Shown piece after piece: positions 1 through 64,000 of a DNA stretch of 64,000 nucleotides. The position numbers and the translations under genes were made by a program. The DNA lies in the NCBI GenBank assembly GCA_976551045.1, contig CDPCPM010000736.1, positions 434,001-498,000 on the forward strand. Reading direction: 5' to 3'. Origin of the DNA: Glaucostegus cemiculus. Taxonomy: Eukaryota. Under the pieces are notes generated by a model. That model did no database searches and had not been told where the DNA came from. It saw nothing but the letters and a program-made list of their open reading frames with translations. Each line of letters opens with the position of its first letter. Within the stretch, counting starts at the first letter, position 1.

Positions 1-349
1 ATTGGACTAAGACCCGCCCCGGATCACACACTGAATTTATTGAAATATTTAAATGTACTGAGAAATATCGCAGTTAAACTTAAGCTTGTAAAACATCCAA
101 AAAGGAATTGTAATAAAAAAAAATCTTCACATATTTTAAGCATCAGCAATATAACCCTGTCCCTTCTGCTTCTTAGATCTCATTGATAAAGCATGCAATT
201 GGTTTCTTCGCTAAATTGTGGGAGATTTAATGTGGTTTAATCCGTTTTTGTTAATTTATGGTTCTCATATTTCTTTCTGAGAACCACTACTTGGTCACCT
301 AAGTCACACGTTAAAGAACCGGTTGGCTTTTCATCTAATTTGGATGGTC

Positions 350-860
350 ATAGTCATACAACATGGAAACAGGTCTTTCAGCTCAACAAATACACGGCAA
401 CCAGTGGGCACCCATCCATGTTAATCCCATCTTCCAGCTCTTACCCCATAGCTTCAATGTCTGTGCGATTGAAGTGGCCATCTAAACACCTCTTAAATGC
501 TGTTAGCAAGTCTGCTTCCACCAGTGTCACGGGTAATGCATTCTGAGTACTCACTTTTCTCTGTGTGAAAAAGATGCCCCTCAGATCTTTTACCGCTGGC
601 CCAAAATCTTTGTCCTCTATTCACCTACGGTAATGGATGTGTGTGGGGGGCGGCGGGGTGGGGGGCGAAGATTTATGCAGTCCACTCTCTGTAAACCCCT
701 CACAATTATATATACTTCAGTTATGTCCCTTCTGAACCTCCACCGCTCCAGGGAGAACAGACCCAGCCTCTCCAGTCTCTCTCTTTATAACTGAAACACT
801 CCACCCAGGCAACATGCTGGAGAATCTCTTCTGTACCGTCTCTAGGGCGATCACATATTA
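350..860 (-). mobile_element. Degraded CR1-type LINE 3' fragment
   Basis: Similar to the other CR1 3' ends in the window (ccaggcaacat.ctgg.gaatct.ttctg.acc). Confidence 0.6.
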
Positions 861-1129
861 TACTTGGCGCGTTATAACCCGGAATTCACGGCACCAGCTT
901 GCGATTTCCTGCGAGTGGTACACCGAAGTCATTAATGACGATTCCTGGAAAACTGTTATGTTAACAAGTCCCGAGCATCATTCTATTTGATAACATTTAT
1001 TGCCAAATCAATTTTCTGGTGAATATTGAGGGAAACACGAATGTGATGATTTATTAAAGTTTGCGCCCCATAAAACACAGTTTAAATATATTAAAAATCA
1101 CATTATCAGCCAACAAGATGTTATGGAAT

Positions 1130-1420
1130 TACAAAAACAGAAATGCTGCTCATACTCCGCAGGTCAGGCAGCATCAATAGAGGGCGAGAGACAGAGTCAA
1201 TATATTAGGCCGTAAATAAAAACAAACGCAGATGCTAGAAATCTGAAATAAGAACGTAAAATATTGGAAGTACTCAGCAGGCGAGTTAGCGTCTGTGAAA
1301 AGACATGCGTTTTAACAGGGAGAAGTTCTGATATAGGGTCCCGGGCCGGAAAAGTTAGTTGTTTCTCTGTCCACAGATGCTACCTCACCCGTTGAGTGTT
1401 TCCAGCATTTTACGTTTTTA
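1130..1420. mobile_element. Penelope-derived non-autonomous repeat (inverted arms, degenerate hammerhead-like core)
   Basis: actc.gcaggtcaggcagcatc arm and inverted gatgct.cct.accc.ttgagt arm around ctgatatagggtcccgggccggaaaagtt. Confidence 0.55.
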
Positions 1421-2179
1421 ATTTGACATTTTAGGCCTTTCAATAGTACAACGTGGATATAGCTCGAAGAACAAAACTACGGTTTAAACTCAAGGCCTTC
1501 ACAAGTCTACGGAAGCTTAAATAGACTCATAGAATCTATTGTTACCAGGAATGAGCGCACTGAGAACACAGTGTTGAGTTTTAATAATCCCACGCTTTCT
1601 CAAATTATATTATTGTCAATGGGAGTTGGGACGTGACTTTCTTGGCACAGGCGACTACATGTTCATTCCCAGTTGATCTAGTTTCAGAAAATGTTTTTTT
1701 TTCTTCCTGCATTCTCCTTCTTTGATGTGTTTATTCAAACACGAAGGGAAGCTCAATGTTTATCAGCTGAGGAAATAAAATATATAAATTAGTAAAACGA
1801 CAAGTCGAATGGAGCAAAATTGACTGCAATTATTACTATTAACTGGCTGTCCAGAACGTTTCTGAATAACTGCTGAATGCGGAGCTGGATTTTGTCCAAA
1901 ATATTTTTGCTGTCACGCTGTCTTCCAGGCAACCTTGTTAAAATAAGTATCTGTTATCAGCTGCATCTGTGCCATAGCTAAAATGCAGTTCCTGTCATTT
2001 CAGTGCAGGACAACACTAGAGGGGACTGTCTGAGCTTCCACATGGTTTGTATTTCTATAGGGAGATCTCCCCTTCCATCCTGTGATGTCCTGCGAGTAAC
2101 TCGACGTATTGCATTTGATACTACCGTTCGATATAAAATCATTGTCTCAAAAATGCTCCGAAGCTATGGTCCACAAGCC

Positions 2180-2490
2180 GGCGACAGGTACAGTAGAGTA
2201 GCGTTTAGTGTAACGCTATTACGGCGCCAGCGACCCGAGTTCAAATCCGGCCACTGTCTGCAAGGTTTTTGTACTTTCTCCCCGTGTCTGTGTGCGTTTC
2301 CTCCGGGTGCTCCGGTTTCCTCCCACGTTCCAAAGACGTACGGGTTAGGAAGTTATGGGCGTGTTATGTTGGCGCCAGAAGCGTGGCGACACTTGCGAGC
2401 TGCCCCAAGAACACTACGCAAAAGATGTATTTCTCTGTGTGTTTCGGTGTACACGTGACTAATAAAGATATCGTATTCTTATCTTAGTCT
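2180..2490 (+). mobile_element. tRNA-derived V-SINE (HE1-like)
   Basis: A/B-box-like head, conserved core ctccgggtgctccggtttcctccca, AATAAA and simple-repeat tail. Many related copies occur in the window. Confidence 0.75.
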
Positions 2491-2637
2491 TAAAATACAG
2501 AGCGTGATACGAGATAAGCCATTTCTGCATATAACAATTAATTGTAGTTCGCATTTATCACCTGTAAACCCAACACCAAATACAGTCTACGATTCCAGTT
2601 AGAAATTCTTTACTGTATTCTATTGGACACTTGCCTG

Positions 2638-2795
2638 TTAGATCACATTGTTCCTATTGACGATTCCATGAGACTCCCGGAGACGGATGAGGAAAACTGT
2701 TACAATGTTGATCACAACAAATATTGCAAGTTTCAATCCCATTTCAACAACCTGCCAACGCAAGTCCCTTCCACTGCTTTCTGTTGTGTTCCTGC
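2638..2795 (-). CDS. Gene A stalk/TM/cytoplasmic exon: (R)RNTTESSGRDLRWQVVEMGLKLAIFVVINIVTVFLIRLRESHGIVNRNNVI*
   Basis: Acceptor ttctcaacag|GC. Hydrophobic stretch with Lys near its N-terminal end, short tail with no Tyr motif. Clearly paralogous to exon 18516-18697. Confidence 0.85.
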
Positions 2796-3962
2796 CTGTT
2801 GAGAATAATGAAATCAAATTCACCAATGACTTTTCTACGGACTTTCTATGACCTTCCAGTATCGTGGCCCTGGTTGTTCCTTGTTTCTTTCAAAATAAAG
2901 ACAAATACAAACACCAATGACATGGGAGGCAGCGGCGCCTCTTGTTGAGCTGCTGCGCCAGAGCGCCAGCAGCGTGGGTTCTACCCTGACTGTCGGTGTG
3001 GAGTCTGCATTTTCTCCCCGATTATGGAAATCTAAAACAACAACAGGAAAATGCCGGAAATACTCAATAGGACGATGCTCATCTGCGTCGTGGACCCTTC
3101 GTCAGAAATGAAAAGGAGACAAATGAGGCTTCTAAGTCTGCAGGGAGGGTGGGGCAGTGGGGAGTAACGTGATAGAGTAAAACTGGGTGACCATGGGATT
3201 TAAGCCATAAACAAGGTTGTCCGGTCAACGGGTGAACATAAGAACATAAGAAACAGGAGCAGGAGGAGGCCATCTGGCCGGTCGAGCCTGCTCCGCCATT
3301 GATTAGATCACGGCTAATGCGGCCGTGGACTCAGCTGCACCAACCTGCCTTAATTCCCCTACTATGCTAAAATCTATCCATCTGTTGACTTAAATATATT
3401 TAATGGGGTAGCCTCCACTGCTTCCCTGGGCAGAGAAGTCAACATATTCACTAGAAAAAGCAGTTACTCCTCAGCTGTGTCCTTAATCTACTTCCCTGAA
3501 TGTTTGGTCTATGTCCCTTAGTTCTGGTCTCACCTGCCAGTGGAACCAACATTCCTGTCTCTATCTTATATACCCTTTTCATAATTGTATATGTTCCTAT
3601 AAGATGTCCACTCATTCTTCTGAATTCCAGCAACTATAGTCCCAGGAGACACAATCTCTCACAAGTGAATCCCCTCATTCCCGAAATCAACGCGGTGAAC
3701 CTCCTCTGCACCGCCTACAAAGATAGTATATCTTTTCTCAAACAAGGAGACCGGAACTGCACGCAGTACTCTAGGCGCGGCCTCGCCAGTACCCGATACA
3801 GTTGCAGCATAATCACCCTGCTCTTAAATTCAATTCCCGTAGCAATGAAGGCCGATGGGAACAGTTAGAGAGCGAGTACATGGACAAAAGAATAAAAGGG
3901 TTACGAGATGCAGAGCAGGAGGACTGGCCCAGCAGGTCAGAGTGGGCAGGTTGTAGAGAGTC

Positions 3963-4015
<53 letters not shown>

Positions 4016-4751
4016 GAGAGAGAGAAGTAGAAGGGGTGGGGGGGGGGTGTGGGAAGCTGAGCTAATGTTACAGATAGATGACTGGTACAGACCGGGAACC
4101 CTGTTACAGTGTGTGTTTCCTCCCGGGTGTTCCAGTTTCCTCTCGCATCTCATTAACGTGCAACTTGGTATGTTAATTGACAACTGTCAATTATCACTTT
4201 GGGTGTTGCGGAATTAATGAGAACGTGGTGAGAGTAGGCTGCAGGATGAATTAATGGAGGAAGGTTTGTTCTTTGAGCCGGAATAGCCTCGATGGGCCAA
4301 ATGGCTTCCTTCTATGTTATGTAGAAACATGGGACTTTGCCTTGAGTTTGTCTGCTGAGCCTTTGCAAAGCAGAATAACGTGGTACCTTTTCCCCATTAA
4401 ATAGTATTTTTACGTCCACCATTTTACTACTTTCCACTGCAATTAAACACCACCCATCTTTTGTTCAGGAACATGAAGCGATTATGACATTTTAATTGAC
4501 AAGTGGACGTTTTATTTGTTAATAAATAAAGACTAGATATTTTGAAAGCTTTTTAGAATGTCCACTCAATTTATTGTTGGTGTATTGAATACAATAAAGC
4601 AATTTACTCTCTATCAAAGTTGTAATGGCGATGTTGCTGTATTGATTATTTCATCTCGTGGTCATTTATTGTCCAAAGGCGCATTTGGCAGTGGAATGTC
4701 TTGAGGTGCACATCGTTCAACCTCTGTCTGTCCATCTATCTATACGTCTTT

Positions 4752-4820
<69 letters not shown>

Positions 4821-7800
4821 AAGCACTCTGCTTTCACCACAAACTTCCACAGAATTGGTTGAACCGTTAATATTGCCCTTGGCCTATTGATTTCTCGATC
4901 AACGGTCTGTGGAGAACCGTGTACTTGAGTTCTGCTGATTTACTTGTTTGAAATTATAGACGACATCTCTGCCACAGAAAGGTAATTTAGTCTAATCTTC
5001 GACCACTCACATATTGTTTGGGTATAAGATTGACCGCAGGGGGACGTGTGTTAGAACGTCCACAATGTGTCAGAACGGCCCAAAATGTTGCGCCGACATA
5101 GCTAATCCCGCCTACTAACAGAATGCCCATATTCTTCCATATTGCTCTCATTCATGTGCCCATCCAAGCCCCTCTTAAAACCCCCCAATGAAATTGCCTC
5201 CACTACCTTATCAAGCACCGCACTCCAGGCATCCACCTGCGTTTTTGTAGAATGCCTCTCTATCTAACTGAAGAAGCGTTTGCCACATTATATTCTCAGC
5301 ATATTTTATGTACAGCGAGTCATTAAAATATTTCAACTGATGATAAAGATTTTCCTATTATTGCATCGTTTTATTCTTCATTTCCCCTTGTACGCAACAA
5401 CCACCGGATCTGTCTATCCACAGGATTTAATTGCACTTTGTACACAAGAGGATTGAACGACAGATACAAATGGAACAAATTTACCTAATGTTCACCCCTA
5501 AATATGATGTACCATGTAACAGCTGATTACAGCGTTTAATTCCAGAAGTATTTAACTCCCTGAATCTAAGTTCCCCAGCTGCCGTGATCTACCGTTTTAC
5601 TGTGGATCAATCGCCTTGGAAAACTAGCCCACAAATAACAACTATCATGATTGTTTTAATGCTGTTTTCTCGGTATCTTTCCCACCAATTCATGGTTTGG
5701 AATTGCGATTCCTAACGTCCTAGCAGGAGGTTATAGCTTCTGAAAGTGACCATCACTTTGGTATGGATTGTTACAAATTCAGCAGCCAAGTGCATTAATA
5801 ACCCTTAGAAATAGCTTTCGGTATTTGAAGTGGCGCTCAAATCTTTACTAATGCCAGAAGGACTCTGCAGATTCCTACAGTAAGCACTGTCTTCTTCAGG
5901 ATCTATTTCCCTGCATTATTATGATGGGTGTTGCATTTTAACCTAAAGCCTAACTAAAAGCGCACCGTTTGGCAACATTGACATAACTTCCAAGATTACA
6001 AACCGTTATCTTTAATGAGAGTAAAATCGGGTCACACATTGGGCGATTCCGTCAGTTGCCTGGTTGAAAAGGCCGGGTTAAACACCGCCTCCCCACCGCA
6101 CCCCCCCCCCCCCGAGAAATCCTCCAATTATGAGAATGACAGTTTCTATTTACTTGTGGTTGTCAGTCGAACGATAAACTCGTCCGTTTGAACGTCTCGC
6201 TCATTTTGTGAACAGCAATAATCGCCTTTAAACATTAATTATGTTCCGAATATCTGTAGCTTAAATTTAAATTGACTTAAGTGTTTTTTCCTGCTGTGTG
6301 GCAGCTGATGATGGTGGGTAGATCTCTGGGGTAATGCAAACTTACGGATGACTGTGACTACTGTCCCGTTTCCAAAATATTTTCCTTCCATGGTAGTATC
6401 CACTTGGCAGTAATACCTTCCTGTATCGGTCACTTTGAGGTCGGTGATTTCGATAGCTGCACCTGGAATGCCCTGTGAACTGTTTTCCAGAACGCGACCA
6501 TTGTACCGGTTGCACGTGTTGAGCACGGAACGGTCTTCATCGTCTTTATACCAACTGACGGCTGCAATCGCTCTGCCCCCTGAATAGTTTGTATTCCGGC
6601 TGAACGTACAGGTAAGGTGCACTGTTTCCCCTTCGGTAACGGTGATCCGCTGCGGCGATTGCATGATGGTTTCTCGGACGCCAACGGTTTCTGTAACCAG
6701 AAATAATTACAATTTTAACTCCGGAGTTTGTTGGCTGCGTTCATCATGAAGCATCACAGCATTGCGCCATAACGGTCAGTACTCAATTAAATATGAACAA
6801 AGCTAAAGAGCTGACTTTCGCAAGTCACGGCGGTGTGTCAGTCTGCAATAGGAGAGGAGTAAACGGCAAGCAATTGCTCCAAACCGTCTTACTGCTATAA
6901 GCAATACCTGACCTTTTGAATGCATCCAATACCATTCGGGTTTAAACTCTAGCGGGTAATAATTTATGCGCTCCTATCCACAGATAAAATAAACTCGGCT
7001 GATGAGTGCACTCTATTGTTTATGTAGGTTTGTATTGTTGTTAGGGATGAAAGCAGAGAGGAGAGGACGAACCTGTTACCATTCACAGAACGGCCCTAAC
7101 TTTGGGAAACATGAGTTTATGGTTGTTGCTGGGGCATATTTTCATGTTATTGTTATCCTTGTCAACACCCTGCTTGGAAAGAATTTGGAGGCAGAAGCCC
7201 TAACCCCATCTACAAAAGCGCCCGGATGAGCGTTTCATGTATGGTGTCCTGCGGGGATGGAGCCCAGAGACAGAACGGCTGCAAATGTCTTTGGAAAAGG
7301 AACACTGGTGGTTGTCCTTTCCACCTCAGCGGTGATCTGATGGGGCGAATTCTGATGACGGTGGGTACAACGTTGAATCTGAAGGTAAAACCATGTAAAC
7401 TTACGTGTGACTATGACTTCTGTCCCACTTCCAAGATACTTTCCGTTCATGAAAATATCCATTTGGCAGTAATACCTTCCTGTATCGTTCATTCTGAGGT
7501 GAATGATTTCGATAGATGAACTTTGAATATCGAGAACTTTGTTTTGAACAACGCGACCACTATACCCGCTGCACGTGTTGCAAACGGAACGGTTTTCCAC
7601 GTCTTTGTACCAGCTCAATGCCCCAATCACACTATCCCCCGTGTGGGTTGTAATCCGGCTGTAAGTACAGTTTAGCTGCACCGTCCCTCCTTCAGTAACG
7701 GTGACCTGCTGCGGCGATTGGCTGATTGTTACTGGGACTCCAACGGTTCCTGCAACCAGAAATAACCTCAATTTCAACGCCAGGGTTTGGTGGATGTGAG

Positions 7801-10800
7801 CATCATGAAGCATCAAAGCATTGCGCATAATGTTCTACATTCAGTCAAACAGGCAAGGGGATAAATCGTTGGGTTTCACGAGCTCGGTTAGTCTGACAGT
7901 CTTCAACAGAAGAAGAGTAAAGTGTGACTGGTAATCCTATGCCTTCCCATCTTCCATCAACATTACTCAGTTGAAGTAGTTAGAGACAGAAGGACTAACC
8001 ACACCTAAAAAGTGCCTCCATGAATAAAACAACAACATAGAATCAGAATCAGAATCAGTTTTATTGTCACAACCATATACATACATAGTATGCATAGGAG
8101 CGAGATACCATCCTCCTCAGGTGCTCGTCCCATTAAATAACAACCAACAGAGACACACAGTCACACTTAACAGAATAAACATTAAAAAATATTAAACATT
8201 AAAAACTACGGAAGTTAAAATTAAATTAATACGCAGATTAAATTAAAAATGTCCGGTAAATAAATAATAGTTATTAAAGTGAACGGGCTGATGGCGGGCG
8301 TTTAAAGTGCTGGTGCATTTCTGTGCACCTAGCACCTCCTAGTGTTAACAAGGAGGATGGAGGGATGAGAGAGTATGCAGTTCTGATGGCTTGCGGAAAG
8401 AAGCTATTGTTCAGCCTGGTCGTTCTTGCCCTGATACATTTAAGCCTCCTCCCCAATGGCAAAATTGTAAAGAGGTGATGGGAGGGGTGAGAAGGGTCGG
8501 CCATTATGCTTTTGGTCTTCCTCACACAACGGTCTTTGTATATGTCTGCGAGGGATGGAAGCGAGACACCTATGGTCCTCTCCGCAGCCCTAACTATCCA
8601 TTGGAGGGACTTCCGCCCAGCAGCTGAGCAGCTTCCAAACCAAACAGTGATACATTGAGTTAGGATGCTCTCAATGGTCCCTCTTTAGAAGGTTTTCATA
8701 ACGGAGGGATGGGGGTACGCTTTCCTCAGTCTCCGCAGGAAGTAGAGGCGTTTCTGAGCTTTCCTCGTGAGGGCCGTAATGTTAGTGGACCAGGTCAGGT
8801 AGTCGGTGATGTGCACCCCCAGGAACTTGGTGCTGCGTACTTGTTCCACAGCAGACCCGTTGATGGTCAGCGGGGCGTGCACATGGTGACCCCTCCTAAA
8901 ATCCACTATCATCTCCTTGGTTTTATCCACATTCAAGGAGAGGTTGTTGTCACAGCACCACACGGCTAGTTGTTTCACCTCCTCTCTGTAGTCCGACTCA
9001 TCGTCAGGTGTGGTTTGAAATGCGGCAAAACATGGCCGAAGGGCCTGTATTGTGCTGTATTGCTCTATGGTTCTATGGTTCTATAACATGCTGGAGGAAC
9101 TCAGCCCTTTTCTCCACGGATGCTGCCTGGCCTGCGGAGTTCCTCCAGCATCTGGATTCCAGCATCTGTAGTCCTTTGTTTCTCAAGTGTCTCGATGAAC
9201 AATTTAGGTATCGTAATCTGCGGGGATGGGACCCAGATAGAGGATGATTGAAAATATATCTGGAAAACGGACAGTTGTGGTTGCCTTTCTACCTCGGCGT
9301 GAATCTGATGGGGCGAATTCTGATGACGGCGGGTACTGCGTTGAATCTGAAGGTAAAATCATGTAAACTTACGTGTGACTCTGACTTCTGTCCCACTTCC
9401 AAGATACTTTCCGTCCATGAAAATATCCACTTGGCAGTAATACCTTCCTGTATCGTTCATTCTGAGGTGAATGATTTCGATAGATGAACTTTGAATACCG
9501 AGAACTTCGTTTTGCAGAACGCGACCACTATACCCGCTGCACGTGTTGCAAACAGAACGGTTTTCCACGTCTTTGTACCAGCTCAATGCCCCAATCACAC
9601 TATCCCCCGTGTGGGCAGTCCTCCGGCTGTAAGTACAGTTTAGCTGCACCGTCCCTCCTTCAGTAACGGTGACCTGCTGCGGCGATTGGCTGATTGTTAC
9701 TGGGACGCCAACAGTTCCTGCAACCAGAAATAATCATAATTTCAACAGCACAGTTTGGTGGATGTTTCCATCATTAAATGTCATTGTGCCATAACTTTCT
9801 GCACTCAGTTAAACATGGATGGACATAAATGACTGCGTTTTCCAAGCCGGGTTACTGTGATCGTCTTCTATAGGACAATGGTTGTTGCTTTTTTAACCTC
9901 TGTATGGCCACATACAGCAACATAAACCATCCAAGTTACGTAATTTATTTGAGATAAATAACGAGAGTTTCTTTAATGAGGGCAAAGGCGGCTGTAATAA
10001 AACATGTCGTTAATTCCCCTACTTCGTACTTATTCGCAGCGATTCATAGCCCACCATTGATCCATGCATAAAACACTTTGAAGCTAATTATCTTTCACAC
10101 TGGATTTCAACTTGCTGTCCAGGAAATGACAGTCCACTCACGGGGCAGTTATTGAGAAGCGGCCAGTTGATACCCCGTGTCCCGAACTCCAGGTATTTGC
10201 TTGATCTCACTAACTGAAAGCAAGTCCTGACGATTTTCTTAAACCACAGTGCAAGCACATGCTTTAACTTTGACTTGTTAAGATATTTTGTGAAACAAGA
10301 AGCGATTGCACGCTTTGCAATTTTACTATTAATTTGTTACATTTTGGCGCTAAAGCAACTATATCTCCACAGGTTTGTGTGTTGATTAGTTAAATTGTCC
10401 TCTGGGGCAGGGAGTGATAGAGGGAGGAACTTTATGTGTATTGCTATGAATACATTTATTCCTTGTTGTTAACTTTCTATAACACCTTTAGTTGTTACAA
10501 AAGCGCGATTAAATACAGGAGCAGATTGCCACTGAGTCAGTCTAAACAACACCTTACACCACAGCAATTTAAAGTACTCGAATGGTTGAGGACTCAGTTC
10601 CAAGTACGGTATTTTTGCGTCAAGTGCACGCCGACCATTTTATTAGCAAGAGTGAAAATCCGCAATCAACTCACTGAACTTACTTCAAGATAGTCGCCTC
10701 TGAACTTACCCGGAGGAACCAGTTTGTGCATATCTCTTTTTAATGTGTGTCTCTGTTCTGTTCTCATGAAAGTATTTAACTCTTTTTGAAAATGCTGGAT

Positions 10801-11300
10801 GCCCAGACCAGGCTGTTTCTAATTATTGTCAATCAAAGAATAAACAACTGGTTCCCAGCAGTTTATGATAGTCAATTGGGCATTTGGTGTCCATGATGTG
10901 GAATTATNNNNNNNNNNNNNNNNNNNNNNNNNNNNNNNNNNNNNNNNNNNNNNNNNNNNNNNNNNNNNNNNNNNNNNNNNNNNNNNNNNNNNNNNNNNNN
11001 NNNNNNNNNNNNNNNNNNNNNNNNNNNNNNNNNNNNNNNNNNNNNNNNNNNNNNNNNNNNNNNNNNNNNNNNNNNNNNNNNNNNNNNNNNNNNNNNNNNN
11101 NNNNNNNNNNNNNNNNNNNNNNNNNNNNNNNNNNNNNNNNNNNNNNNNNNNNNNNNNNNNNNNNNNNNNNNTGCGCGCTCGCGCTCGCGCGTATGCGTGC
11201 ATGAGCGCGCGCACACCCTTGTCCCCATATATGAAACTCCGTGTCTGGATTACTTACCAGAGAAAAACAGCGCTAACCAAACGACCATATTCCACAACAT
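2638..11300 (-). CDS. Gene A (spliced span): NKp30/NCR3-like VJ-type IgSF receptor; leader + three tandem V exons + Lys-containing TM/short tail (predicted activating)
   Basis: Exons 11300-11258, 9717-9373, 7749-7405, 6690-6346 and 2795-2638 all have canonical AG/GT ends with phase-1 junctions and join into an open frame. Confidence 0.85.
3235..3856 (-). mobile_element. CR1-type LINE 3' fragment
   Basis: Translation LEFRRMSGHLIGTYTIMK..PLAGETRTKGH is typical of the CR1 ORF2 C-terminus; (catAAGAA)n tail. Confidence 0.8.
3963..4025. repeat. (GA)n microsatellite
   Basis: Direct reading. Confidence 0.95.
4755..4817. repeat. (TC)n microsatellite
   Basis: Direct reading. Confidence 0.95.
6346..6690 (-). 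CDS. Gene A V exon 3 (VJ-type Ig V-set domain)
   Basis: ctggttacag|AA ... ATCC|gtaagt; 345 nt. Motifs LTC..WYK..DTGRYYC..FGNGTVVTV, with the J-like G strand in the same exon. Confidence 0.92.
7405..7749 (-). CDS. Gene A V exon 2 (VJ-type Ig V-set domain)
   Basis: ctggttgcag|GA ... ACAC|gtaagt; 345 nt. Motifs LNC..WYK..DTGRYYC..LGSGTEVIV, extra CxxC (CNTC). Confidence 0.92.
8039..9007 (-). mobile_element. 5'-truncated Rex1/Babar-type LINE with (GATTCT)n tail, between V exons 1 and 2 of gene A
   Basis: ORF WCCDNNLSLNVDKTKEMIVDFRR..KFLGVHITDYLTWSTN..KAQKRLYFLRRL and ARTTRLNNSFFPQAIR; tail repeats at 8039-8058. Confidence 0.88.
9373..9717 (-). CDS. Gene A V exon 1 (VJ-type Ig V-set domain)
   Basis: ctggttgcag|GA ... 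ACAC|gtaagt; 345 nt. About 96% identical to exon 7405-7749 by hand count. Confidence 0.92.
10908..11171. other. Assembly gap (N run) in gene A leader-V intron
   Basis: N run. Confidence 1.
11258..11300 (-). CDS. Gene A leader (signal peptide) exon MLWNMVVWLALFFS(G)
   Basis: gaaccATG start, 43 nt, phase-1 donor TCTG|gtaagt, hydrophobic. Paralogous to 43426-43468. Confidence 0.85.
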
Positions 11301-12784
11301 GGTTCGGCGGCTGCCTGGAAATGAAGGCAGATCATCATTTTATTAGACATGCATTCAGCTTATTGAATAATATGATTGTGTTAGTGATGATTACTAAGTT
11401 TCTGAGCAACTCTTCTCATATTAAAACATTTCATCCTCTTGAATCTCAAGACCTGAGTATTTCTTAAGTTTTGTTCCCAGTAACTTTGCAACTGCAGACA
11501 TGCTGTTTACCGGTGTACCGTTCCATGCAAGTTCTGGGCGTCATTGCGAGGTCCCAATTTCTTCAGTCTAAATATACAGGTCCAGCCCAGTGGGTTGAGG
11601 TCAGAGAAAAAAAACAGTGCAAGATCAATGATATGGATACACTCTAGGCAGGTCGAGGAGATGTAGAATTGTTAGAACTTCTCGGGAAGTTTGTGAATTC
11701 TATGACAATTGCAGAGAGATGTATGGGTGAAATTCAGATTCTTCTGAAAGAATCATCTATTGTCCATTCGTAATTGCACATGAATTCAGGGGCATTCTAC
11801 GTCACTTCAGGTGGTATTAAAGGTTAACAACAATGCTGCCAGGATGTGGTATCACCAAGAGGGTAAGATTCCGTCACTCGATTGTATTGAACCAAATACA
11901 CTTGAATTTGTAATAACAGCAATTCATCAATGTCTAACTTTGTTTTCATTCGTCAGATTTAAGGAAGCCAGTTGCCTTGGATTTGAATTAATAACTCTTA
12001 CACCTCAATCCAGTAACATGATATCAAAATGCTCCCACGCCACTCATGTATCTGGGCCAACGTGTGCAGACAAGGACATATTTTCTCTGACAGATTGGTG
12101 AGTGATATCTCCAGGTATTTTCAAGGATCCGTTTCTGGGTTTAACAGCCTAAACCTACCCAATCTCAGAACAAGAAAATAGTAATTGTCTCGCCACAGGA
12201 CCTTTTCCCAGTTAGTTTAATTCCACGGCCCTACTTTCAGTTTTTACCCTTTCATGTTTACTCCATTGAATACCTTCATAATTTTGTGTGTCCCAGTTCA
12301 GTCTCCTCTAAGCGTCCTCTTGTTAAAAAGTGTGTGTGGGGGCGGAGGGGAATGGGTTGGGGGGGGGGGGAGGAAAAGAACGTTTCCAATAGGCCAGAAA
12401 CGTTATCGATCTCTGCGTCATCTGCAGCGCTATCATACCTTCGCTCAACTGCGCTAAGCTGAACGACATGCAGTACACTTGTCGCGTAAATAGTATTGAA
12501 GACAGTTTGGGGGTAACTATTTTACCTTTATATGCCATACCTCAGCTAATGAAGGAAAACATTCTGTACTCCTTTTTAGCCACTGCTTGGTCTGCCCTGC
12601 TACACTGAAGGATTTATGGTTACACACAACTTCCTTATGTATTCGCTTGCTACGAGCCACCAATCTACCTCTCTGTATTTTATTCCATTTGTCGTTTCCT
12701 TCCCAAACATCATTTCCTCCTGGAGCCTAAAACTTTTATTCTGCCAATAACATATCCAAGTTTGTACCCCCTGCAAACTGTTTG

Positions 12785-13193
12785 TGTCATGGTTCTGAGT
12801 ACTGGCCATTGATTTGGTTCCTTAGATGCCTCGTTTTACAGCACATGGATTCAATGCTGGACTGATTGCATAATGACACACACCTGAGCCCCACCAGGGG
12901 CCTAACATAAGTACCTGGGTTTCTCTAGCACTAGTTGCCAGAGGATTGGTCAACCTTGAAGATTCAGTTTGGTTCCTAGCTGCTTAGAGTGGTCTACTCC
13001 AGAGCAGCCCTGCGTTCTCTAATCCTGCTTGAAGATTTAGTTCGTGTTGGGATTACTACTCAGATCCCCGAGGCATTAATTCCTTCCAGTGTTGCCTGTG
13101 TCCGGTCCTGAGGAAGTATCCTGACTCCAGTCCGGTACCAGTGTGCTGCATTTGGGTTCTCTGTGATCTTGCTCTTCAATCAACATTGTGATA
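12785..13193 (+). mobile_element. Solo LTR (409 bp) with 5-bp TSD GTTTG
   Basis: Starts TGTCA, ends TGATA (variant of TGACA); GTTTG on both flanks; homologous to 16995-17866. Strand is tentative. Confidence 0.85.
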
Positions 13194-13296
13194 GTTTGAG
13201 CATGTCCACTATAGCGAAGTCTAAATCATGAATATATATCTTACAAAAAAACAAGAAAACGAGTGCTGGCTCCTATGGAGTCTCACTGATAACAAT

Positions 13297-13460
13297 TAAC
13301 CAAATTGGTAAATTAGTTTATTATTGTCGCATGTACCGAAATACAGTGATAAACCTGTCTTGCACGCCGTTCGTACAGAACAATTAATTACACAGTGCAT
13401 TGAGGTAGCACAAGGTAAAACAATAACGGAGTGGAGAATATAGTGTAACAGAGACAGAGA
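13297..13460 (-). mobile_element. LINE 3'-UTR fragment, same family as 40925-41270
   Basis: Reverse-complement similarity to 41100-41270 (tttattattgtc.catgtaccga..acagtgcattgaggtag). Confidence 0.6.
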
Positions 13461-14712
13461 AATTAGATTTAAAAGACCAGAACGATTATAATAGATATAA
13501 TCAGTGGATCTGCAGACAACTGCTTGCAAGGAGTCGCCACGCCTCACAGATACACCGGGTAATATTGCCCTTTGCTTCCTGGCACTTATCGAATCCAGAC
13601 CAAATTTGCAACTCACCCTTAGATAAATATTTTCTTCCTTCTTCAACAATCATCATATGGAACCTTCCCAGGGGCATTGTTAAAACCACACAGACAACAT
13701 CAAATACACTGACAATGGAACCTCCTTGGTACTTCAAAATGAAAGAAAACAATCAGGTTAGTCAATCAAGACCTTGGTTTAGTAAGTCCATCCTGCCTGC
13801 CCTTGAATAACTTGTTCCGTTCTAACCCTAACCTTAACTGATTCCAGCAGTCTGCCCACATCTGGTCCGCAATTATTTAGTTCATTGTTCCTCCTTTTTT
13901 AAAAGATTTGACTTCCACTTTTGAATAATGTTTTCACTATTTTTCAACAGTTTTCAACTACTACAAAAAATAATCTCGGGAAAGTACAGTATGCTGCAGA
14001 AAATTCATGCACTGCTCCCCTTACTTTAAATAAATCTAGAAGATAGAAGTTGACTTACTTTAGTAATCAGAACTTAATGACAACTCCTCGGCGGTGCAAA
14101 CACAAAATCATTTCGAAACGTAGAAGGAGGAAGTTCGGGATTAAACATATCAGGTCGCATTTTCTTGTGAAACCAAGAGGAGGATTTGAAAATAAAATAC
14201 GTGCCTGTGGGATGTAACGCCAGACAATATTATCAGTCACCTTCTTCGCATCCTACTTCAGATCTTTTGCAGTTTAAGGACTCCACTGTTCATCATCCCA
14301 TCATCGTCGAAATTGTTTAAGAGTGCTCTGAATATATCCGTAACAACTTCGGCATCCACCTCGTTTCTCCACCGTTCATCCACTTGGAAATTAGCATAGC
14401 AGCCAGATGTGATGTAAATTAACGCTAAAATGCAACGAAGTGGGAGGCGCCAAACGTAGACCACAAACTCATCACTTAGATGGGTCAATTGGCTATTTCT
14501 TGCACTAAAGAATTGTTGTAACTTTATGTACATCTAAACAAACAACCTGAAATATAATCTGCTTGCATAAAATAACTGTGAGACTCTGAGAGAGATTTGT
14601 AGGTATCATTAACTCTTGATTTTCCAGTGCCCCATTTTAAAACAATCACATTGCTTTTTTCCCTGTTCCTTGTCGTTATCTTGAGTTATTGCAATTCTAA
14701 ACTTTAACGGCT

Positions 14713-15135
14713 AGTGGCGGCATAGCGGTTAATTGCCTGGATCAGGGACTAACTTGCTGGGAGTAAGCGTTACAAACACGGAATGGCACAGGTTGCATCC
14801 AGACGAGCTGCTGCCTCACAGCTCCAAACCCCGGTTCAATCCTTACATCCAGTACCGGCTGTTTGGAGTTTGTACTTTTTCCATGTGGCAACATGGGTTT
14901 CCTCCGATACTCAAGTTTCCTCCCACATCTCAAAGGCATGTGAGTTGCTAGGTTAATTGGCCGCGGCAAATTGCACCTAATATATGGGCAAGTGGTTATC
15001 TCGGGGAGGTTTATGAGAGTGAGGGGAGAATAAAATAGGAATTATGTTGGATTTTGTGTCAATAGGTGTTTGATGGCCGGCGTGGACTCGGTGCCCGAAG
15101 GATCTATTTATGTGCTATGTGAGTCTCTAATTCTA
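14713..15135 (+). mobile_element. V-SINE copy
   Basis: Core gggtttcctccg.tactcaagtttcctcccacatc plus CR1-like tail. Confidence 0.7.
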
Positions 15136-16994
15136 TGGTCAGATTGTGTATTCAATGCGGCCACGAGGGAGAGGAATCCAGATTTCAGGTGGTGCTCATG
15201 TGAAGAATTGTTGAATTAGAATGAACAGACAGTGGGGCTTTGCTGTAGGAGAGAAGATGTTAAAAGTCATCAGGGATTAACTCCATAAATGCTGAAGAAA
15301 GTTTGTAGTTATTGAAGAGCTCAAAATAGTGAATATGTGTTCACTAATCAATCAAATGTAGAAGTCAGCAGAAGTTTCCTTGCCAAAAGAAAGGAGATAT
15401 TTTGCGATTCGGGGCACGTAGTGTGGTTGAGGCAATTAGCATAGAAGCCCTGCGAGGTAGAAGCGAATGCTAATAGGCTAAATGCAGCGGAGTGGGTGGA
15501 GCCGCGCATGAAGCACAAACACTGGAATGGATGGGACGGGTTAGGTGACCCTTCTTTGCAGTAAAGAATTGGTGTAACTTTATCCACACCTGAACAAACG
15601 CAGTTCGCGTGCACTGAATGACTATGAAGTTCCCCGAGAGGTCCGTACAGGTTTACTTTCCCAGTGAACAGAAAGTAAAACAAGTTTGTGAGGAGGGGAA
15701 CCAGGTTCAGCTTCGGATGATTCATTTCGTTCTGATCAAAAGTTCCTCCATCTCAGCTTTACTTCCCTGTTAGATAGTCATGCAATCTCTGAAGGTAGTT
15801 AAAGTGACACTGTAACCTCCTGAAGTTTGATTAAATAGAAGAGAGATTGTACAATACCTGAGACTTTGCAGACAGATGATTCGCGGAAGCAGCACTCTCT
15901 AGTCTAGTTACTGTTACCCATGTTAGAAAATCACTTGCCTCGTTGTAACTATGTTTCTCATAAGCGCGGCCTCTTAAATAAACTTATATTACTGTCCGTC
16001 TGGTGGGGATTCTTAAATAGGAACTCACTAGAAGAAGCCGAATGGAAATAAACACTAAGACATCTGAAACTGGAGTTATTTAAGATGAAATTTTCTGTGG
16101 TCGGTGAGTAGGTGCAACAGAATACAATGTGTAGCTCTTGACAACACAGTCAGTGACTAAAGGGTTAGTTGTGGTTTCGACGCAAAGCCGTGGCCCAGGT
16201 CTGCCTGTGCTGCAGTATATCTCAGGGGCCAGGACTGCTCAGGCTCCAGGAGCTGAGGTGAACTTTTTTGGCTAGGTTGCGGCTGTTTCTTATATCAGAA
16301 CAGAGGAAATTGAGAGGAGATTTATCCTTTCTAGTGCACTCAGGCTATGAGTGGTCCAGAGGGGATAAACGAAACAACACTAATATTCCTGAGCAGAGGT
16401 GTCCATAACTGACCGACATTTATAAGTACCTAATGCACAGTTAGTTTGAAGGGAAGTTGGACACTTTTTTACCCAATGAGTGTTGGGGGTCTTCAAGTGA
16501 CTATCTTTAAGAGTGGTGAAAGCAGAGATTCCTATCGTATTTATAATGTATCTGATGCGCACTTGACATGATGTAACACAGAAAGCTGCAAGCCGGAACG
16601 TGGAATTGGTCTCAATAGCACCATTTCGACAATGGACACAATGAATCAAATGGTCTAATTCTCAGCCTTATCTTAATTCCGTTTCGCAGTCCATTTTATA
16701 ACTCGGGACTGATGACCAAAAATATTACAAGCCCAATGTATCAAACTGGTCAGAGTGTTAATAGAATCATTAACAAGTACTTAAAATAATGTTACTTTCG
16801 AACGTACTGTTTATTTTTGGGTAACTATAGACAGTCTATCGCTGTTCATAAGCTGCACAGCGGATCACACGTTTGATTAGCACCGTGAATGCACTATGAG
16901 AGTTGATTTTTGGTTGTTGCGCTCTGCCGTGGCTCATTACACTGGGGACATTTATATGAAAAAAACCATACTGACAGGAAATAATATACAATAT

Positions 16995-17866
16995 TGTCAT
17001 GATATACAAAGACCGTTGTGTGAGGAAGACCAAAAGCATAATGGCCGACCCCTCTCACCCCTCCCACCACCTCTTCACAATTTTGCCATCAGGGAGGAGG
17101 CTTAAATGTATCAGGGCAAGAACGTCCAGGCTGAACAATAGCTTCTTTCCGCAAGCCATAAGAACTGCAAACTCTCTCATCCCTCCATCTTCCTTTGTTA
17201 ACACTAGGAGATGCTAGGTGCACAGAAATGCACCAGCACTTTAAATGCCCGACACCAGCCCGTTCACTTTAAGATCTATTTATGTAAGAACTAATGGGTA
17301 ATATTTTGTACTGTGTATTCTGCCAAGTGTGTATGTGTCTCTCTGTTGGTTGTTATGTTATTCTTTTTTATGAGACGTGTTCCTGTGGAGGACGGTATCT
17401 CGCTCCTATGCGTACCATGTATGTATATGGTTGTGACAATAAAACTGATTCTGATTCTGATTCTGATTCTGAGTACTGGCCCTTGATTTGGCTCCTTGGA
17501 TGCCTCGTTGTGCAGCACATGGATTCCATGCTGGACTGATTGCATAATGACATACATCTGAGCCCCATCAGGGGCCTAGCATAAGTACCTGGGTTTCTCT
17601 AGCACTAGTTGCCAGAGTATTGGTCAACCTTCGGGTATACTTTGGCTCCTATCTGCTTAGAGCGGTCTACTCTAGAGCAGTCCTGCGTTCTCTAGTCCTG
17701 CTTGAAGATTCAGTTTGTGTTGGGATTACTACTCAGATCTCCGAGGCAAGATTCCTTTCAATTGCTGCCTGTGTTTGGTCCTGAGGAAGTATCCTGACTC
17801 CCGGCTTGTACCAGTGTGCTGTATTCAGGTTCACTGTGAGCTTGCTCTTCAATCAACATTGTGACA
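16995..17866 (+). mobile_element. Solo LTR with 5-bp TSD AATAT, interrupted near its 5' end by a Rex1/Babar LINE
   Basis: TGTCATG at 16995, remainder 17467-17866 ending TGTGACA; AATAT on both flanks. Strand is tentative. Confidence 0.85.
17002..17470 (+). mobile_element. 5'-truncated Rex1/Babar-type LINE with (GATTCT)n tail
   Basis: Near-identical to the reverse complement of 8039-8545 (KTKSIMADPSHPSHHLFTILPSGRRLKCIRARTSRLNNSFFPQAIR). Confidence 0.88.
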
Positions 17867-18515
17867 AATATACATTTTGCTTATTTTAAGAGAATATTCG
17901 GCACCTGCTTAAGTAAAATATTTCCTGTTAGATGTGATTAGATTCTGCAATAACCAGGAATATGTGAGGAAGAGTTTTCACTGAATTTACATTTCAAAGG
18001 TGCAATCTCTCAATGTGCATGGCTCCTTAACAGCAACTTGAACTCCAGACTTGTGCATTTGCATCTGTAAAATTTGCAGCATGGCCTTTCATCTGTTAAG
18101 AAGTATGCAAATTAATAAATGATGACTAATGGTTAGTGTGCTTTCAGTGGATGTCGGAGGTCTGTGACTCATGACTTGCCCGAGAATTAGACGACTTTGG
18201 TTCCAATACTTTGGTGCAGCATTTAACATTTCTGAAATTTATTAAAACTGTAAGTTTCAATAAACGACTTAATTAATTAATAACACAATAAACAATCATT
18301 AACTGTAAAATGCCCCCACTTAATAAAATTATATAAAGCTGCCAACTGTACAGTATTTTAACTAAGTTATGCAAGGTTAGCATGTAATGCAGAAACATTT
18401 AGAACATATTTACAATATCGTGCTGCACTTCTTTTTGCTCTTAACTTTTAGAGTAAATTCGCTTATATCACCTCTTAATCCAAAGGTTGGATATTCGACT
18501 ACACAAGGGTCTTTT

Positions 18516-18697
18516 TTATTGCCTTGTGTGGAATGTTTGCCCGTTAAGTCGTTCTGCTCTTGTAACCCCACGAGACACGCAGATGTTGGTAAAGGCAATG
18601 GTTACAATGACGGTCACCAGAAACGCTGCAAGTTTCACTCCAAGTACAATCAACTGCGATCGCCATTTACTTCCACTGCTTTCTGGTAGGGTCACGT
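18516..18697 (-). CDS. Gene B stalk/TM/cytoplasmic exon: (Y)VTLPESSGSKWRSQLIVLGVKLAAFLVTVIVTIAFTNICVSRGVTRAERLNGQTFHTRQ*
   Basis: Acceptor ctcttcgcag|AC. TM with Lys; stop at 18516; candidate AATAAA on the minus strand at 18238-18243. Confidence 0.87.
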
Positions 18698-21305
18698 CTG
18701 CGAAGAGTGAAGCAACTAAATTCACAATTCCTTTCCTGGCTTCTCTCTATTTTCAATTAATCTCGTGCATTCGAATTGCTCCCCATCATTTCCCCATAAG
18801 GGCACATATAGACCCGGTAATGGACTTTGCCGTAGATTTCATCTTGCATTGCTTTTGCAAAGCTGGATAACAGTTTATTATTCGCATTTTATAGTGAACA
18901 TACTTGTATAATTATTATTGTTGCTTTTCACCAACTGAAACATCATCTATCTTAAGCTTGTAAACATTAAACGATTATGACTTCTGGCTTAATTTTCAGA
19001 ATCAAGGCTAGATTTTCCCTTACTTTCTATGCAAGTTACTGTTGGAATGTTCAATACAACAGGGACAATTTGCTGTATATCATATATATGTTGCCATCCA
19101 ACATATATACTGACACTTGGGGGGCATTTGCTGTATACATGATTTCACATGCTGGGTGCTTTCATTATCCAAATGATTACTTGATAGTTTAACGTCCTGC
19201 ATTATATTCACTGACTTAAATCCATGGTTAACCTATAAATCCTTTCACAAATTCAGGCCTGTTTGCAACATTCATTCACATAGATTAATTTGATCTGTTC
19301 AGTTTGAGCTGTTACTTTCCAGTATGAATGTGAAATTTAATAATTTTTGAGGAGGAATTGAGAAATCTGGTCGGGGTATGGAACCCGCTGTCTGGAAGGA
19401 TGGTAGAGAATGAAACCCACATTGCGCTTAGCATTACGTGGATGCATATTTGAAGACCTGTAACCTGCAGGGTTGCCGAACTAGAGCTGGAAGGAAGAAT
19501 AATGTGAGCTAGTTATTCTTCCAACGACGTAAACTTAAGTAGGCTGCTGTCCTGTATCGAACATCTTCAACAATTCTGTTGTCTTATAACTCAAAAGACC
19601 TTTCTGTTTTCCTTCCAGTTACCTGTCTGCCTATCTGTATGAGGTTATCTGTCTATTTCCACCTCTCTCACACATTCTATATATCAATTTCCCTGTTTTT
19701 TTCCACCAATCTGTTTCTATCTATCTACCTCTATCTTTCTAGATCTATTGATCTAGCTATCTAAACCACCCATCTGTCTATTTATATAACTGCCTGTCCA
19801 TCCATCTCTGTATATGTTTCTATCTATCTGTCTGCCTGTCCCTGTCTATTCATTCAACCATCCATCGCCGTCCGTATATCCGTCTCTCTCTCGCGCGCTC
19901 TCGCTCTCGCTCTTTCNNNNNNNNNNNNNNNNNNNNNNNNNNNNNNNNNNNNNNNNNNNNNNNNNNNNNNNNNNNNNNNNNNNNNNNNNNNNNNNNNNNN
20001 NNNNNNNNNNNNNNNNNNNNNNNNNNNNNNNNNNNNNNNNNNNNNNNNNNNCAATTATTCATTTTCCTCACCCGGACTTACATTTAACTGTTAATATTGT
20101 TCCTGGTCCTCTGACTTTCTCGACGAATACTATTTCCACCTGGCAAAAGTATGTGCCTGAGTCGTCCCGGGTAACGTTTGTGATCGTGATGGAAGCGTTC
20201 CGGTTCCATAGGAAAGAAGCTCTATCCGCTTTCAATATTCTGCCCGAGTATCCTGTGGATGTGTTAGTTACTTCGGCACCTCCAATTCCACTCATTGCGG
20301 TTTTATACCAAATAAATGCCCCGATGCCCTCATGAGTTGTGTTGTATGTGCAGAGAAGACTGACTGTCTCTCCCTCGACGGTCTCAATGGAAGATGGTGA
20401 TTGAAACACATCAATCTTTCTAGCAGTTGCCGCTGTAAGGTAAATGCCGGTGGCAGTTTATAAATAACTCTTCACTTTGCAGTATAGCAATTATAATCAA
20501 ATAGGCATGTAAAAATTGATACCTATTTCACCAATGCCAACATTCAGGAAATTATTAAGAAGGCAAATTGCATATTAACCTCCACTACAAGAGAGTTGGA
20601 TTTCAAAACAGAGTATGGCTACAACTATTCCGGGTTCTGCTAAGACCACGCCTGTAATGATGCGCATAATTTTAGTTCCCATATCTTTTAAAGGTTATGT
20701 TAGCATTGAAAGCCACCAGAATTTTTGCGACGGTAATTCCTAAGATGAGATGGTTGCCCTGTCACGAACGGCTAGAAGGGGTAGTCCTGCACTCCTTGGT
20801 GTTTAAAAGAACGAATGGTTGGATTGACATATTTCAGATCCTAAGGCGGGGGGTGGGGGTGAGAGGGTAAATATTGAGGTATTTCCACTGGCGGGGGAGC
20901 CTCGAAAGAGGGGATGTATTTACAAGATGGTTGGGGGGGAGGGAGTTGGTGGTGGTCCTTCAGAATTGACAAACTGAGGCGTGTAGATATTTCTTCTCTA
21001 CCCGGGTGGTTGTGGAGGCTTGATCACTGGAAGTACTTAGAGAGAAGGAGGATACATTTTTGAAAGATCGGGCAACTGAGAGCAACGGGAAACTGGCTCA
21101 GAGGTGAAATGAGGCCTAGGGTAGAGGAACCTTGATGGTATCGGGACGGGCTTGAGAGGCCGAAGACCCAACTGCTGGTCCTATTTTTCTGTGTGTTTTG
21201 TATGTAATGACGTGGGCGGACGACCCTACAGCAAAGTGTTGAGAATAAAATAAATAGCTTACTTAAGAGAGACATCAATATCCAGAGATGCTGGGTGAGA
21301 TTCAT
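18516..21305 (-). CDS. NCR3: Gene B (spliced span): NKp30/NCR3-like receptor, leader-V-TM(Lys)-short tail (predicted activating)
   Basis: Three phase-1 exons give an open frame. The V segment GAEVTNTSTGYSGRI..ASFLWNRNASITITNV..YFCQVEI resembles remembered human NKp30 GKEVRNGTPEFRGRL..SRFLHDHQAELHIRDV..YVCRVEV. The symbol denotes family, not proven orthology. Confidence 0.75.
19917..20051. other. Assembly gap in gene B V-TM intron, next to degenerate (TCTA)n/(TC)n repeats
   Basis: N run. Confidence 1.
20082..20432 (-). CDS. Gene B V exon (VJ-type Ig V-set domain)
   Basis: ccttacag|CG ... AAAT|gtaagt; 351 nt. Motifs LLC..WYK..DSGTYFC..GPGTILTV; four N-glycosylation sequons (NTT, NTS, NAS, NVT). 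Confidence 0.92.
20560..21205 (+). mobile_element. Degraded CR1-type LINE 3' fragment filling most of the gene B leader-V intron
   Basis: Similarity to the CR1 3' region, including the gggcttgagaggccgaa..ctgct..tcctatt tail. Confidence 0.6.
21263..21305 (-). CDS. Gene B leader exon MNLTQHLWILMSLL(T)
   Basis: 43 nt like the other minus-strand leaders; phase-1 donor TTAA|gtaagc; continues into TATARKIDVFQSP. Confidence 0.8.
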
Positions 21306-24004
21306 TGTTTCAAGGTTTTCCTAAAATTAAAAGAATTATTCAAAGTTCACTTGTGGTTACAACTTTAAAAAAAATTCTGTCATGGGTATGTCGAAGCCGC
21401 GGAGATATCCAACTCTTAATTTCCACCCAGGCAATGAGGAAGTTATGTGTGGGAAGTCACGAATAGGCCGGAGCAAACAAGGAAGGGGGATTTTCATTCC
21501 CTGACAACATGTGAACCAGGTATTTGTTCACAATCCGTTAGTTTCATAGTGACCATAGCTGATCCTAGCTCAAATAGAAATGAAAGATTATTTGTCTCTC
21601 TTAAAAAGAAACAAACTATAAATGTAAATATCCCAGTGGTCTAGTTAGTATTCAACTCATACGTCTCCAATTCACTTACCCACGGCTTGAGAGGATATTT
21701 CAGTAACTTATCCACCATGCCACCGCGCCCATTGAGCCAGATGTCCTTCTTGAAAAGACGCCAGTTAGCAGCGGAAATATCTCGTACCTTAACTAGTATG
21801 ACTCCGTCAGATATAGCTGGGTACACATTATCCTCTGTAAAGGTAACACACGTTTGTAACTCTAAAGATTGCCACTTCTGTATTTGTAAGATAGCTGAGA
21901 GCCCTTCTGTAAGCAAATATTGATCACTTCGATCCTGTGTTCAATAATACGAAACCAGCATGTTAAGTCTTTGGACAGAGTATTGAGCCGAAATGTATTG
22001 ACTATCAGAGTATTAATATCAGAGTATCCGACAAAGCCGAAATGTTGACTGCCATTTCCCTCCACAGATGCTGCCTGACCCGCTGAGTTCCTCCAGCATT
22101 TTCTTTGTTGCATCCTTTCGATGTTCTCCTATTTGTGTCGGACCCCATTTTCAGGGACATTTTAGGTAAAAACAAGACTTTTACTTGGGGTTAATGGCAC
22201 CATTAATTAACCTTTCTGTGATACCTTTCACATTATGATTCACTTTTGACATTGATGATCAATCTACATCGCCATACTGGGAGGTGCAAACTGAAAACCC
22301 ATTGCGGTCTCTCAAATTCATTGCCCTTACACTGAGCCGCCGTAATAGCGGAACTTGATCAAATGTTTCCATAAATGCTGGTGCATTCGTGTTTAGCTAG
22401 GACTACTGGACTGTCATTGGTATTGAATGATTTTAGCGGTTAATTAGACGTGCCCTTTTCCTTTAGGATCCATAGTGATCCGTATTAACCTAATGAGCAA
22501 ATCTAATCAATCCTCGTTAAATCTCACATTAACTCCACCGTTTTACTGAATGTATACGCAGGTAGTGTAAGTAGCTGCTTTTGAAAATGGACGCAACATC
22601 GGGCAACATCTGGCGTATGATTCCTCCTCTGTACCCACTGACGTCTGTCTAACGACTGTCAATTCCTTCCAAGTCTCGCCTTTTATCTCTCTCGTCTGTA
22701 GCCCGACTGGGAATCCCTATTTTATTTACGATGAAGCTATCTGGATATCGAATCATAGGCCCACTGAAACAGAGAAGGAATTATGTTGCCCATCAAACCT
22801 TTGCCGACCGATATTTTCTCAGAGGAATCCGACCAGTCCGGTTCTCCTGCCCTGTCCACTCGGTCCTGCAATTATTCCCTGCAAGAAGCGGTTCAATTCA
22901 TCTTTGAAGTCGAATCAGTCTGTTTCTCCCGTCCCTTACCGCAATAAATTGCAAGTCATAATTACTCAAAAACATGAAATCATTTCTCCCAATGTTACGT
23001 TTGTTGTTTTTACCCGTCAACTTGTCCTCTGATTCTCCATTCTTTCCCCAGTAATTAACGTCTCCTTAATTACTTTGTCTAGACCCTGCAAGATTCAGAA
23101 CGTTTCTGTCAAATATCCTCTTGAGGTTACTTTCAGCAGAGGGCAACACTTATGAATTAAATTAAAGTGCGTGTTTGGCTCAGTGGAATTTCATACAACC
23201 GATTTATTCGCTGCGTAACCCTGAGGTAAAACCCACCAATATTTTCAAAATACGAATCCCTTCTGTAGCATACACCTCTCCAGCGAACTACGTTATCCAA
23301 ACTTTAGATCCAACTAAAGCGTGAACTTCACGTCAGACACTGACTAGTTCGTGCCTGCTCACACACTCAATTGCTTCAAAGGTTAGTTGGCAATATACCA
23401 GTCATCTCAATTGTAGATGCTCACTGATTAAAGAAATGATAAATTTACCTTACACATTGAAGTAAAGAGGTCATAACAATCAGTAACACTGCTGAAAAAC
23501 CTTCCAGAACCTTCCGCTTAACGCCTCGGCCCCTGTCGCACTGAAGAGCGTGTGCAACGACCAATGTTGTACCAATTGCTTTCAAGCGAGTCAAAGCGAA
23601 AGTTTCAGAGAGCGGATGCGGTGACACCTGCAGGGGAATAGTCATTAAGTAATTCTTGCCGGTTGGATCTATATCTGGAGCCTGTGGGTGGGGTAGGGTA
23701 GCGGGCACGGGGGAGACGGGGTACGGAGGGGCTGGTGGCGATGATGTAGACGTAGGTCGAAATTGACCGGGCCAGTATAAAATACGAATTGCGCCCTTCG
23801 TGCAAACATGCTGTGTATTATCTCGCTGGTTGAACAATCCTGTGAACTTTGATTGGCTTTCCTCTGTGGACGCAGTACGAACAGCCACAAGAATATAAGG
23901 AAGTAAAAACCTGATTGCTGCTAATGAGATGTAATTCAAATTATAATATGATTGCTATAGTTGAGGAGAGAAATTCTTCCTAATTTGAAATAAATCTGGT
24001 AGCC

Positions 24005-24249
24005 CAGCGCGTGAAAATCAGCTCTATATGATGTTTTAGAAAAATTAAATCTAATTTGTTAACATTTTTTTTCATTGTGAACTTGTTAGTTAATAATTGA
24101 TTCAATGATTCAATTGACTCAGCTGCCTGGCAAACACACAAGAGAATTTGCGAGGTAAATGAAACTCTAGTATTCATGGACGATCTCACTGACCCGAAGG
24201 ACGGTCATTGACTGGACACGTTAAGTCTACCATTCCACCCGCCCCGCCA

Positions 24250-24295
<46 letters not shown>

Positions 24296-24852
24296 CCCTC
24301 CCCCTTTTTCTCTCTCCCTTTTCTTCCTCTCGCTTGCCTTGGTTGCAGTCTTTGAATATACTGCCTTAACTGCTGAGCATTTCAAGCAATCCCTATTTTA
24401 AGTTGTTATTGTTAACATCCACAGTATTTTCTTTCTGTGTAGCTAAATGAATTAGATTGGAAGCAAAACCAGAAATTAGGTTAGGCAATGTCTATAGAGA
24501 GAAATGGTAGGCTGACGTTTCATGTCGGGATGACTCACAGGGACAGGGGTTCGATGCTGACCTTTGATGCTGCCTGTGTGGAGTTTGTACGTTCTCCCTG
24601 TCACCACGTAACTTCTCCCGGGTGTTCCGATTTCTTCCACATCCCCAATAGGTGCTGCTAAGACAATAGACCAGTGTAAATTACCCCTTAAGTGGCTGAG
24701 TCAAGTGTATAATTGAATTGATTAAATTGACTCAATTGAATCATTGAATCAATTATTAACTACCAAGTTCAGAATGAATAAAAAAGAAACCATTTTAAGA
24801 AATTGGATTTAATTTTTGCAAATCATCATGTTGGGCTTATTTTCACGCGCTG
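24005..24852. repeat. Inverted repeat pair, arms about 24005-24120 and 24729-24852
   Basis: caattgaatcattgaatcaattattaacta..ttttcacgcgctg in the right arm is the reverse complement of the left arm. Confidence 0.85.
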
Positions 24853-25879
24853 AATCACAAAAAGAATCACGCAAAAGAATCATAGGGCAGAACTGCAGAG
24901 AAGTAAGGAGAGGGAGATGTAACTGATGAGCAATGATGGCAACCAAAACGGATGTGGTGGGCCGAACGGTCTCTTTCCATGTGATAGTAACTAAGTAAGG
25001 AAATTAAATAATCTGTGATTCTTCTCTAGTTTCTCTGCATAGAACACAGGGCTGATTGAAGTTACACATAACTTGTGGTAATAAAGAAATGCAGCTTAAT
25101 TCCTCTCGGCTTTGGATACTGTGCAAGTTTGAGTGTGGTTAAGTCTGGACGGGTGCAATAGGAACAAAGATGCTTTTAACGTGATTTAGAAATCAGTTGC
25201 AGATAAATCTATTAATTTGAAGTTACAGTGAAGTTCAAATGAAAGGCGTGATTAGGACCATCAACTCCATCAGCACCATCACCTCAAACCCCGCAAACTA
25301 TATGACTCCAGCTTGACGACGATGTGCTGGCTCCCAGCAGCAATGTTACATCTGAGTGTTAACTTCCATTTCTATTCTCTATTCATCTTATTTAATCTTC
25401 CATTTGCAAATATATATTCCTTACTTGTGCTCAACTAACCACGTATTCCTGTTTATTTTAACCCTTTTTTGCTGCGGACAGGCTGAGTTAAAATTCCCAC
25501 TGGAGAAGTTCTCTGATTGTGCTGATGATGGCATCGGTTTGCTTCTCATTATAACTGTAGACTCGCCTAATTAAATATCTTGTCCATTTTGCGATCAATG
25601 GAAATTTCCACCAATGTATGAATAATGTCCTGACTACCTGCATCTTAAAATTCCAACAAGTTTTGTTTTTTTTTGACGGGGGAAGATGGTGGATCCAGTG
25701 GGAATGCTGAGGGTGCGGTGAATAAGATTGAATCTAAGCATTACATTTTCTCCACTCCCATTTCCGGAGATAGTTTAGAGGTATGTATAAAACGGGGAAT
25801 ATCGTCGAATTACTGGGGCCAAACACAGTTTCCAAAATGGGAAGAACATTTGCCTCATTCCCAGGGCAGAGCTCTGGGA

Positions 25880-26870
25880 AATGAAATGTGAAATTTTGGG
25901 TCCATCCACTTCCAACTGCGTCATAAATTCAGATGTAGGGCCAGTCAATGGCGATTGGAATATTTCATTTGCAGCGACTCAGATATTGAAGTAATCCTTG
26001 CCCTCGGGTAGAAAGACTTAGACAACATTCATTACTGTCACCTGAGCTGATCTGCAAGTGAGAGAAATGATACCTTCCTTCACCTCGCTGAGAGTACATG
26101 TGGCTTTAACTAATTGAGTTGGATCTATTGTCTTTTTTTCTGGAAAACATACAAGGGTGTCATTCCGCTTTGGCAAGCTGATGTCAGTGTTTTGATACAC
26201 ACATTGACCAGTGGTAGAGGTAGATGTGAAGCACGGGACTCCGAAACAACAACTGGGACGTTCACGGGGCCCATAGATGTTTACTCTATGCAGTGCTTTC
26301 TCTTATTCCTTCACATCCAGAACGCTGCCTCAGGTCGGCTGAAATCTTTCTCTATGATGGTAACATGTTTAGGATGTGCATGAAAATTGTTGCAAGTGCT
26401 TTAGGCTCATCATTTGTACAACCCGCTGGGCTTCCAACACAATCAAGGACGGGGACACCCATGAACCTTCTTCCATCCGTCCCCATTGCTGTTTGGATGT
26501 GGCAGAAGTGTAGAGCTCTAATATGATTGGTTGTGGAACTGTTTTACTGTCCGTTGCAAGTTGGTCTCTCTCTGCCTGTTCCACGTGAAATCCAGTGTTG
26601 TTGCTTCCCAAGATTGGCTTCCTGTTGTAGATGCCACATTTCCTGCCCCTGCTCTGCTCCCCATTGCTTGGTTGTCTTTACTTTTTGGTGGTGTTAAAGT
26701 GAGGGGCATTTAGTGTCACGGGGTCAAACCTTGAGGGAACACTATTTTGCCGGTGGTCCTCAGTGCCTCATTGATCACCAGATCTAAGATGATGGATCTA
26801 TTTTGAGTCCATTTCATTTGGCATGACGATGGCCCCATGCCTTATGATGGCGGGTGTACATTTTTGGATT
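25880..26870 (-). mobile_element. Heavily degraded LINE ORF2 fragment (CR1/L2 clade, tentative)
   Basis: Fragmentary translations (FHVEQAERD, MPLTLTPP) are reminiscent of the endonuclease-RT linker; many frameshifts. Confidence 0.4.
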
Positions 26871-29189
26871 TTAACTGACAACCTTCCTCCTCACCACCAC
26901 TAACACTATCGTTTCGATTCAAGGTGCATTAACTAACTGAATTGAAATTGACCAGTGCCCGCGGTGGGACTTGTTACGCCTCCGAATCAGCTCATGTTTT
27001 TATCCCCCAGCACCCACCCGCCCCCGACCCCATCACTCCCCCTTTTCTCTTCTTTCAATATTTCACTGTTATCACGTTCAACTCAGAGAGTTGTACATCA
27101 TGAGGCGTGACTCTTCGGCCCATCGAGTCCGCGCCGACCACCAAACATCCATTTATACAAACCCATTTTATTTTCCTCTTGTTCAGCTCTCGTTTTTTCC
27201 ACTCGCCGACACAACAGGAACAGTTTCTAGTGACTAATGAACCTACCAGACCACCCCACCCCCACAGTTAATGTATCAACGTTGGGAAGTGGAAGGAAAC
27301 CATCCACTGTAACGCACGCAGTTACGGAGAGGACGTGCAAACTCCATACAGGCAGCAGCGGGGGTGGGGTTGGGTGGGTGGGTCTGTATTGAACCCCGAG
27401 CACTGGACCTCTGAGGCAGCAGCTACTGACTACATCACTGTGCCGCGCTTGCCAACGGGATAACTGCGTCCTCGTACTTTCGCCTCTAAAGTATCCCTGG
27501 ACTTTGTCGTTGGAAACCACGTTTTATGCTACCGAATTCCTTACACTCTGGAACTCCTTCCTTAATCCTCTGCACCTCTCTATCCTCCGTTAATTGCCCA
27601 TTGAATACTTATCCAATTGACCAGACTTTACTGGCTTTAAAAATCTTCTTACGCGTTTCGTGGTCACTTGTTGTTTTCACAACAATTATAGTTTAGGACA
27701 GTTCCGTTAACGTGAAAGTAGTTGCATGAATGGAGTGATTGTTGTCCTCCCGCTGTGCCTGCCGCAGCATCACATCACTGCCGGCAGGGGGCAACAAAGC
27801 ATGATTGTAGCTTCACCATTTCCAGCCAATCACCAGTCTGCTTATTCATTCAAATATTAAAGTGGCGTAAAGAATGAAAGATCACGAGGAGAGCTCACGG
27901 AATACTGAACCTATTTGTAAGTATTGATCACGTTCAGAAAATCTATGAGTCTAGGCATCTATCAATTGCCTCGCGGGATCATATGGGATGAGTTTAACTA
28001 TTAGCAATAGCATAAACCGGGCGATATAGAAACGGCTGAGTGTTATATTAGCCTGAAATCTCTGTGCCCAAGAAGAACTAAAGGTGGTCTTTGTGAGACA
28101 CTGTACTAAGATTCTGAGGTGTCTGAGGAGAGAACGTGAGGCATTGATATGTGCCTCGTGGCTGGCGCGGAGTCTGTGGGCCGAAGAGCTGTATGTCTAT
28201 GACTGTCCATGAATCAAGCTGGAGAATTTCTAACCGGGAGCACCATCTCCGGATAAATGGTCGGCTACGCAGGATTGGGATGAGCTAAATACCTCTACTT
28301 CGAAGAATGTATCCAATATCAACTGTCACCATTTTAATGAGAGAAGGTTTGTAGTATTCACTGCCCCTTCTTTGAATTCTCAGTTTTACTTTAAAGGCGA
28401 TTTTTTGCTCGATAGTAATTCTCAAATTTAATCAGTCGGTTTGCAAAGATCTTGCATAGACATGGGGTGAATGTGCTTCGGTTTAAATCTGGGTATGAGC
28501 TGCATAAAATCAGGAAAATGTTTTTTTTCTGGATTATCTCCTTCCAGCAATTCAGTACCCAGTGAGATTTTCAGCACAGTTGCGTCAGGGTTTTGAGAGG
28601 TTTCGGGCAGTGTGAAACACCAGGGAAGAACGAAGTCTGGCTCATATTGGGACATTAGGTGAAGGGGTGGGGTGGCCGGCGATGGGTGGGATCGGTGGAG
28701 GTAGCCTTTCCAGGTGAATGACATGAAAGAAATTAGTTTTGGCTGCCACTTCTCCATCACATATTGCAACTCTGAAATCAGTCTGAAAGTATCCCAAAAC
28801 TTTCCGAGATACTCCTGGTGTATTTCTCTTGTTTCAAGCAACTTTAGAACCTTACAAGTTCACTAAATTGAACAATCAGATACCTACAGGAGCTCCTGAG
28901 CAGAACAATGACGAAGTAATTTGTAGAATGTAGAAAGAGCAAAATCCCATCATAGAAACAGCATTGTTTACAGGGTTCAGTTGTCGCTTGATTGGGGTAA
29001 TCAAGCGGAAAATTTTGATACTGAATTTTAAGTCGAAGCAAAATGTGCTCAGCCAACGCCACGATGTTTTGCCGTCTGCTACTGGAAGTGTCCGTGTTTC
29101 CGATGAACGCATCAGCCGCCCCCCTCTCGTAGATGCAATAGATCACCAAAAGTTAAAGGTTGCGTCCAACATATTCCACACCTAGTAAG

Positions 29190-29665
29190 GTATCCCCCCC
29201 CCCACCCATATTTTGTTCTAGTTCTGCGTGCCTTTCACCTTTCTCCTAATGGTTCCCATTTTCACTTCCTTTGCCTATCAGATTCCAGCACCGGAGCCCC
29301 TTTGTGTTCCTGCTTATCAACCTCTAGCAGCTGGATCCAGCCTTCTTCCACTCCTCCTCCCACCCTTCTCCACCGGCCTCTCATCCTCTCATTTTCTTTT
29401 CTCTTTCTCCACTTCCATCTATTATCCACCTGCCACAGTCTCCCAACTCTATCCTCTCCCCTCCCCTACCTGACGCAACCTGCCCGTCATCTTTCACCAC
29501 TCCTCAGTCCACCAATCACCTCCTCTTTATGGCGGCTATCTCCACTCTCAATCGTGTTGCAGGGTTTCGACCCGAAACGTCGATCATCCCACCCCCCCCC
29601 CCCCCGCCCACAGATGCTGCTCGACCCGCTGAATTCCTCCAGCAGATTGCTTGTTGCCCTTGGTA
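29190..29665 (+). mobile_element. Penelope-like element 3' end / pseudo-LTR
   Basis: Pyrimidine-rich tract, then agggtttcgacccgaaacgtcga and gatgctgctcgacccgctgaattcctccagca. Confidence 0.65.
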
Positions 29666-30129
29666 TCCCCACAGCCTCACCTCTGCAACTGCTGGGTTGT
29701 TTGGGCTGTTGATTTCTTAAAGCCTTCTTTGTTTCTAAAATCTCACCCCTGTCTTTATAGCACTCTGTGCATTGTCGGAAGTTTGCTGGAGAAGGTCTAA
29801 TTAAACTCGTTAATCTGATTAAGCTAATTAAGCTGCAGCCTGACTCGTGAAGACTGCGAGGAAGAGAGATCCGGATTCAGAGCAATTTTCTTGCACAAAG
29901 AATAGCGTGAATGTGCGCATAAAGAGTGTTTGAGGCGAGGTACAAAATGCGTCATGAAAACGTTTCAGATAGTAGATAGCTCCACTGGGGCGTGATGAGA
30001 AAAGGGGCTGCGAGAAGCCCAGTGTGAACATCAACATTAAAGTGGATTAGATGATGAAATGTTCTGTTCCTGAAGTGAAGATTCGACGCAGCTTAATGTA
30101 TGTCTGAACAAACGATTTGCAATATGAAA

Positions 30130-30640
30130 TGAAAACTAAAAAGAAATGCTGTTGGTGGAAATGTGTAGTAAAAATAGACAATTACGGAAATACATAATGG
30201 GTCAGGCAGCATCTGGGGAATTAAGGTGAAAGTTTCAGGTTGAAGCTTTAGCTAGAACTGGAGAAGAGAGAAAAAAAATCGTTTCGTTGGAGAGCAAGTG
30301 AGAAGGGATGGATAGGAGGAAGGGGATAGCTCTGATAGGGTGAGGCCAGGATTGCCGTGGGGATTAGTTGTTATTGAAGCTAACTGGCGATACGTAAATG
30401 AAGAATGTTAGAGAGGGAGAAATCAAACAATGGAACATTCTTGAGCTGTGAAATGCAGGTCAGAGATGGGATAGGAACCTAGCAGATCAGGTGCGGTTAT
30501 TGAAGATAGAAAAACTGAGTTCATATTCCAGATCCATCCAGAGAAAGTGAATTACCTGAAATTATTGATTTCGATATCGAGTACCAAAGGCTGCAAGATG
30601 CCCAACTGAAAGGTGGGCGCTGTTCCTGAAGCATATGCAT
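30130..30640 (-). mobile_element. Penelope-like element 3' end with degraded GIY-YIG C-terminus
   Basis: Minus strand reads QEQ..(frameshift)..QLGILQPLVLDIEINNFR*, like the Penelope terminus EEQHLIFRLGSLQPxGxNIxFSNF. Confidence 0.65.
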
Positions 30641-31087
30641 AGCTTTGTGAATTATATATTGTATGAAATAAAACTGGTTTGTATGCAATGAATGTATTTT
30701 TATTAGAACAGATCTAATTTGATAGAGTAGATATAAAACAGGAGAATACAATTATGGAATTAAAACAGAACTCCTGGTCGATTTACCTGTGAGAAATGTA
30801 TTTCGAGAGGTAAGGACATTAAAATGATCTCTGAGTACCAAACGCGTCTTCAGCAGAGGTCATTGACGTTCGGTACTGAATCTGCTGTTATAAAGTCCCT
30901 TTTTCTCGAAATAATTAAGCACAAAATGCGTAAATTTCGGATGACGATCACAGTTTAATATTAACGAAATGGTAATAGCAGAAGTATCGAGACAAGTTAA
31001 CACATTCCTCGGATGTCAATTATGCAGGTAGTCACTGTCAATCTGAAAACGCCGCTGCCTCCACTGAAAGGCCCTCTTTGCCAACGT

Positions 31088-31378
31088 TTAGAGATTTCTA
31101 CCTCGCAACTGCTGCACATTCACGGCCGCATAGACGACCTGCTCTCCCTTCCTTTCCCGAGCCTTCAAGGGCTCCAATACAACTGGTTTCTCACCATGAT
31201 CTTGACGGCGAAGTGCGGAGACGACAACCGCACCTTCACCCCTTTCTTCCAGTGATATCGCTCCGTCCCATGTTCCAGGCTTCACTGACTTCTGCTCAAT
31301 CTGATCCAGGGGGTAATGGCTGTCCGGCTTTCTGATGTTCAACTGAGCGTAAACTATAGATTGCGACTTGTCTCCTCC
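31088..31378 (-). CDS. Gene C terminal cytoplasmic exon GGDKSQSIVYAQLNIRKPDSHYPL...KGEQVVYAAVNVQQLRGRNL* (two ITIMs)
   Basis: Acceptor tgttatctgtttaatttaag|GGA (phase 0); 291 nt open. IVYAQL and VVYAAV fit (S/I/V/L)xYxx(I/V/L). Candidate AATAAA on the minus strand at 30699-30704. Confidence 0.85.
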   Translation of the reverse strand, partial: GGDKSQSIVYAQLNIRKPDSHYPLDQIEQKSVKPGTWDGAISLEERGEGAVVVSALRRQDHGEKPVVLEPLKARERKGEQVVYAAVNVQQLRGRNL

Positions 31379-34300
31379 CTTAAATTAAACAGATAACACA
31401 TCAAGTTTGAAATTAAACAATAGCGAACATCTCTACCCGAGTGAGCTTTCTAAAACCTAGAGCAATACGAGTTGTGCCACAATGCTGCCACAGGGTCATA
31501 GAGAACCACGGCCACTTTCAAGGAACTGTGGATCTGTATTCCCAAGTCTCTTTGTTTTACCACACAATTCAGAGCCCTACCATTCTCTGTGTAAGTCTTA
31601 CCCCGCTTTGTCCTCCCAAAGTGCAACACCTCACACCTGTCTGCATTAAATTCCATCTGCCATTTTCCAGCCCATTTTCCTGGCTGATCAAGATTCTGCT
31701 GCAACTTTGATAGCCTTCCTCGTCCCATCTAGTCCATGCCGAACTGATCCTATTTACCGGCACCCGGACCGTATCCCTCCAACCCCTCCCACCCATGTAC
31801 CAGTCCAAACTTCTCTTAAATGGTACAATTGAACCCTTGCATTTACCACTTCCGCTGGCAGCTCGTTCCACACTTAGATTCCCTTGATATATATTTCACC
31901 TTTCACCCTCAACCTATGTCTTCTAGTTCTAGTCTCACCCACCCACAGGTGGAAAAGCCTGCATGCATTCACCCATCTGTACCACTCATAAATGTGTATA
32001 CCTCTATAAGATCCCCCCTTATTCTCCTGTGCTCCAGGAAGTAAAGTCTTAGCCTATTCAACCTTTCCCTAGAACTCAGGTTTTCAAGTCCCGGCAACAT
32101 CGCTGTACATTTTTTCTGCACCCTTTCAAGCTTATTGATAACATTCCTGTACGGAAATGAACTCAGCTGCACACAATACTCCAAAGTCGGCCTCACTAAC
32201 GTCTTGTACAACTTCAACATAACATCCCCAACTCCTGTACTCAATGCCCTGATTTCTGAAGGCCAAAGTGCCAAACGCTCCCTTTACGACCCTATGACGC
32301 CACTTTCAAGGAACTATGGATCTGTATTCCCAAGTCTCTTTGTTCTACCACACAATTCAGAGCCCTACCATTCTCTGTGTAAGTCTTACCCCGCTTTGTC
32401 CTCCCAAAGTGCATCACCTCACACCTGCCTGCATTAAATTCCATCTGCCATTTTCCAGCCCATTTTCCTGGCTGATCAAGATTACGCTACAACTTTGATA
32501 GCCTTCCTCGCTGTCACTACGCCCCCAATCTTGGTGTCATCCAAAAACTTGATGAGCCAGTTTACCATATTATCATCTAAATAATTCATATAGATGATAA
32601 ACAACAATAGACCAACACTGATCCCTGCAGCACACCACTCGTCATAGGCCTCCAGTTAGAGAGACAAATATCTGCTATCATTCCCTGGCTTCTCCCACTA
32701 AGCCAATGTTGAATCCAACCGGCTACTTCATCCTGAATGCCAGCAGCCTTCTTAATCTCTGGACCAGCCACCCATGAGGGACTTTGTCAAAGGCTTTGCT
32801 GAAGTCCATGTAGACAACGTCCCGTGCCTTTCCTTCTTGGTAACCATCTCGAAAAAGTTCATAAGATTGGTTAAACATGACCTACTACACACAAAGCCAT
32901 GTTGACTATCCCTAATCAGATCCTGTCTATCTAAATACTTACGTATCCTGACCCTTTCAATACCTTCCAATGATTTACCCACGACTGACGCCTGCAATTT
33001 TCTGCCTTATTCTTAGAGCTTTCCTTGAACAATGGAGCGACATCAGCTACCCTCCAGTCCTTTGACACCTCACCCATGGCTAACTAGTTTTAAATATCTC
33101 TGCCAGCGTCCCTGAAATTTCTGCACCAGCCTCCCACAAGATGTGAGAGGACATCTTGAAAGGGCCTGGGGATAGGTCCATCTTCATACACCTCAAGACA
33201 GCAACCAACTCCTCTTCCATAATCTGGATACAGTCCATGACCTCACTACTCCTTTGCCTCAGTTCTATCATCTCTGTGTCTCCAGAGTATATACGGATGC
33301 AAAAATAAAAATCATTTAAGATCCCCCCACCCCTAGCTCTTTCGGTTCCATGCATAGATGACCATGCTGATCTTCAGGAGGACGAATTTTGTCTCTTTTG
33401 CTCTTAATAAAGCTGTAGAAACCCTTGGGATTCTCTTTCACTTTGTCTGCCAGGGCAAACTCATGTCCTCTTTTTGTACTCCTGATTTCTCTCTTAAGTG
33501 TTCCCTTGCATTTTTTATACTATTCAAGCGCCTCTTCGGATATGAACTGCCTAAACCTGATATGCCCCACTTTCTTTTTTCTTTACCGGGGCTTCAAAAT
33601 CACTCAATAACAAAGGTTTCTTAAACCTGTTAAAAATTAAATAAATTTTATTTACAGTGTGGTAACAGGCCCTTTAGGCCCAACGAGTCCGCGCCGCCCA
33701 TTTTAAACCCCCAAATTAACCTACCCGTACGTCTTTAGAATGCGGGAGGAAACCGAAGCACCCGGAGGAAACCCACGCAGACACGGGAGAATGTACAAAC
33801 TCATTACAGTCAGCGACGGGAATCGAACCCCGATCGCTGGCGCTGTAACAGCGTCGCGCTATCGTGCCTTGCCTTTTACTCTAACCGGAGCATACAGATT
33901 CTGTATTCTCAAGATTTCACTTTTGAAAACCTCCCGTTTACCAAGCATCTCTTTGCTGGAAAACAGCCTATCCCAATCCACGTCTGCCAGATCCCTTCTG
34001 ACGCCATCTAAATTGGCCTTATTCCAATTTAGAATCTCAACCCGAGGACCAGTCCGATCATTCTCCATAATTACCTTGAAACTAATGGAATTATGATCAC
34101 TAGATCTAAAGTCGTTTCCTGCACACCTGTCTCGTTCCCTAAACGGAGATCCAGTATCGCGCTCGGTCTAGTTGGAACCTCTACATGTTGATTAAGGAAG
34201 CTTTCTCGAGCACATGTGAGAAACTCTATCCCATCCAATCCCTTCACAGTATGGGAGTCAGTATGTGGGAAGTTAAAATCACCTACCATCACAATCTTAT

Positions 34301-37300
34301 TTTTCTTGCAACTGCCTGCTCTCTCTCTTCAAATGTGTTCCTGTAAATCCCACTAGTTATTGGGAAGTCTATAATATGGTCCCATTAACGTGGTCATCCC
34401 TTTATTATTTCTCAGTTTTACCTATATTGGCTCAGCAGACGACCCTCCATTATATCACCTCTGAGCACTGCCGTGACATTTTCCCTGATGAGTAATGCCA
34501 CCCCTCTTATTTTAATACCTTCCTCTCCATCATGTATAAAACATCAGAACTCCGGAACATTGAGCTGCCAGTCCTGCCCCTCCTGCAATCAAGTCCCATT
34601 AATGGCTACAACATCATAATTCCGCGTGCCGAGCCATGCTCTAAATTCACCTGCCTTGCCTACAATACTCCTTACATTGAGATAGAAGCATCTCACAACG
34701 TTCGTCCCACCATGCTCATCAACCAGTCGATTTCTGTCTTTGCTTGTAGGCTGAACATCTGCTTTCCCCATTCCACTTGCTATCCTGCTATTCTGGCTCC
34801 GACCCCCTTGCAACTCCGGTTTAAACCCTTCACCCGCCCCCTCCCCGCCCCGAGCAGCATTGATAAACCTTCCCGCAAGGTTATTGCTCCTCTGCGGCCC
34901 TCCATTTCAGGCACAACCCGTCTCGTTTGTACAGGTCCCACTTGACCTGGAAGAAAACCTAATGGTCTAAAAATCTGAAGCCGTCCTTCCTGCACCATGT
35001 CCTTAGCCACGGGTTAAACTGCGCTCTCTTCCCATGTCTTGTCTCACTGGCATGTGGCACTGGTAGCAATCTTGAGATCACCATCCTGGAGGTCCTGCCT
35101 TTTAACTTAGCACCTAACTCTCTGAACTCACTTTCCAGGACCTTGTCACCCTTTCTGCCTGTGTCATTGATACCCGTGTGGACCACGAATTCTGGCTGCT
35201 CACCCTCCCCCTTAACAATGCTGTGGACTCGATCGGAGACATCTCTGACTCTGGGACCTGGGAGGCAACAAACCATCCGGAGGCTTGTTCTCGTCCACAG
35301 ATTCTCCTATCTGTTCCCCTAACCAATGAATCTCCGATCACTATTTCACTCCTCTCCCCCTTCCCTTCTGAGCCACGAAGCTAGACTCGGTGCCAGAGAC
35401 TTGGCCACTCTGGCTTTCCTCTGATAGGGCGTCCTCACCCCCTCCCCAACAATATCCAAAACGGTACGGCCAGAGGGGCACCCCCTTGCACTGACTGCCA
35501 ATCTCCTTTCCTTCTCCTGACGGTCAACCAGCTACCTGCATCCTGCAACCTCGGTGTGACTGCCTGCCTGTAAGTTCCTGTAACTGTCAGTTTCAGCTCA
35601 AGTTCTTACACTGCTCAGCATCCAATAGCTCAACAACCAGGCGGCCATGAAGCTAATCACAGCAAGACCTGGCTCTTATTTACTTAGGTGGCTTCGTATC
35701 ATTCAACGAACTCTGTGCTATTCCGCGATTGATTCAATGCTGGAATATTAAACAGTTGGACGAAAAACAGAAAATGATGGAATAACTCAGCAGGTCAGGC
35801 AGCAGACGTGGAAAGAGAAACAGCTAACATTTCGGGCCGAAGATCCTTCACCAGACAACAAGAGAGATGAAATGGGAAAACGCAACTTACCCTACCGACG
35901 TCTTCAGTTCCGGATCTTTTATCTATAATACATTTAAAAAAGATTAGGTATTTCAGATAGGGAAAAACAGCTCTCATGGACAGAATGCCAGAATGCTTAT
36001 TTTGAGAAGAGTGCCTATTTCTTTATGATATTTCTTCTGCTTTTCCCGTTATGGATACTCTTTGTACTATTTCTTAATATATTATAGTGTGACAAAATAT
36101 CATAAAATCACACGACTGGAAGATTAGAATATCCTTTTTAATGAAGTGAGGTATAAATCTAAGGTAACGTACTTTAGCATTTAGATAATTAGTTCACTTT
36201 CCACATAAGTGCACAAGTACCTTGTAATTTCTTCTTTCTTCGCCTGCTTGTAAACCTCTACACCTCGACCTCTCAGAGCCTGTAAGCTAAATTAAGGGGA
36301 CCACGCGTGTACAAATGTTTTAAATGTATGACCTATAATTGCTCTGTCTGGAGGTTAATGCAGGAAAATGTGTTTCAAACATTCGTGTAAGCCAATAAAA
36401 GATAACTAAAGATCACAGAAAATGTGGGCGTTCGTCCAATTATTGGTCACCTTGACGGATCCATTCCAATGTTTAGAATGATCTGGACACTAATCTGGAC
36501 TCTGATGGAAGGAGATACTTTTGCAGGGATACGATTTCATGGGTACGTTAATAGACTCGCAGTCAGAATGTTGGATCATTGCTCCTGAGCTGCGAGAAAT
36601 ATATGTGAGTATATAAATCTGGAATTTGAAGTAAAAGGCCGAACAGCCGTGAAACTACCGTACTGTTGTAAATCCCTATTTGGTTCACTAACGCTCTTCG
36701 GTGAAGGAAATGCACTGTCCAAACCCGGCCGAGGTCTATATATAATTCGATATTGACCAGTGCGTTTGACCCTTAACCACCTCCTCATTTGACGGCATTA
36801 GAGGTGGTCAATACCAATGCCGAGGATATCACATCCCATGAACCGACTCCACGAGCCAAAGAAGTTGGATTTGGGTAATTACCTGGAGACCGGCAGCGGC
36901 GCAAAATATAAATGATCACAACAGGCGCTAACATGAGGACCACGGCAGGCAAGGCTAAAAATCCAACAGGATAGACGTTGCTGTGAATGGGATCCAGTAT
37001 CACGCCAGGATCTTCATGCCCTGCCAAGAAACATGTTACATTAATTCATGCTTTATTGCCAATAGTACTTTCTTCGGAATTTTTGGAGAACATCTAGATG
37101 TCGGTTCAGCACATCCCCGAGATGGGGAGAAGATAGACAGAACATTGTGGTTGTTTTTAACGTTGCCCTTTGTGTGTTGTTTACACTGCCTTCTGTGGTA
37201 ACTAACTGACAACAGCCTCCATGCCGGATGTAAACAAGATGATGCGCAGATAAAGAACTAATTTACTTGGTAAATGTAAGTTTATTTTAAATTTCAAATG

Positions 37301-40300
37301 TCAATATGTTTCCGTGAGTTGGAGATGAAGGTTTAGGGACATCAAACTTTTTTTTTTGTTAGATGTCTTTCTTTGTGGTGTTCGGTGGCTTCGCAGTTTC
37401 CTGTACCCCCTCTTGTGTGTATGTGTGTGTATCTGTGTAATATATTTATGGAACAAACAACATAGAACAGTAAGAAATAAATTATTAACTCATTAGGTTG
37501 ACTATTAGCGTTTTGTTTTACAAATATGACGGTGCTGAAAATCTGAAATGAAATCGGTAAGGAATGTACATAGACTAGGAATCCTGCCGCGAGTAACTCA
37601 TCTCCTAACATTAGGGGTTTGAGAAGATCTGGTATGTCAACAGAGACTCTTCCAAATTTCTGTAGATGTACAGTGAAGAGCATGCTGACTGGTTGCATCA
37701 CCGCCTGGTATGGAGGCTCCAATGTGAAGGATCGAAAGAGGCTGCAGAGGGTTGCAGACTCGGCCAGCTCCATCACGGGCACAACCCACCCCGCCATCTA
37801 GGACATCTTCAAGAGGCTGTTCCTCAAGAAGGGTCATTAAGGACCCTCACCATTCGGGACGTACCCACTTCTCGTTAGTAAATCGGGGAGGAGGTATAGG
37901 AGCCTGAAGACCCACACTCAATGATTTAGGAACAATTTCTTCCTCTCTGCCATCAGATTTCTGCACGGCCCATTAACACGTGAACACTATCTCTTNNNNN
38001 NNNNNNNNNNNNNNNNNNNNNNNNNNNNNNNNNNNNNNNNNNNNNNNNNNNNNNNNNNNNNNNNNNNNNNNNNNNNNNNNNNNNNNNNNNNNNNNNNNNN
38101 NNNNNNNNNNNNNNNNNNNNNNNNNNNNNTCTATTCGTCCATTTATTTATTTGTTGTAAACTATAGTAATTATTATGTCTTGGCACTGTACTGCGGCCTC
38201 AAAACAACAAGTCTCACGACATACGTCAGTGATAATAAACCTGACCATCCAGGACACAGCAGCCCGTTTGATGGGCACCCCATCCACAATCATTCACGCG
38301 CTCCACCACGGATGCACAGTAGCAGCAGTTCGTACTATCTGCAGGATGCACTGCAGCAACTCATTAAGACTATTCAGACAGCACCTTCCAAAGTCACTGC
38401 CTTCTACCAGCTGGAAGGACAAGGGCAGCAAAAACATGGGGAGCACTACTACGTGGAAGTTGCCCTGAAAACCACACACCATCTTGACTTGGAAATATAT
38501 CACTGTTCCTTCACCGTCGCTGGGTCACTGTCCTGGAACTCCCTCCCTAACAGCAGTGTGGGTCGACCCCCCACCTCAAGGACTGCAGCGGTTCAAGAAG
38601 GCAGCTCACCACCACCTTCTCCAGGACAACTAGGGATGAACAATGCGGACTCAGCCGCGAAACCCACATCCCTTGAATAAAATAAACGTTTTATTTTTCT
38701 GACAGAGTTTCATGGAATATGAGGTGTTCTTACTGGTTCAACAGTAAGGTTGAAAGCATATTGGTCTGTAACTAGATAGGGTAAAAAGGAGATTTTCGCG
38801 GATGCTACCATGGCTACAGCATTTTAGTAATGAAGAATAGCTAGGGTTATTTATTTGGGAACGGAGAAGACTGCAAAAAAAGTTTATTGAAATGTAGAAT
38901 TATCTTGGTTATACATGGGTTACACGGGGAGGGTTTATTTTCCGTAGCTTAATGAGACAAAGGCCGGGGAACGTGGTCTTAAAGTAGGTGGAAGATTAGA
39001 GGCGCGATTAGGAAAAACATTTTCTCCTGGGGCGTACAGGAGGTTTTGAGAGTGACTGTCAGGCAGGAGGGTCGAGGCAGGAGCGTCCTCAACAAACTGA
39101 GAAATGTCTGGACGTGCGCTTGAAGAGCCGCGACCTACTACCGGACTGCAAACATGGGATTAGGGTGGGAAGTTATTTTTGTAAACCGGCACTTCTAGGC
39201 CAGGGTTTTATAGGCGTTGTGTATTTTTTGTTCTATGAAATGTTTAATCATATTGTCTTACGATATGGAAGGAAGCGAAAGAAAATATGAAATGTGAAAG
39301 AACGTTTCATAAGATCAACGAATACGACAAAGAAGACGGACATTCGGGCTATCGAGTCCATGCCAGCTCTCAGAACAATCCCATCCAACCACTTACTTCG
39401 CTGTAACATATCCTCTCTCACACGCCCAATAACCTCAGCCCCTTCCCGAGGCATAATCTACAGTGACTAATTAACCTACCATGTCTTCGGGATGTCGGGG
39501 AAACCGGAGCACCCGGGAGAAATCCACGTGGTCAGAGGGAGAACGGATGAACTCCGCACAGACAGCGCTGGAGGTCAGGATTGAACCCAAAATCGCTCGA
39601 GACAGCAGCACTAACTGCTGCACCACTGTGTCTCCCTCGCTTGTCTCCCTCTGACCTTCCCTCTTCCCTCGTCTGTGCCTGGCGAGACCTTGAGTTCATC
39701 AGTTTCGCCCTGGTGAGTGTGTTTTAAAATCCCCAAGAAGAAAGCGGTCAAAGGTGGTCATGCATTGTTGCTGATCTCACGCACTTATACCGTTGTAGCA
39801 GTACCTAATGTGCTTGACCTGAAATTCCAATTCGATGCACATTTCATGCCCAATTGACAGTCACAACAAGACTGACGATTCCTCTCACAAGAAACATCCT
39901 CTGTGGACTGCTTATCTCCGCGCCTTTGTTCTGCTGCGTTTTACCCGGCGGGAAACGAATCAGATGGGAACAGTTTCACGCCTCGTCGCGTTATTCTTTG
40001 TCGGTTACCTCCATCGGAACGTGAAATCCCGCCGTGTGACGGACGTCACCGTCGGGTTCTCGGGCATAGTCCCGGGTTAAAGTTCCACCGGGTGATTACA
40101 GGCTGGGTTAGCTTGTCATTATCACTGAAGCTACAAACATCAGCCAACGATGGAAATTCCCATTGAAATACAATACCACCCCGACTCTCTATAGCTTTTT
40201 TTTTAAAAGAAAAACTGGGGGTAGGTGGTTGGGAGGATTGAATCAGGAGGTAAGATAATGTAAACTTACGCTTCACTGTGACTTCTGTCCCTTCTCCAGA

Positions 40301-43300
40301 AATCGTTTCACCGTTGAAAATGTTAATCTGGCAGTAATATCTGCCCGTTTCATTTAGTTTCAGGTCGGTGATGGTGATGGAAGTCCATGCCCACCGAAGC
40401 TCTGCAGTATAATTTTTCAGAAAGCGGCCATTGCAGTCTGCGGATGTGCTGCAAAGTGGAGTCCTTTCCTTGCCTTTGTACCAGCTGATGGCAGAAGGTG
40501 GTTTGCCTTCTGGTTGCGTTGAGTTCCATCTGAAGGAACAGTTCAGTTGAACCGAGCCACCCTCGGTAACTGTGACCCGCGGCGGCGTCTGGTTGATTGT
40601 TACTCCGGCCCCGGCAGTTCCTGTAACCAGAAACAACCTCCTTCATGACACTGTCACAATTTGGTGATTGTGCCTTCAGCAATAAACTGCGGGGGAAAAA
40701 AAAACCTTCTGCACTGGTTCAAAAAGGAAAGGACTTGCCTGCGAAGAACAGGGTAAAGATCAAGTTACCTTGACCATCTTCTATATAAGGGACACAAACA
40801 AGAGGCAATAAATCTATACTTTTAGTTTGGCTGCAAACTTTCCCTGACACACTGAGTGCCTTCAATACTATTTATCTTTAACTCGACTTTCGACTCTAGA
40901 CAAGAGTATGGTTTTGCGCTCAGTCAGCCTCTTTTCTCCGCTTTCCCATAGGGCAGAAGATACAAAAGCCTGAAAGTACGTACCACCAGACTCAAGGACA
41001 GCTTCTATCCCGGTTATAAGACTATTGAACGGTTCTCTAGTACGATAAGATGGACTCTTGACCTCACAATCTACCTCGTCATGGCCCTTGCACCTTATTG
41101 TCTACCTGCATTGCACTTTCTCTGTAGATGTTACACTTTATTCTGCATTCTGTTATTGTTTAACGTGTACTACCTCGATGCACTGTGTTAATCTGTATGA
41201 ATGGTAGAAAAAATGAACTGTTCACTTCTCCTCGGTACATATGACAATAATAAACCAATTCCAATTCCAACTGCAATTAAAGTGGTTCATGCGGATGCCT
41301 TGGGAGTGTAAAGTTATGAAACATCCACAAGCTACTTCCTTCTGCAAAGAGACCAACACCTAGAAGGCACAGATTTAAGGTAACTGCCGGCAGATTAATT
41401 CTGGAACTCATTGCCTGAAATGAAGTTGGAGACACAAATACTCACAACGTCGAAAAGTTTTCGAGATTGATAACCGGGACAGCGTTCGAGAGAGGTTGGG
41501 GAAATAACTCGTTTATGGCGGCGTGGGCAAGAAAGAACGACTAGTCCCCTTCATCATAAGCGAAGAGCTAGACAGCACAGAAACCGGCCTTTCGGCCCAC
41601 CACGTCCATGCGGACCATGAGTTACCCATCTACGTTAATTCCATACATTGGTGCCGTAAATACATACCTTTCCTTGATTACTGAAGCTAAATGGCCAGAT
41701 CGATTTTAATTCGGAATGAAAGATAAATTCTCACTTGCTCCTGCTGTCTCTGTCCCCATGGGGAGAAGTAGAGGTTTGTGATTATGCCTCTTCTTCGACG
41801 AGCAGCCACACCAACCCGGCTGCTATCTCTTACTTCGCAGCTTTCTTTTTATGTTTAACTCATTTTTTCTCCTGCTTAAAGTTAAGTATTTACTATTATC
41901 AAACTAAATCATAATATTTTATATTTCTTCATAGCATTTCACCGAGGTGTGTACACCAGCGCAGAGCCATGGGTACCACACTGAGACAGTCGCGCAGTCA
42001 GTAGAACTGCTGTCTCACAGCTACGGCGAAGCGGGTTTGACCGTGACCTCCGCAGCTGTCTGTGCGGAGTTCGCATGTTCTCCCACATCCCAAGGACGTT
42101 CAGGGAGGTTATTTGTCCGATAATTTGCTCCTAGTGGGGTTGGGCGGCAGCAGTGTCAGGGAGAGTTGATGGGCGTGTTAAAGAGAATAGGTTGAGATGA
42201 AATAAGAGGGAGAATGGGACTGGCGAGTATGAACTGAGAGACGGGATGTATATCCTGCCTTCCTCGTATGTGGGAAGAAACAATATGAAGCCAGCAAGCC
42301 TTTCAATCATGATTTCAATTTGCCGGGAAATATAGCAATAAATGTAAATATACATATATCCTTGAAACAGTTGCTCATGGAAGAGCATGGTTTGTGGAGA
42401 GAGATTTTTCTCCAATTTTTTTCGCTGAATTGACGTCATCGTTGACACTTGCGAGCTAGACTGGACGAGTCAGTATGTGCACGTTTCTCTTCATTTTATG
42501 TTTCGGTAGGGATGCCGAGTCACTATGGAAGTCTTTGTGACAATGTTGGATGCGCAACGCCAGTTGTTTTCAACAAAGAACAAGGCCGTGCGGCTACCTG
42601 GGGTGGTTGCTGTCGAAAGGTTTGCTGGCTTCATACATTTGTAGTCACATAGAAAGAAGCCAGCATCTACATTCACTTATCAGCTCACAGCACCAGTTCC
42701 ATTCTCCCTTTGCAGGTAATAGATATTTAATCACTAAAAGGAGCAGGAAGGTGCGTGAAGAGGCTCTGAAAAGCCCAGANNNNNNNNNNNNNNNNNNNNN
42801 NNNNNNNNNNNNNNNNNNNNNNNNNNNNNNNNNNNNNNNNNNNNNNNNNNNNNNNNNNNNNNNNNNNNNNNNNNNNNNNNNNNNNNNNNNNNNNNNNNNN
42901 NNNNNNNNNNNNNNNNNNNNNNNNNNNNNNNNNNNNNNNNNNNNNNNNNNNNNNNNNNNNNNNNNNNNNNNNNNNNNNNNNNNNNNNNNNNNNNNNNNNN
43001 NNNNNNNNNNNNNNNNNNNNNNNNNNNNNNNNNNNNNNNNNNNNNNNNNNNNNNNNNNNNNNNNNNNNNNNNNNNNNNNNNNNNNNNNNNNNNNNNNNNN
43101 NNNNNNNNNNNNNNNNNNNNNNNNNNNNNNNNNNNNNNNNNNNNNNNNNNNNNNNNNNNNNNNNNNNNNNNNNNNNNNNNNNNNNNNNNNNNNNNNNNNN
43201 NNNNNNNNNNNNNNNNNNNNNNNNNNNNNNNNNNNNNNNNNNNNNNNNNNNNNNNNNNNNNNNNNNNNNNNNNNNNNNNNNNNNNNNNNNNNNNNNNNNN

Positions 43301-43468
43301 NNNNNNNNNNNNNNNNNNNNNNNNNNNNNNNNNNNNNNNNNNNNNNNNNNNNNNNNNNNNNNNNNNNNNNNNNNNNNTGTCTCTGTGTGTGTCGGTCTAT
43401 GTGAATCCCTATGTGTATTACTTACCAGCCAACAACAGCGATACCCAAACGACCACCTCGCTCAGCAT
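31088..43468 (-). CDS. Gene C (spliced span): NKp30-like VJ IgSF inhibitory receptor with two ITIMs
   Basis: Leader 43468-43426, V 40620-40270, TM 37020-36883, micro-exon(s) 36279-36221 and/or 35922-35891/35896, terminal exon 31378-31088. Confidence 0.82.
31490..35580 (-). mobile_element. Near-full-length degraded CR1 LINE (ORF1 esterase, ORF2 endonuclease + RT) in the last intron of gene C
   Basis: Ordered fragments IGDSLVRGTDRR, VCCLPG..VVHTGIND (SGNH ORF1), CFYLNVRSI, VGDFNFP (endonuclease), DSQHGF..SCLTNL, TSGVLQGSVL, LYKTLVRPTLEYCVQ (RT); frameshifted. Confidence 0.9.
33650..33866 (-). mobile_element. Young V-SINE inserted into the CR1
   Basis: Near-identical to 48512-48735; interrupts CR1 ORF2. 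Confidence 0.8.
35765..35860 (-). mobile_element. Penelope-derived repeat with mutated minimal hammerhead motif
   Basis: Minus strand CTGGTGA-AGGATCTTCGGCCC-GAAA-TGTTAGC, then gctgcctgacctgctgagt. Confidence 0.6.
35891..35922 (-). CDS. Gene C candidate cytoplasmic micro-exon (32 nt, or 27 nt with the internal donor at 35895)
   Basis: tattatag|ATAAAAGATCCGGAACTGAAGACGTCG|GTAGG|gtaagt; both donor choices can restore phase 0 for the last exon. Confidence 0.55.
36221..36279 (-). CDS. Gene C candidate cytoplasmic exon (G)SERSRCRGLQAGEERRNYK
   Basis: ttagcttacag|GC ... ACAAG|gtactt; 59 nt, phase 1 to 0, open, purine-rich. Confidence 0.55.
36590..36843 (+). mobile_element. LF-SINE-like element (related copies near 21430-21660, 49150-49330, 52790-53030)
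   Basis: tggttcactaacgctcttcggtgaaggaaat..cacatcccatgaa pattern, recognised from memory. Confidence 0.5.
36883..37020 (-). CDS. Gene C stalk/TM exon (R)HEDPGVILDPIHSNVYPVGFLALPAVVLMLAPVVIIYILRRCRSP(G)
   Basis: ttcttggcag|GG ... CCAG|gtaatt; 138 nt phase 1-1. Uncharged TM followed by the basic stop-transfer RRCR. Confidence 0.88.
37610..38240 (+). mobile_element. Rex1/Babar-type LINE 3' fragment spanning an assembly gap (37996-38129)
   Basis: NFCRCTVKSMLTGCITAWYG..DRKRLQRV. Confidence 0.8.
38240..38685 (+). mobile_element. CR1/L2-clade LINE 3' fragment
   Basis: TIQDTAARLMGTPS..HALHH..TVAAVRTICRMHCSNS, WNSLP; tail cccacatcccttgaataaaataaa. Confidence 0.75.
39310..39632 (-). mobile_element. 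V-SINE copy
   Basis: ggaaaccggagcacccgggagaaa core on the plus strand. Confidence 0.7.
40270..40620 (-). CDS. Gene C V exon (VJ-type Ig V-set domain)
   Basis: ctggttacag|GA ... AAGC|gtaagt; 351 nt. Motifs LNC..WYK..ETGRYYC..SGEGTEVTV; extra Cys pair CSTSADC. Confidence 0.92.
40925..41270 (+). mobile_element. Rex1/Babar-type LINE 3' end
   Basis: GRRYKSLKVRTTRLKDSFYP followed by a 3' UTR and (CCAATT)n tail. Confidence 0.75.
42780..43377. other. Assembly gap (598 N) in gene C leader-V intron
   Basis: N run. Confidence 1.
43426..43468 (-). CDS. Gene C leader exon MLSEVVVWVSLLLA(G)
   Basis: gaaccATG start, 43 nt, donor GCTG|gtaagt, preceded by an acceptor-like ttttatacag. Confidence 0.85.
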
Positions 43469-43927
43469 GGTTCACCGGCGGCCTGTATAAAAAGACAGAA
43501 GCAATTGTTCAACATTTTGTTAGACAGCAATTCAAATTATTACAGTGTGTGATGCAGTTGAATTTCGCTCTCCGTCATTCCTTCTGGTTGGCGGCGGTTA
43601 CATCTTGGCGACCTTGAGAGGAATAATCCATCATTTGTTTCATACGGCGGAGTTTAATAATTTAGCTCCAAGATTAACAGAAAACGCGCTGCTCATTGCA
43701 GTTCTTCAAGCACCACCTCCCATCCGGAAGGAAAGTCTTTGGTTATCTCCGGAATGGATACATTACAGCCTCCCTTACCACAGTGAATAAAAGAATAATA
43801 CTCCGAAAGACAAACTTCTGATTTCTCTGCTAAAATCTGAACACATTTTCGCATATTTACTGTGATATTTTTGCATTTAATTCGAAGAAGAATATTTGAA
43901 GAGACTCACAGCTAAGAAGAATCTCAC

Positions 43928-44110
43928 CTGAACACCAGAGTAACAGAGACATTGGTAAATTTCTTTTCAACTTTTAATTGCCTATATTTTAGAGTTGTTG
44001 TTTTGCAATACTCACCGCAGTTACAGCTGGGCTAGAAGGTCACATCGAAAGGCACTCCATCAGTCATCCGATCTCAGGCAACACGATACTAACCAGTGAG
44101 TGATCTTCGT
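43928..44110 (-). other. Candidate 5' untranslated first exon(s) of gene C
   Basis: Two good donors on the minus strand (CAG|gtgaga at 43927, GCG|gtgagt at 44015) upstream of a leader exon that has its own acceptor. The ATGs here give only short uORFs. Confidence 0.35.
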
Positions 44111-47100
44111 GTGTTTGATAAGACGTCTCGTGCGTCATATCCGGTTACATTACTCAGTCCTTGTAAGACAAAGCAACGTGAAATCAGGTCCTAGCCCATT
44201 AACGACCTGCAATGCACACAGGCACCTCTCAAGCCTGAAGGCCTTCTGATATGCATGGCATTTTCTCCATCGGAATATGCTTTAAGATTTGCAGATGAAA
44301 GAGAATATTTTCGCAAATACAACTTCAGGGGCGCGAAGTGCCTCAGCCCCAGCACCAGGGCATCTCTCCACAACTCCTTAAATTTAATACCGTGGGTCCA
44401 ACCATTATCAGCTGCATCATCAATTTAGAAGTAGGAGCAGTGAGGGGTGATTGGAAAGTTTCAAGCTTCAACTACTCTGATATTGCAATAATCCTTGTCC
44501 TCAGATTGCAAGACATAGACAACTTTCATTGCTCACGAGCTGATTTGAAAGTAATAGCAAAGCTACCTTCCTTCAACTTGTTCGTACTTGGAAGGACTCT
44601 ATTCGCAAATCATAGTGAAGGTACCTTCCTTCACCTTGCTGATACTTGCAAGTAGACGAGGAGATGAACAATTGACTCAGTTGTATCCGCTTTCCGTTTT
44701 GTGGACAATAGACCAGGGGCACCTTTCCATTTTCCGCCAATGTTTTGTATCTACTGCAACAGCTTCGCGACTGGCACCGTTATTTACGAAGCCCGAGACC
44801 CCGAGCCTATAACCCAGATGTTGTTTAGCCTCCCTAAACAGAGTTCTGCCTCCCTAAATGCCCGTCCCACTACGTTAAGTTGTAGCGAGGAAACCGAGGT
44901 CCATTTGAACATCGATATTTCCCAATCTCATCATTTCAACATATTCGGGTATTTCTGTTTTGAGCCACCGAAGTGGATAAGCGCACCTCTTCCCACATTT
45001 TACCTCCTCCACATTGCTGCTTAGTGATTATTCATATTTATATCCACTTAGCCTCTGTGCGCGCTCCCACTTAGTTTTGTATCATCAGCAGATTTAGGTG
45101 CATTACATTTGACCCTTCGACCAATCCGCAGATATATGAGATAATTAATCCTACAGTTCTCACCTCCTATCGCCGAATGTTGTTGCTCTTTCATTAAAAG
45201 CCGCTGATGTGGTAAAGCGGTGCTGCAGATAGTGCAACTATCCCACAGCAATCAGTCGGATTCGATCCTGACCTCCGGCGCTGTTGGTGTAGATGCTGAA
45301 CATTCTTCCCGTGACTGCCTTGCTTTCACCCAACTGCTCTGGTTTCCTCCCACATCCCAAAGTCGTGCTGGCGGTAGGCATACCTGCGATATGAGTATGT
45401 AGTACCAAATTCGGAGCTGCGGTGTAAATGAGAGAGAATAGTTCGTGGGGAAACAAGTGCGTAAAGGGATTGCTCTGAGAACCGGCATAGATTTGAAGGG
45501 CCGAATAACGTATTCTACGTCTTAATGAAACATGAAGCCCTGATTTGTATAGTTCCTTACCTAATCCAGTCTTTCCTCCAATGTTAAGACATTTCCTAAA
45601 ACCCACTTTATTTACCACGCCCGATTAGCCTTAAAAATCTGCTTACCTGTCTACTGTGAAATGCCTTGGTAGAGTTTTGCCACGATAAAGGCGGTATACA
45701 AATGTAACTGTTGCACTGCCGCGTTCTCTGTGGCAGGATCGCACGTCTGCCATCTGGTGGCAATAAAACATGGCAGTCGCCTTAATGTTTACAACCAACT
45801 TCTTGTCCCGAATTATGCTCAAGTACAAAGGAATAGTAAATAAACAAAGTTCACTCTAACAACAATGTTGTCCACTGAACACTGAGATTGTTTGTAAGTA
45901 AGAAAGTATTATTCTAAATGCTCAGAGGATATGTGGGCTTCTAAGAAATGAACAAAGTTTTGAGTTTGTCAGTGGATTCCCAGATCAAAATGGTTTTAGC
46001 AATGGTTTAAAATCGGCTATGTCGGAATGGCTGGAGTCTGTGCACTGGAGCTCAGCAGTATGAGGGGTGATTCTGAAAGGGGTTGATATGGTAGGTAGGA
46101 GAATCAGTTTCTCGGGGTGAAGAACTTAATCTAGTAGGAACGGTCTCTGGATACTCTGGATAAAATGGGAAGGGCTGTCTTTACTGCGAGCGTGGTAAAC
46201 CTTTGTATTTCTTTACCCTACAGAGCTGTAGTTGCTCGGTCGTCAACTGTATGCATCCCTCTTTCTTGCCCTTATTAATTTTCTCCTCCGTACGTCATCA
46301 TTAATACCACAGAATGGTTAATGTACTTATAGACACATGCCCCCCCCCCCAGTTGAACTCGTTACAAGACATTGGTTGCTCCCAACATACTGCCACTAAC
46401 TTTTAGCCAATGAATAAAGCTCTCCGCAGTTTGAAGCCTTGCTGGGTGGCTGCAGAATTTCTGTATTTTAACCAATTGGGCACAAAGTTAAAAAAAAAGG
46501 GTGGGGGCATATTTCTTCTTGGGAATTAGATACTTTTCTGTGTAATATGCAAGGGGTTGGATTTCTGCACCAATATAATGTTTTGTGTCATGTTGCATGT
46601 CTTGCTTGCAATTAAACTATGCCAAGTTGTGCATTTGGAAGAGCATACGCAAAATGAGCAGGATTCGGCCTTCCCGCCCCTCGATCCAGTCCCACCATTC
46701 AACCGGACCGTGGCTGAACTTTTACCTCTTCCCCTTCTATAAGTTTTCTTTTAATTTAGAGAAACGGAGCTGACGACATTATATTGTTCTATTTCTATTG
46801 AAAATTTTAGCCCAGTGTTTTTTCTTCCTTGTTTTGTTTCTTTTTCTTTTTTTTTAAATTCATTTTCGGTTTAATTTACTCTATATTATTATGATTTTTT
46901 TAAATTGATTTGGGGTTTTTGTTTTTTTTTCTAATTATATAACAAATCTTTTTATTTTCTATCTTTTACATTACACTTATGAACCGAGAGATTGTTGGAA
47001 CTATTTCTTTTATATATATCATACTTTATTGCTTTTTTTATGATTACCTACGATTTACTTGATACTTCTAGAATACATGTGTAAACATTGTTGTTATATA

Positions 47101-48511
47101 TCTTAACCTGTAATGATTTGTTATCAATAAAAAAGATTGAAAAAGAAAAGAACTTTTACCTCAGCCATCGTGTCCTGCGCTTTTCCATGTCCCCTAATTC
47201 CTCAGGGATCCAGAGATACATCAACCGCCGTTTTGGATCCAACCAGTGACGAAGCCTCCACAACCAGAGAATTCCAGAGATATGGTGCTCCTTTCAAGGA
47301 AGAAAGTTCCCGACACTTCAGTTCTAAAAGGCCTAACAATAGTTCGAGGCTGTGATCCCTGGATTTCTAGGCCAGGGAAACGACCTCCTTGCATCTACTC
47401 TATCGAGGCATCTCAGAGCTTTGTAAATGTCAATGCGGTCATCTAAAATCTCAAGAGGCCTGGTATATGCAGTCTATTATGATACAGTCGCCACCCAAGG
47501 GTCGGGTTGGTGAAGTTTCGCAGAAGTCCCTCTATAGCCAGTGCATCCATCATAACATCTGTAGCAGAATCATCCCAAATGAATGGTCAGAGAATTTGGA
47601 GTGAGGGTATTAAAACAGGGCATGAAGATGGATACCAAACAGACATGATGGAGGCACCGTGGCACAGTTGGCTAGAGACTTGATTTCGATCCTGACTCTG
47701 TGTGGAGTTTGCACGCTCTCACTGTAACTCTGTGGTTTGCCCCTGGGTGCTCCGGTTACCTTCCACATCCCTAAGACGAGCTGCTTGGTAACTTAATTGG
47801 ATACTGCAAACTACTCCGAATGCACATGAATGACGGGAAAATCAAGAGGACGTTGACAGGTATGTGAGACAGAATATATTGCAGGGGTATAAATTGGGGA
47901 ATGGGACGAATGGGATTACTCTGAATGCGGGCATAGACACGAATGGATGAAGGTTAAGATATCTTTATTAGTCACAAGTACTTCGAAACGCACTGTGAAA
48001 TGCATCATAACATAACACGAGGCGAGTTATCTTATGACACATGTCCTTTCAAGCAGTGGATTCCGGATCACAGCAGCAACACCCACAAGAGCTCAAGAGA
48101 ATCGGAGCAGGAGTAGCCACCAGATCCCTGAAGTCTGGCCTCGTTCAATATGACTGTGGCTGGTCTGGCCCAGGCCTCAACTCTTCTTCTGTACCAATTC
48201 TTCATAATCCCTCCATATTTCAGATATTCATCCATCCCCGTCTTAACCATCTACAATGAACTTTATTCCACACTCTCTGAGGCAGACAATGCCACAGATT
48301 CGCCAGAAATTTCTAAGTACCTCAGTTTGAAATGCCCATCCCTTTATCTTGTAACTATGTCCCCTTGTTCGTGACACTCACTAGCGAAAACATCCCAGCA
48401 TCTACTGTGTCGAGTCCCATTTGGACCTCATATGTTTGAATAAGGTCACCGCTTGTTCTTCTAAACTCCAAAAGACCCAAACTGCCTAAGCCCTCTTATA
48501 TATAAAAAAAA

Positions 48512-48735
48512 TATTTACAGCGTGGTAACAGGCCCTTTCGGCCCAACGAGTCCGCGCCGACCATTTTAAACCCCCAACTTAACCTACCCGTACGTCCTTA
48601 GAATGTGGGAGGAAACCGGAGCACCCGGAGGAAACCCACGCAGACACGGGGAGAACGTACGAACTCCTTACAGTCAGCGACGGGAATCGAACCCCGATCG
48701 CTGGCGCTGTAACAGCGTCGCGCTAACCGCTACGC
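48512..48735 (-). mobile_element. Young V-SINE inserted into a degraded CR1 (about 48090-49050)
   Basis: Near-identical to 33650-33866. Confidence 0.8.
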
Positions 48736-49339
48736 TTGATAGGAAAACCTTTTTATTCCAGAAGTTGTCCTGGTGAATCTTCTATGGACCGCCTCCAACG
48801 CTACAATATCCTTTTTAAGTAGGGGAGTCAAAACAGTTCACAATATTCCAGGTGTGGCCTCACCCCAACACCTGTAACAATTGAAACAAAACTTCTCTAT
48901 TCTTAAAAGCCAACCGATATGCTGTAAAGGCCTAAAGGTTGTTTGCCTTCTTAACTACTTTTGGGAGCTGCTGTTATCGGTTTGTGACTCATGCACTGGA
49001 ACACCTAAATCCCTCTGTACTTCCATACACCCGTATCTACTCCCTCTCTTATGAAGACCATCAGCGCTCCCATCACCATAACTCACACATCAGTGAGTTT
49101 GCAACCGTCAATTACAATCTTTCTTCCAATGTAGTTGGAAGAATGGTTATGCTAATGGATTCAAATCCCACCATGGCAGATGGTGAATTTAAATAGCAAG
49201 TTAATGTAGAAAATTGGTATGAAAGCTTGCTTTTGTCTACGTTTGTCGTAAGGGAATGAAATCTACTGGCTTTTCCTGTTGTAGGCCTGTATGTGACACC
49301 GGGGTCCTAAAATGTACCCTCTGGAAATGTTCTCTACAA

Positions 49340-49860
49340 GTCATAGTGTCATGGGATCGTACGGCACAGAAAAGGGCCCTTCGGCCAACTACGTCCATGC
49401 TGACATTTTGTCCATCTACACTAATCATATTTTCCCGCGTTGGGACCTATGTCTTGCCTATTCAGGTGTCTATCTAAATGTTTGTTAAAGGTAGTGCTTG
49501 CATCTAGTTCCACCACCTCCTCTGGCTGCGAGTTCCAGATATCAACCACTCTCTGTGTAAAACACATGTCCTTCAGCTCCTCACCTCTTAATCTATGTCC
49601 TTTTGTTTTCGATACCACTGCCAAGGGGATGAGATGCTGACTATCTTTCTTGTCTATGTCTCTTATAAATTTATACACCTCTTTCAGGTCACCCCTCAGC
49701 CGCTTTCGTTCCAAGGAAAGCAAGTCCAGCCTATACAATTTCTTCTCATATCTAATGCCCTCCAATCCAGGTGACATCACAGTGAATCGCCTCTGAACTC
49801 TCTCCAGCGCAACCACATCCTTCCTACAGTGTGGCGACCTCTGCACACAGTACGCCAAGT
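49340..49860 (-). mobile_element. CR1 LINE 3' fragment
   Basis: RKDVVALERVQRRFT..SLERKRLRGDLKEVYK..FTQRVVDIWNS. Confidence 0.85.
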
Positions 49861-51089
49861 GCAAGTCATACAGGTCAAGGTGAAAGTTGGAGTGGGATGT
49901 GTCTACTAGTCTTATCAACACCATCAATAGTCTCTCCTACCTAACCTAATATTTAGAATATGTAGTCAGGGAGAAAATTACATGTGGAAAGTTTTACCCC
50001 TAAAATACGGTGTGAAAATTAAGGATCAAAATTGAAGATCAATAGCGAACATACGCAAGTGTCAGAAACTCTCCTTTGTCGTGATACAATTTGTAAGATA
50101 GTGCCTGTTTATCATTCTCAGTGTGACTATGCAGTTTAATGCTGGCATTGCTCTTGCGACTGGCTTTCCTCTTTGGTTATGTTAAATATGTTTAAGAGTA
50201 TTTCACTTCTTTCTGCACAAAAGCCGTCAGTTCTTCTTTCGTCGTCTGCTCAATAACACAACACGACATTTTTATTCACTTCCCATAAAGCTACCTCTTA
50301 AAAACCGAACTAAACTAGGTCGTAAATACACGTTTTAGTTAGTCACAGTCTGGCGTTCAATGAGTAGCAGTTTCGGCTCTGGGTCAAACATTGTGGCTTC
50401 ATGTTCTTACACAAGAACAGGAATAAAATAATGTATTGTCTGCAATTCTCTATAAATGTGTTATGACTGGTTTAGGCTGGGTAAATCGGAGAAGCTGTTC
50501 CCTCATCTGCAAACTTAAGAACCAGGAGATACAGATTTAAAGTGAAGGTGCAGGGGACTACAAAGCAACGCAATGAAAACCTTTTCTATGCAAAGTGTAG
50601 CTATGACCTGAATCTCACTGCTTGTCACTAGATGGGGAAGGAGTCAGTCAGGCCTTCCGTGAGGGAATTGGACAGGCATAAGGAAAAAAAATAATAATTC
50701 GCTTGTTACGGTGGAAGTACGTGGGGTGGGATTGGTTGGCATACTCTACCAAAGACTACATAAGTCTCAATGGGTCAAATAGTCACCTGTGTCGAGAAGA
50801 TTGTCCCAATCTTGGATCCAAGCGCAGTGCTAAAGGGGTACTGTGTACACAGAAGTACCATCTTTGGAGTGAAGCATTAACATAAGATACCATCTAACCT
50901 CTCTGGTGGGTCTTACATATCCATTGCGTTATTCTGAAAACAACAGAGGAGTTCTATCCAATGACGTGGCCTACAAATAATCCTTAGCCGTTTAAAGAAA
51001 AAAAAATAAACACTGGTTTACCACAACATTGTTTGTGAGCTCTGGCTGTGAGCCAGTTGACTGGTGTTTCCTAAATCACAACAGTCACT

Positions 51090-52060
51090 GCAAGGTGACA
51101 AATTGGATCCAAACCTGGCTTGGTAATATAGCAGAGGGTGATGGTAGAGGAATGTTTTCTTGATTAGAAGCCTGTGACCAATGGTGAATACGGGAATGGG
51201 TGGGGAGGATAGTCGGTCTACAGAGTGATGCCGATCAGTTGGTCAATGGGCAGAGCAATTGCAGGTGGGATTTAATCTTGGTGACTGTGAAGGTAATGCA
51301 TACTGCAGGGACTAATAAGGATAGGACATCACAAGGAATAACAGGGCCCTGGTACTAAGGAGCAGACGGACCTCAGTACTCACGTCCAAGTATGGCTGGA
51401 GATGTGAACACGGGTAGATAAGGTGGTGAATAAAGAATAGAGAATTTTTCTTTAATTAGCCGGGGCATAAACTCTAAGAGCAAGGAGGTTATGGTACAGC
51501 TTTGTGAAACATTGGTTAAGGTCACAGCCGGGGTACAGTGTGCTGTTCTGGTCGCCACATTATTGGAATGATGTGATCGCATTGGAGAGGGTACAGAGGT
51601 GATTCACCTGGATGTTGCCTGGTGAATGTTTCAGTTATGAGAAGAGGCTTAATAAAGTGGGTTTATTTTTCTTTAGCAGGAGGCTGAGGGCAGAACCCGA
51701 CAGAGATGCATAACATTATGAGAGGCATAGATAGGGCAGATAGTCGGAAACATTTTCCCGTAGCAAAGGTGCCCAAACCTAGAGGGCATTGGGCTCAAGG
51801 TAAGAGGGAAAAGATTTAAAAGGAACCGAAGGAATAGTCTTTTCAGCCAGAGACTGTTGGATTCTGGGGCGCACTGCTTGAGTGGACGAGAGTGGAGGTA
51901 GAGACCGCCGCAACATTTTAACAAATATCTAAATCGCCAAGGCATAGAGCGCTTGGGGCCATGTGCTTTAAACGGGATATGTATAGATAGGCATTTGATG
52001 GACAGCATGGACGTGCTGGGGCGAAAGGTCTGTTTCTGAGCTAAGTGACTGCATGACTTC
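51090..52060 (+). mobile_element. Degraded CR1 LINE 3' portion
   Basis: tggatccaaacctggctt, ttggagagggtacagaggtgattcacc and a typical tail. Confidence 0.75.
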
Positions 52061-53281
52061 CAAAACGACTTCACTGGCTGCAAGGAGACACAAGAGACTG
52101 CGGATGGTGGAATGTAGAGCAACAAACAATCTGCTGGATGAACTCGGGGGTCGAGCAGCATTGGTGAGGGAAAGGGAGTTGTCGACGTTTCTGGTCAAAA
52201 CCCTGATTCAGGACTTCTATTGACTGAAAGCTGCTTTGAGGCATTTCGAGGTTGGTGACGGGATATAATCTTTGTTTTACGAGCATATGGATCCGTACTA
52301 GGCTCTCAAGCCTGCGCCCCTATTCAATAGGACCGAGTCAGAAATGATTCTAACCTCAACTCTGCACTCCCGCCCAATTTCTTAAATGATCAATAATCTT
52401 GTCTATCTTTGCCCTAAAGCCTCCGACCTTTGAGAAAGACAGTTCTAAAGACTCACGGCCCTCTCAGACAAAACTCCCTCATCTCTCGCCTTATTTTTTT
52501 TAAATAGTGACCTCTAGTTCAAGATTCTTCTTCTAGATTCTATTCCCTCCTTTTGCTTCCTTTGTCAGTGACTTGCCCTGGCCGATTCACCTGCTATCAC
52601 GTGTTTGGATTGTGGGAAGAAACTGGAGCTCCCGGGGGAAAAGTACTCGGTCACGGGAAGAACGTGGAACTTGACAGCACCCGAGGTCAGGATCGAACTC
52701 TCGTCCTGATACTGTGAGACAGCAGCACTAACTGCTGCGCCACCAACATCGGGTTGATTCTCAGGAAATTTCAACTAAACGCGCATTAACCTGTGCCCTT
52801 TGTGAACAGTTTCAAACATAGTCATGTTTCAGTGTTGGTTAATGGGGTCGATTATCGTCCCCTGAAGACATTAACTAACCGATTAGGTTTTGTTTTACGA
52901 TAAGCGGTAACCTCCTGATCACCACTGCGGACATTGGATCCATGTGATTAACTCAGATGCTTCAATGGGATTTGTAATCGTTTCTGGGTCATTGCTCCAT
53001 TCTCTGGACAAGTTGTCCAATAGTTTGGTCACTGTGTATAAATCAATTTTAACAGTTTAGCCTTTTTTTTCCTGTTATGCTTATGCACTATTAGTTTTCC
53101 TAAAGAAATCTTATTTAATCTCAAAATTGTTTCCCAATATAATTTAGAAATTAATAAGATCGCAGGCGCTGTTGTGCACCTGGGGCCAATGTCTCCGTGC
53201 GATGTTCAAAGGGCTTAGCCACACTTTGCGGCTAATCTAGTCACATGAGCGGTCGTGTTGTACTGGAGCCATAGTACCAAA

Positions 53282-53339
53282 ATGGACGGTGTTCACAAGT
53301 GGACGCTTTGGACCTTCGTGGCAAAACTTATATCCGCCG
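53282..53339 (+). CDS. Gene D leader exon MDGVHKWTLWTFVAKLISA(G)
   Basis: aaATGG start, 58 nt, phase-1 donor GCCG|gtgagt matching the V acceptor phase. Confidence 0.75.
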
Positions 53340-54556
53340 GTGAGTCACTCTCTTGTAATCTTTACCATGTAATTCCAAATATATTGTAACTTTGAAAGTG
53401 TGTGGATATCTCAGGCTGTTTCCTAATGCAGAGGAGTACAGGAATTGAAATGTCATGTTATAACTGTTCTAGTTTTAGACTCCACTAGTTTAGGGGGGGA
53501 AAGAGACTGTGATTATACTCCTCATGATTTTATCAACCTTTTTAGGTGCCCCTACACTCCTGGGGGGAAAAAAAGTCGCAGCCTATCCAAGCCCTCCCTA
53601 AAACTCAAGCCCTCCAGTCCCCGCAGTTGAAGGGCTTGAGTATAAGCAGATTACCCAATGTATTACCGTTTTCCTCGGTCACAGTGTTGAGCCAGTTGAG
53701 ATTCTGGTCAACACTGAGCTCCTGGTTAACACTTGGAGTAAAAGGTAGACGGAGGAATTCGGCGATGATGTTTTGAATAAAAAGAGGCACAAAACAGTGA
53801 TGATAAAACCACACATTTTATAATTTGGGTTATAGCTTCGCCGGAGGGGATCTCTGTCAATCCTGTAGGAAGTCACTGATGGAGAAAGGCTTTCCCTGTA
53901 CACTCTAGGAGTGCTGACTGAGATCAAAGTGGCCCAGACTCCGAGCTCGGTCACTGCAACGCAAGAAGGGTCGGTGCAGCTGACCTGCACTTTGGAGGTG
54001 ATCTCATCCTCCGTCGGGAAGCTTGGCTGGAGACGGGCCTCGCTGGACCTGGAGATAAATGACCAGATTCCGTTCTATCGGGGCTGCGTGGTCAGATCTG
54101 GTCAGAAGTTATTTGCCCAGAAGACGGCGTTCATTGAAATCAACGATTTGACGAAATTCGACTCGGATCTTTACGTCTGCGAGGTGGAGGTTCCGGGGGT
54201 TGGAAAGGGAAAAGGGAATGGGACAGCACTTAATGTAATCGACAGTAAGTAGAAAACATTGGAGATGACTGTAAGAGTGTAACAGCGCTGTGACTATTAA
54301 TGTGTGATAGGCTTTGCGATTTGTCTGCGTTAGCTTGAAAGCACACTGCTCACTGTCCGTCTCCTGAGGTGAAAGGAATGGGGTCGGAGTGAAACATTAA
54401 CGCCACCCAATTGATGGTTGCCTCGCTTCCCGCAAGTGAAACTCGAATAATATTACATTCATTCAGGACTCTGCTGCCGTTCAGCATAAGGCGCGGCACA
54501 GTGGCACAGCTGTCACTCTCAGTTACCGGGTTCGATCCTGACCTCCGGTTCTGTCT

Positions 54557-54589
<33 letters not shown>

Positions 54590-55610
54590 GAGTCGGCACG
54601 TTCACCCTGTGACCACCACCCCCACCCCGGGTGCCCCGGTTTCCTCCCACATCCCAAACGACGTGAGGGTTGATAGGTTAATTGCCCGCTCTACATTGTC
54701 CCCTGTTTGTGTGTGCGTGCCTTACAGAACCCCGGGGAAGAGTTGATGGGAATGTGGGGAGAATTAAAAGGGAGATCGTGTGAATGGGTAGCACGGTCTC
54801 GGTGGGCCGAGGGGCCTGTTGCCGTGCCGTATGCCTCCACGGCACTGAAACACGTCTAAAATGTCTCCAGATGCGCAATTGCGGTGCCTTGTGTAACCTA
54901 TAGCATAGGGAGTGGGATTTAACTTCATAACTCGATACCAAGGTCAGGACTGAGCCCAGGTCTCTGGCGCTGTGAGGCAGCGGTTCTACTGCGCTGGCCG
55001 TGTGTAGTATTGGTGGAAATGAATCTTGGCACTGTCAGCGCAAGGAATGTCCAGCGATTCTCTCCTGCCAGTAGACAGTACAAGAATGTTTAACTGTACT
55101 GATGGGAAGGCGGTCTGCATTGGAATTGCCACAGGCGCTTCACAACATCCATGATCTCTATTAAATGGCGGAGCAGACTCCAGAGGCTTCCACTTCCGAT
55201 GCTCGCGTGAATGTTAAAAGATACGTGAAATAAGGTGTGTTTGCAATCTTACCCCAGAGCAGGAAACCGAGTGTTCTCCCGGAAACAAAGGTGACTTCTT
55301 CCCTTTGCTGGTGGGAGCCGTTTGTTTGTCCATCCTTGCGAAAATTCTCCAGATATCTCGGCTATACTGCCAGGTTAAAGGTAATTTCTATTTTTCCGCC
55401 TTTCCGAATTGTTCTGACAGTCCGTGATTTTTTTCTAACCTTGTGATTTTAATTTTCCTTTGAATATAGCGCGCCTGGAGCTCAAGGGGTATGTATAATG
55501 TGTTTGCAGCTATTTTCACTTCAGCAGATGCAGAATTTCACTGCGTTGAATTTGATATTTTTCTTGCAGGTCGCATAGGGCAACTCGAGGGAAAACACAT
55601 GAATTATACT
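53282..55610 (+). CDS. NCR3: Gene D (spliced span, 3' end unresolved): NKp30/NCR3-like receptor with stalk cysteine
   Basis: Leader 53282-53339, V 53909-54244, TM 55258-55380, candidate tail 55570-55610. The F-G region YVCEVEVPGVGKGKGNGT closely matches remembered NKp30 YVCRVEVLGLGVGTGNGT. The symbol denotes family only. Confidence 0.75.
53909..54244 (+). CDS. Gene D V exon (VJ-type Ig V-set domain)
   Basis: cactctag|GA ... GACA|gtaagt; 336 nt. Motifs LTC..LGW..DSDLYVC..GNGTALNV. Confidence 0.92.
54490..54845 (+). mobile_element. V-SINE copy with internal (TG)n in gene D V-TM intron
   Basis: ggcacagtggcacag head, ccccgggtgccccggtttcctcccacatccc core. Confidence 0.75.
55258..55380 (+). CDS. 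Gene D stalk/TM exon (K)QETECSPGNKGDFFPLLVGAVCLSILAKILQISRLYCQVK(G)
   Basis: ttaccccag|AG ... AAAG|gtaatt; 123 nt phase 1-1, open, hydrophobic core. Confidence 0.75.
55570..55610 (+). CDS. Gene D candidate cytoplasmic exon (G)RIGQLEGKHMNYT; read-through adds VREQIS*
   Basis: Strong acceptor tttttcttgcag|GT and possible donor ACT|gtaagg. The downstream exon was not identified. Confidence 0.5.
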
Positions 55611-56596
55611 GTAAGGGAGCAAATTTCCTGAGGTTGGCCAGTCTCATCAATGGAAGTTGAACGCGGTAATGTTCCTGGTTCTTGTTTTTCGATCGTGACC
55701 TTCCACGCAATACTTGGTTGTTCAACACTGGGTGAGACTGACTTTTAAGTCAACAGTGAATAAACACCGCAGTGCATAAACTCAATTCGCCAGTATGAAC
55801 GTGATGGGCAGAGTGGCCATCTTCAGCACCGGTACTTTCTGGAATATATTTTAAAGCGGAGGTTGATAGATTCTTCATTAGTGAGGGTGTCAAATGTTAC
55901 CGGGGGAAGGCGGGAGAATGGGGTTCAGAGGGAAAATAATCAATCAGCCATGATCGAATGGTGGAGCAGACTCGAGGACCGAATGGCCTAATTCTGCTGC
56001 TGTGTCTTATACATTGATAGCCAAACGCAAGTCACACTTTTTCCAGTGCCTGAGTGGATGGGATAAGTGTGGCCAAGAGCGCCAGGCTCAGTGCACTCAC
56101 GGGTCAATTATGTCTGAGCCACCGCCCATGACAGGTCGAGAAACGTGGGTCGAGAAAGAGCTCATCACCGAAAAGAAACGTGTTCCATGACAGAAGTATT
56201 GATTCGTGAACCTAATGAGGTATTAAACTAGACAGTGCGTGGAGTCAAGCAGCATGGAATTAGGCCTTTAGGTATATCATACCCATGCCTAGCATCAAAT
56301 ACCATTCTATGTTAATCCTATTTTCCACTACTTGGCCCGTTCTTGCCTTGGTCTGTTGATTGCACGGCCCATCCCAATCTGTTTCAGGTACGGCTGACGA
56401 ACTGATGTCAAATGAAGCACGCTGGAACTATCCATTTCTCTTCACCTTGGATTCCAGCCACACACAATCCTTCATTCCCCGATTGCGGTAAATCAATGTT
56501 TCCGTAGTTCTACACCAGGCAGATCTCCCGTTAGTCACATCAGGGGCATTTTTGTCCCTATCACCTGCTGAAATCCCTCTTCTTCTTTTGTTTGCT

Positions 56597-56900
56597 GGTG
56601 GCGCAGCAGATAGAGCCGCTGCCTCACCGCTCCAATGACGCAGGTTCGATCCTGACCTCCGGCGTTGTCTGTATGGCCTTTGAACATTCTCCCTGTGCAG
56701 CGGGTTGCCTACTGTACCCCCCCCCCTCCACCCCAACATCCCAGAGACGTGCAGGTTGGTAGATTAATTGCCCCTAGTTTGTCGGTGAGTGATAGAATTC
56801 AGAGGGAGTTAATGAAGACGTGGAGAAAATAAAATGGGTTTGATGTAGTGTAAATCGTTGTTTGATGGTCGTTGCGGACTCGGTGGACTGTTTCCATGTT
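56597..56900 (+). mobile_element. V-SINE copy
   Basis: ggtggcgcagcagatagagccgctgcctcac..ggttcgatcctgacctccgg head. Confidence 0.7.
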
Positions 56901-59299
56901 GGGCCACTAAATGCTTGTATTCCTCTCATTGGTTGGCAGTGTTGTCAATCACCTGATGTAAGTACTGTATGTATCACTAATCACTGTATGTAACCATTGA
57001 AAATTTTATGTTCGTTTTACAGATATAATTGAAATGCCGGTAAGAATTCTTAATGTTGCTTATATATATGAAGTCCTGCCGGTTAGATGATTTGGTGGAA
57101 TTACTTATTCATGGATAGTGCGTGCGGATGAGGTTTGGAATGTTGTTCTATTCCTGACTGGCCATCAGCCGAGTGGTGTGTTGGACCATTTCAGGTGGCA
57201 GTTAAGTGCATTGTCTTAGGTACAGTAGACCAAGTCGCCATATGAATCCTGTGGCTGGGCTGGGAGAATGTGGACACGCTCCTCCATCGACTGCCTATGG
57301 GAGTTCCGGCCTGAAATTGTCCTCCTGTAGCTCAAAGCGCCCCCTGATGTCCAGCACCGGAGGCTCCGCTCCGCGTCAGCTGGAACGGCGAGCAAAGTGG
57401 GTTTATTTTGTTCACCCCTACTCGGTGTAACATTAACGGGCGTTTACTACGCGCGTAAGTTTCCGTTTCCAATCAGTCCATCCTGTTCCCGCTGTGGGAT
57501 CTTGCCGTGCCAAAATTTGTCTTGCCTCTTTTCTTTCCACGGTGTTTTTCGGGTGGAAATCGCATTGAGATATCCTGGTGTGGCAGAAGGCGTTCAGTGA
57601 AAGCGGATTCTGGGGTTTGGTAGGGAGCACTAGTTGCTCTCAACAATTGAAGACCCCTGCCTATGCTGGCCGATTTAATGTGCATAGAAAAACGCAATTA
57701 GAATTGGTTTTTAAAAATGCGATTATTCTTTTAAATTCTAGGTCACACCTTCCTGTCCAAGGCCGGGGAGATCCCACCAGTTTACAGCAGTTTCCTCCTT
57801 CCTGGCGGCAACGCAATTGACGCGCCTGCCTTGAAGGAGGAGTCCATCCCTTAAAACAATAGTCCTGCGCCAAAACCATATCACGGTGGGGCTATGCAAA
57901 ACTCGAGGAAAATTGGGCGCTGGAACCAATAGAGATCGAAGCTGATTCATATTTTGATGGGCACAGCTTATATTTGGACAGTTTGCATCTCACCACAGTT
58001 TATACTTGGAGAGTTGTGTCTGAACACGGTTTACGCTTGGAGAGCTAGTATCTAAAATGACTTTGCAACGTTAGTAATATTGAACGTCAGAATCTCTGCT
58101 TATGCATTTTTCTGCCAGTTAACGTCTTATCTGCTTTTCGTCAGCTGTGGAACCGGGGAGATGTGAATTCGAACCCAGCTCAAGATTTGAGTGCAAAATT
58201 CATCTGACATTCGCACTGAAAGGCTGTGCCATGGGTACTGTCTTTTGCATAGTACTCTGTCCTCTCAAGCAGGTGAAAGAGTCTTTGCTGTCGTGGAGAA
58301 GGGCCAATGTGGTTATGCCTGCAGGCAACCTCTTACCATATTGCCGGATTATACGTTGTATACTGAATTGTGCAAGTCGTTGTGTTTGCCTACCTCATAC
58401 TGCGGTAGTGTGGTCCACCAGCAGGGGGAGTACGAAGATCAAAGTAAAGGCTGCATGCAGATGTACAGCACATATCTCTCTTTCGCCCTTTACATCATAA
58501 TAAGGTTATGGTCAAATAATAAATAGAACATAAATCGAAACCTCGCCGTATTTGCCTGGTTGAAAGCATTTCGATATGCTCAGAGGTACACAAGACGGCA
58601 AAACAAATGCTAATCGTTTATTCAATAGGACATGAAATGTGGATGAAACCGTGGACACAAAATGATTGTAAACAAATAACCATCAATAATAAAATGGCAT
58701 CTTGTCTGTAATGCAAATCCTCAATTTTTGGTAAACGCATCCAAGGGCTTCTTTACATGTACCTTCTCAAAATAAGATACGAAAAAAAAAACAAAAGTTG
58801 GAGCAGTGTTGGGTGTTGTATCCTGGGAGGACAGGGGTTAATGCGGAACATTGCATCAAGTTTAAACCGGTGGTCAGGGAACAGAAAGAGACCTCGAGGA
58901 GACAGAAGGGACTGAATGTGCAAGAATGTGGAGCAAAATGGAACTGCCCAAGAACTGAGCAGCTGCTGAGGGAAAGGAATGGTCGACCTTAAAATCAAAA
59001 GGGCAGCTTAAGAACAAGGAAAAATAAACTTGAGGGGATTTATAGATTTGATATCTTCAATTTTAAGATGGTAACTGAGTGCATACTGGGATTAACATGA
59101 GCAAATCAGACCTAATACTGAACACCCTGGGATATGCATACAATAGGCAGAAACAGTGTGCAGCCAGAATCATGGCACCAAGTAGCAGGGAACAGCCCAC
59201 TGTGTCTATACCAATTATCAAATAATAACTATACTACTCCCATTAACCAGCTCTTGGTCTGTGCCCTAGTGATTCCAGGTACTTCTTAAACGTTGGACC

Positions 59300-60990
59300 A
59301 GATACAGGAACAGATTTAGGACATTCAGCCCATCTAGTCCGGTGTGCTTTTCCAACTATGGCTGATTCTTTTCCAACCCCATTCTCCCGCCTTCTTCCCG
59401 TAATGCTTAACCACCTTCACCAATCAAGAACCCATCAATCTCTGCCTTAAACACACCCAGTGACTTGGCCTCTACCACCCTCTGTGGCAACGAATTCCAC
59501 AGATTCACCGCCCTCTGGCTGAAGAAATTCCTCCTCGTCTCAGTTCTGAAGGGACGCCCCTTCATTCTGAGGCTGTGCCCTCGGATTCTGGACACTCCAC
59601 GTGCATTCTATCTGGTGGGTTTTGTTGAGATCCTCCCCCTTCCTCTTCCCCACCAACCCCCACACCGCCCTCATCCTGCCTCCACCACCTTCTCACTTAA
59701 GGATTCTGACCACCCTGGGTGAAAACAATTCTTCCTCAAATCCCTTTTAAACCTCTTGCTCCTCACCTATGACATCCAGTCCTCTTGCTCCTCACCTATG
59801 ACATCCACCTGCCACAGGGAAACATTTCCTACCACCTGCCCTACCTAAACTTATCTACAATAATTTTTGTACACTTCAGTCTATCCAAATAAGTGAAACA
59901 CTCCACCTTGGGACACATCCTGGTGAACTTCCTCTGCACCCTCTCCAGTACAATCACATCCTTCCTGTACTGCGGTGACTAGAACTGCACACAGCACTAA
60001 CTTCAGTCTAACCAACCTACCTACTTGCCCTGCCACCTTCAGGGATCTTTGGACATGTAACCTAGTTCCCCTGTCCCTAGGCCCTACCACCAATGCTGTA
60101 TGTCCTGTTAGACACCCCTCCCAAAATGTATCACCTCACACTTAGAATTAAAATTCCATCTACCGTTGTTCTGCCTGACCTTGACCTGCCAGCTGATCAA
60201 CATCATTCTTTACCCTGAGACTACCGTCCTCACTCAATACCACCAATTTTCATGTCATCTGCAAATTTGCCAATTATGCCTCCTGCAGTCACATGGCAGT
60301 TGCTAATAAAGGTTAGTGTTTTCATCTGTAAGATTAACTGTTTTTCCTCCTCTTTGCAGACACTTGCTGAGAATTTCAAACATTGTTTGGTCTCTGGTTT
60401 ATCAGCAGCTGACCAGCATGTTACAGCTTTTAAACAGTCTGACTGGTGAAAAAGTCACTGTCCACTCAATCTATGCCTTACCATCTTGTACACACCTATC
60501 GAGCAACCTCCCATCCTCCTCTCCAAAGAGAAAAGCCCCAGCTCGCCCAACCTATGCTCATAAGACATGTTCTCCAATCCAGGCAGCATCCTGGTAAATC
60601 TCCTCTGCACCCTCTAAAGCTTCTACATCCTTCCTATAATGGTGATCAGAACTGAATACAATACTCCAAGTGTGGTCCAACCAGAGTTCTATAGAGCTGC
60701 AGCATTAACTCACGGCTCTTGAACTCAATACCCCGACTAATGAAGGCCAACACACCAGACGCCTTCTTAATACTACCAACTTGTGCAGCAACCTTGAGGG
60801 ATCAATGTACTTGGACCCCAAGATCCATCTGTTCCTCCACACCGTTAGAGTCCTGCCATACTCTGCCTTCAAATTTGATCTTCCATAACGTATCACTTTA
60901 CACTTATCCAGGTTGAACTCCATCTGCCACTTCTCAGCCTAACTCTGCATCCTATCAATATCCTGTTGCAGTCTACAGAAACCTTCTACG
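59300..60990 (-). mobile_element. Cluster of CR1 LINE fragments
   Basis: SRIRGHSLRMKGRPFRTETRRNFFSQRAVNLWNSLP; MEFNLDKCKVI; LQQDIDRM. Confidence 0.8.
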
Positions 60991-61299
60991 CTAATTTTAA
61001 TTGTGCCAGCTAAGGGAGAAAAAGAATGGAGGACAGCAATCTTTAGAAACAAAAATGCCAAGTGTACCCAAGGCTCTAAACAGAATCTTTGTCTGGGTGA
61101 CAATAAATATCCACCTATATTCAAAACAGAAGCAAAGAGTTAAAATTTGCAAAGTACTTTATTTTTCTTTGAAGAGTTGCTTACAAAAGGGGAGAGACAA
61201 TACAAAAAAATACGGACAAAGCACCAAGTGATTAGCTCTTCCGCGTGCTCTCACTTCAGGGAAGGTTGAGGTGAATCGCTGGTTGATCAGGCTGCAGTG

Positions 61300-62100
61300 T
61301 CAAAGGGAATATCATCTGCGAAGACTGATTTTACACATACAATGACAATCCAGAACTTGAGAAGAGTATTCAGGCCTTCAGACCAGTTGTCGCACAGCTC
61401 GAATGAGAGGCAATTTCAACTTCAAGTGGTCATCCCGGGTTTGGATCACTGCGTAACGAAAGACCCACAAACTAGCCAGATATTTCCACTTTCGTCCATC
61501 GAGCGGTGTTAGTTAAAGAATTGGGCTGTTCTTCCAACGTTCGGTTGATACACCCTGGCAGAGGGGGTCAAGTGAACACGACCACACAAGTCAAGCGCCC
61601 GACCAACACTGCACGTTTGCATGAACATTTATCCCTGCACTGAACAAAGTTGGCCATCCTCTGCAGGAATACTAAACCAAAGAGCTACTTAATTGTATTA
61701 ACGCTGCCAAATAGGACAATCAATCATGCTCAACTATACTGGGCTATTAACATACCCCCGTTATGAATCATCCCAAAGTTTGTGTTAGCAACGGAGAATC
61801 TGCACTTCTGCAGCGCCAACTTTAACTGGTGTTATACCGGGAGCAATGTGGGAAGAGGAGAGTGCGGGAACCAGCGGCGCCCGCTGCCCACACCCGGAAC
61901 AACAAGCAGTTCCCAGCAGTTGCTGCAAATGCAAACTGTTGCTGTCATCTGGGCAGTACTTGGTGAGGTGGAAATACAAGCCTTGTTGCATTGATTTGGG
62001 TACATAACTGGTTGGTTCCGAATTAGATCAGAGGTGGTAGGGATCCCACCTCACTACGCTGTTTGGCACAGGAACAGCTTAAAATACACCTTCCTTCAAA
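61300..62100 (-). mobile_element. Heavily degraded LINE RT fragment (tentative)
   Basis: Degenerate YxDD-like KYCPDDS with downstream LINE-like fragments. Confidence 0.35.
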
Positions 62101-63209
62101 ACAAAACGAAAACAGACTATAACGTGATAAGAACATCTCCTTCAGGAAATAACTGAAGGGGAGACAGGTAAATCTCCATGGAGGATTTCCAAAAGTTGCA
62201 AACGGACATAACGTGACCTTTTCATTCCATTATTTGACCCCAAATACGAAATGCAGCAAAGCGAACAGTTTCTAAAGATTTAAGCTGTTGCTTCATTAGT
62301 ATCAATACGTTTGCAGGCCCGTTCTTTCTACAAACGAGTTTCCGGGAATATCATGCATTCCTGCCTCTATGCATGCCGTGCTTTCACGCCCGACTTGACA
62401 CAGACTGAGAAAAGGGATCAAATAGTGGAATTCCGAGAACGTTTCCCTCCAGATGACCAGAATCTGTTGTGGCAGGAAGTAGGGAAAGCCACAACTATTG
62501 TGAAGTAATGATGTACAGGATCAAACTTCAAGCACTTCGATATTTTAAAAAAATCCCCAAAGAGAAAAGTGAACGCGTTCCAGAAAGCTAACTGGATCCA
62601 CGTTTCCTAAAAAAGGGATAAAGTTCATATAAATCCCTCAATAACAATCCCCAGAGCAAAAGCTGCAATAATGGAGGTGAACGCTAGGTGCCACTGCACC
62701 GCCGCCTCCAGTCTCTCCCACACAATACAGCTCTGCTTGGTTGTGGGGCTGGGGCCCCCCATTACACACAAGGCTTACACACAAGGACTTGACGGGGAGG
62801 AGCAACACAGATTCCTGATCCAAGCATTCCAGTACATCCAATCATTCAGAGCCAATTCTATTCTATTCCACAGTGGAGCCAAGGCTGAGGCCTTAACTGG
62901 GTCCTGGTCCTTAATATTTCTTATTGATTAGAATGCAGCAAAAGCTCAGGGATGCTCCGAGCTTCGCTACCTCTGTACAGGAGGCCGGTATCAGCGTGTA
63001 GTCTGGGAGCTTCTGAAAAGCCTAGAAGGACAAAAAAACATGTTGAAAGCAAAATAGCTACTAACCGTTTGCAGCTCGATTCCTCAATTAAAAACACCAC
63101 TTCCTCCGGCACTTTTATTCCACTTAGAACCTCGTGTACATTAAATATGAGCTTTTGATTTCTTGCTCTACCTCCTTGCAGCCCTTACCCTACACTTTGT
63201 AATTGACGC

Positions 63210-63880
63210 TATAGCCAGTCATACGGTATGGAAACACCCTTCCGCCCAACTCGTCCATACTGGCAGTAACCCAGCGAGCCAGTCCCATCTGCCTGCATTT
63301 GGCCCATAGCCCTCTGAACCTCTCCTATCCATGGACTTATCTAGATGGCTTTTAAATGTTGTAATGTGCCCACCTCAACCATTTCTGGCAGCTTGTTCCA
63401 AATACACACCACCCTCTGTAACAGCTGCACCTGAAGTCTCTCTCCCCTCAAACCTATGCCCTTTTGTTTTAATAACACACCCTCTCCTTGGGGGGGAAAG
63501 ACTGTGCACTTTCATCCTATTCACTTCATGACCTTGTATTCCTCAACCAGGTCACCACTCAACAAGCTGCCTTCCAGGGATGGAAGTCCTAGTCTACACA
63601 CCCTCTCCTTGTAACTCAATAACCCCATCCTCCTTTCTCCCCCCCACCAAATCCAGGCAACATCCTGGTAAATCTTTACTGAACTCTTTCTAGCTTAAGA
63701 ACATCTTTCCAATAACAGGGTGACCAAAACTGTACACAATGCTCCAAGCGTGGCCACACCAACATCTAGTGGAACTGCAACACAATTTCCCCAACTCCTA
63801 TCCTCAGTGCCCTGACTGAGGGCAAGTGCCAAATGCCTTCACTGCCCTGTACCCGTGGCATTGCTTTCAGCAAACTTTAT
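63210..63880 (-). mobile_element. Degraded CR1 LINE 3' fragment
   Basis: ccaggcaacatcctggtaaatct..cagggtgaccaaaactgtacacaatgctccaagcgtggcc. Confidence 0.75.
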
Positions 63881-64000
63881 TCTGCATAGCTTTCCTTTAC
63901 ACTACCTCGACACACTTGCACAGAATGACACATCTGGATGGCACGCAAACAACACCTTTCACTGGATCTCAGAGCATGTGACAATAAATCAATTACCAAA

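Follow-up and report, generated by a model that had tools for sequence, protein, structure and literature searches.

A mixed cluster of NKp30 (NCR3)-type VJ receptor genes beside MHC class III markers in Glaucostegus cemiculus, with Lys-bearing and ITIM-bearing members

The window analysed here is the whole stretch of 64,000 nucleotides from positions 434,001 to 498,000 (forward strand) of contig CDPCPM010000736.1 of the Glaucostegus cemiculus assembly GCA_976551045.1. It holds six V exons that we assigned to four predicted gene models, A to D. An earlier note on this DNA had described six intact single-exon VJ domains in four genes, and this was borne out, since all six exons are stop-free, score above the Pfam V-set cut-off and encode GxGT just before the donor. 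All six also have AG and GT splice ends in phase 1-1. No RSS lies at any V exon (the two loose RSS-like sites in the 64 kb are both located away from them), in keeping with the proposal that these V domains do not rearrange. Rearranging or germline-joined TCR or Ig genes were considered and rejected, given that the V exons are without RSS and are joined directly to a transmembrane (TM) exon, with no C1 exon; motif and HMM scans revealed no additional Ig exon separating V from TM. In a tree, the TCR-like V segments of the same genome formed a clade apart from the V domains of the cluster. All exon joins given below are predicted, positions are those of the window unless the contig is named, and TM residues are numbered along the best 21-residue hydrophobic window.

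Gene A lies on the minus strand. Its 43-nt leader exon (11258..11300), which has a phase 1 donor (GTAAGT), resembles the leaders of ray homologs, and is followed by V exon 1 (9373..9717, GSGT), V exon 2 (7405..7749) and V exon 3 (6346..6690, GNGT). The first and third were recognized by V-set score and splice ends; the second is 93% identical to the first in amino acids, pointing to an internal duplication. Alternative splicing of gene A may yield products with one, two or three V domains. The stalk, TM and tail share one exon (2638..2795), with Glu at TM position 2, Lys at position 6 and a 15-residue tail without Tyr, and the Glu2/Lys6 pair is kept in all four ray homolog records of the A type. 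Gene B, also on the minus strand, comprises a V exon (20082..20432, GPGT; V-set score and splice ends), a stalk/TM/tail exon (18516..18697) with Lys at TM position 7 and a Tyr-free tail, and a candidate leader (21263..21305), one of several, that was placed by motif scan only. The N-terminal TM Lys and short Tyr-free tails previously ascribed to A and B were thus confirmed.

Gene C is likewise on the minus strand. Its leader exon (43426..43468) resembles Mobula model P0002 and its V exon (40270..40620, GEGT) is 62% identical to Mobula XP_062903896.1. The stalk/TM exon (36883..37020) encodes no charged residue, and the last exon (31088..31378) carries two ITIMs (IVYAQL and VVYAAV) and, between them, a site whose Tyr has been lost. 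Because the TM exon ends in phase 1 and the ITIM exon starts in phase 0, a linker between them is needed. A 32-nt exon (35891..35922, phase 1 to 0) provides it; missed by a strict scan, it was detected through homology to two ITIM paralogs, and it is also conserved in a Mobula (devil-ray) protein. The uncharged TM and two ITIMs expected of gene C are therefore present and in frame, through a predicted linker. Within the window, only this exon has two such motifs in one stop-free stretch, and none of 30 shuffles reproduced them, in a control whose pattern was picked after the motifs had been seen. The predicted fold of the C V domain (pLDDT 83) returned a generic V-set fold in two fold searches, NKp30 scoring Z 12.8 against a best of 14.7.

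Gene D is on the plus strand. Its V exon (53909..54244, GNGT) is the most NKp30-like in the window and is 83% identical to sawfish XP_051899859.1; an Atlas search with gene D returned generic V-set clusters. The other exons are a candidate leader (53282..53339; weakly hydrophobic, consensus donor, motif scan only), a stalk/TM exon (55258..55380) and a candidate tail exon (55570..55610) placed by splice motifs only. Two further candidates, a 17-nt tail exon (57023..57039) and a last exon of ambiguous frame (57742..57854), resemble sawfish P0007, the latter with a one-base shift; these sawfish-matching exons extend past position 55610, where the earlier note had ended the gene. The stalk Cys and TM Lys that it had described are both there, but the Lys comes late, at position 16 of a marginal TM, and is not N-terminal. 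The hydrophobicity of this TM is the lowest in the window (1.98 versus 2.27-2.62 for the other genes). Because of the late Lys in a marginal TM, the activating status of gene D is doubtful, and on its sequence it may not be an activating receptor.

The gene order on the contig is PRRC2 (BAT2_N, E 1e-29), AIF1 (E 3e-24), the V cluster, a CCN gene and a CLIC gene. The AIF1 and CLIC exons alone cannot separate AIF1 from AIF1L or CLIC1 from CLIC4, but the gene order does. According to the supplement of PMC10751288, the same neighbours occur in the same order on sawfish chromosome 34 and in part on white shark chromosome 19, both MHC chromosomes, and sawfish genes at the matching locus are labelled NCR3 in PMC10751288. 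Since the flanking PRRC2, AIF1, CCN and CLIC genes follow the sawfish MHC class III order, we identify the locus as that of NCR3 (NKp30). None of 38 matches to MHC class I genes fell on this contig, all being on other contigs, and linkage therefore rests on class III markers. Synteny thus upheld both the NKp30/NCR3 identity and the MHC linkage, and the closest named homologs are ray proteins, as anticipated for a cartilaginous fish.

Comparisons of individual V domains did not all agree. In a PDB search, NKp30 was the best single-domain match for gene B and accounted for all four matches of the gene D V domain; V1 of gene A and the V of gene C matched pIgR/antibody and TCR alpha chains instead, with no NKp30 at the thresholds used. 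Ray RefSeq models repeat the architectures seen here: one type is V-V-TM(Lys), for which a one-V isoform carries the name NCR3-like, and the other is V-TM-ITIMs. A single clade (SH-aLRT 98) unites genes A and C with three flanking paralogs and with ray homologs of the two tail types; in three word-based searches with thin homolog sampling, the only homologs recovered for this clade were from rays. Support for monophyly of the whole cluster against outgroups is weak, at 93/96 in one tree and 34 in another, mammalian NKp30 being in neither. Several subtypes have one-to-one sawfish orthologs (77-88% identity). The nurse shark entry QTT61901.1, which was deposited under the name NCR3, combines an uncharged TM with the ITIM-type motif VEYATI; two genes on this contig share 61% and 54% identity with it. 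Because this protein also lacks it, an N-terminal basic TM residue marks the activating subtype, not the shark family. As a sequence, then, ITIM-bearing NCR3 is not new, QTT61901.1 having preceded the genes described here. A literature search, whose scope did not take in the main shark NCR3 papers, listed none that deals with cartilaginous fish NCR3 as paired or ITIM-bearing receptors, and the supplement of PMC3964593 contained no match for NKp30, NCR3 or ITIM.

The cluster extends over ~300 kb, ~240 kb of it beyond the left edge of the window, and comprises 13 gene units: five with a TM Lys, six with ITIM-type tails and two with neither. The V domain of gene C is 43-45% identical to those of A, 35% to that of B and 23% to that of D. 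With opposite types in the window only 23-45% identical, A to D represent divergent subtypes rather than matched pairs. The paired-receptor logic attributed to the locus is accordingly upheld as regards the mixture of Lys-TM and ITIM genes, but the similar ectodomains of opposite type that it implies are absent from the window. Such a pair is found just outside it. A tandem-duplicated segment begins 393 nt into the V3-TM intron of gene A and runs on the minus strand through positions 5953 to 1 of the window, past the left edge to contig position 415,951; its second copy occupies contig 415,950-385,041 (duplication size 24-31 kb). The copies align as colinear blocks with 80-88% identity from end to end, the junction is sharp to the base, and across it the intron of each parent is continuous with that of an independent paralog. 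At contig 416 kb, the V of the ITIM gene at 385 kb has been placed onto the Lys TM of gene A, and the V domains of the resulting opposite types are 84% (amino acid) and 91% (nucleotide) identical. The 416 kb gene is itself intact, and its combination of leader, V type and Lys TM recurs in a sawfish model. The 385 kb ITIM parent has a TAA in its V exon, at contig position 385,734, and in another ITIM paralog most of the V is gone; the matched pair may therefore be non-functional. Faster change in the chimeric V was not significant (11 versus 5 polarised changes, 4 ambiguous, p 0.21), and dN/dS among V exons, at 0.53-0.84 in all seven pairs tested, gave no sign of diversifying selection.

Taken together, we conclude that the window probably covers the distal end of an NCR3 (NKp30) cluster that has expanded within MHC class III and likely works as a mixed activating and inhibitory family on NK-like or T cells. 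The gene anatomy, the neighbours and the duplication junction in this reading were observed directly. As to function, the TM Lys of A and B would mediate pairing with the Asp of CD3zeta or FcRgamma, both receptors would signal through ITAMs, and C, once phosphorylated on its two ITIMs, would recruit SHP-1/2. CD3zeta-like and FcRgamma-like TM exons with Asp are present in the genome; a DAP10 profile had no match there, although the exons sought are short and this is not proof of absence. A complex predicted from the TM exon of gene A and two FcRgamma-like TM copies was uninformative (0.03). Tandem duplication would be the mode of family growth, and unequal crossover between V-TM introns would have copied the leader and V of the 385 kb ITIM gene onto the Lys TM of A, yielding a new gene at contig 416 kb and with it one matched pair. 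Most other members are old, divergent subtypes, likely with different ligands.

The same genes could be ordinary elasmobranch NCR3 subtypes, co-stimulatory or co-inhibitory in the manner of CD28 and PD-1, with their own B7-type ligands and no paired logic, the chimera being a neutral by-product of birth and death. The weak resemblance of opposite types within the window, the one-to-one sawfish orthologs of several subtypes, ITIM subtypes shared with sharks, dN/dS below 1 and the stop codon in the matched ITIM gene all fit such a history, as does the view of NKp30 as CD28-family-like given in PMC6514059. It accounts less readily for an expanding clade that mixes both tail types, or for a chimeric gene that is intact and has a counterpart in sawfish, and we regard it as unlikely.

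We give still less credence, as highly improbable, to a division in which true NCR3 is limited to D and the far-left subtypes and A, B and C form a separate XMIV-like VJ family at the same locus. The poorly supported deep tree, the failure of A1 and C to match NKp30 in the PDB and the ray-only homologs of the A/C clade would suit it. Against it, exon plan and locus are shared by all, A-type homologs carry the NCBI name NCR3-like, PMC10751288 labels the sawfish genes of this locus NCR3, and one tree groups all members. Assembly error, with uncollapsed haplotypes mistaken for a duplication and extra V exons, is barely credible, as the copies differ by 12-20%, far above allelic level, with different insertions, and multi-V architecture also occurs in Mobula.

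Beyond the mixed NCR3 cluster that we favour, a broader proposal can be offered tentatively. The ray NKp30 locus might be a KIR/Ly49-like paired NK complex inside the MHC, in which a ray-expanded clade swaps tails at the V-TM intron to create activating twins, the 416/385 kb pair being one such birth. Mammalian NKp30, with its single activating gene, would then be what is left of a once mixed family, and the cluster could contain the self-recognition NK receptors that have long been missing in cartilaginous fish. The NK receptors of these fish are poorly defined, NKp30 being among the few with clear orthologs, and an MHC-located cluster with both predicted signalling types offers concrete candidates for inhibitory NK or T-cell receptors. 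Its genes are defined constructs with which ligands (B7-H6, MHC class I) and adaptors can be probed. The base-resolved junction illustrates one way in which a VJ scaffold, a type of exon considered to predate rearranging receptors, can give rise to an activating twin. The surprise is limited, the family, its MHC position and ITIM-bearing members being already in databases.

Among known systems, KIR, Ly49, LILR, SIRP and NITR are clustered genes with ITIM tails or charged TMs and frequent pseudogenes, in which activating genes are born when recombination links the ectodomain of an inhibitory gene to an activating tail. The present cluster resembles them in its ITIM-tail and Lys-TM members, its recombinant gene and its pseudogenization, but differs in domain type and locus, most of its members are too divergent to form pairs, and the pairs tested gave no sign of diversifying selection. 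NITR have a V plus an I-type domain and a non-MHC locus; by this description they are set apart, there being no second Ig exon here and MHC class III neighbours. In Xenopus, the XMIV genes of MHC class III encode V-type receptors, some with ITIMs and others with a charged TM, and so, by description, are alike. Kinlein et al. reportedly described a shark NCR3 multigene family in 2021. The shark family shares single-exon VJ domains, several divergent members, the MHC position and one member with an uncharged TM and an ITIM-type motif, whereas the A/C clade here is distinguished by multi-V genes, by a long tail with two ITIMs and by its chimeric pair. CD28H and CD28HL, as presented in PMC11599192, are also V-TM-tail receptors, some with ITIMs, and gene D has E-V-P where CD28H has E-I-P, but they belong to other synteny groups and the PDB matches of gene D are exclusively NKp30. 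Mammalian NKp30, as outlined in PMC6514059, is encoded by one gene in MHC class III, with one IgV, a TM Arg for CD3zeta/FcRgamma and tail variants produced by alternative splicing. The one-IgV type, the basic TM residue and the MHC class III location are held in common, whereas the ray locus has 13 gene units, Lys in place of Arg, and separate genes for the ITIM tails.

A six-frame scan combined with Pfam identified six V-set exons in the window, each free of stop codons and scoring over the curated Pfam cut-off. In each of them, acceptor and donor are both phase 1 and the GxGT strand lies just before the donor. Only two loose RSS-like sites were found across the window, and neither adjoins a V exon. 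The feature is real and the earlier note described it correctly, as six intact, single-exon VJ domains in four genes, germline-joined and non-rearranging. Gene A (minus strand) comprises a leader, three V exons (A1, 9373-9717; A2, 7405-7749; A3, 6346-6690) and a TM/tail, and encodes 411 aa when every exon is used; the reading of its three V exons as one gene is supported by a Mobula birostris A-type gene with two-V and one-V isoforms. Genes B and C (both minus strand; C V exon 40270-40620) encode 191 aa, including a candidate leader, and 284 aa, respectively, while gene D (plus strand) has five candidate tails that would yield 187-216 aa. The N stretches in the assembly fall within introns of these models. 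Decayed LINE-like retrotransposon pieces, recognized by eye from ORFs, lie at about 31,400-35,400 (minus) in the last intron of gene C and at 8,277-9,080 (minus) between A1 and A2.

TM residues were numbered within the most hydrophobic 21 residues of each gene. Gene A has Glu at 2 and Lys at 6, which are kept in 4/4 A-type ray records (two being isoforms of one gene), gene B has Lys at 7, and gene C has no charge. The residues proposed previously (Lys in A, B and D; an uncharged TM and two ITIMs in C) were thus confirmed, with the reservation that the Lys of gene D is only at 16, in the least hydrophobic TM of the four. Between the TM exon of gene C, which ends in phase 1, and the ITIM exon, which starts in phase 0, the frame is restored by a 32-nt exon (35891-35922), conserved in an intron comparison across three ITIM genes and matched by residues in a Mobula hypostoma model. 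From three ITIM sites, gene C retains the first and third, and Mobula the second and third. ITIMs recruit SHP-1/2. Two of three matches over the cut-off in this genome are zeta-family TM exons with Asp, putatively CD3zeta and FcRgamma judging from their sequence patterns. A basic TM residue pairs with the Asp of these adaptors, according to PMC6514059. The CD3zeta-like exon lies on contig C143.

Word-based protein searches gave 2, 4 and 11 proteins. We used 11 distinct elasmobranch proteins, with one stickleback protein as an outgroup, and left out four long non-elasmobranch multi-Ig proteins. The relatives, named NCR3-like, pIgR-like or uncharacterised, come from Mobula, Hemitrygon, Pristis, Chiloscyllium, Mustelus and nurse shark; they bear out the cartilaginous-fish origin and suggest that the source is likely a ray. 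NKp30-type (NCR3) identity fared unevenly. In the PDB, NKp30 was the top single-domain match for B and the sole match for D, but was not among the matches for A1 and C; with a 13-domain profile it was the best single-stretch match among those listed, below multi-domain chains. In a 32-row tree, every cluster domain grouped with nurse shark NCR3 (support 93/96), yet support fell to 34 once one long outgroup was removed. That smaller tree gave support of 98 to a 12-row clade of A, C, the cluster members at 367, 385 and 416 kb of the contig (C736), and ray homologs. Because tree support fell, NCR3 membership rests more on synteny and exon plan, and on these the locus is the NCR3 cluster of MHC class III. 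Extra CxxC motifs occur in the C'-C'' region of A1, A2 and the 367, 385 and 416 kb V domains, with Cx5C in gene C and one extra Cys in A3, possibly a clade-specific second disulfide. Elsewhere in the genome, an array of TCR-like V segments lacking the J strand (C370:2,275,852-2,299,390, minus) served as an outgroup. A second cluster resembling the NCR3 set, at C300:1,339,566-1,361,717, contains three VJ domains on single exons plus a fragment; the TM candidates there are uncharged, and one exon may be of the ITIM type. A VJ exon at C143:7,615,418-7,620,275 (minus), close to a C1-type exon, encodes a CDR3 reading E-I-P-P-P, the motif given for chondrichthyan CD28H in PMC11599192.

The synteny comes from the entire 696.5 kb of C736, of which the window is 434,001-498,000, in a 2.85 Gb assembly. 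PRRC2 and AIF1 exons flank the cluster on one side and CCN and CLIC genes on the other, so that the MHC linkage raised in the earlier note rests on class III markers, 0/38 genome matches to MHC class I being on this contig. Entries in the supplement of PMC10751288 give the sawfish chr34 order as CLIC1, CCN1-like, ddah2, three NCR3, two uncharacterised genes, AIF1 and PRRC2, the same flanking order as on C736, and place five white shark NCR3 genes beside AIF1 and PRRC2A on chr19 and catshark NCR3 at two places of its MHC chromosome. The two uncharacterised sawfish genes have their orthologs on C736 at 304 kb (77%) and 231 kb (88%). An HMM search from base 34,001 onward detected 13 V exons, all lying within 196-488 kb, and whole-contig BLAST found no further intact V exon; in addition, the contig has a V remnant of 45 nt at 335 kb and, at 280 kb, a short Ig-like exon of divergent sequence. 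With exon joins outside the window inferred from exon order and homologs, there are 13 gene units: five with a TM Lys (367 kb, 416 kb, A, B and D), six with an ITIM-type last exon (196, 261, 280, 341 and 385 kb, and C) and two with neither (231 and 304 kb). The 280 kb exon (C736:280,041-280,274, plus; about 78 codons, highly divergent, splice sites intact) lies ahead of a TM exon without charge at 283.3 kb and a last exon of ITIM type at 288 kb, and the three may form a truncated-domain inhibitory member. In the ITIM paralog at C736:335,270-341,368 (plus), the TM, linker and tail exons are intact, but the V exon is reduced to its final 45 nt.

Paired receptors, as previously proposed, were not found within the window, where the gene C V domain is 43-45% identical to those of A, 35% to B and 23% to D. 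Judged from sequence, strict pairing holds for one gene pair just outside it, the 416 kb (Lys TM) and 385 kb (uncharged TM, ITIMs) genes, whose V domains share 84% aa and 91% nt identity. The 416 kb gene tracks the 385 kb gene through the leader, V and first 378 nt of the following intron (91.5%), and then changes at one base to tracking gene A, from 393 nt into the V3-TM intron of A; its TM exon is 93.7% identical to that of A. C736 segments 439,953-415,951 and 415,950-385,041 match colinearly over their full length (80-88%). Alignment of the 385 kb intron with the 341 kb ITIM paralog continues through the junction, and the part of the gene A intron upstream of the junction can be aligned with the 367 kb Lys paralog; this agreement of both parental introns with independent paralogs identifies the 416 kb gene as the recombinant. 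Unequal crossover between V-TM introns would yield such a product. Sawfish may share the event, as one sawfish model has a leader, V type and TM like those of the 416 kb gene, but this model could be a mis-join. Several observations speak against a functional pair: a TAA at 385,734 in the 385 kb gene (in one assembly), the V-less 341 kb gene, dN/dS of 0.53-0.84 in 7/7 pairs, and a non-significant rate difference between the 416 and 385 kb twins. Overall, the cluster probably works like a mixed activating/inhibitory family.

Multi-gene shark NCR3 was reportedly published by Kinlein in 2021. Nurse shark NCR3 accessions MT914154-914161 are cited in PMC12227049. The nurse shark protein QTT61901.1, deposited under the name NCR3, combines a TM free of charged residues with the motif VEYATI, and ITIM-type motifs also occur in models from bamboo shark and Mustelus, so inhibitory-type NCR3 already existed as sequence; the literature searched, whose scope excluded key shark NCR3 papers, yielded no paper on it. 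To this the locus adds a clade, likely expanded in rays, that holds both tail types, as well as multi-V members and the base-resolved chimeric birth of one matched pair. KIR and Ly49 provide the precedent for recombination, and Xenopus XMIV is a further family for comparison.

What the first reader, a model, noticed from the sequence alone, without database searches (positions are those of the whole stretch)
6346..11300. One leader, three interchangeable V cassettes, one TM: possible splice-based receptor diversification
Seen: three V exons of exactly 345 nt, each phase 1-1 with intact splice sites and no stops. No leader or TM exon is detectable between them. Each begins with the second half of a signal peptide (G/E-T-V-G-V), as expected for an exon that follows the leader directly rather than for an internal domain. 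Inference: this is either a three-V-domain receptor, unusual for the single-domain NKp30 family, or a cassette system in which any subset of V exons (up to 7 in-frame combinations) is spliced between leader and TM. The latter would diversify the receptor without RAG.
Basis: partly seen in the sequence, partly recalled or inferred. Interest (0 to 1): 0.85.

Follow-up and report, generated by a model that had tools for sequence, protein, structure and literature searches.

The report
Three-V-domain NKp30-like receptor in a ray
An NKp30-like immune receptor gene of a cartilaginous fish carries three tandem copies of its V-domain exon; it likely makes a multi-domain receptor plus shorter forms by ordinary exon skipping, rather than choosing one V per cell.

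Summary
The anatomy is real. On the minus strand lie one leader, three intact 345-nt phase-1/1 V exons and one lysine-bearing TM exon, with no leader or TM exon between the V exons. The gene sits in an NCR3-like cluster flanked by AIF1-, PRRC2- and CLIC-family genes. The probable manta ray orthologue has RefSeq models L-Va-Vb-TM and L-Vb-TM. So V exons are co-included, the upstream one can be skipped, and no Va-only form was found. V3 groups with manta Vb and V1/V2 weakly with Va. The two inner introns share both ends, which fits unit duplication by unequal crossing-over. V1 and V2 were probably homogenised later by gene conversion. No device for mutually exclusive splicing was found. Two-V genes recur in a sawshark model and on another contig here. 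Best reading: a multi-V activating receptor with length isoforms. A Dscam-like one-V-per-transcript system is unsupported but not excluded, as splicing in this species was not examined. Interest 0.33.

The parts
11258..11314 (-). Leader exon (coding 11300-11258, 14 codons + 1 nt); AG acceptor before 11314 implies an upstream 5' exon that was not located
   Evidence: homologous leader exons in 5 paralogues
9373..9717 (-). V1 exon, 345 nt, unsplit VJ-type V domain, Va type
8039..9080 (-). LINE-like 3' fragment inserted in the V1-V2 intron (one internal stop); class name recalled from its motifs
   Evidence: (80% match to 17002-17464)
7405..7749 (-). V2 exon, 345 nt, Va type; 95.9% identical to V1 in DNA while distal flanks are 70-75% identical (probable conversion tract from the acceptor to about 70 nt past the donor)
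6346..6690 (-). V3 exon, 345 nt, Vb type, membrane-proximal; lacks one Cys of the CxxC pair found in V1/V2
2635..2795 (-). TM/cytoplasmic exon with a Lys in the hydrophobic stretch, short tail, stop at 2640-2638; inferred GC donor after 2635
1500..1766 (-). Probable non-coding last exon; AATAAA at 1735; 3' end not determined
   Evidence: (74-85% identity to the same stretch of paralogues A and C)

Best explanation
This NKp30/NCR3-like gene has three intact tandem V exons between one leader and one lysine-bearing TM exon, and likely encodes a multi-V activating receptor (411 aa if all three are spliced in) with shorter in-frame forms from ordinary skipping of the upstream V exons. Inferred history: a single-V gene duplicated its V exon (Va, Vb) before this lineage split from the manta ray. 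Unequal crossing-over then added a middle unit, and gene conversion later made V1 and V2 nearly identical. Inferred function: the TM lysine recruits an ITAM adaptor. Extra V domains would lengthen the receptor and add avidity or a second specificity. V3 would be the near-constant membrane-proximal domain.
For: Shown: exon anatomy and frame; no hidden leader or TM exon. Manta RefSeq models X1/X2 (299/298 aa, 2 Pfam V-set stretches in X2) and X3 (182 aa, leader joined to Vb) have consecutive accessions and lie in one cluster. A buffalo genome paper describing the NCBI pipeline says alternative variants need whole-length support from a long alignment or one sample's RNA-seq reads (PMC5737279, passage); that this held for the manta annotation is inferred. 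V3 + manta Vb + Hemitrygon V form a branch (92/94), V1/V2 + Va a weak one (73/59), and a V1+V2+V3 clade is rejected (p-AU 0.0185). Residues exclusive among 18 V rows: 3 for V1/V2/Va, 4 for V3/Vb/Hemitrygon, 0 for V1+V2+V3. The introns V1-V2 and V2-V3 match at both ends (180 nt at 81%, 174 nt at 72%). V1/V2 dS is 0.068 against 25-30% flank mismatch (Fisher p 5e-5 and 1.3e-3). Simulated neutral survival of an exon since the Va/Vb split is 0-6%. Two-V architecture recurs in a sawshark model (P0022) and at C300:1355405-1362850. Precedent: tandem Ig exons of shark UrIg2 were duplicated, homogenised by conversion and expressed in one chain (PMC12227049 section 7).
Against: The three-V mRNA itself is not shown; all splice evidence comes from predicted models of another species with only two V exons. 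Orthology is imperfect: neither key branch is starred, a manta Va+Vb clade is not rejected (p-AU 0.151), 2 residues are exclusive to the manta/Hemitrygon V rows, and the TM exon is closer to a sawfish single-V model (40 of 51) than to the manta gene (32 of 51). The Hemitrygon model has Vb only. Since the V1/V2 conversion, an unused exon would survive by chance 28-60% of the time, and V1/V2 dN/dS of 0.51 rests on 9 and 5 changes, so one of them could be silent.
Confidence: 0.64

Rival explanations
1. Only part of the array is used: the main product is L-V3-TM or a two-V form, and one or both of V1/V2 are rarely spliced leftovers kept intact by recent conversion.
For: The Hemitrygon model is Vb-only and manta X3 skips Va. 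Chance survival since the V1/V2 conversion is 28-60%. A LINE-like insertion lies about 290 nt upstream of the V2 acceptor.
Against: Va-type exons have stayed intact since the Va/Vb split (0-6% by chance) and are included in 2 of 3 manta models. V1 and V2 have normal AG and GTAAGT sites, as in the single-V paralogues. V3 gives Glu rather than the paralogues' Gly after the leader, a weak hint that it is mostly internal.
Confidence: 0.2
2. One reading: one V exon (or a regulated subset) is chosen per transcript or per cell, giving receptors of different specificity from one gene.
For: Equal length and phase make all 7 subsets in frame. One skip isoform is modelled in manta. V3 differs from V1/V2 by about 40%. 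V1/V2 differences include residues 32-34 and 101, which fall in predicted binding loops (loop assignment from recalled V-domain layout).
Against: Manta models co-include Va and Vb. No Va-only protein appeared among the 3 cluster members or in three word-based homologue searches (limited sensitivity). The introns are 1623 and 714 nt, all GT-AG and frame-preserving, so steric, U2/U12 and NMD devices do not apply. Only 4 inverted matches of 12-15 nt were found in the pre-mRNA, none linking the cassettes in a docking/selector pattern. V1 and V2 were homogenised, which erases diversity.
Confidence: 0.11
3. The array is an assembly artefact, or three genes with unseen leader and TM exons.
For: The region is a tandem cluster of similar genes; read support could not be inspected.
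Against: V1/V2 flanks differ by 25-30%, far more than haplotypes would; one intron carries a private insertion; there is no N between the V exons; no extra leader or TM was found; the manta gene shares the layout.
Confidence: 0.03
4. The extra V exons serve as donors for somatic gene conversion, as chicken Ig pseudo-V genes do (recalled).
For: A conversion tract between V1 and V2 is likely.
Against: The tract is in the assembly and so is most simply germline. The exons are intact, lie downstream of the leader and keep their splice sites, unlike pseudo-V donors. Germline conversion of tandem Ig exons is documented in sharks.
Confidence: 0.02

Closest known systems
Human NKp30 (NCR3)
   Same: Unsplit VJ-type V exon; charged TM residue; short tail. 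Best single-domain natural hit in the PDB for the profile of these V domains (47.5 bits, E 1.8e-11). Neighbours belong to the AIF1, PRRC2 and CLIC families.
   Different: NKp30 has one IgV and a TM arginine, and its main isoforms differ in the cytoplasmic tail (PMC6514059, PMC12272517, passages). Here there are three V exons and a TM lysine, within a large paired-receptor cluster.
Mobula birostris RefSeq models XP_072113490-492
   Same: Leader, Va, Vb and TM in the same order; 61-68% identity per domain; same tail type; one-V model 182 aa against 181 aa predicted here.
   Different: Two V exons, not three; predicted models named 'pIgR-like' or 'NCR3-like' automatically.
Shark UrIg2 (PMC12227049)
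   Same: Non-rearranging VJ gene of elasmobranchs whose Ig exons duplicated in tandem, were homogenised by conversion and vary in number between species.
   Different: There the C1 exons are repeated; here the ligand-binding V exon is.
Dscam1 mutually exclusive exon clusters
   Same: Tandem homologous Ig exons of equal phase between shared exons.
   Different: Dscam exons are never co-included and form large arrays (abstract starts of PMC1397879 and PMC4835542). Here there are 3 whole-domain exons, co-included in the orthologue's models, with no exclusivity device found.

Membership tests
NCR3/NKp30 | V and J parts in one non-rearranging exon | tested here: met
   Each exon runs through the GxGT G strand; no heptamer-nonamer signal in 1-12000, only 2 lone heptamers.
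NCR3/NKp30 | Sequence closer to NKp30 than to other V domains | tested here: inconclusive
   NKp30 is the best single-domain natural PDB hit (47.5 bits) but TCR alpha follows at 45.7. The nearest RefSeq proteins are mostly named NCR3-like.
NCR3/NKp30 | Charged residue in the TM segment | tested here: met
   Lys in the TM stretch, kept in paralogues A, C, E and in ray and shark relatives; human NKp30 has Arg.
NCR3/NKp30 | Position in MHC class III beside AIF1 and PRRC2A (human order recalled) | tested here: inconclusive
   Same contig: BAT2_N exons at 113.7-128.7 kb, AIF-1 exons at 155-166 kb, V cluster 196-488 kb, CLIC at 598-605 kb. Paralogues unresolved: AIF1L 72.9 vs AIF1 71.3 bits; CLIC4 102.8, CLIC1 95.2, CLIC3 52.7. 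No C1-set hit on this contig among 150 scored of 747 candidates.
NCR3/NKp30 | Single extracellular IgV domain | tested here: not met
   Three V exons. Filed as an NCR3-like paralogue, not as canonical NKp30.
NCR3/NKp30 | Binds B7-H6 and signals through CD3zeta/FcRgamma | not testable with these tools
   Needs binding and co-precipitation assays.
Mutually exclusive exon cluster (Dscam type) | Tandem homologous exons of equal length and phase | tested here: met
Mutually exclusive exon cluster (Dscam type) | Exons not co-included in one transcript | tested here: not met
   Tested only on the probable orthologue: 2 of 3 manta models hold both V domains. Untested in this species.
Mutually exclusive exon cluster (Dscam type) | An enforcing device (short intron, U2/U12 clash, frame shift, docking/selector pairing) | tested here: inconclusive
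   The first three do not apply. No long pairing was found, but short docking sites need cross-species intron DNA, which was not available.

The most novel reading that the evidence does not exclude
A non-rearranging VJ receptor in the elasmobranch MHC region picks one of its tandem V exons per transcript or per cell (L-V1-TM, L-V2-TM, L-V3-TM). That would be a splice-based, Dscam-like way of varying a vertebrate lymphocyte receptor's binding domain without RAG, in the gene class thought to resemble the antigen-receptor ancestor.
Probability: 0.1. Interest if true: 0.75.

Novelty: new variant of a known kind. Interest (0 to 1): 0.33.

Why it matters
It shows that the supposedly single-domain NKp30 family repeatedly gains V domains by intragenic exon duplication in sharks and rays: this gene and its manta orthologue, a sawshark model, and a second two-V gene in this genome. 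That may tune receptor reach or avidity by splicing. It gives a cheap test of whether a non-rearranging VJ gene varies its binding domain by splicing. Under the likely reading it is a tidy example of known IgSF domain-number plasticity, not a new diversification system.

Tried and rejected
RNA: no RNA holder was listed for window 6200-9800, so no reads were laid; this is no evidence either way. Earlier findings: three look-ups showed nothing. The profile search of protein representatives was unavailable, so the survey of relatives rests on three word-based searches and is incomplete. AlphaFold model of the manta two-V protein on a 9-row alignment: mean pLDDT 65, pTM 0.38; its strand pattern fits two V sandwiches and a TM helix, but domain orientation is unresolved, and Foldseek hits to scFvs (TM about 0.27, rmsd 14-19 A) add nothing. 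The ESM Atlas gave only generic V-set clusters. RAG rearrangement was rejected (unsplit VJ exons, no RSS). The inverted-repeat list was filled by a microsatellite pair in the V3-TM intron, so one search repeated the test with low-complexity masking. Synteny scans used only the best-ranked open frames (147, mostly from the top of 2192 candidates; 110 of 1458), and contig bases 1-94000 were not fetched. The second tree left out 5 long-branch rows. Papers not held: Kinlein 2021 on shark NCR3 genes, Flajnik 2012, Ohta and Flajnik 2015, Ohta 2019. They or their supplements may already describe multi-V NCR3 genes. Searches listed no paper on multi-V NCR3 genes, judged from titles and abstract starts.

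Full report
Observation. The finding is a minus-strand gene. The leader is at 11300-11258, V1 at 9717-9373, V2 at 7749-7405, V3 at 6690-6346, and the TM exon starts at 2795. The V exons are 345 nt, phase 1-1, stop-free, bounded by AG and GTAAGT, and pass the Pfam V-set cut-off. All 7 non-empty subsets stay in frame: 181, 296 or 411 aa. Profiles from 6 leader and 4 TM exons of paralogues found nothing between leader and TM at E<=10 over 204 kb. The one N stretch lies in the leader-V1 intron.

Setting. The own-genome search gave 11 V matches, 9 on this contig and 2 on C300. Profile scans of contig bases 94001-696508 found 13 full-length V exons: the 3 here and 10 others. The close paralogues A, B, C, E and F have one V each. 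A, C, E and this gene have a lysine-bearing TM exon; B and F end in tyrosine-motif tails. The cluster lies between BAT2_N and AIF-1 exons on one side and CCN and CLIC exons on the other. This matches the human NCR3-AIF1-PRRC2A neighbourhood (recalled), though AIF1 versus AIF1L and CLIC1 versus CLIC4 were not resolved. NKp30 is the best single-domain natural PDB hit, narrowly ahead of TCR alpha. The nearest proteins are from rays, so the animal is inferred to be a batoid.

Relatives decide most of the question. A manta ray gene has three RefSeq models with consecutive accessions. X1 and X2 are leader-Va-Vb-TM and differ by one residue at the TM acceptor; X3 is leader-Vb-TM. No Va-only protein was among the 3 cluster members or in the three homologue searches. 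A Hemitrygon model is Vb-only. The NCBI pipeline, as described in a buffalo genome paper (PMC5737279, passage), keeps alternative variants only with whole-length transcript support; applying this to manta is inference. In the tree, V3 joins manta Vb and the Hemitrygon V (92/94) and V1/V2 join Va (73/59). A V1+V2+V3 clade is rejected (p-AU 0.0185), but a manta Va+Vb clade is not (0.151) (5 long rows left out; one search has all 27). Exclusive residues agree: 3 for V1/V2/Va, 4 for V3/Vb/Hemitrygon, 0 for the three local exons, against 2 for the manta/Hemitrygon rows. The TM exon is closer to a sawfish single-V model (40 of 51) than to the manta gene (32 of 51), so orthology is probable, not proven. 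Two-V genes also appear in a sawshark model of another subtype and on C300 of this genome.

History from the DNA. The distal intron upstream of V1 and the intron downstream of V3 resemble those of single-V paralogue A. The two inner introns match each other at both ends (180 nt at 81%, 174 nt at 72%). This is what unequal crossing-over in a Va-Vb array would leave. V1 and V2 are 95.9% identical with dS 0.068, but their distal flanks are only 70-75% identical (85 of 121 upstream, 81 of 108 downstream; Fisher p 5e-5 and 1.3e-3). The duplication is therefore old and the exon was probably converted later. An unused exon would rarely survive since the Va/Vb split (0-6% in simulation) but often since the conversion (28-60%). 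So the Va type and V3 are likely under selection, while use of both V1 and V2 is open. Shark UrIg2 shows the same duplication-plus-conversion pattern in a multi-domain chain (PMC12227049, section 7 read).

Mechanism. Shown: anatomy, frame, duplication pattern and the relatives' models. Inferred: a multi-V activating receptor whose upstream V exons can be skipped and whose TM lysine recruits an ITAM adaptor, by analogy with NKp30 and NKp44 (PMC6514059, passages). No exclusivity device was found. The introns are 1623 and 714 nt, GT-AG and frame-neutral, and the pre-mRNA has only 4 inverted matches of 12-15 nt outside microsatellites. Short docking sites could be missed. The repertoire gain would be small: two clearly distinct V types.

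Comparison and novelty. It works like NKp30 in V type, charged TM and neighbourhood, but fails the single-IgV feature, so it is filed as an NCR3-like paralogue. It fails the no-co-inclusion test of Dscam-type clusters on the orthologue's models. Two-V forms are already in RefSeq as automatic models; a three-V gene was not found in the protein searches or paper listings. The key shark NCR3 paper (Kinlein 2021) and three related papers were not held, so novelty in print is uncertain. Papers seen: PMC12227049 (passages and section 7); PMC10751288, PMC12272517, PMC6514059, PMC5737279 and PMC10450919 (passages); PMC1397879 and PMC4835542 (listing and abstract start). No supplements were read.

Verdict. 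Real, and a new variant of a known kind: an NCR3-like receptor gene with a triplicated V exon, probably giving 3-V, 2-V and 1-V length isoforms (0.64). Partial use of the array 0.20, exclusive cassette choice 0.11, artefact 0.03, somatic conversion 0.02. Interest 0.33; 0.75 if exclusive choice were shown.

Noticed in passing
G000:C300:1355405-1362850 (+), L028-L029: A second candidate two-V gene: leader-like exon at 1355405, V exons at about 1357901 and 1361258, TM-like exon at about 1362800. The two V domains are very divergent from each other.
   Followed up: partly
G000:C736:381123-393100 and 408158-421190: Paired receptors: B (tyrosine-motif tail, in-frame stop early in V) and C (Lys TM) have V domains 82% identical and flanks 82-98% identical. 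Sawfish models P0002 and P0006 form a similar pair at 93%.
   Followed up: partly
window 43468-31091 (-): Inhibitory-type paralogue F: leader 43468-43426, V 40620-40270 (351 nt), tail exon 31384-31091 with two ITIM-like tyrosine motifs; TM exon not located.
   Followed up: partly
window 20430-18520 (-) and 53869-54249 (+): Two more divergent V genes. E has a Lys TM exon, no leader found, and groups with shark proteins P0016 and P0010. G is the most divergent V in the cluster.
   Followed up: partly
P0010 / P0022 (sawshark models): A two-V NCR3-like model with a membrane isoform (310 aa) and an isoform lacking the TM (251 aa), possibly secreted.
   Followed up: no
window 2635-2629 (-): The donor after the TM exon appears to be GC (GCAAGT), kept in paralogues A, C and D; the stop lies 3 nt before it.
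   Followed up: partly
window 6346-6690 (-): V3 has 3 cysteines against 4 in V1/V2, leaving one unpaired; manta Vb keeps both of the CxxC pair. It could form an interchain bond.
   Followed up: no
L020:4359-9050 (-), G000:C736:348359-353050: A 1564-aa open frame with SCAN, zinc knuckle, integrase, RT and RNase H domains, integrase before RT: an LTR-retrotransposon-like element inside the cluster. Observed only.
   Followed up: no
G000:C736:334140-341364 (+): Decayed paralogue: altered leader start, only the last 90 nt or so of the V exon left, tail exon open.
   Followed up: partly
L062:7992-8507 (+), G000:C736:191992-192507: A cobalamin-binding-protein exon (PF01122) between the AIF1-family gene and the first V exon.
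   Followed up: no
window 3955-4034 and 4752-4829: Opposed (GA)n/(CT)n microsatellites about 720 nt apart in the V3-TM intron could pair in the pre-mRNA; no exon was seen between them.
   Followed up: no

What the first reader, a model, noticed from the sequence alone, without database searches (positions are those of the whole stretch)
31088..31378. Double-ITIM exon only partly visible in the ORF track, separated from the rest of gene C by a 4-kb CR1
Seen: extending the listed ORF upstream to a phase-0 acceptor reveals SIVYAQL in addition to QVVYAAV, about 75 residues apart. Established: tandem ITIMs engage SHP-1/2, and the spacing in KIRs is much shorter. Inference: this is an inhibitory NKp30-family member, a type mammals lack. 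The wide spacing may imply independent docking or SHIP use.
Basis: partly seen in the sequence, partly recalled or inferred. Interest (0 to 1): 0.7.

Follow-up and report, generated by a model that had tools for sequence, protein, structure and literature searches.

The report
Inhibitory NKp30-like ray receptor tail
This is the last exon of an intact "brake-type" immune receptor gene of a ray-like cartilaginous fish; its two inhibitory motifs lie far apart because a third motif between them, kept in most relatives, has lost its key tyrosine.

Summary
The exon is real. It is the phase-0 last exon (31378-31088, minus strand) of a five-exon, 284-residue receptor: leader, one VJ-type V domain, uncharged transmembrane segment, 32-nt mini-exon, tail; all junctions are GT-AG. 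Its closest relatives are RefSeq models from Mobula hypostoma and Hypanus sabinus (V 61-62% identical, tree support 99/97), which read the tail in the same frame and register. The two ITIMs are 73 residues apart, not 75. Sites 2 and 3 lie 26-30 residues apart, the KIR spacing. This gene has Val at site 2; the two orthologues keep site 2 and have His at site 1. The wide spacing is therefore most likely motif loss, not a special design. Both remaining motifs have pY+1 Ala, which suits SHP-1/2; nothing points to SHIP. NKp30-family membership is supported by profile, fold and neighbours. Splicing across the CR1-type intron was not shown with reads.

The parts
43426..43468 (-). Exon 1, leader (ATG at 43468; 43 nt, ends in phase 1)
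   Evidence: tblastn match to the Mobula orthologue's leader; GT donor
40270..40620 (-). Exon 2, single unsplit VJ-type IgV domain, five N-glycosylation sequons
   Evidence: Pfam V-set E 1.7e-13; 62% identical to XP_062903896.1; sequons
36883..37020 (-). Exon 3, stalk plus transmembrane segment with no charged residue (phase 1 to 1)
35891..35922 (-). Exon 4, 32-nt cytoplasmic mini-exon that converts phase 1 to phase 0
   Evidence: AG and GTAAGT ends; an 11-residue equivalent in 14 of 15 aligned rows
31495..35740 (-). Decayed CR1-type LINE in intron 4 (ends approximate), same strand as the gene, with a 212-nt 3' duplication and a nested short repeat at 33861-33649
31088..31378 (-). Exon 5 coding part (phase 0), 96 residues plus stop: the finding
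31340..31357 (-). Site 1, ITIM IVYAQL (Tyr198 of the model)
   Evidence: His in both orthologues
31211..31228 (-). Site 2, tyrosine-less former ITIM VVVSAL (Val241, codon GTC)
   Evidence: VVYSAL in Mobula, VVYSQL in Hypanus
31121..31138 (-). Site 3, ITIM VVYAAV (Tyr271), the best conserved site
   Evidence: 74% identity to homologues over its six columns against 30% for the rest of the exon
30699..30704 (-). Candidate polyadenylation signal AATAAA, about 385 nt after the stop
   Evidence: function inferred

Best explanation
Gene C encodes a type I membrane receptor with one NKp30-like V domain, a neutral TM segment and a 113-residue tail. It is the inhibitory member of a cluster whose neighbours A and B have a TM lysine and short tails (activating type). 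Shown: gene anatomy, frame, orthology, motifs. Inferred: the exon is spliced across the old CR1-type insertion; on ligand engagement next to an activating receptor, Src-family kinases phosphorylate Tyr198 and Tyr271, which recruit SHP-1/SHP-2 and damp the signal. The ancestral tail had three tyrosine sites spaced about 33-49 and 26-30 residues. Lineages lost different ones: this gene lost site 2, Mobula and Hypanus lost site 1. The 73-residue gap is a by-product. The phosphatase probably binds one motif at a time, bridges two receptors, or bridges both motifs through a probably flexible linker with less avidity than a 30-residue pair.
For: Five exons join into one open frame with GT-AG ends. 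Orthologues XP_062903896.1 and XP_059827210.1 share the frame and place site 1 ten residues into the last exon, as do Narcine and one Heterodontus protein. Annotated isoforms of paralogues break at the same two junctions (P0155, P0154, P0147 against P0056). V tree: gene C plus both orthologues 99/97. Tyr at sites 1/2/3 in 11/12/13 of 15 rows, all three in 8; site 2-3 spacing 26-30 in all 12 rows with both columns filled. No charged TM residue, against Lys in genes A and B. pY+1 Ala favours SHP-1 (PMC8631942). In KIR3DL1/NKB1, single-tyrosine mutants still inhibited and an 18-residue spacer deletion did not matter (PMC2192670).
Against: No transcript or read evidence for this genome. The orthologues are predicted RefSeq models whose support was not seen. 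Intron 4 carries two AATAAA and one ATTAAA on the sense strand. An AG/GT-flanked 59-nt stretch (36279-36221) would shift the last exon out of frame if included. SHP-1 needed both phosphotyrosines in peptide assays for KIR and G6b-B, and listed ITIM-ITSM distances are 11-62, mostly 18-35, so 73 is outside that range; the KIR test shortened the spacer, it did not lengthen it. Foldseek's lead for NKp30 over TCR and VNAR domains is thin, and phmmer with the V domain alone listed no NKp30 chain among 60 hits. The fork order among paralogues is unresolved, so the direction of each loss rests on parsimony.
Confidence: 0.7

Rival explanations
1. The LINE in intron 4 cuts transcripts short, so the exon is orphaned and the product is a tailless, non-signalling membrane decoy.
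For: Sense-strand insertion of about 4 kb ending roughly 120 nt before the acceptor; AATAAA at 34406 and 33652, ATTAAA at 34516. The tail is less conserved than the V domain (47-49% against 61-62%).
Against: AATAAA density in the intron (2 in 4.5 kb) is below the window mean of 0.76 per kb. The element is heavily decayed, while the exon has no stop or frameshift, an intact acceptor, a best-conserved site 3 and a downstream AATAAA.
Confidence: 0.08
2. The last exon is read in another frame, through inclusion of the 59-nt stretch at 36279-36221 or skipping of the 32-nt exon, which gives a short tail with no ITIM pair.
For: The 59-nt stretch has AG and GT ends and an open frame; both variants stop within 7 or 26 residues of exon 5.
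Against: Neither orthologue model has such a segment. Only the phase-0 frame is homologous across 14 shark and ray proteins. It could still be a minor isoform.
Confidence: 0.05
3. The missing middle tyrosine is an assembly error or a rare allele; the real receptor has three ITIMs with an ordinary 30-residue pair.
For: Five of six site-2 residues match Mobula; the codons there read GTT GTC GTC, a short repeat. One assembly, with gaps, and no reads.
Against: GTC differs from either Tyr codon by at least two bases, not a typical single-base error. Site-2 Tyr loss also occurs in a Heterodontus protein, and a Chiloscyllium protein has Pro at +3.
Confidence: 0.1
4. The widely spaced motifs act through SHIP, a single-SH2 inositol phosphatase.
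For: SHIP1 needs only one pITIM (PMC7641642), so spacing would not matter to it.
Against: The motifs have Gln and Ala at pY+2; the SHIP-type Fc-gamma-RIIB motif has Leu there (recalled; search found no paper). Site 1 resembles the KIR proximal ITIM that binds SHP-1. The spacing is explained by loss of site 2.
Confidence: 0.07
5. It works as an inhibitory receptor but belongs to another VJ-type IgSF lineage (NITR-, SIRP- or TIGIT-like), not the NKp30 family.
For: The single V domain scores best against TCR alpha chains. RefSeq names for relatives vary: uncharacterized, NCR3-like, PIGR-like, TIGIT-like. Foldseek margins are small.
Against: Profiles of the family rank all four human NKp30 chains above every other single-V chain. 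Gene D in the same window hits only NKp30 at E up to 1e-6. One unsplit VJ exon and no constant domain.
Confidence: 0.12

Closest known systems
Mobula hypostoma LOC134346457 (XP_062903896.1) and Hypanus sabinus LOC132394822 (XP_059827210.1), uncharacterized RefSeq models
   Same: Orthologues by V tree (99/97); same architecture, tail frame and site 3; 61-62% V, 69-71% TM plus mini-exon, 47-49% last exon.
   Different: They keep site 2 and have His at site 1, giving a 30-residue pair; this gene keeps site 1 and has Val at site 2, giving 73 residues.
Shark NCR3 multigene family (Kinlein et al. 2021, PMID 33742259; eight nurse shark accessions are listed in PMC12227049)
   Same: Clustered, divergent, non-rearranging VJ-type genes. 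RefSeq calls several three-site or ITIM-bearing relatives 'NCR3-like'. From recall, not checked: ITIM-bearing NKp30 relatives were already reported in shark and in Xenopus (XMIV).
   Different: The paper was not held, so subtype assignment, and whether it already notes the three-site tail, could not be checked.
Human NKp30 (NCR3)
   Same: Single VJ-type V domain; best single-domain profile and fold match.
   Different: NKp30 signals through a charged TM residue and ITAM adaptors, with no signalling motif of its own in the tail according to PMC6514059. Gene C has a neutral TM and ITIMs; structural identity is only about 20%. B7-H6 binding is untested.
Inhibitory KIR2DL/3DL and other tandem-ITIM receptors (PD-1, BTLA, G6b-B)
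   Same: Neutral TM, consensus ITIMs with pY+1 Ala; the family's site 2-3 spacing (26-30) equals the KIR spacing of 30.
   Different: Different ectodomain; in this gene the 30-residue pair is broken and the remaining pair is 73 apart, beyond the distances listed.

Membership tests
NKp30/NCR3 family | Single non-rearranging VJ-type IgV domain in one exon, with a G-x-G J-like strand | tested here: met
   One 351-nt exon, Pfam V-set, G-x-G-T motif invariant in 19 aligned rows
NKp30/NCR3 family | V domain closer to NKp30 than to other V-set proteins | tested here: met
   Profiles A2 (no gene D) and A3 rank NKp30 first among single-V chains, 61-63 and 73-76 bits; Foldseek ranks 1-2, thin margin; single-sequence phmmer does not list NKp30
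NKp30/NCR3 family | Clustering with a clear NKp30-like gene | tested here: met
   Gene D, about 10 kb from gene C's leader: 4 of 4 PDB hits at E up to 1e-6 are human NKp30
NKp30/NCR3 family | Linkage to the MHC | not testable with these tools
   No genome is held for this window
NKp30/NCR3 family | Binding to B7-H6 | not tested
Canonical activating NKp30 (orthologue of human NCR3) | Charged TM residue for ITAM adaptors and a short tail | tested here: not met
   No K, R, D, E or H in the TM; tail 113 residues. Gene C is a paralogue, not canonical NKp30
ITIM inhibitory receptors | Cytoplasmic (I/V/L/S)xYxx(L/V) motifs | tested here: met
   Two motifs, both behind the TM in the model; consensus as in PMC7641642
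ITIM inhibitory receptors | Tandem pair about 18-35 residues apart for bivalent SHP-1/2 binding | tested here: not met
   73 residues; the 30-residue partner lacks Tyr
ITIM inhibitory receptors | Phosphorylation-dependent phosphatase recruitment and inhibition | not testable with these tools
   Needs experiments

The most novel reading that the evidence does not exclude
Cartilaginous fish run a paired activating/inhibitory NKp30-family system whose inhibitory arm has a three-tyrosine tail that is pruned differently in each lineage. This gene (sites 1+3, 73 apart) and its myliobatiform orthologues (sites 2+3, 30 apart) are reciprocal solutions in one receptor, with a selected change in phosphatase preference or avidity. 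That would be a natural experiment on whether ITIM spacing matters.
Probability: 0.25. Interest if true: 0.62.

Novelty: new variant of a known kind. Interest (0 to 1): 0.42.

Why it matters
Human NKp30 is mainly an activating receptor. This cluster shows Lys-TM activating genes beside an ITIM-bearing paralogue, and in the V tree activating and inhibitory members intermingle, as in paired receptor families. The reciprocal loss of tyrosines between orthologues gives ready-made constructs for testing how SHP-1/2 use two distant ITIMs. The gene type itself is not new: orthologues are in RefSeq, and ITIM-bearing NKp30 relatives in cold-blooded vertebrates are recalled from the literature.

Tried and rejected
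No whole genome is held, so MHC linkage and other copies could not be examined. No RNA holder was listed, so no reads were laid; this is no evidence either way. A word-index search with the tail alone found nothing among longer proteins (0 of 201 candidates); the relatives came through the V domain. A possible leader near 40778 was dropped in favour of 43468, which matches the orthologue. The 59-nt stretch and skipping of the mini-exon were rejected as main paths. No paralogous tail lies elsewhere in the window. Pfam gave no RT hit on the decayed LINE (0 of 6 fragments, 0 of 3 frames). Kinlein 2021, Ohta and Flajnik 2015 and Flajnik 2012 were not held. Ten literature searches listed no paper whose title or shown passages describe ITIM-bearing shark NCR3 tails; since the key papers are missing, that is no proof of novelty. 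Earlier scan notes: none. No complex prediction was run, as phosphotyrosine binding cannot be modelled there.

Full report
Observation. Window 31378-31088 on the minus strand gives 96 codons and a stop, with IVYAQL and VVYAAV 73 residues apart. The acceptor lies behind a T-rich tract with no other AG for about 52 nt upstream. An AATAAA follows about 385 nt after the stop. Two ITIM-like hexamers are not rare by themselves: 8 of 343 six-frame ORFs of 60 residues or more in this window have two, and 1.4% of peptide shuffles do. The case therefore rests on gene structure and homology.

Gene model. tblastn with a ray homologue located the leader, V, TM and last exons; the mini-exon was read from the sequence. 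The exons are 43468-43426, 40620-40270, 37020-36883, 35922-35891 and 31378-31088. They join into one 284-residue frame with GT-AG ends and phases 1, 1, 1, 0. The TM segment has no charged residue and the tail is 113 residues. A 59-nt AG/GT-flanked stretch at 36279-36221 would put the last exon out of frame, as would skipping the mini-exon; neither orthologue model shows this. Intron 4 is 4,512 nt and mostly a decayed LINE on the gene's strand: a sub-threshold esterase hit, a weak endonuclease hit and broken RT-like motifs. 'CR1' is my label from recalled anatomy. Its polyA hexamers are no denser than background. No RNA data could be laid on the locus.

Relatives. The V domain found Mobula hypostoma XP_062903896.1 (62%) and Hypanus sabinus XP_059827210.1. 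They form a clade with gene C (99/97 in a 25-row V tree), so the window is probably from a batoid; this is inferred from similarity only. For the tail comparison I chose 14 homologues by hand from the 139 hits and the hits: single-V, TM-bearing, long-tailed chondrichthyan proteins, one isoform per gene. I left out short-tailed activating types, extra isoforms, multi-domain hits and one more distant Heterodontus protein (P0072). All 14 align in the frame used here. An 11-residue mini-exon equivalent is present in 14 of 15 rows, and site 1 falls ten residues into the last exon in the window, both orthologues, Narcine and one Heterodontus protein. Exon limits in homologues are inferred from protein alignment; annotated isoforms break at the same points.

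The main result. The family tail has three tyrosine sites. Tyr is present at sites 1, 2 and 3 in 11, 12 and 13 of 15 rows, and at all three in 8; strict motifs number 7, 11 and 11. Site 1-2 spacing is 33-49; site 2-3 spacing is 26-30 in all 12 rows with both columns filled. KIRs carry YxxL(x)26YxxL, 30 residues Tyr to Tyr (PMC2192670, passages; PMC2192677, passages). Gene C has VVVSAL at site 2, exactly 30 residues before site 3, where Mobula has VVYSAL. The two orthologues instead have His at site 1. Other patterns occur: one Heterodontus protein keeps only site 3; Chiloscyllium has Pro at +3 of site 2, leaving strict motifs 78 apart; Narcine has two motifs 37 apart, the second aligning to site 2 or site 3 depending on the alignment. 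Three ancestral sites with repeated loss is the most parsimonious reading, but the deep forks of the tree are open. The Val codon is at least two bases from a Tyr codon; an assembly error or rare allele cannot be excluded without reads.

Mechanism. Shown: neutral TM and two consensus ITIMs (consensus in PMC7641642, passages). Inferred: Src-family phosphorylation and SHP-1/2 recruitment. Both motifs have pY+1 Ala, the residue that gates SHP-1 binding (PMC8631942, passages). Against simple bivalent binding: distances in that paper's supplementary file 4 are 11-62 and mostly 18-35, and SHP-1 needed both phosphotyrosines in peptide assays (PMC3501490, passages). In favour of function anyway: SHP-2 bound single motifs of G6b-B, KIR single-tyrosine mutants still inhibited, the proximal tyrosine mattered most, and shortening the spacer had no effect. 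The tail is 68% disorder-promoting residues, so looping is possible. SHIP needs one motif only, but the pY+2 Leu recalled for SHIP-type motifs is absent; I found no paper to confirm that rule.

Family. Profiles built from the relatives rank the four human NKp30 chains above every other single-V chain; only multi-V chains score as high or higher. An AlphaFold model (mean pLDDT 77) has NKp30 at Foldseek ranks 1-2, with TCR and VNAR domains close behind. The V domain alone prefers TCR alpha chains and lists no NKp30 among 60 hits. Gene D in the window hits only NKp30, and genes A and B have TM lysines and short tails. Gene C is thus an NKp30-family paralogue, not canonical NKp30. MHC linkage and B7-H6 binding are untested.

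Literature. PMC6514059 (passages) says NCR tails lack signalling motifs except NKp44, and that NKp30c is immunosuppressive; PMC12272517 (passages) says NKp30C carries an ITIM, so 'mammals lack this' needs care. PMC12227049 (passages) lists eight nurse shark NCR3 accessions. PMC10751288 and PMC11599192 (passages) treat NKp30 as a non-rearranging VJ gene. PMC12619710, PMC3964593 and PMC10450919 gave only reference-list hits. Kinlein 2021, Flajnik 2012 and Ohta and Flajnik 2015 could not be read; they and their supplements may already describe ITIM-bearing members, as I recall for shark NCR3 subtypes and Xenopus XMIV. Ten searches showed no description of the three-site tail, which is weak evidence given those gaps.

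Verdict. The inference from spacing does not: the gap is most likely what remains after loss of a middle ITIM. New variant of a known kind; interest 0.42.

Noticed in passing
window 53869-54246 (+), gene D: V exon whose only PDB hits at E up to 1e-6 are human NKp30; it faces away from genes A-C. No convincing TM exon was found before the window end.
   Followed up: partly
window 11300-2641 (-), gene A: Leader, three tandem V exons (two 93% identical) and a Lys-bearing TM exon; a Mobula relative has annotated one-V and two-V isoforms.
   Followed up: partly
window 20457-18540 (-), gene B: Single V exon plus a Lys-bearing TM exon with a short tail, activating type.
   Followed up: partly
P0154 (Hypanus LOC132393827 isoform X1): An in-frame 26-residue insert between the TM exon and the mini-exon resembles a CR1 reverse-transcriptase motif (recalled), suggesting LINE exonisation in a paralogue's tail.
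   Followed up: no
P0150, P0151, P0024 (stingray and manta paralogues): Site 1 ends in Met (YxxM, a PI3K-type motif by recall) rather than an ITIM, with ITIM-type sites 2 and 3 behind it.
   Followed up: no
V tree: Inhibitory P0024/P0150 group with activating P0023/P0025 (six-row clade 100/99), as expected for paired receptors with homogenised ectodomains; Hypanus LOC132394821 (activating) and LOC132394822 (inhibitory) have adjacent locus numbers.
   Followed up: partly
window 32510-32299 and 31722-31511: 212-nt direct duplication (97% identical) at the 3' end of the intron-4 LINE; a short repeat nested at 33861-33649 has a 95% identical copy at 48725-48512.
   Followed up: no
window 36279-36221 (-): 59-nt AG/GT-flanked open stretch that, if spliced in, would give a short tail without ITIMs: a possible decoy isoform.
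   Followed up: partly
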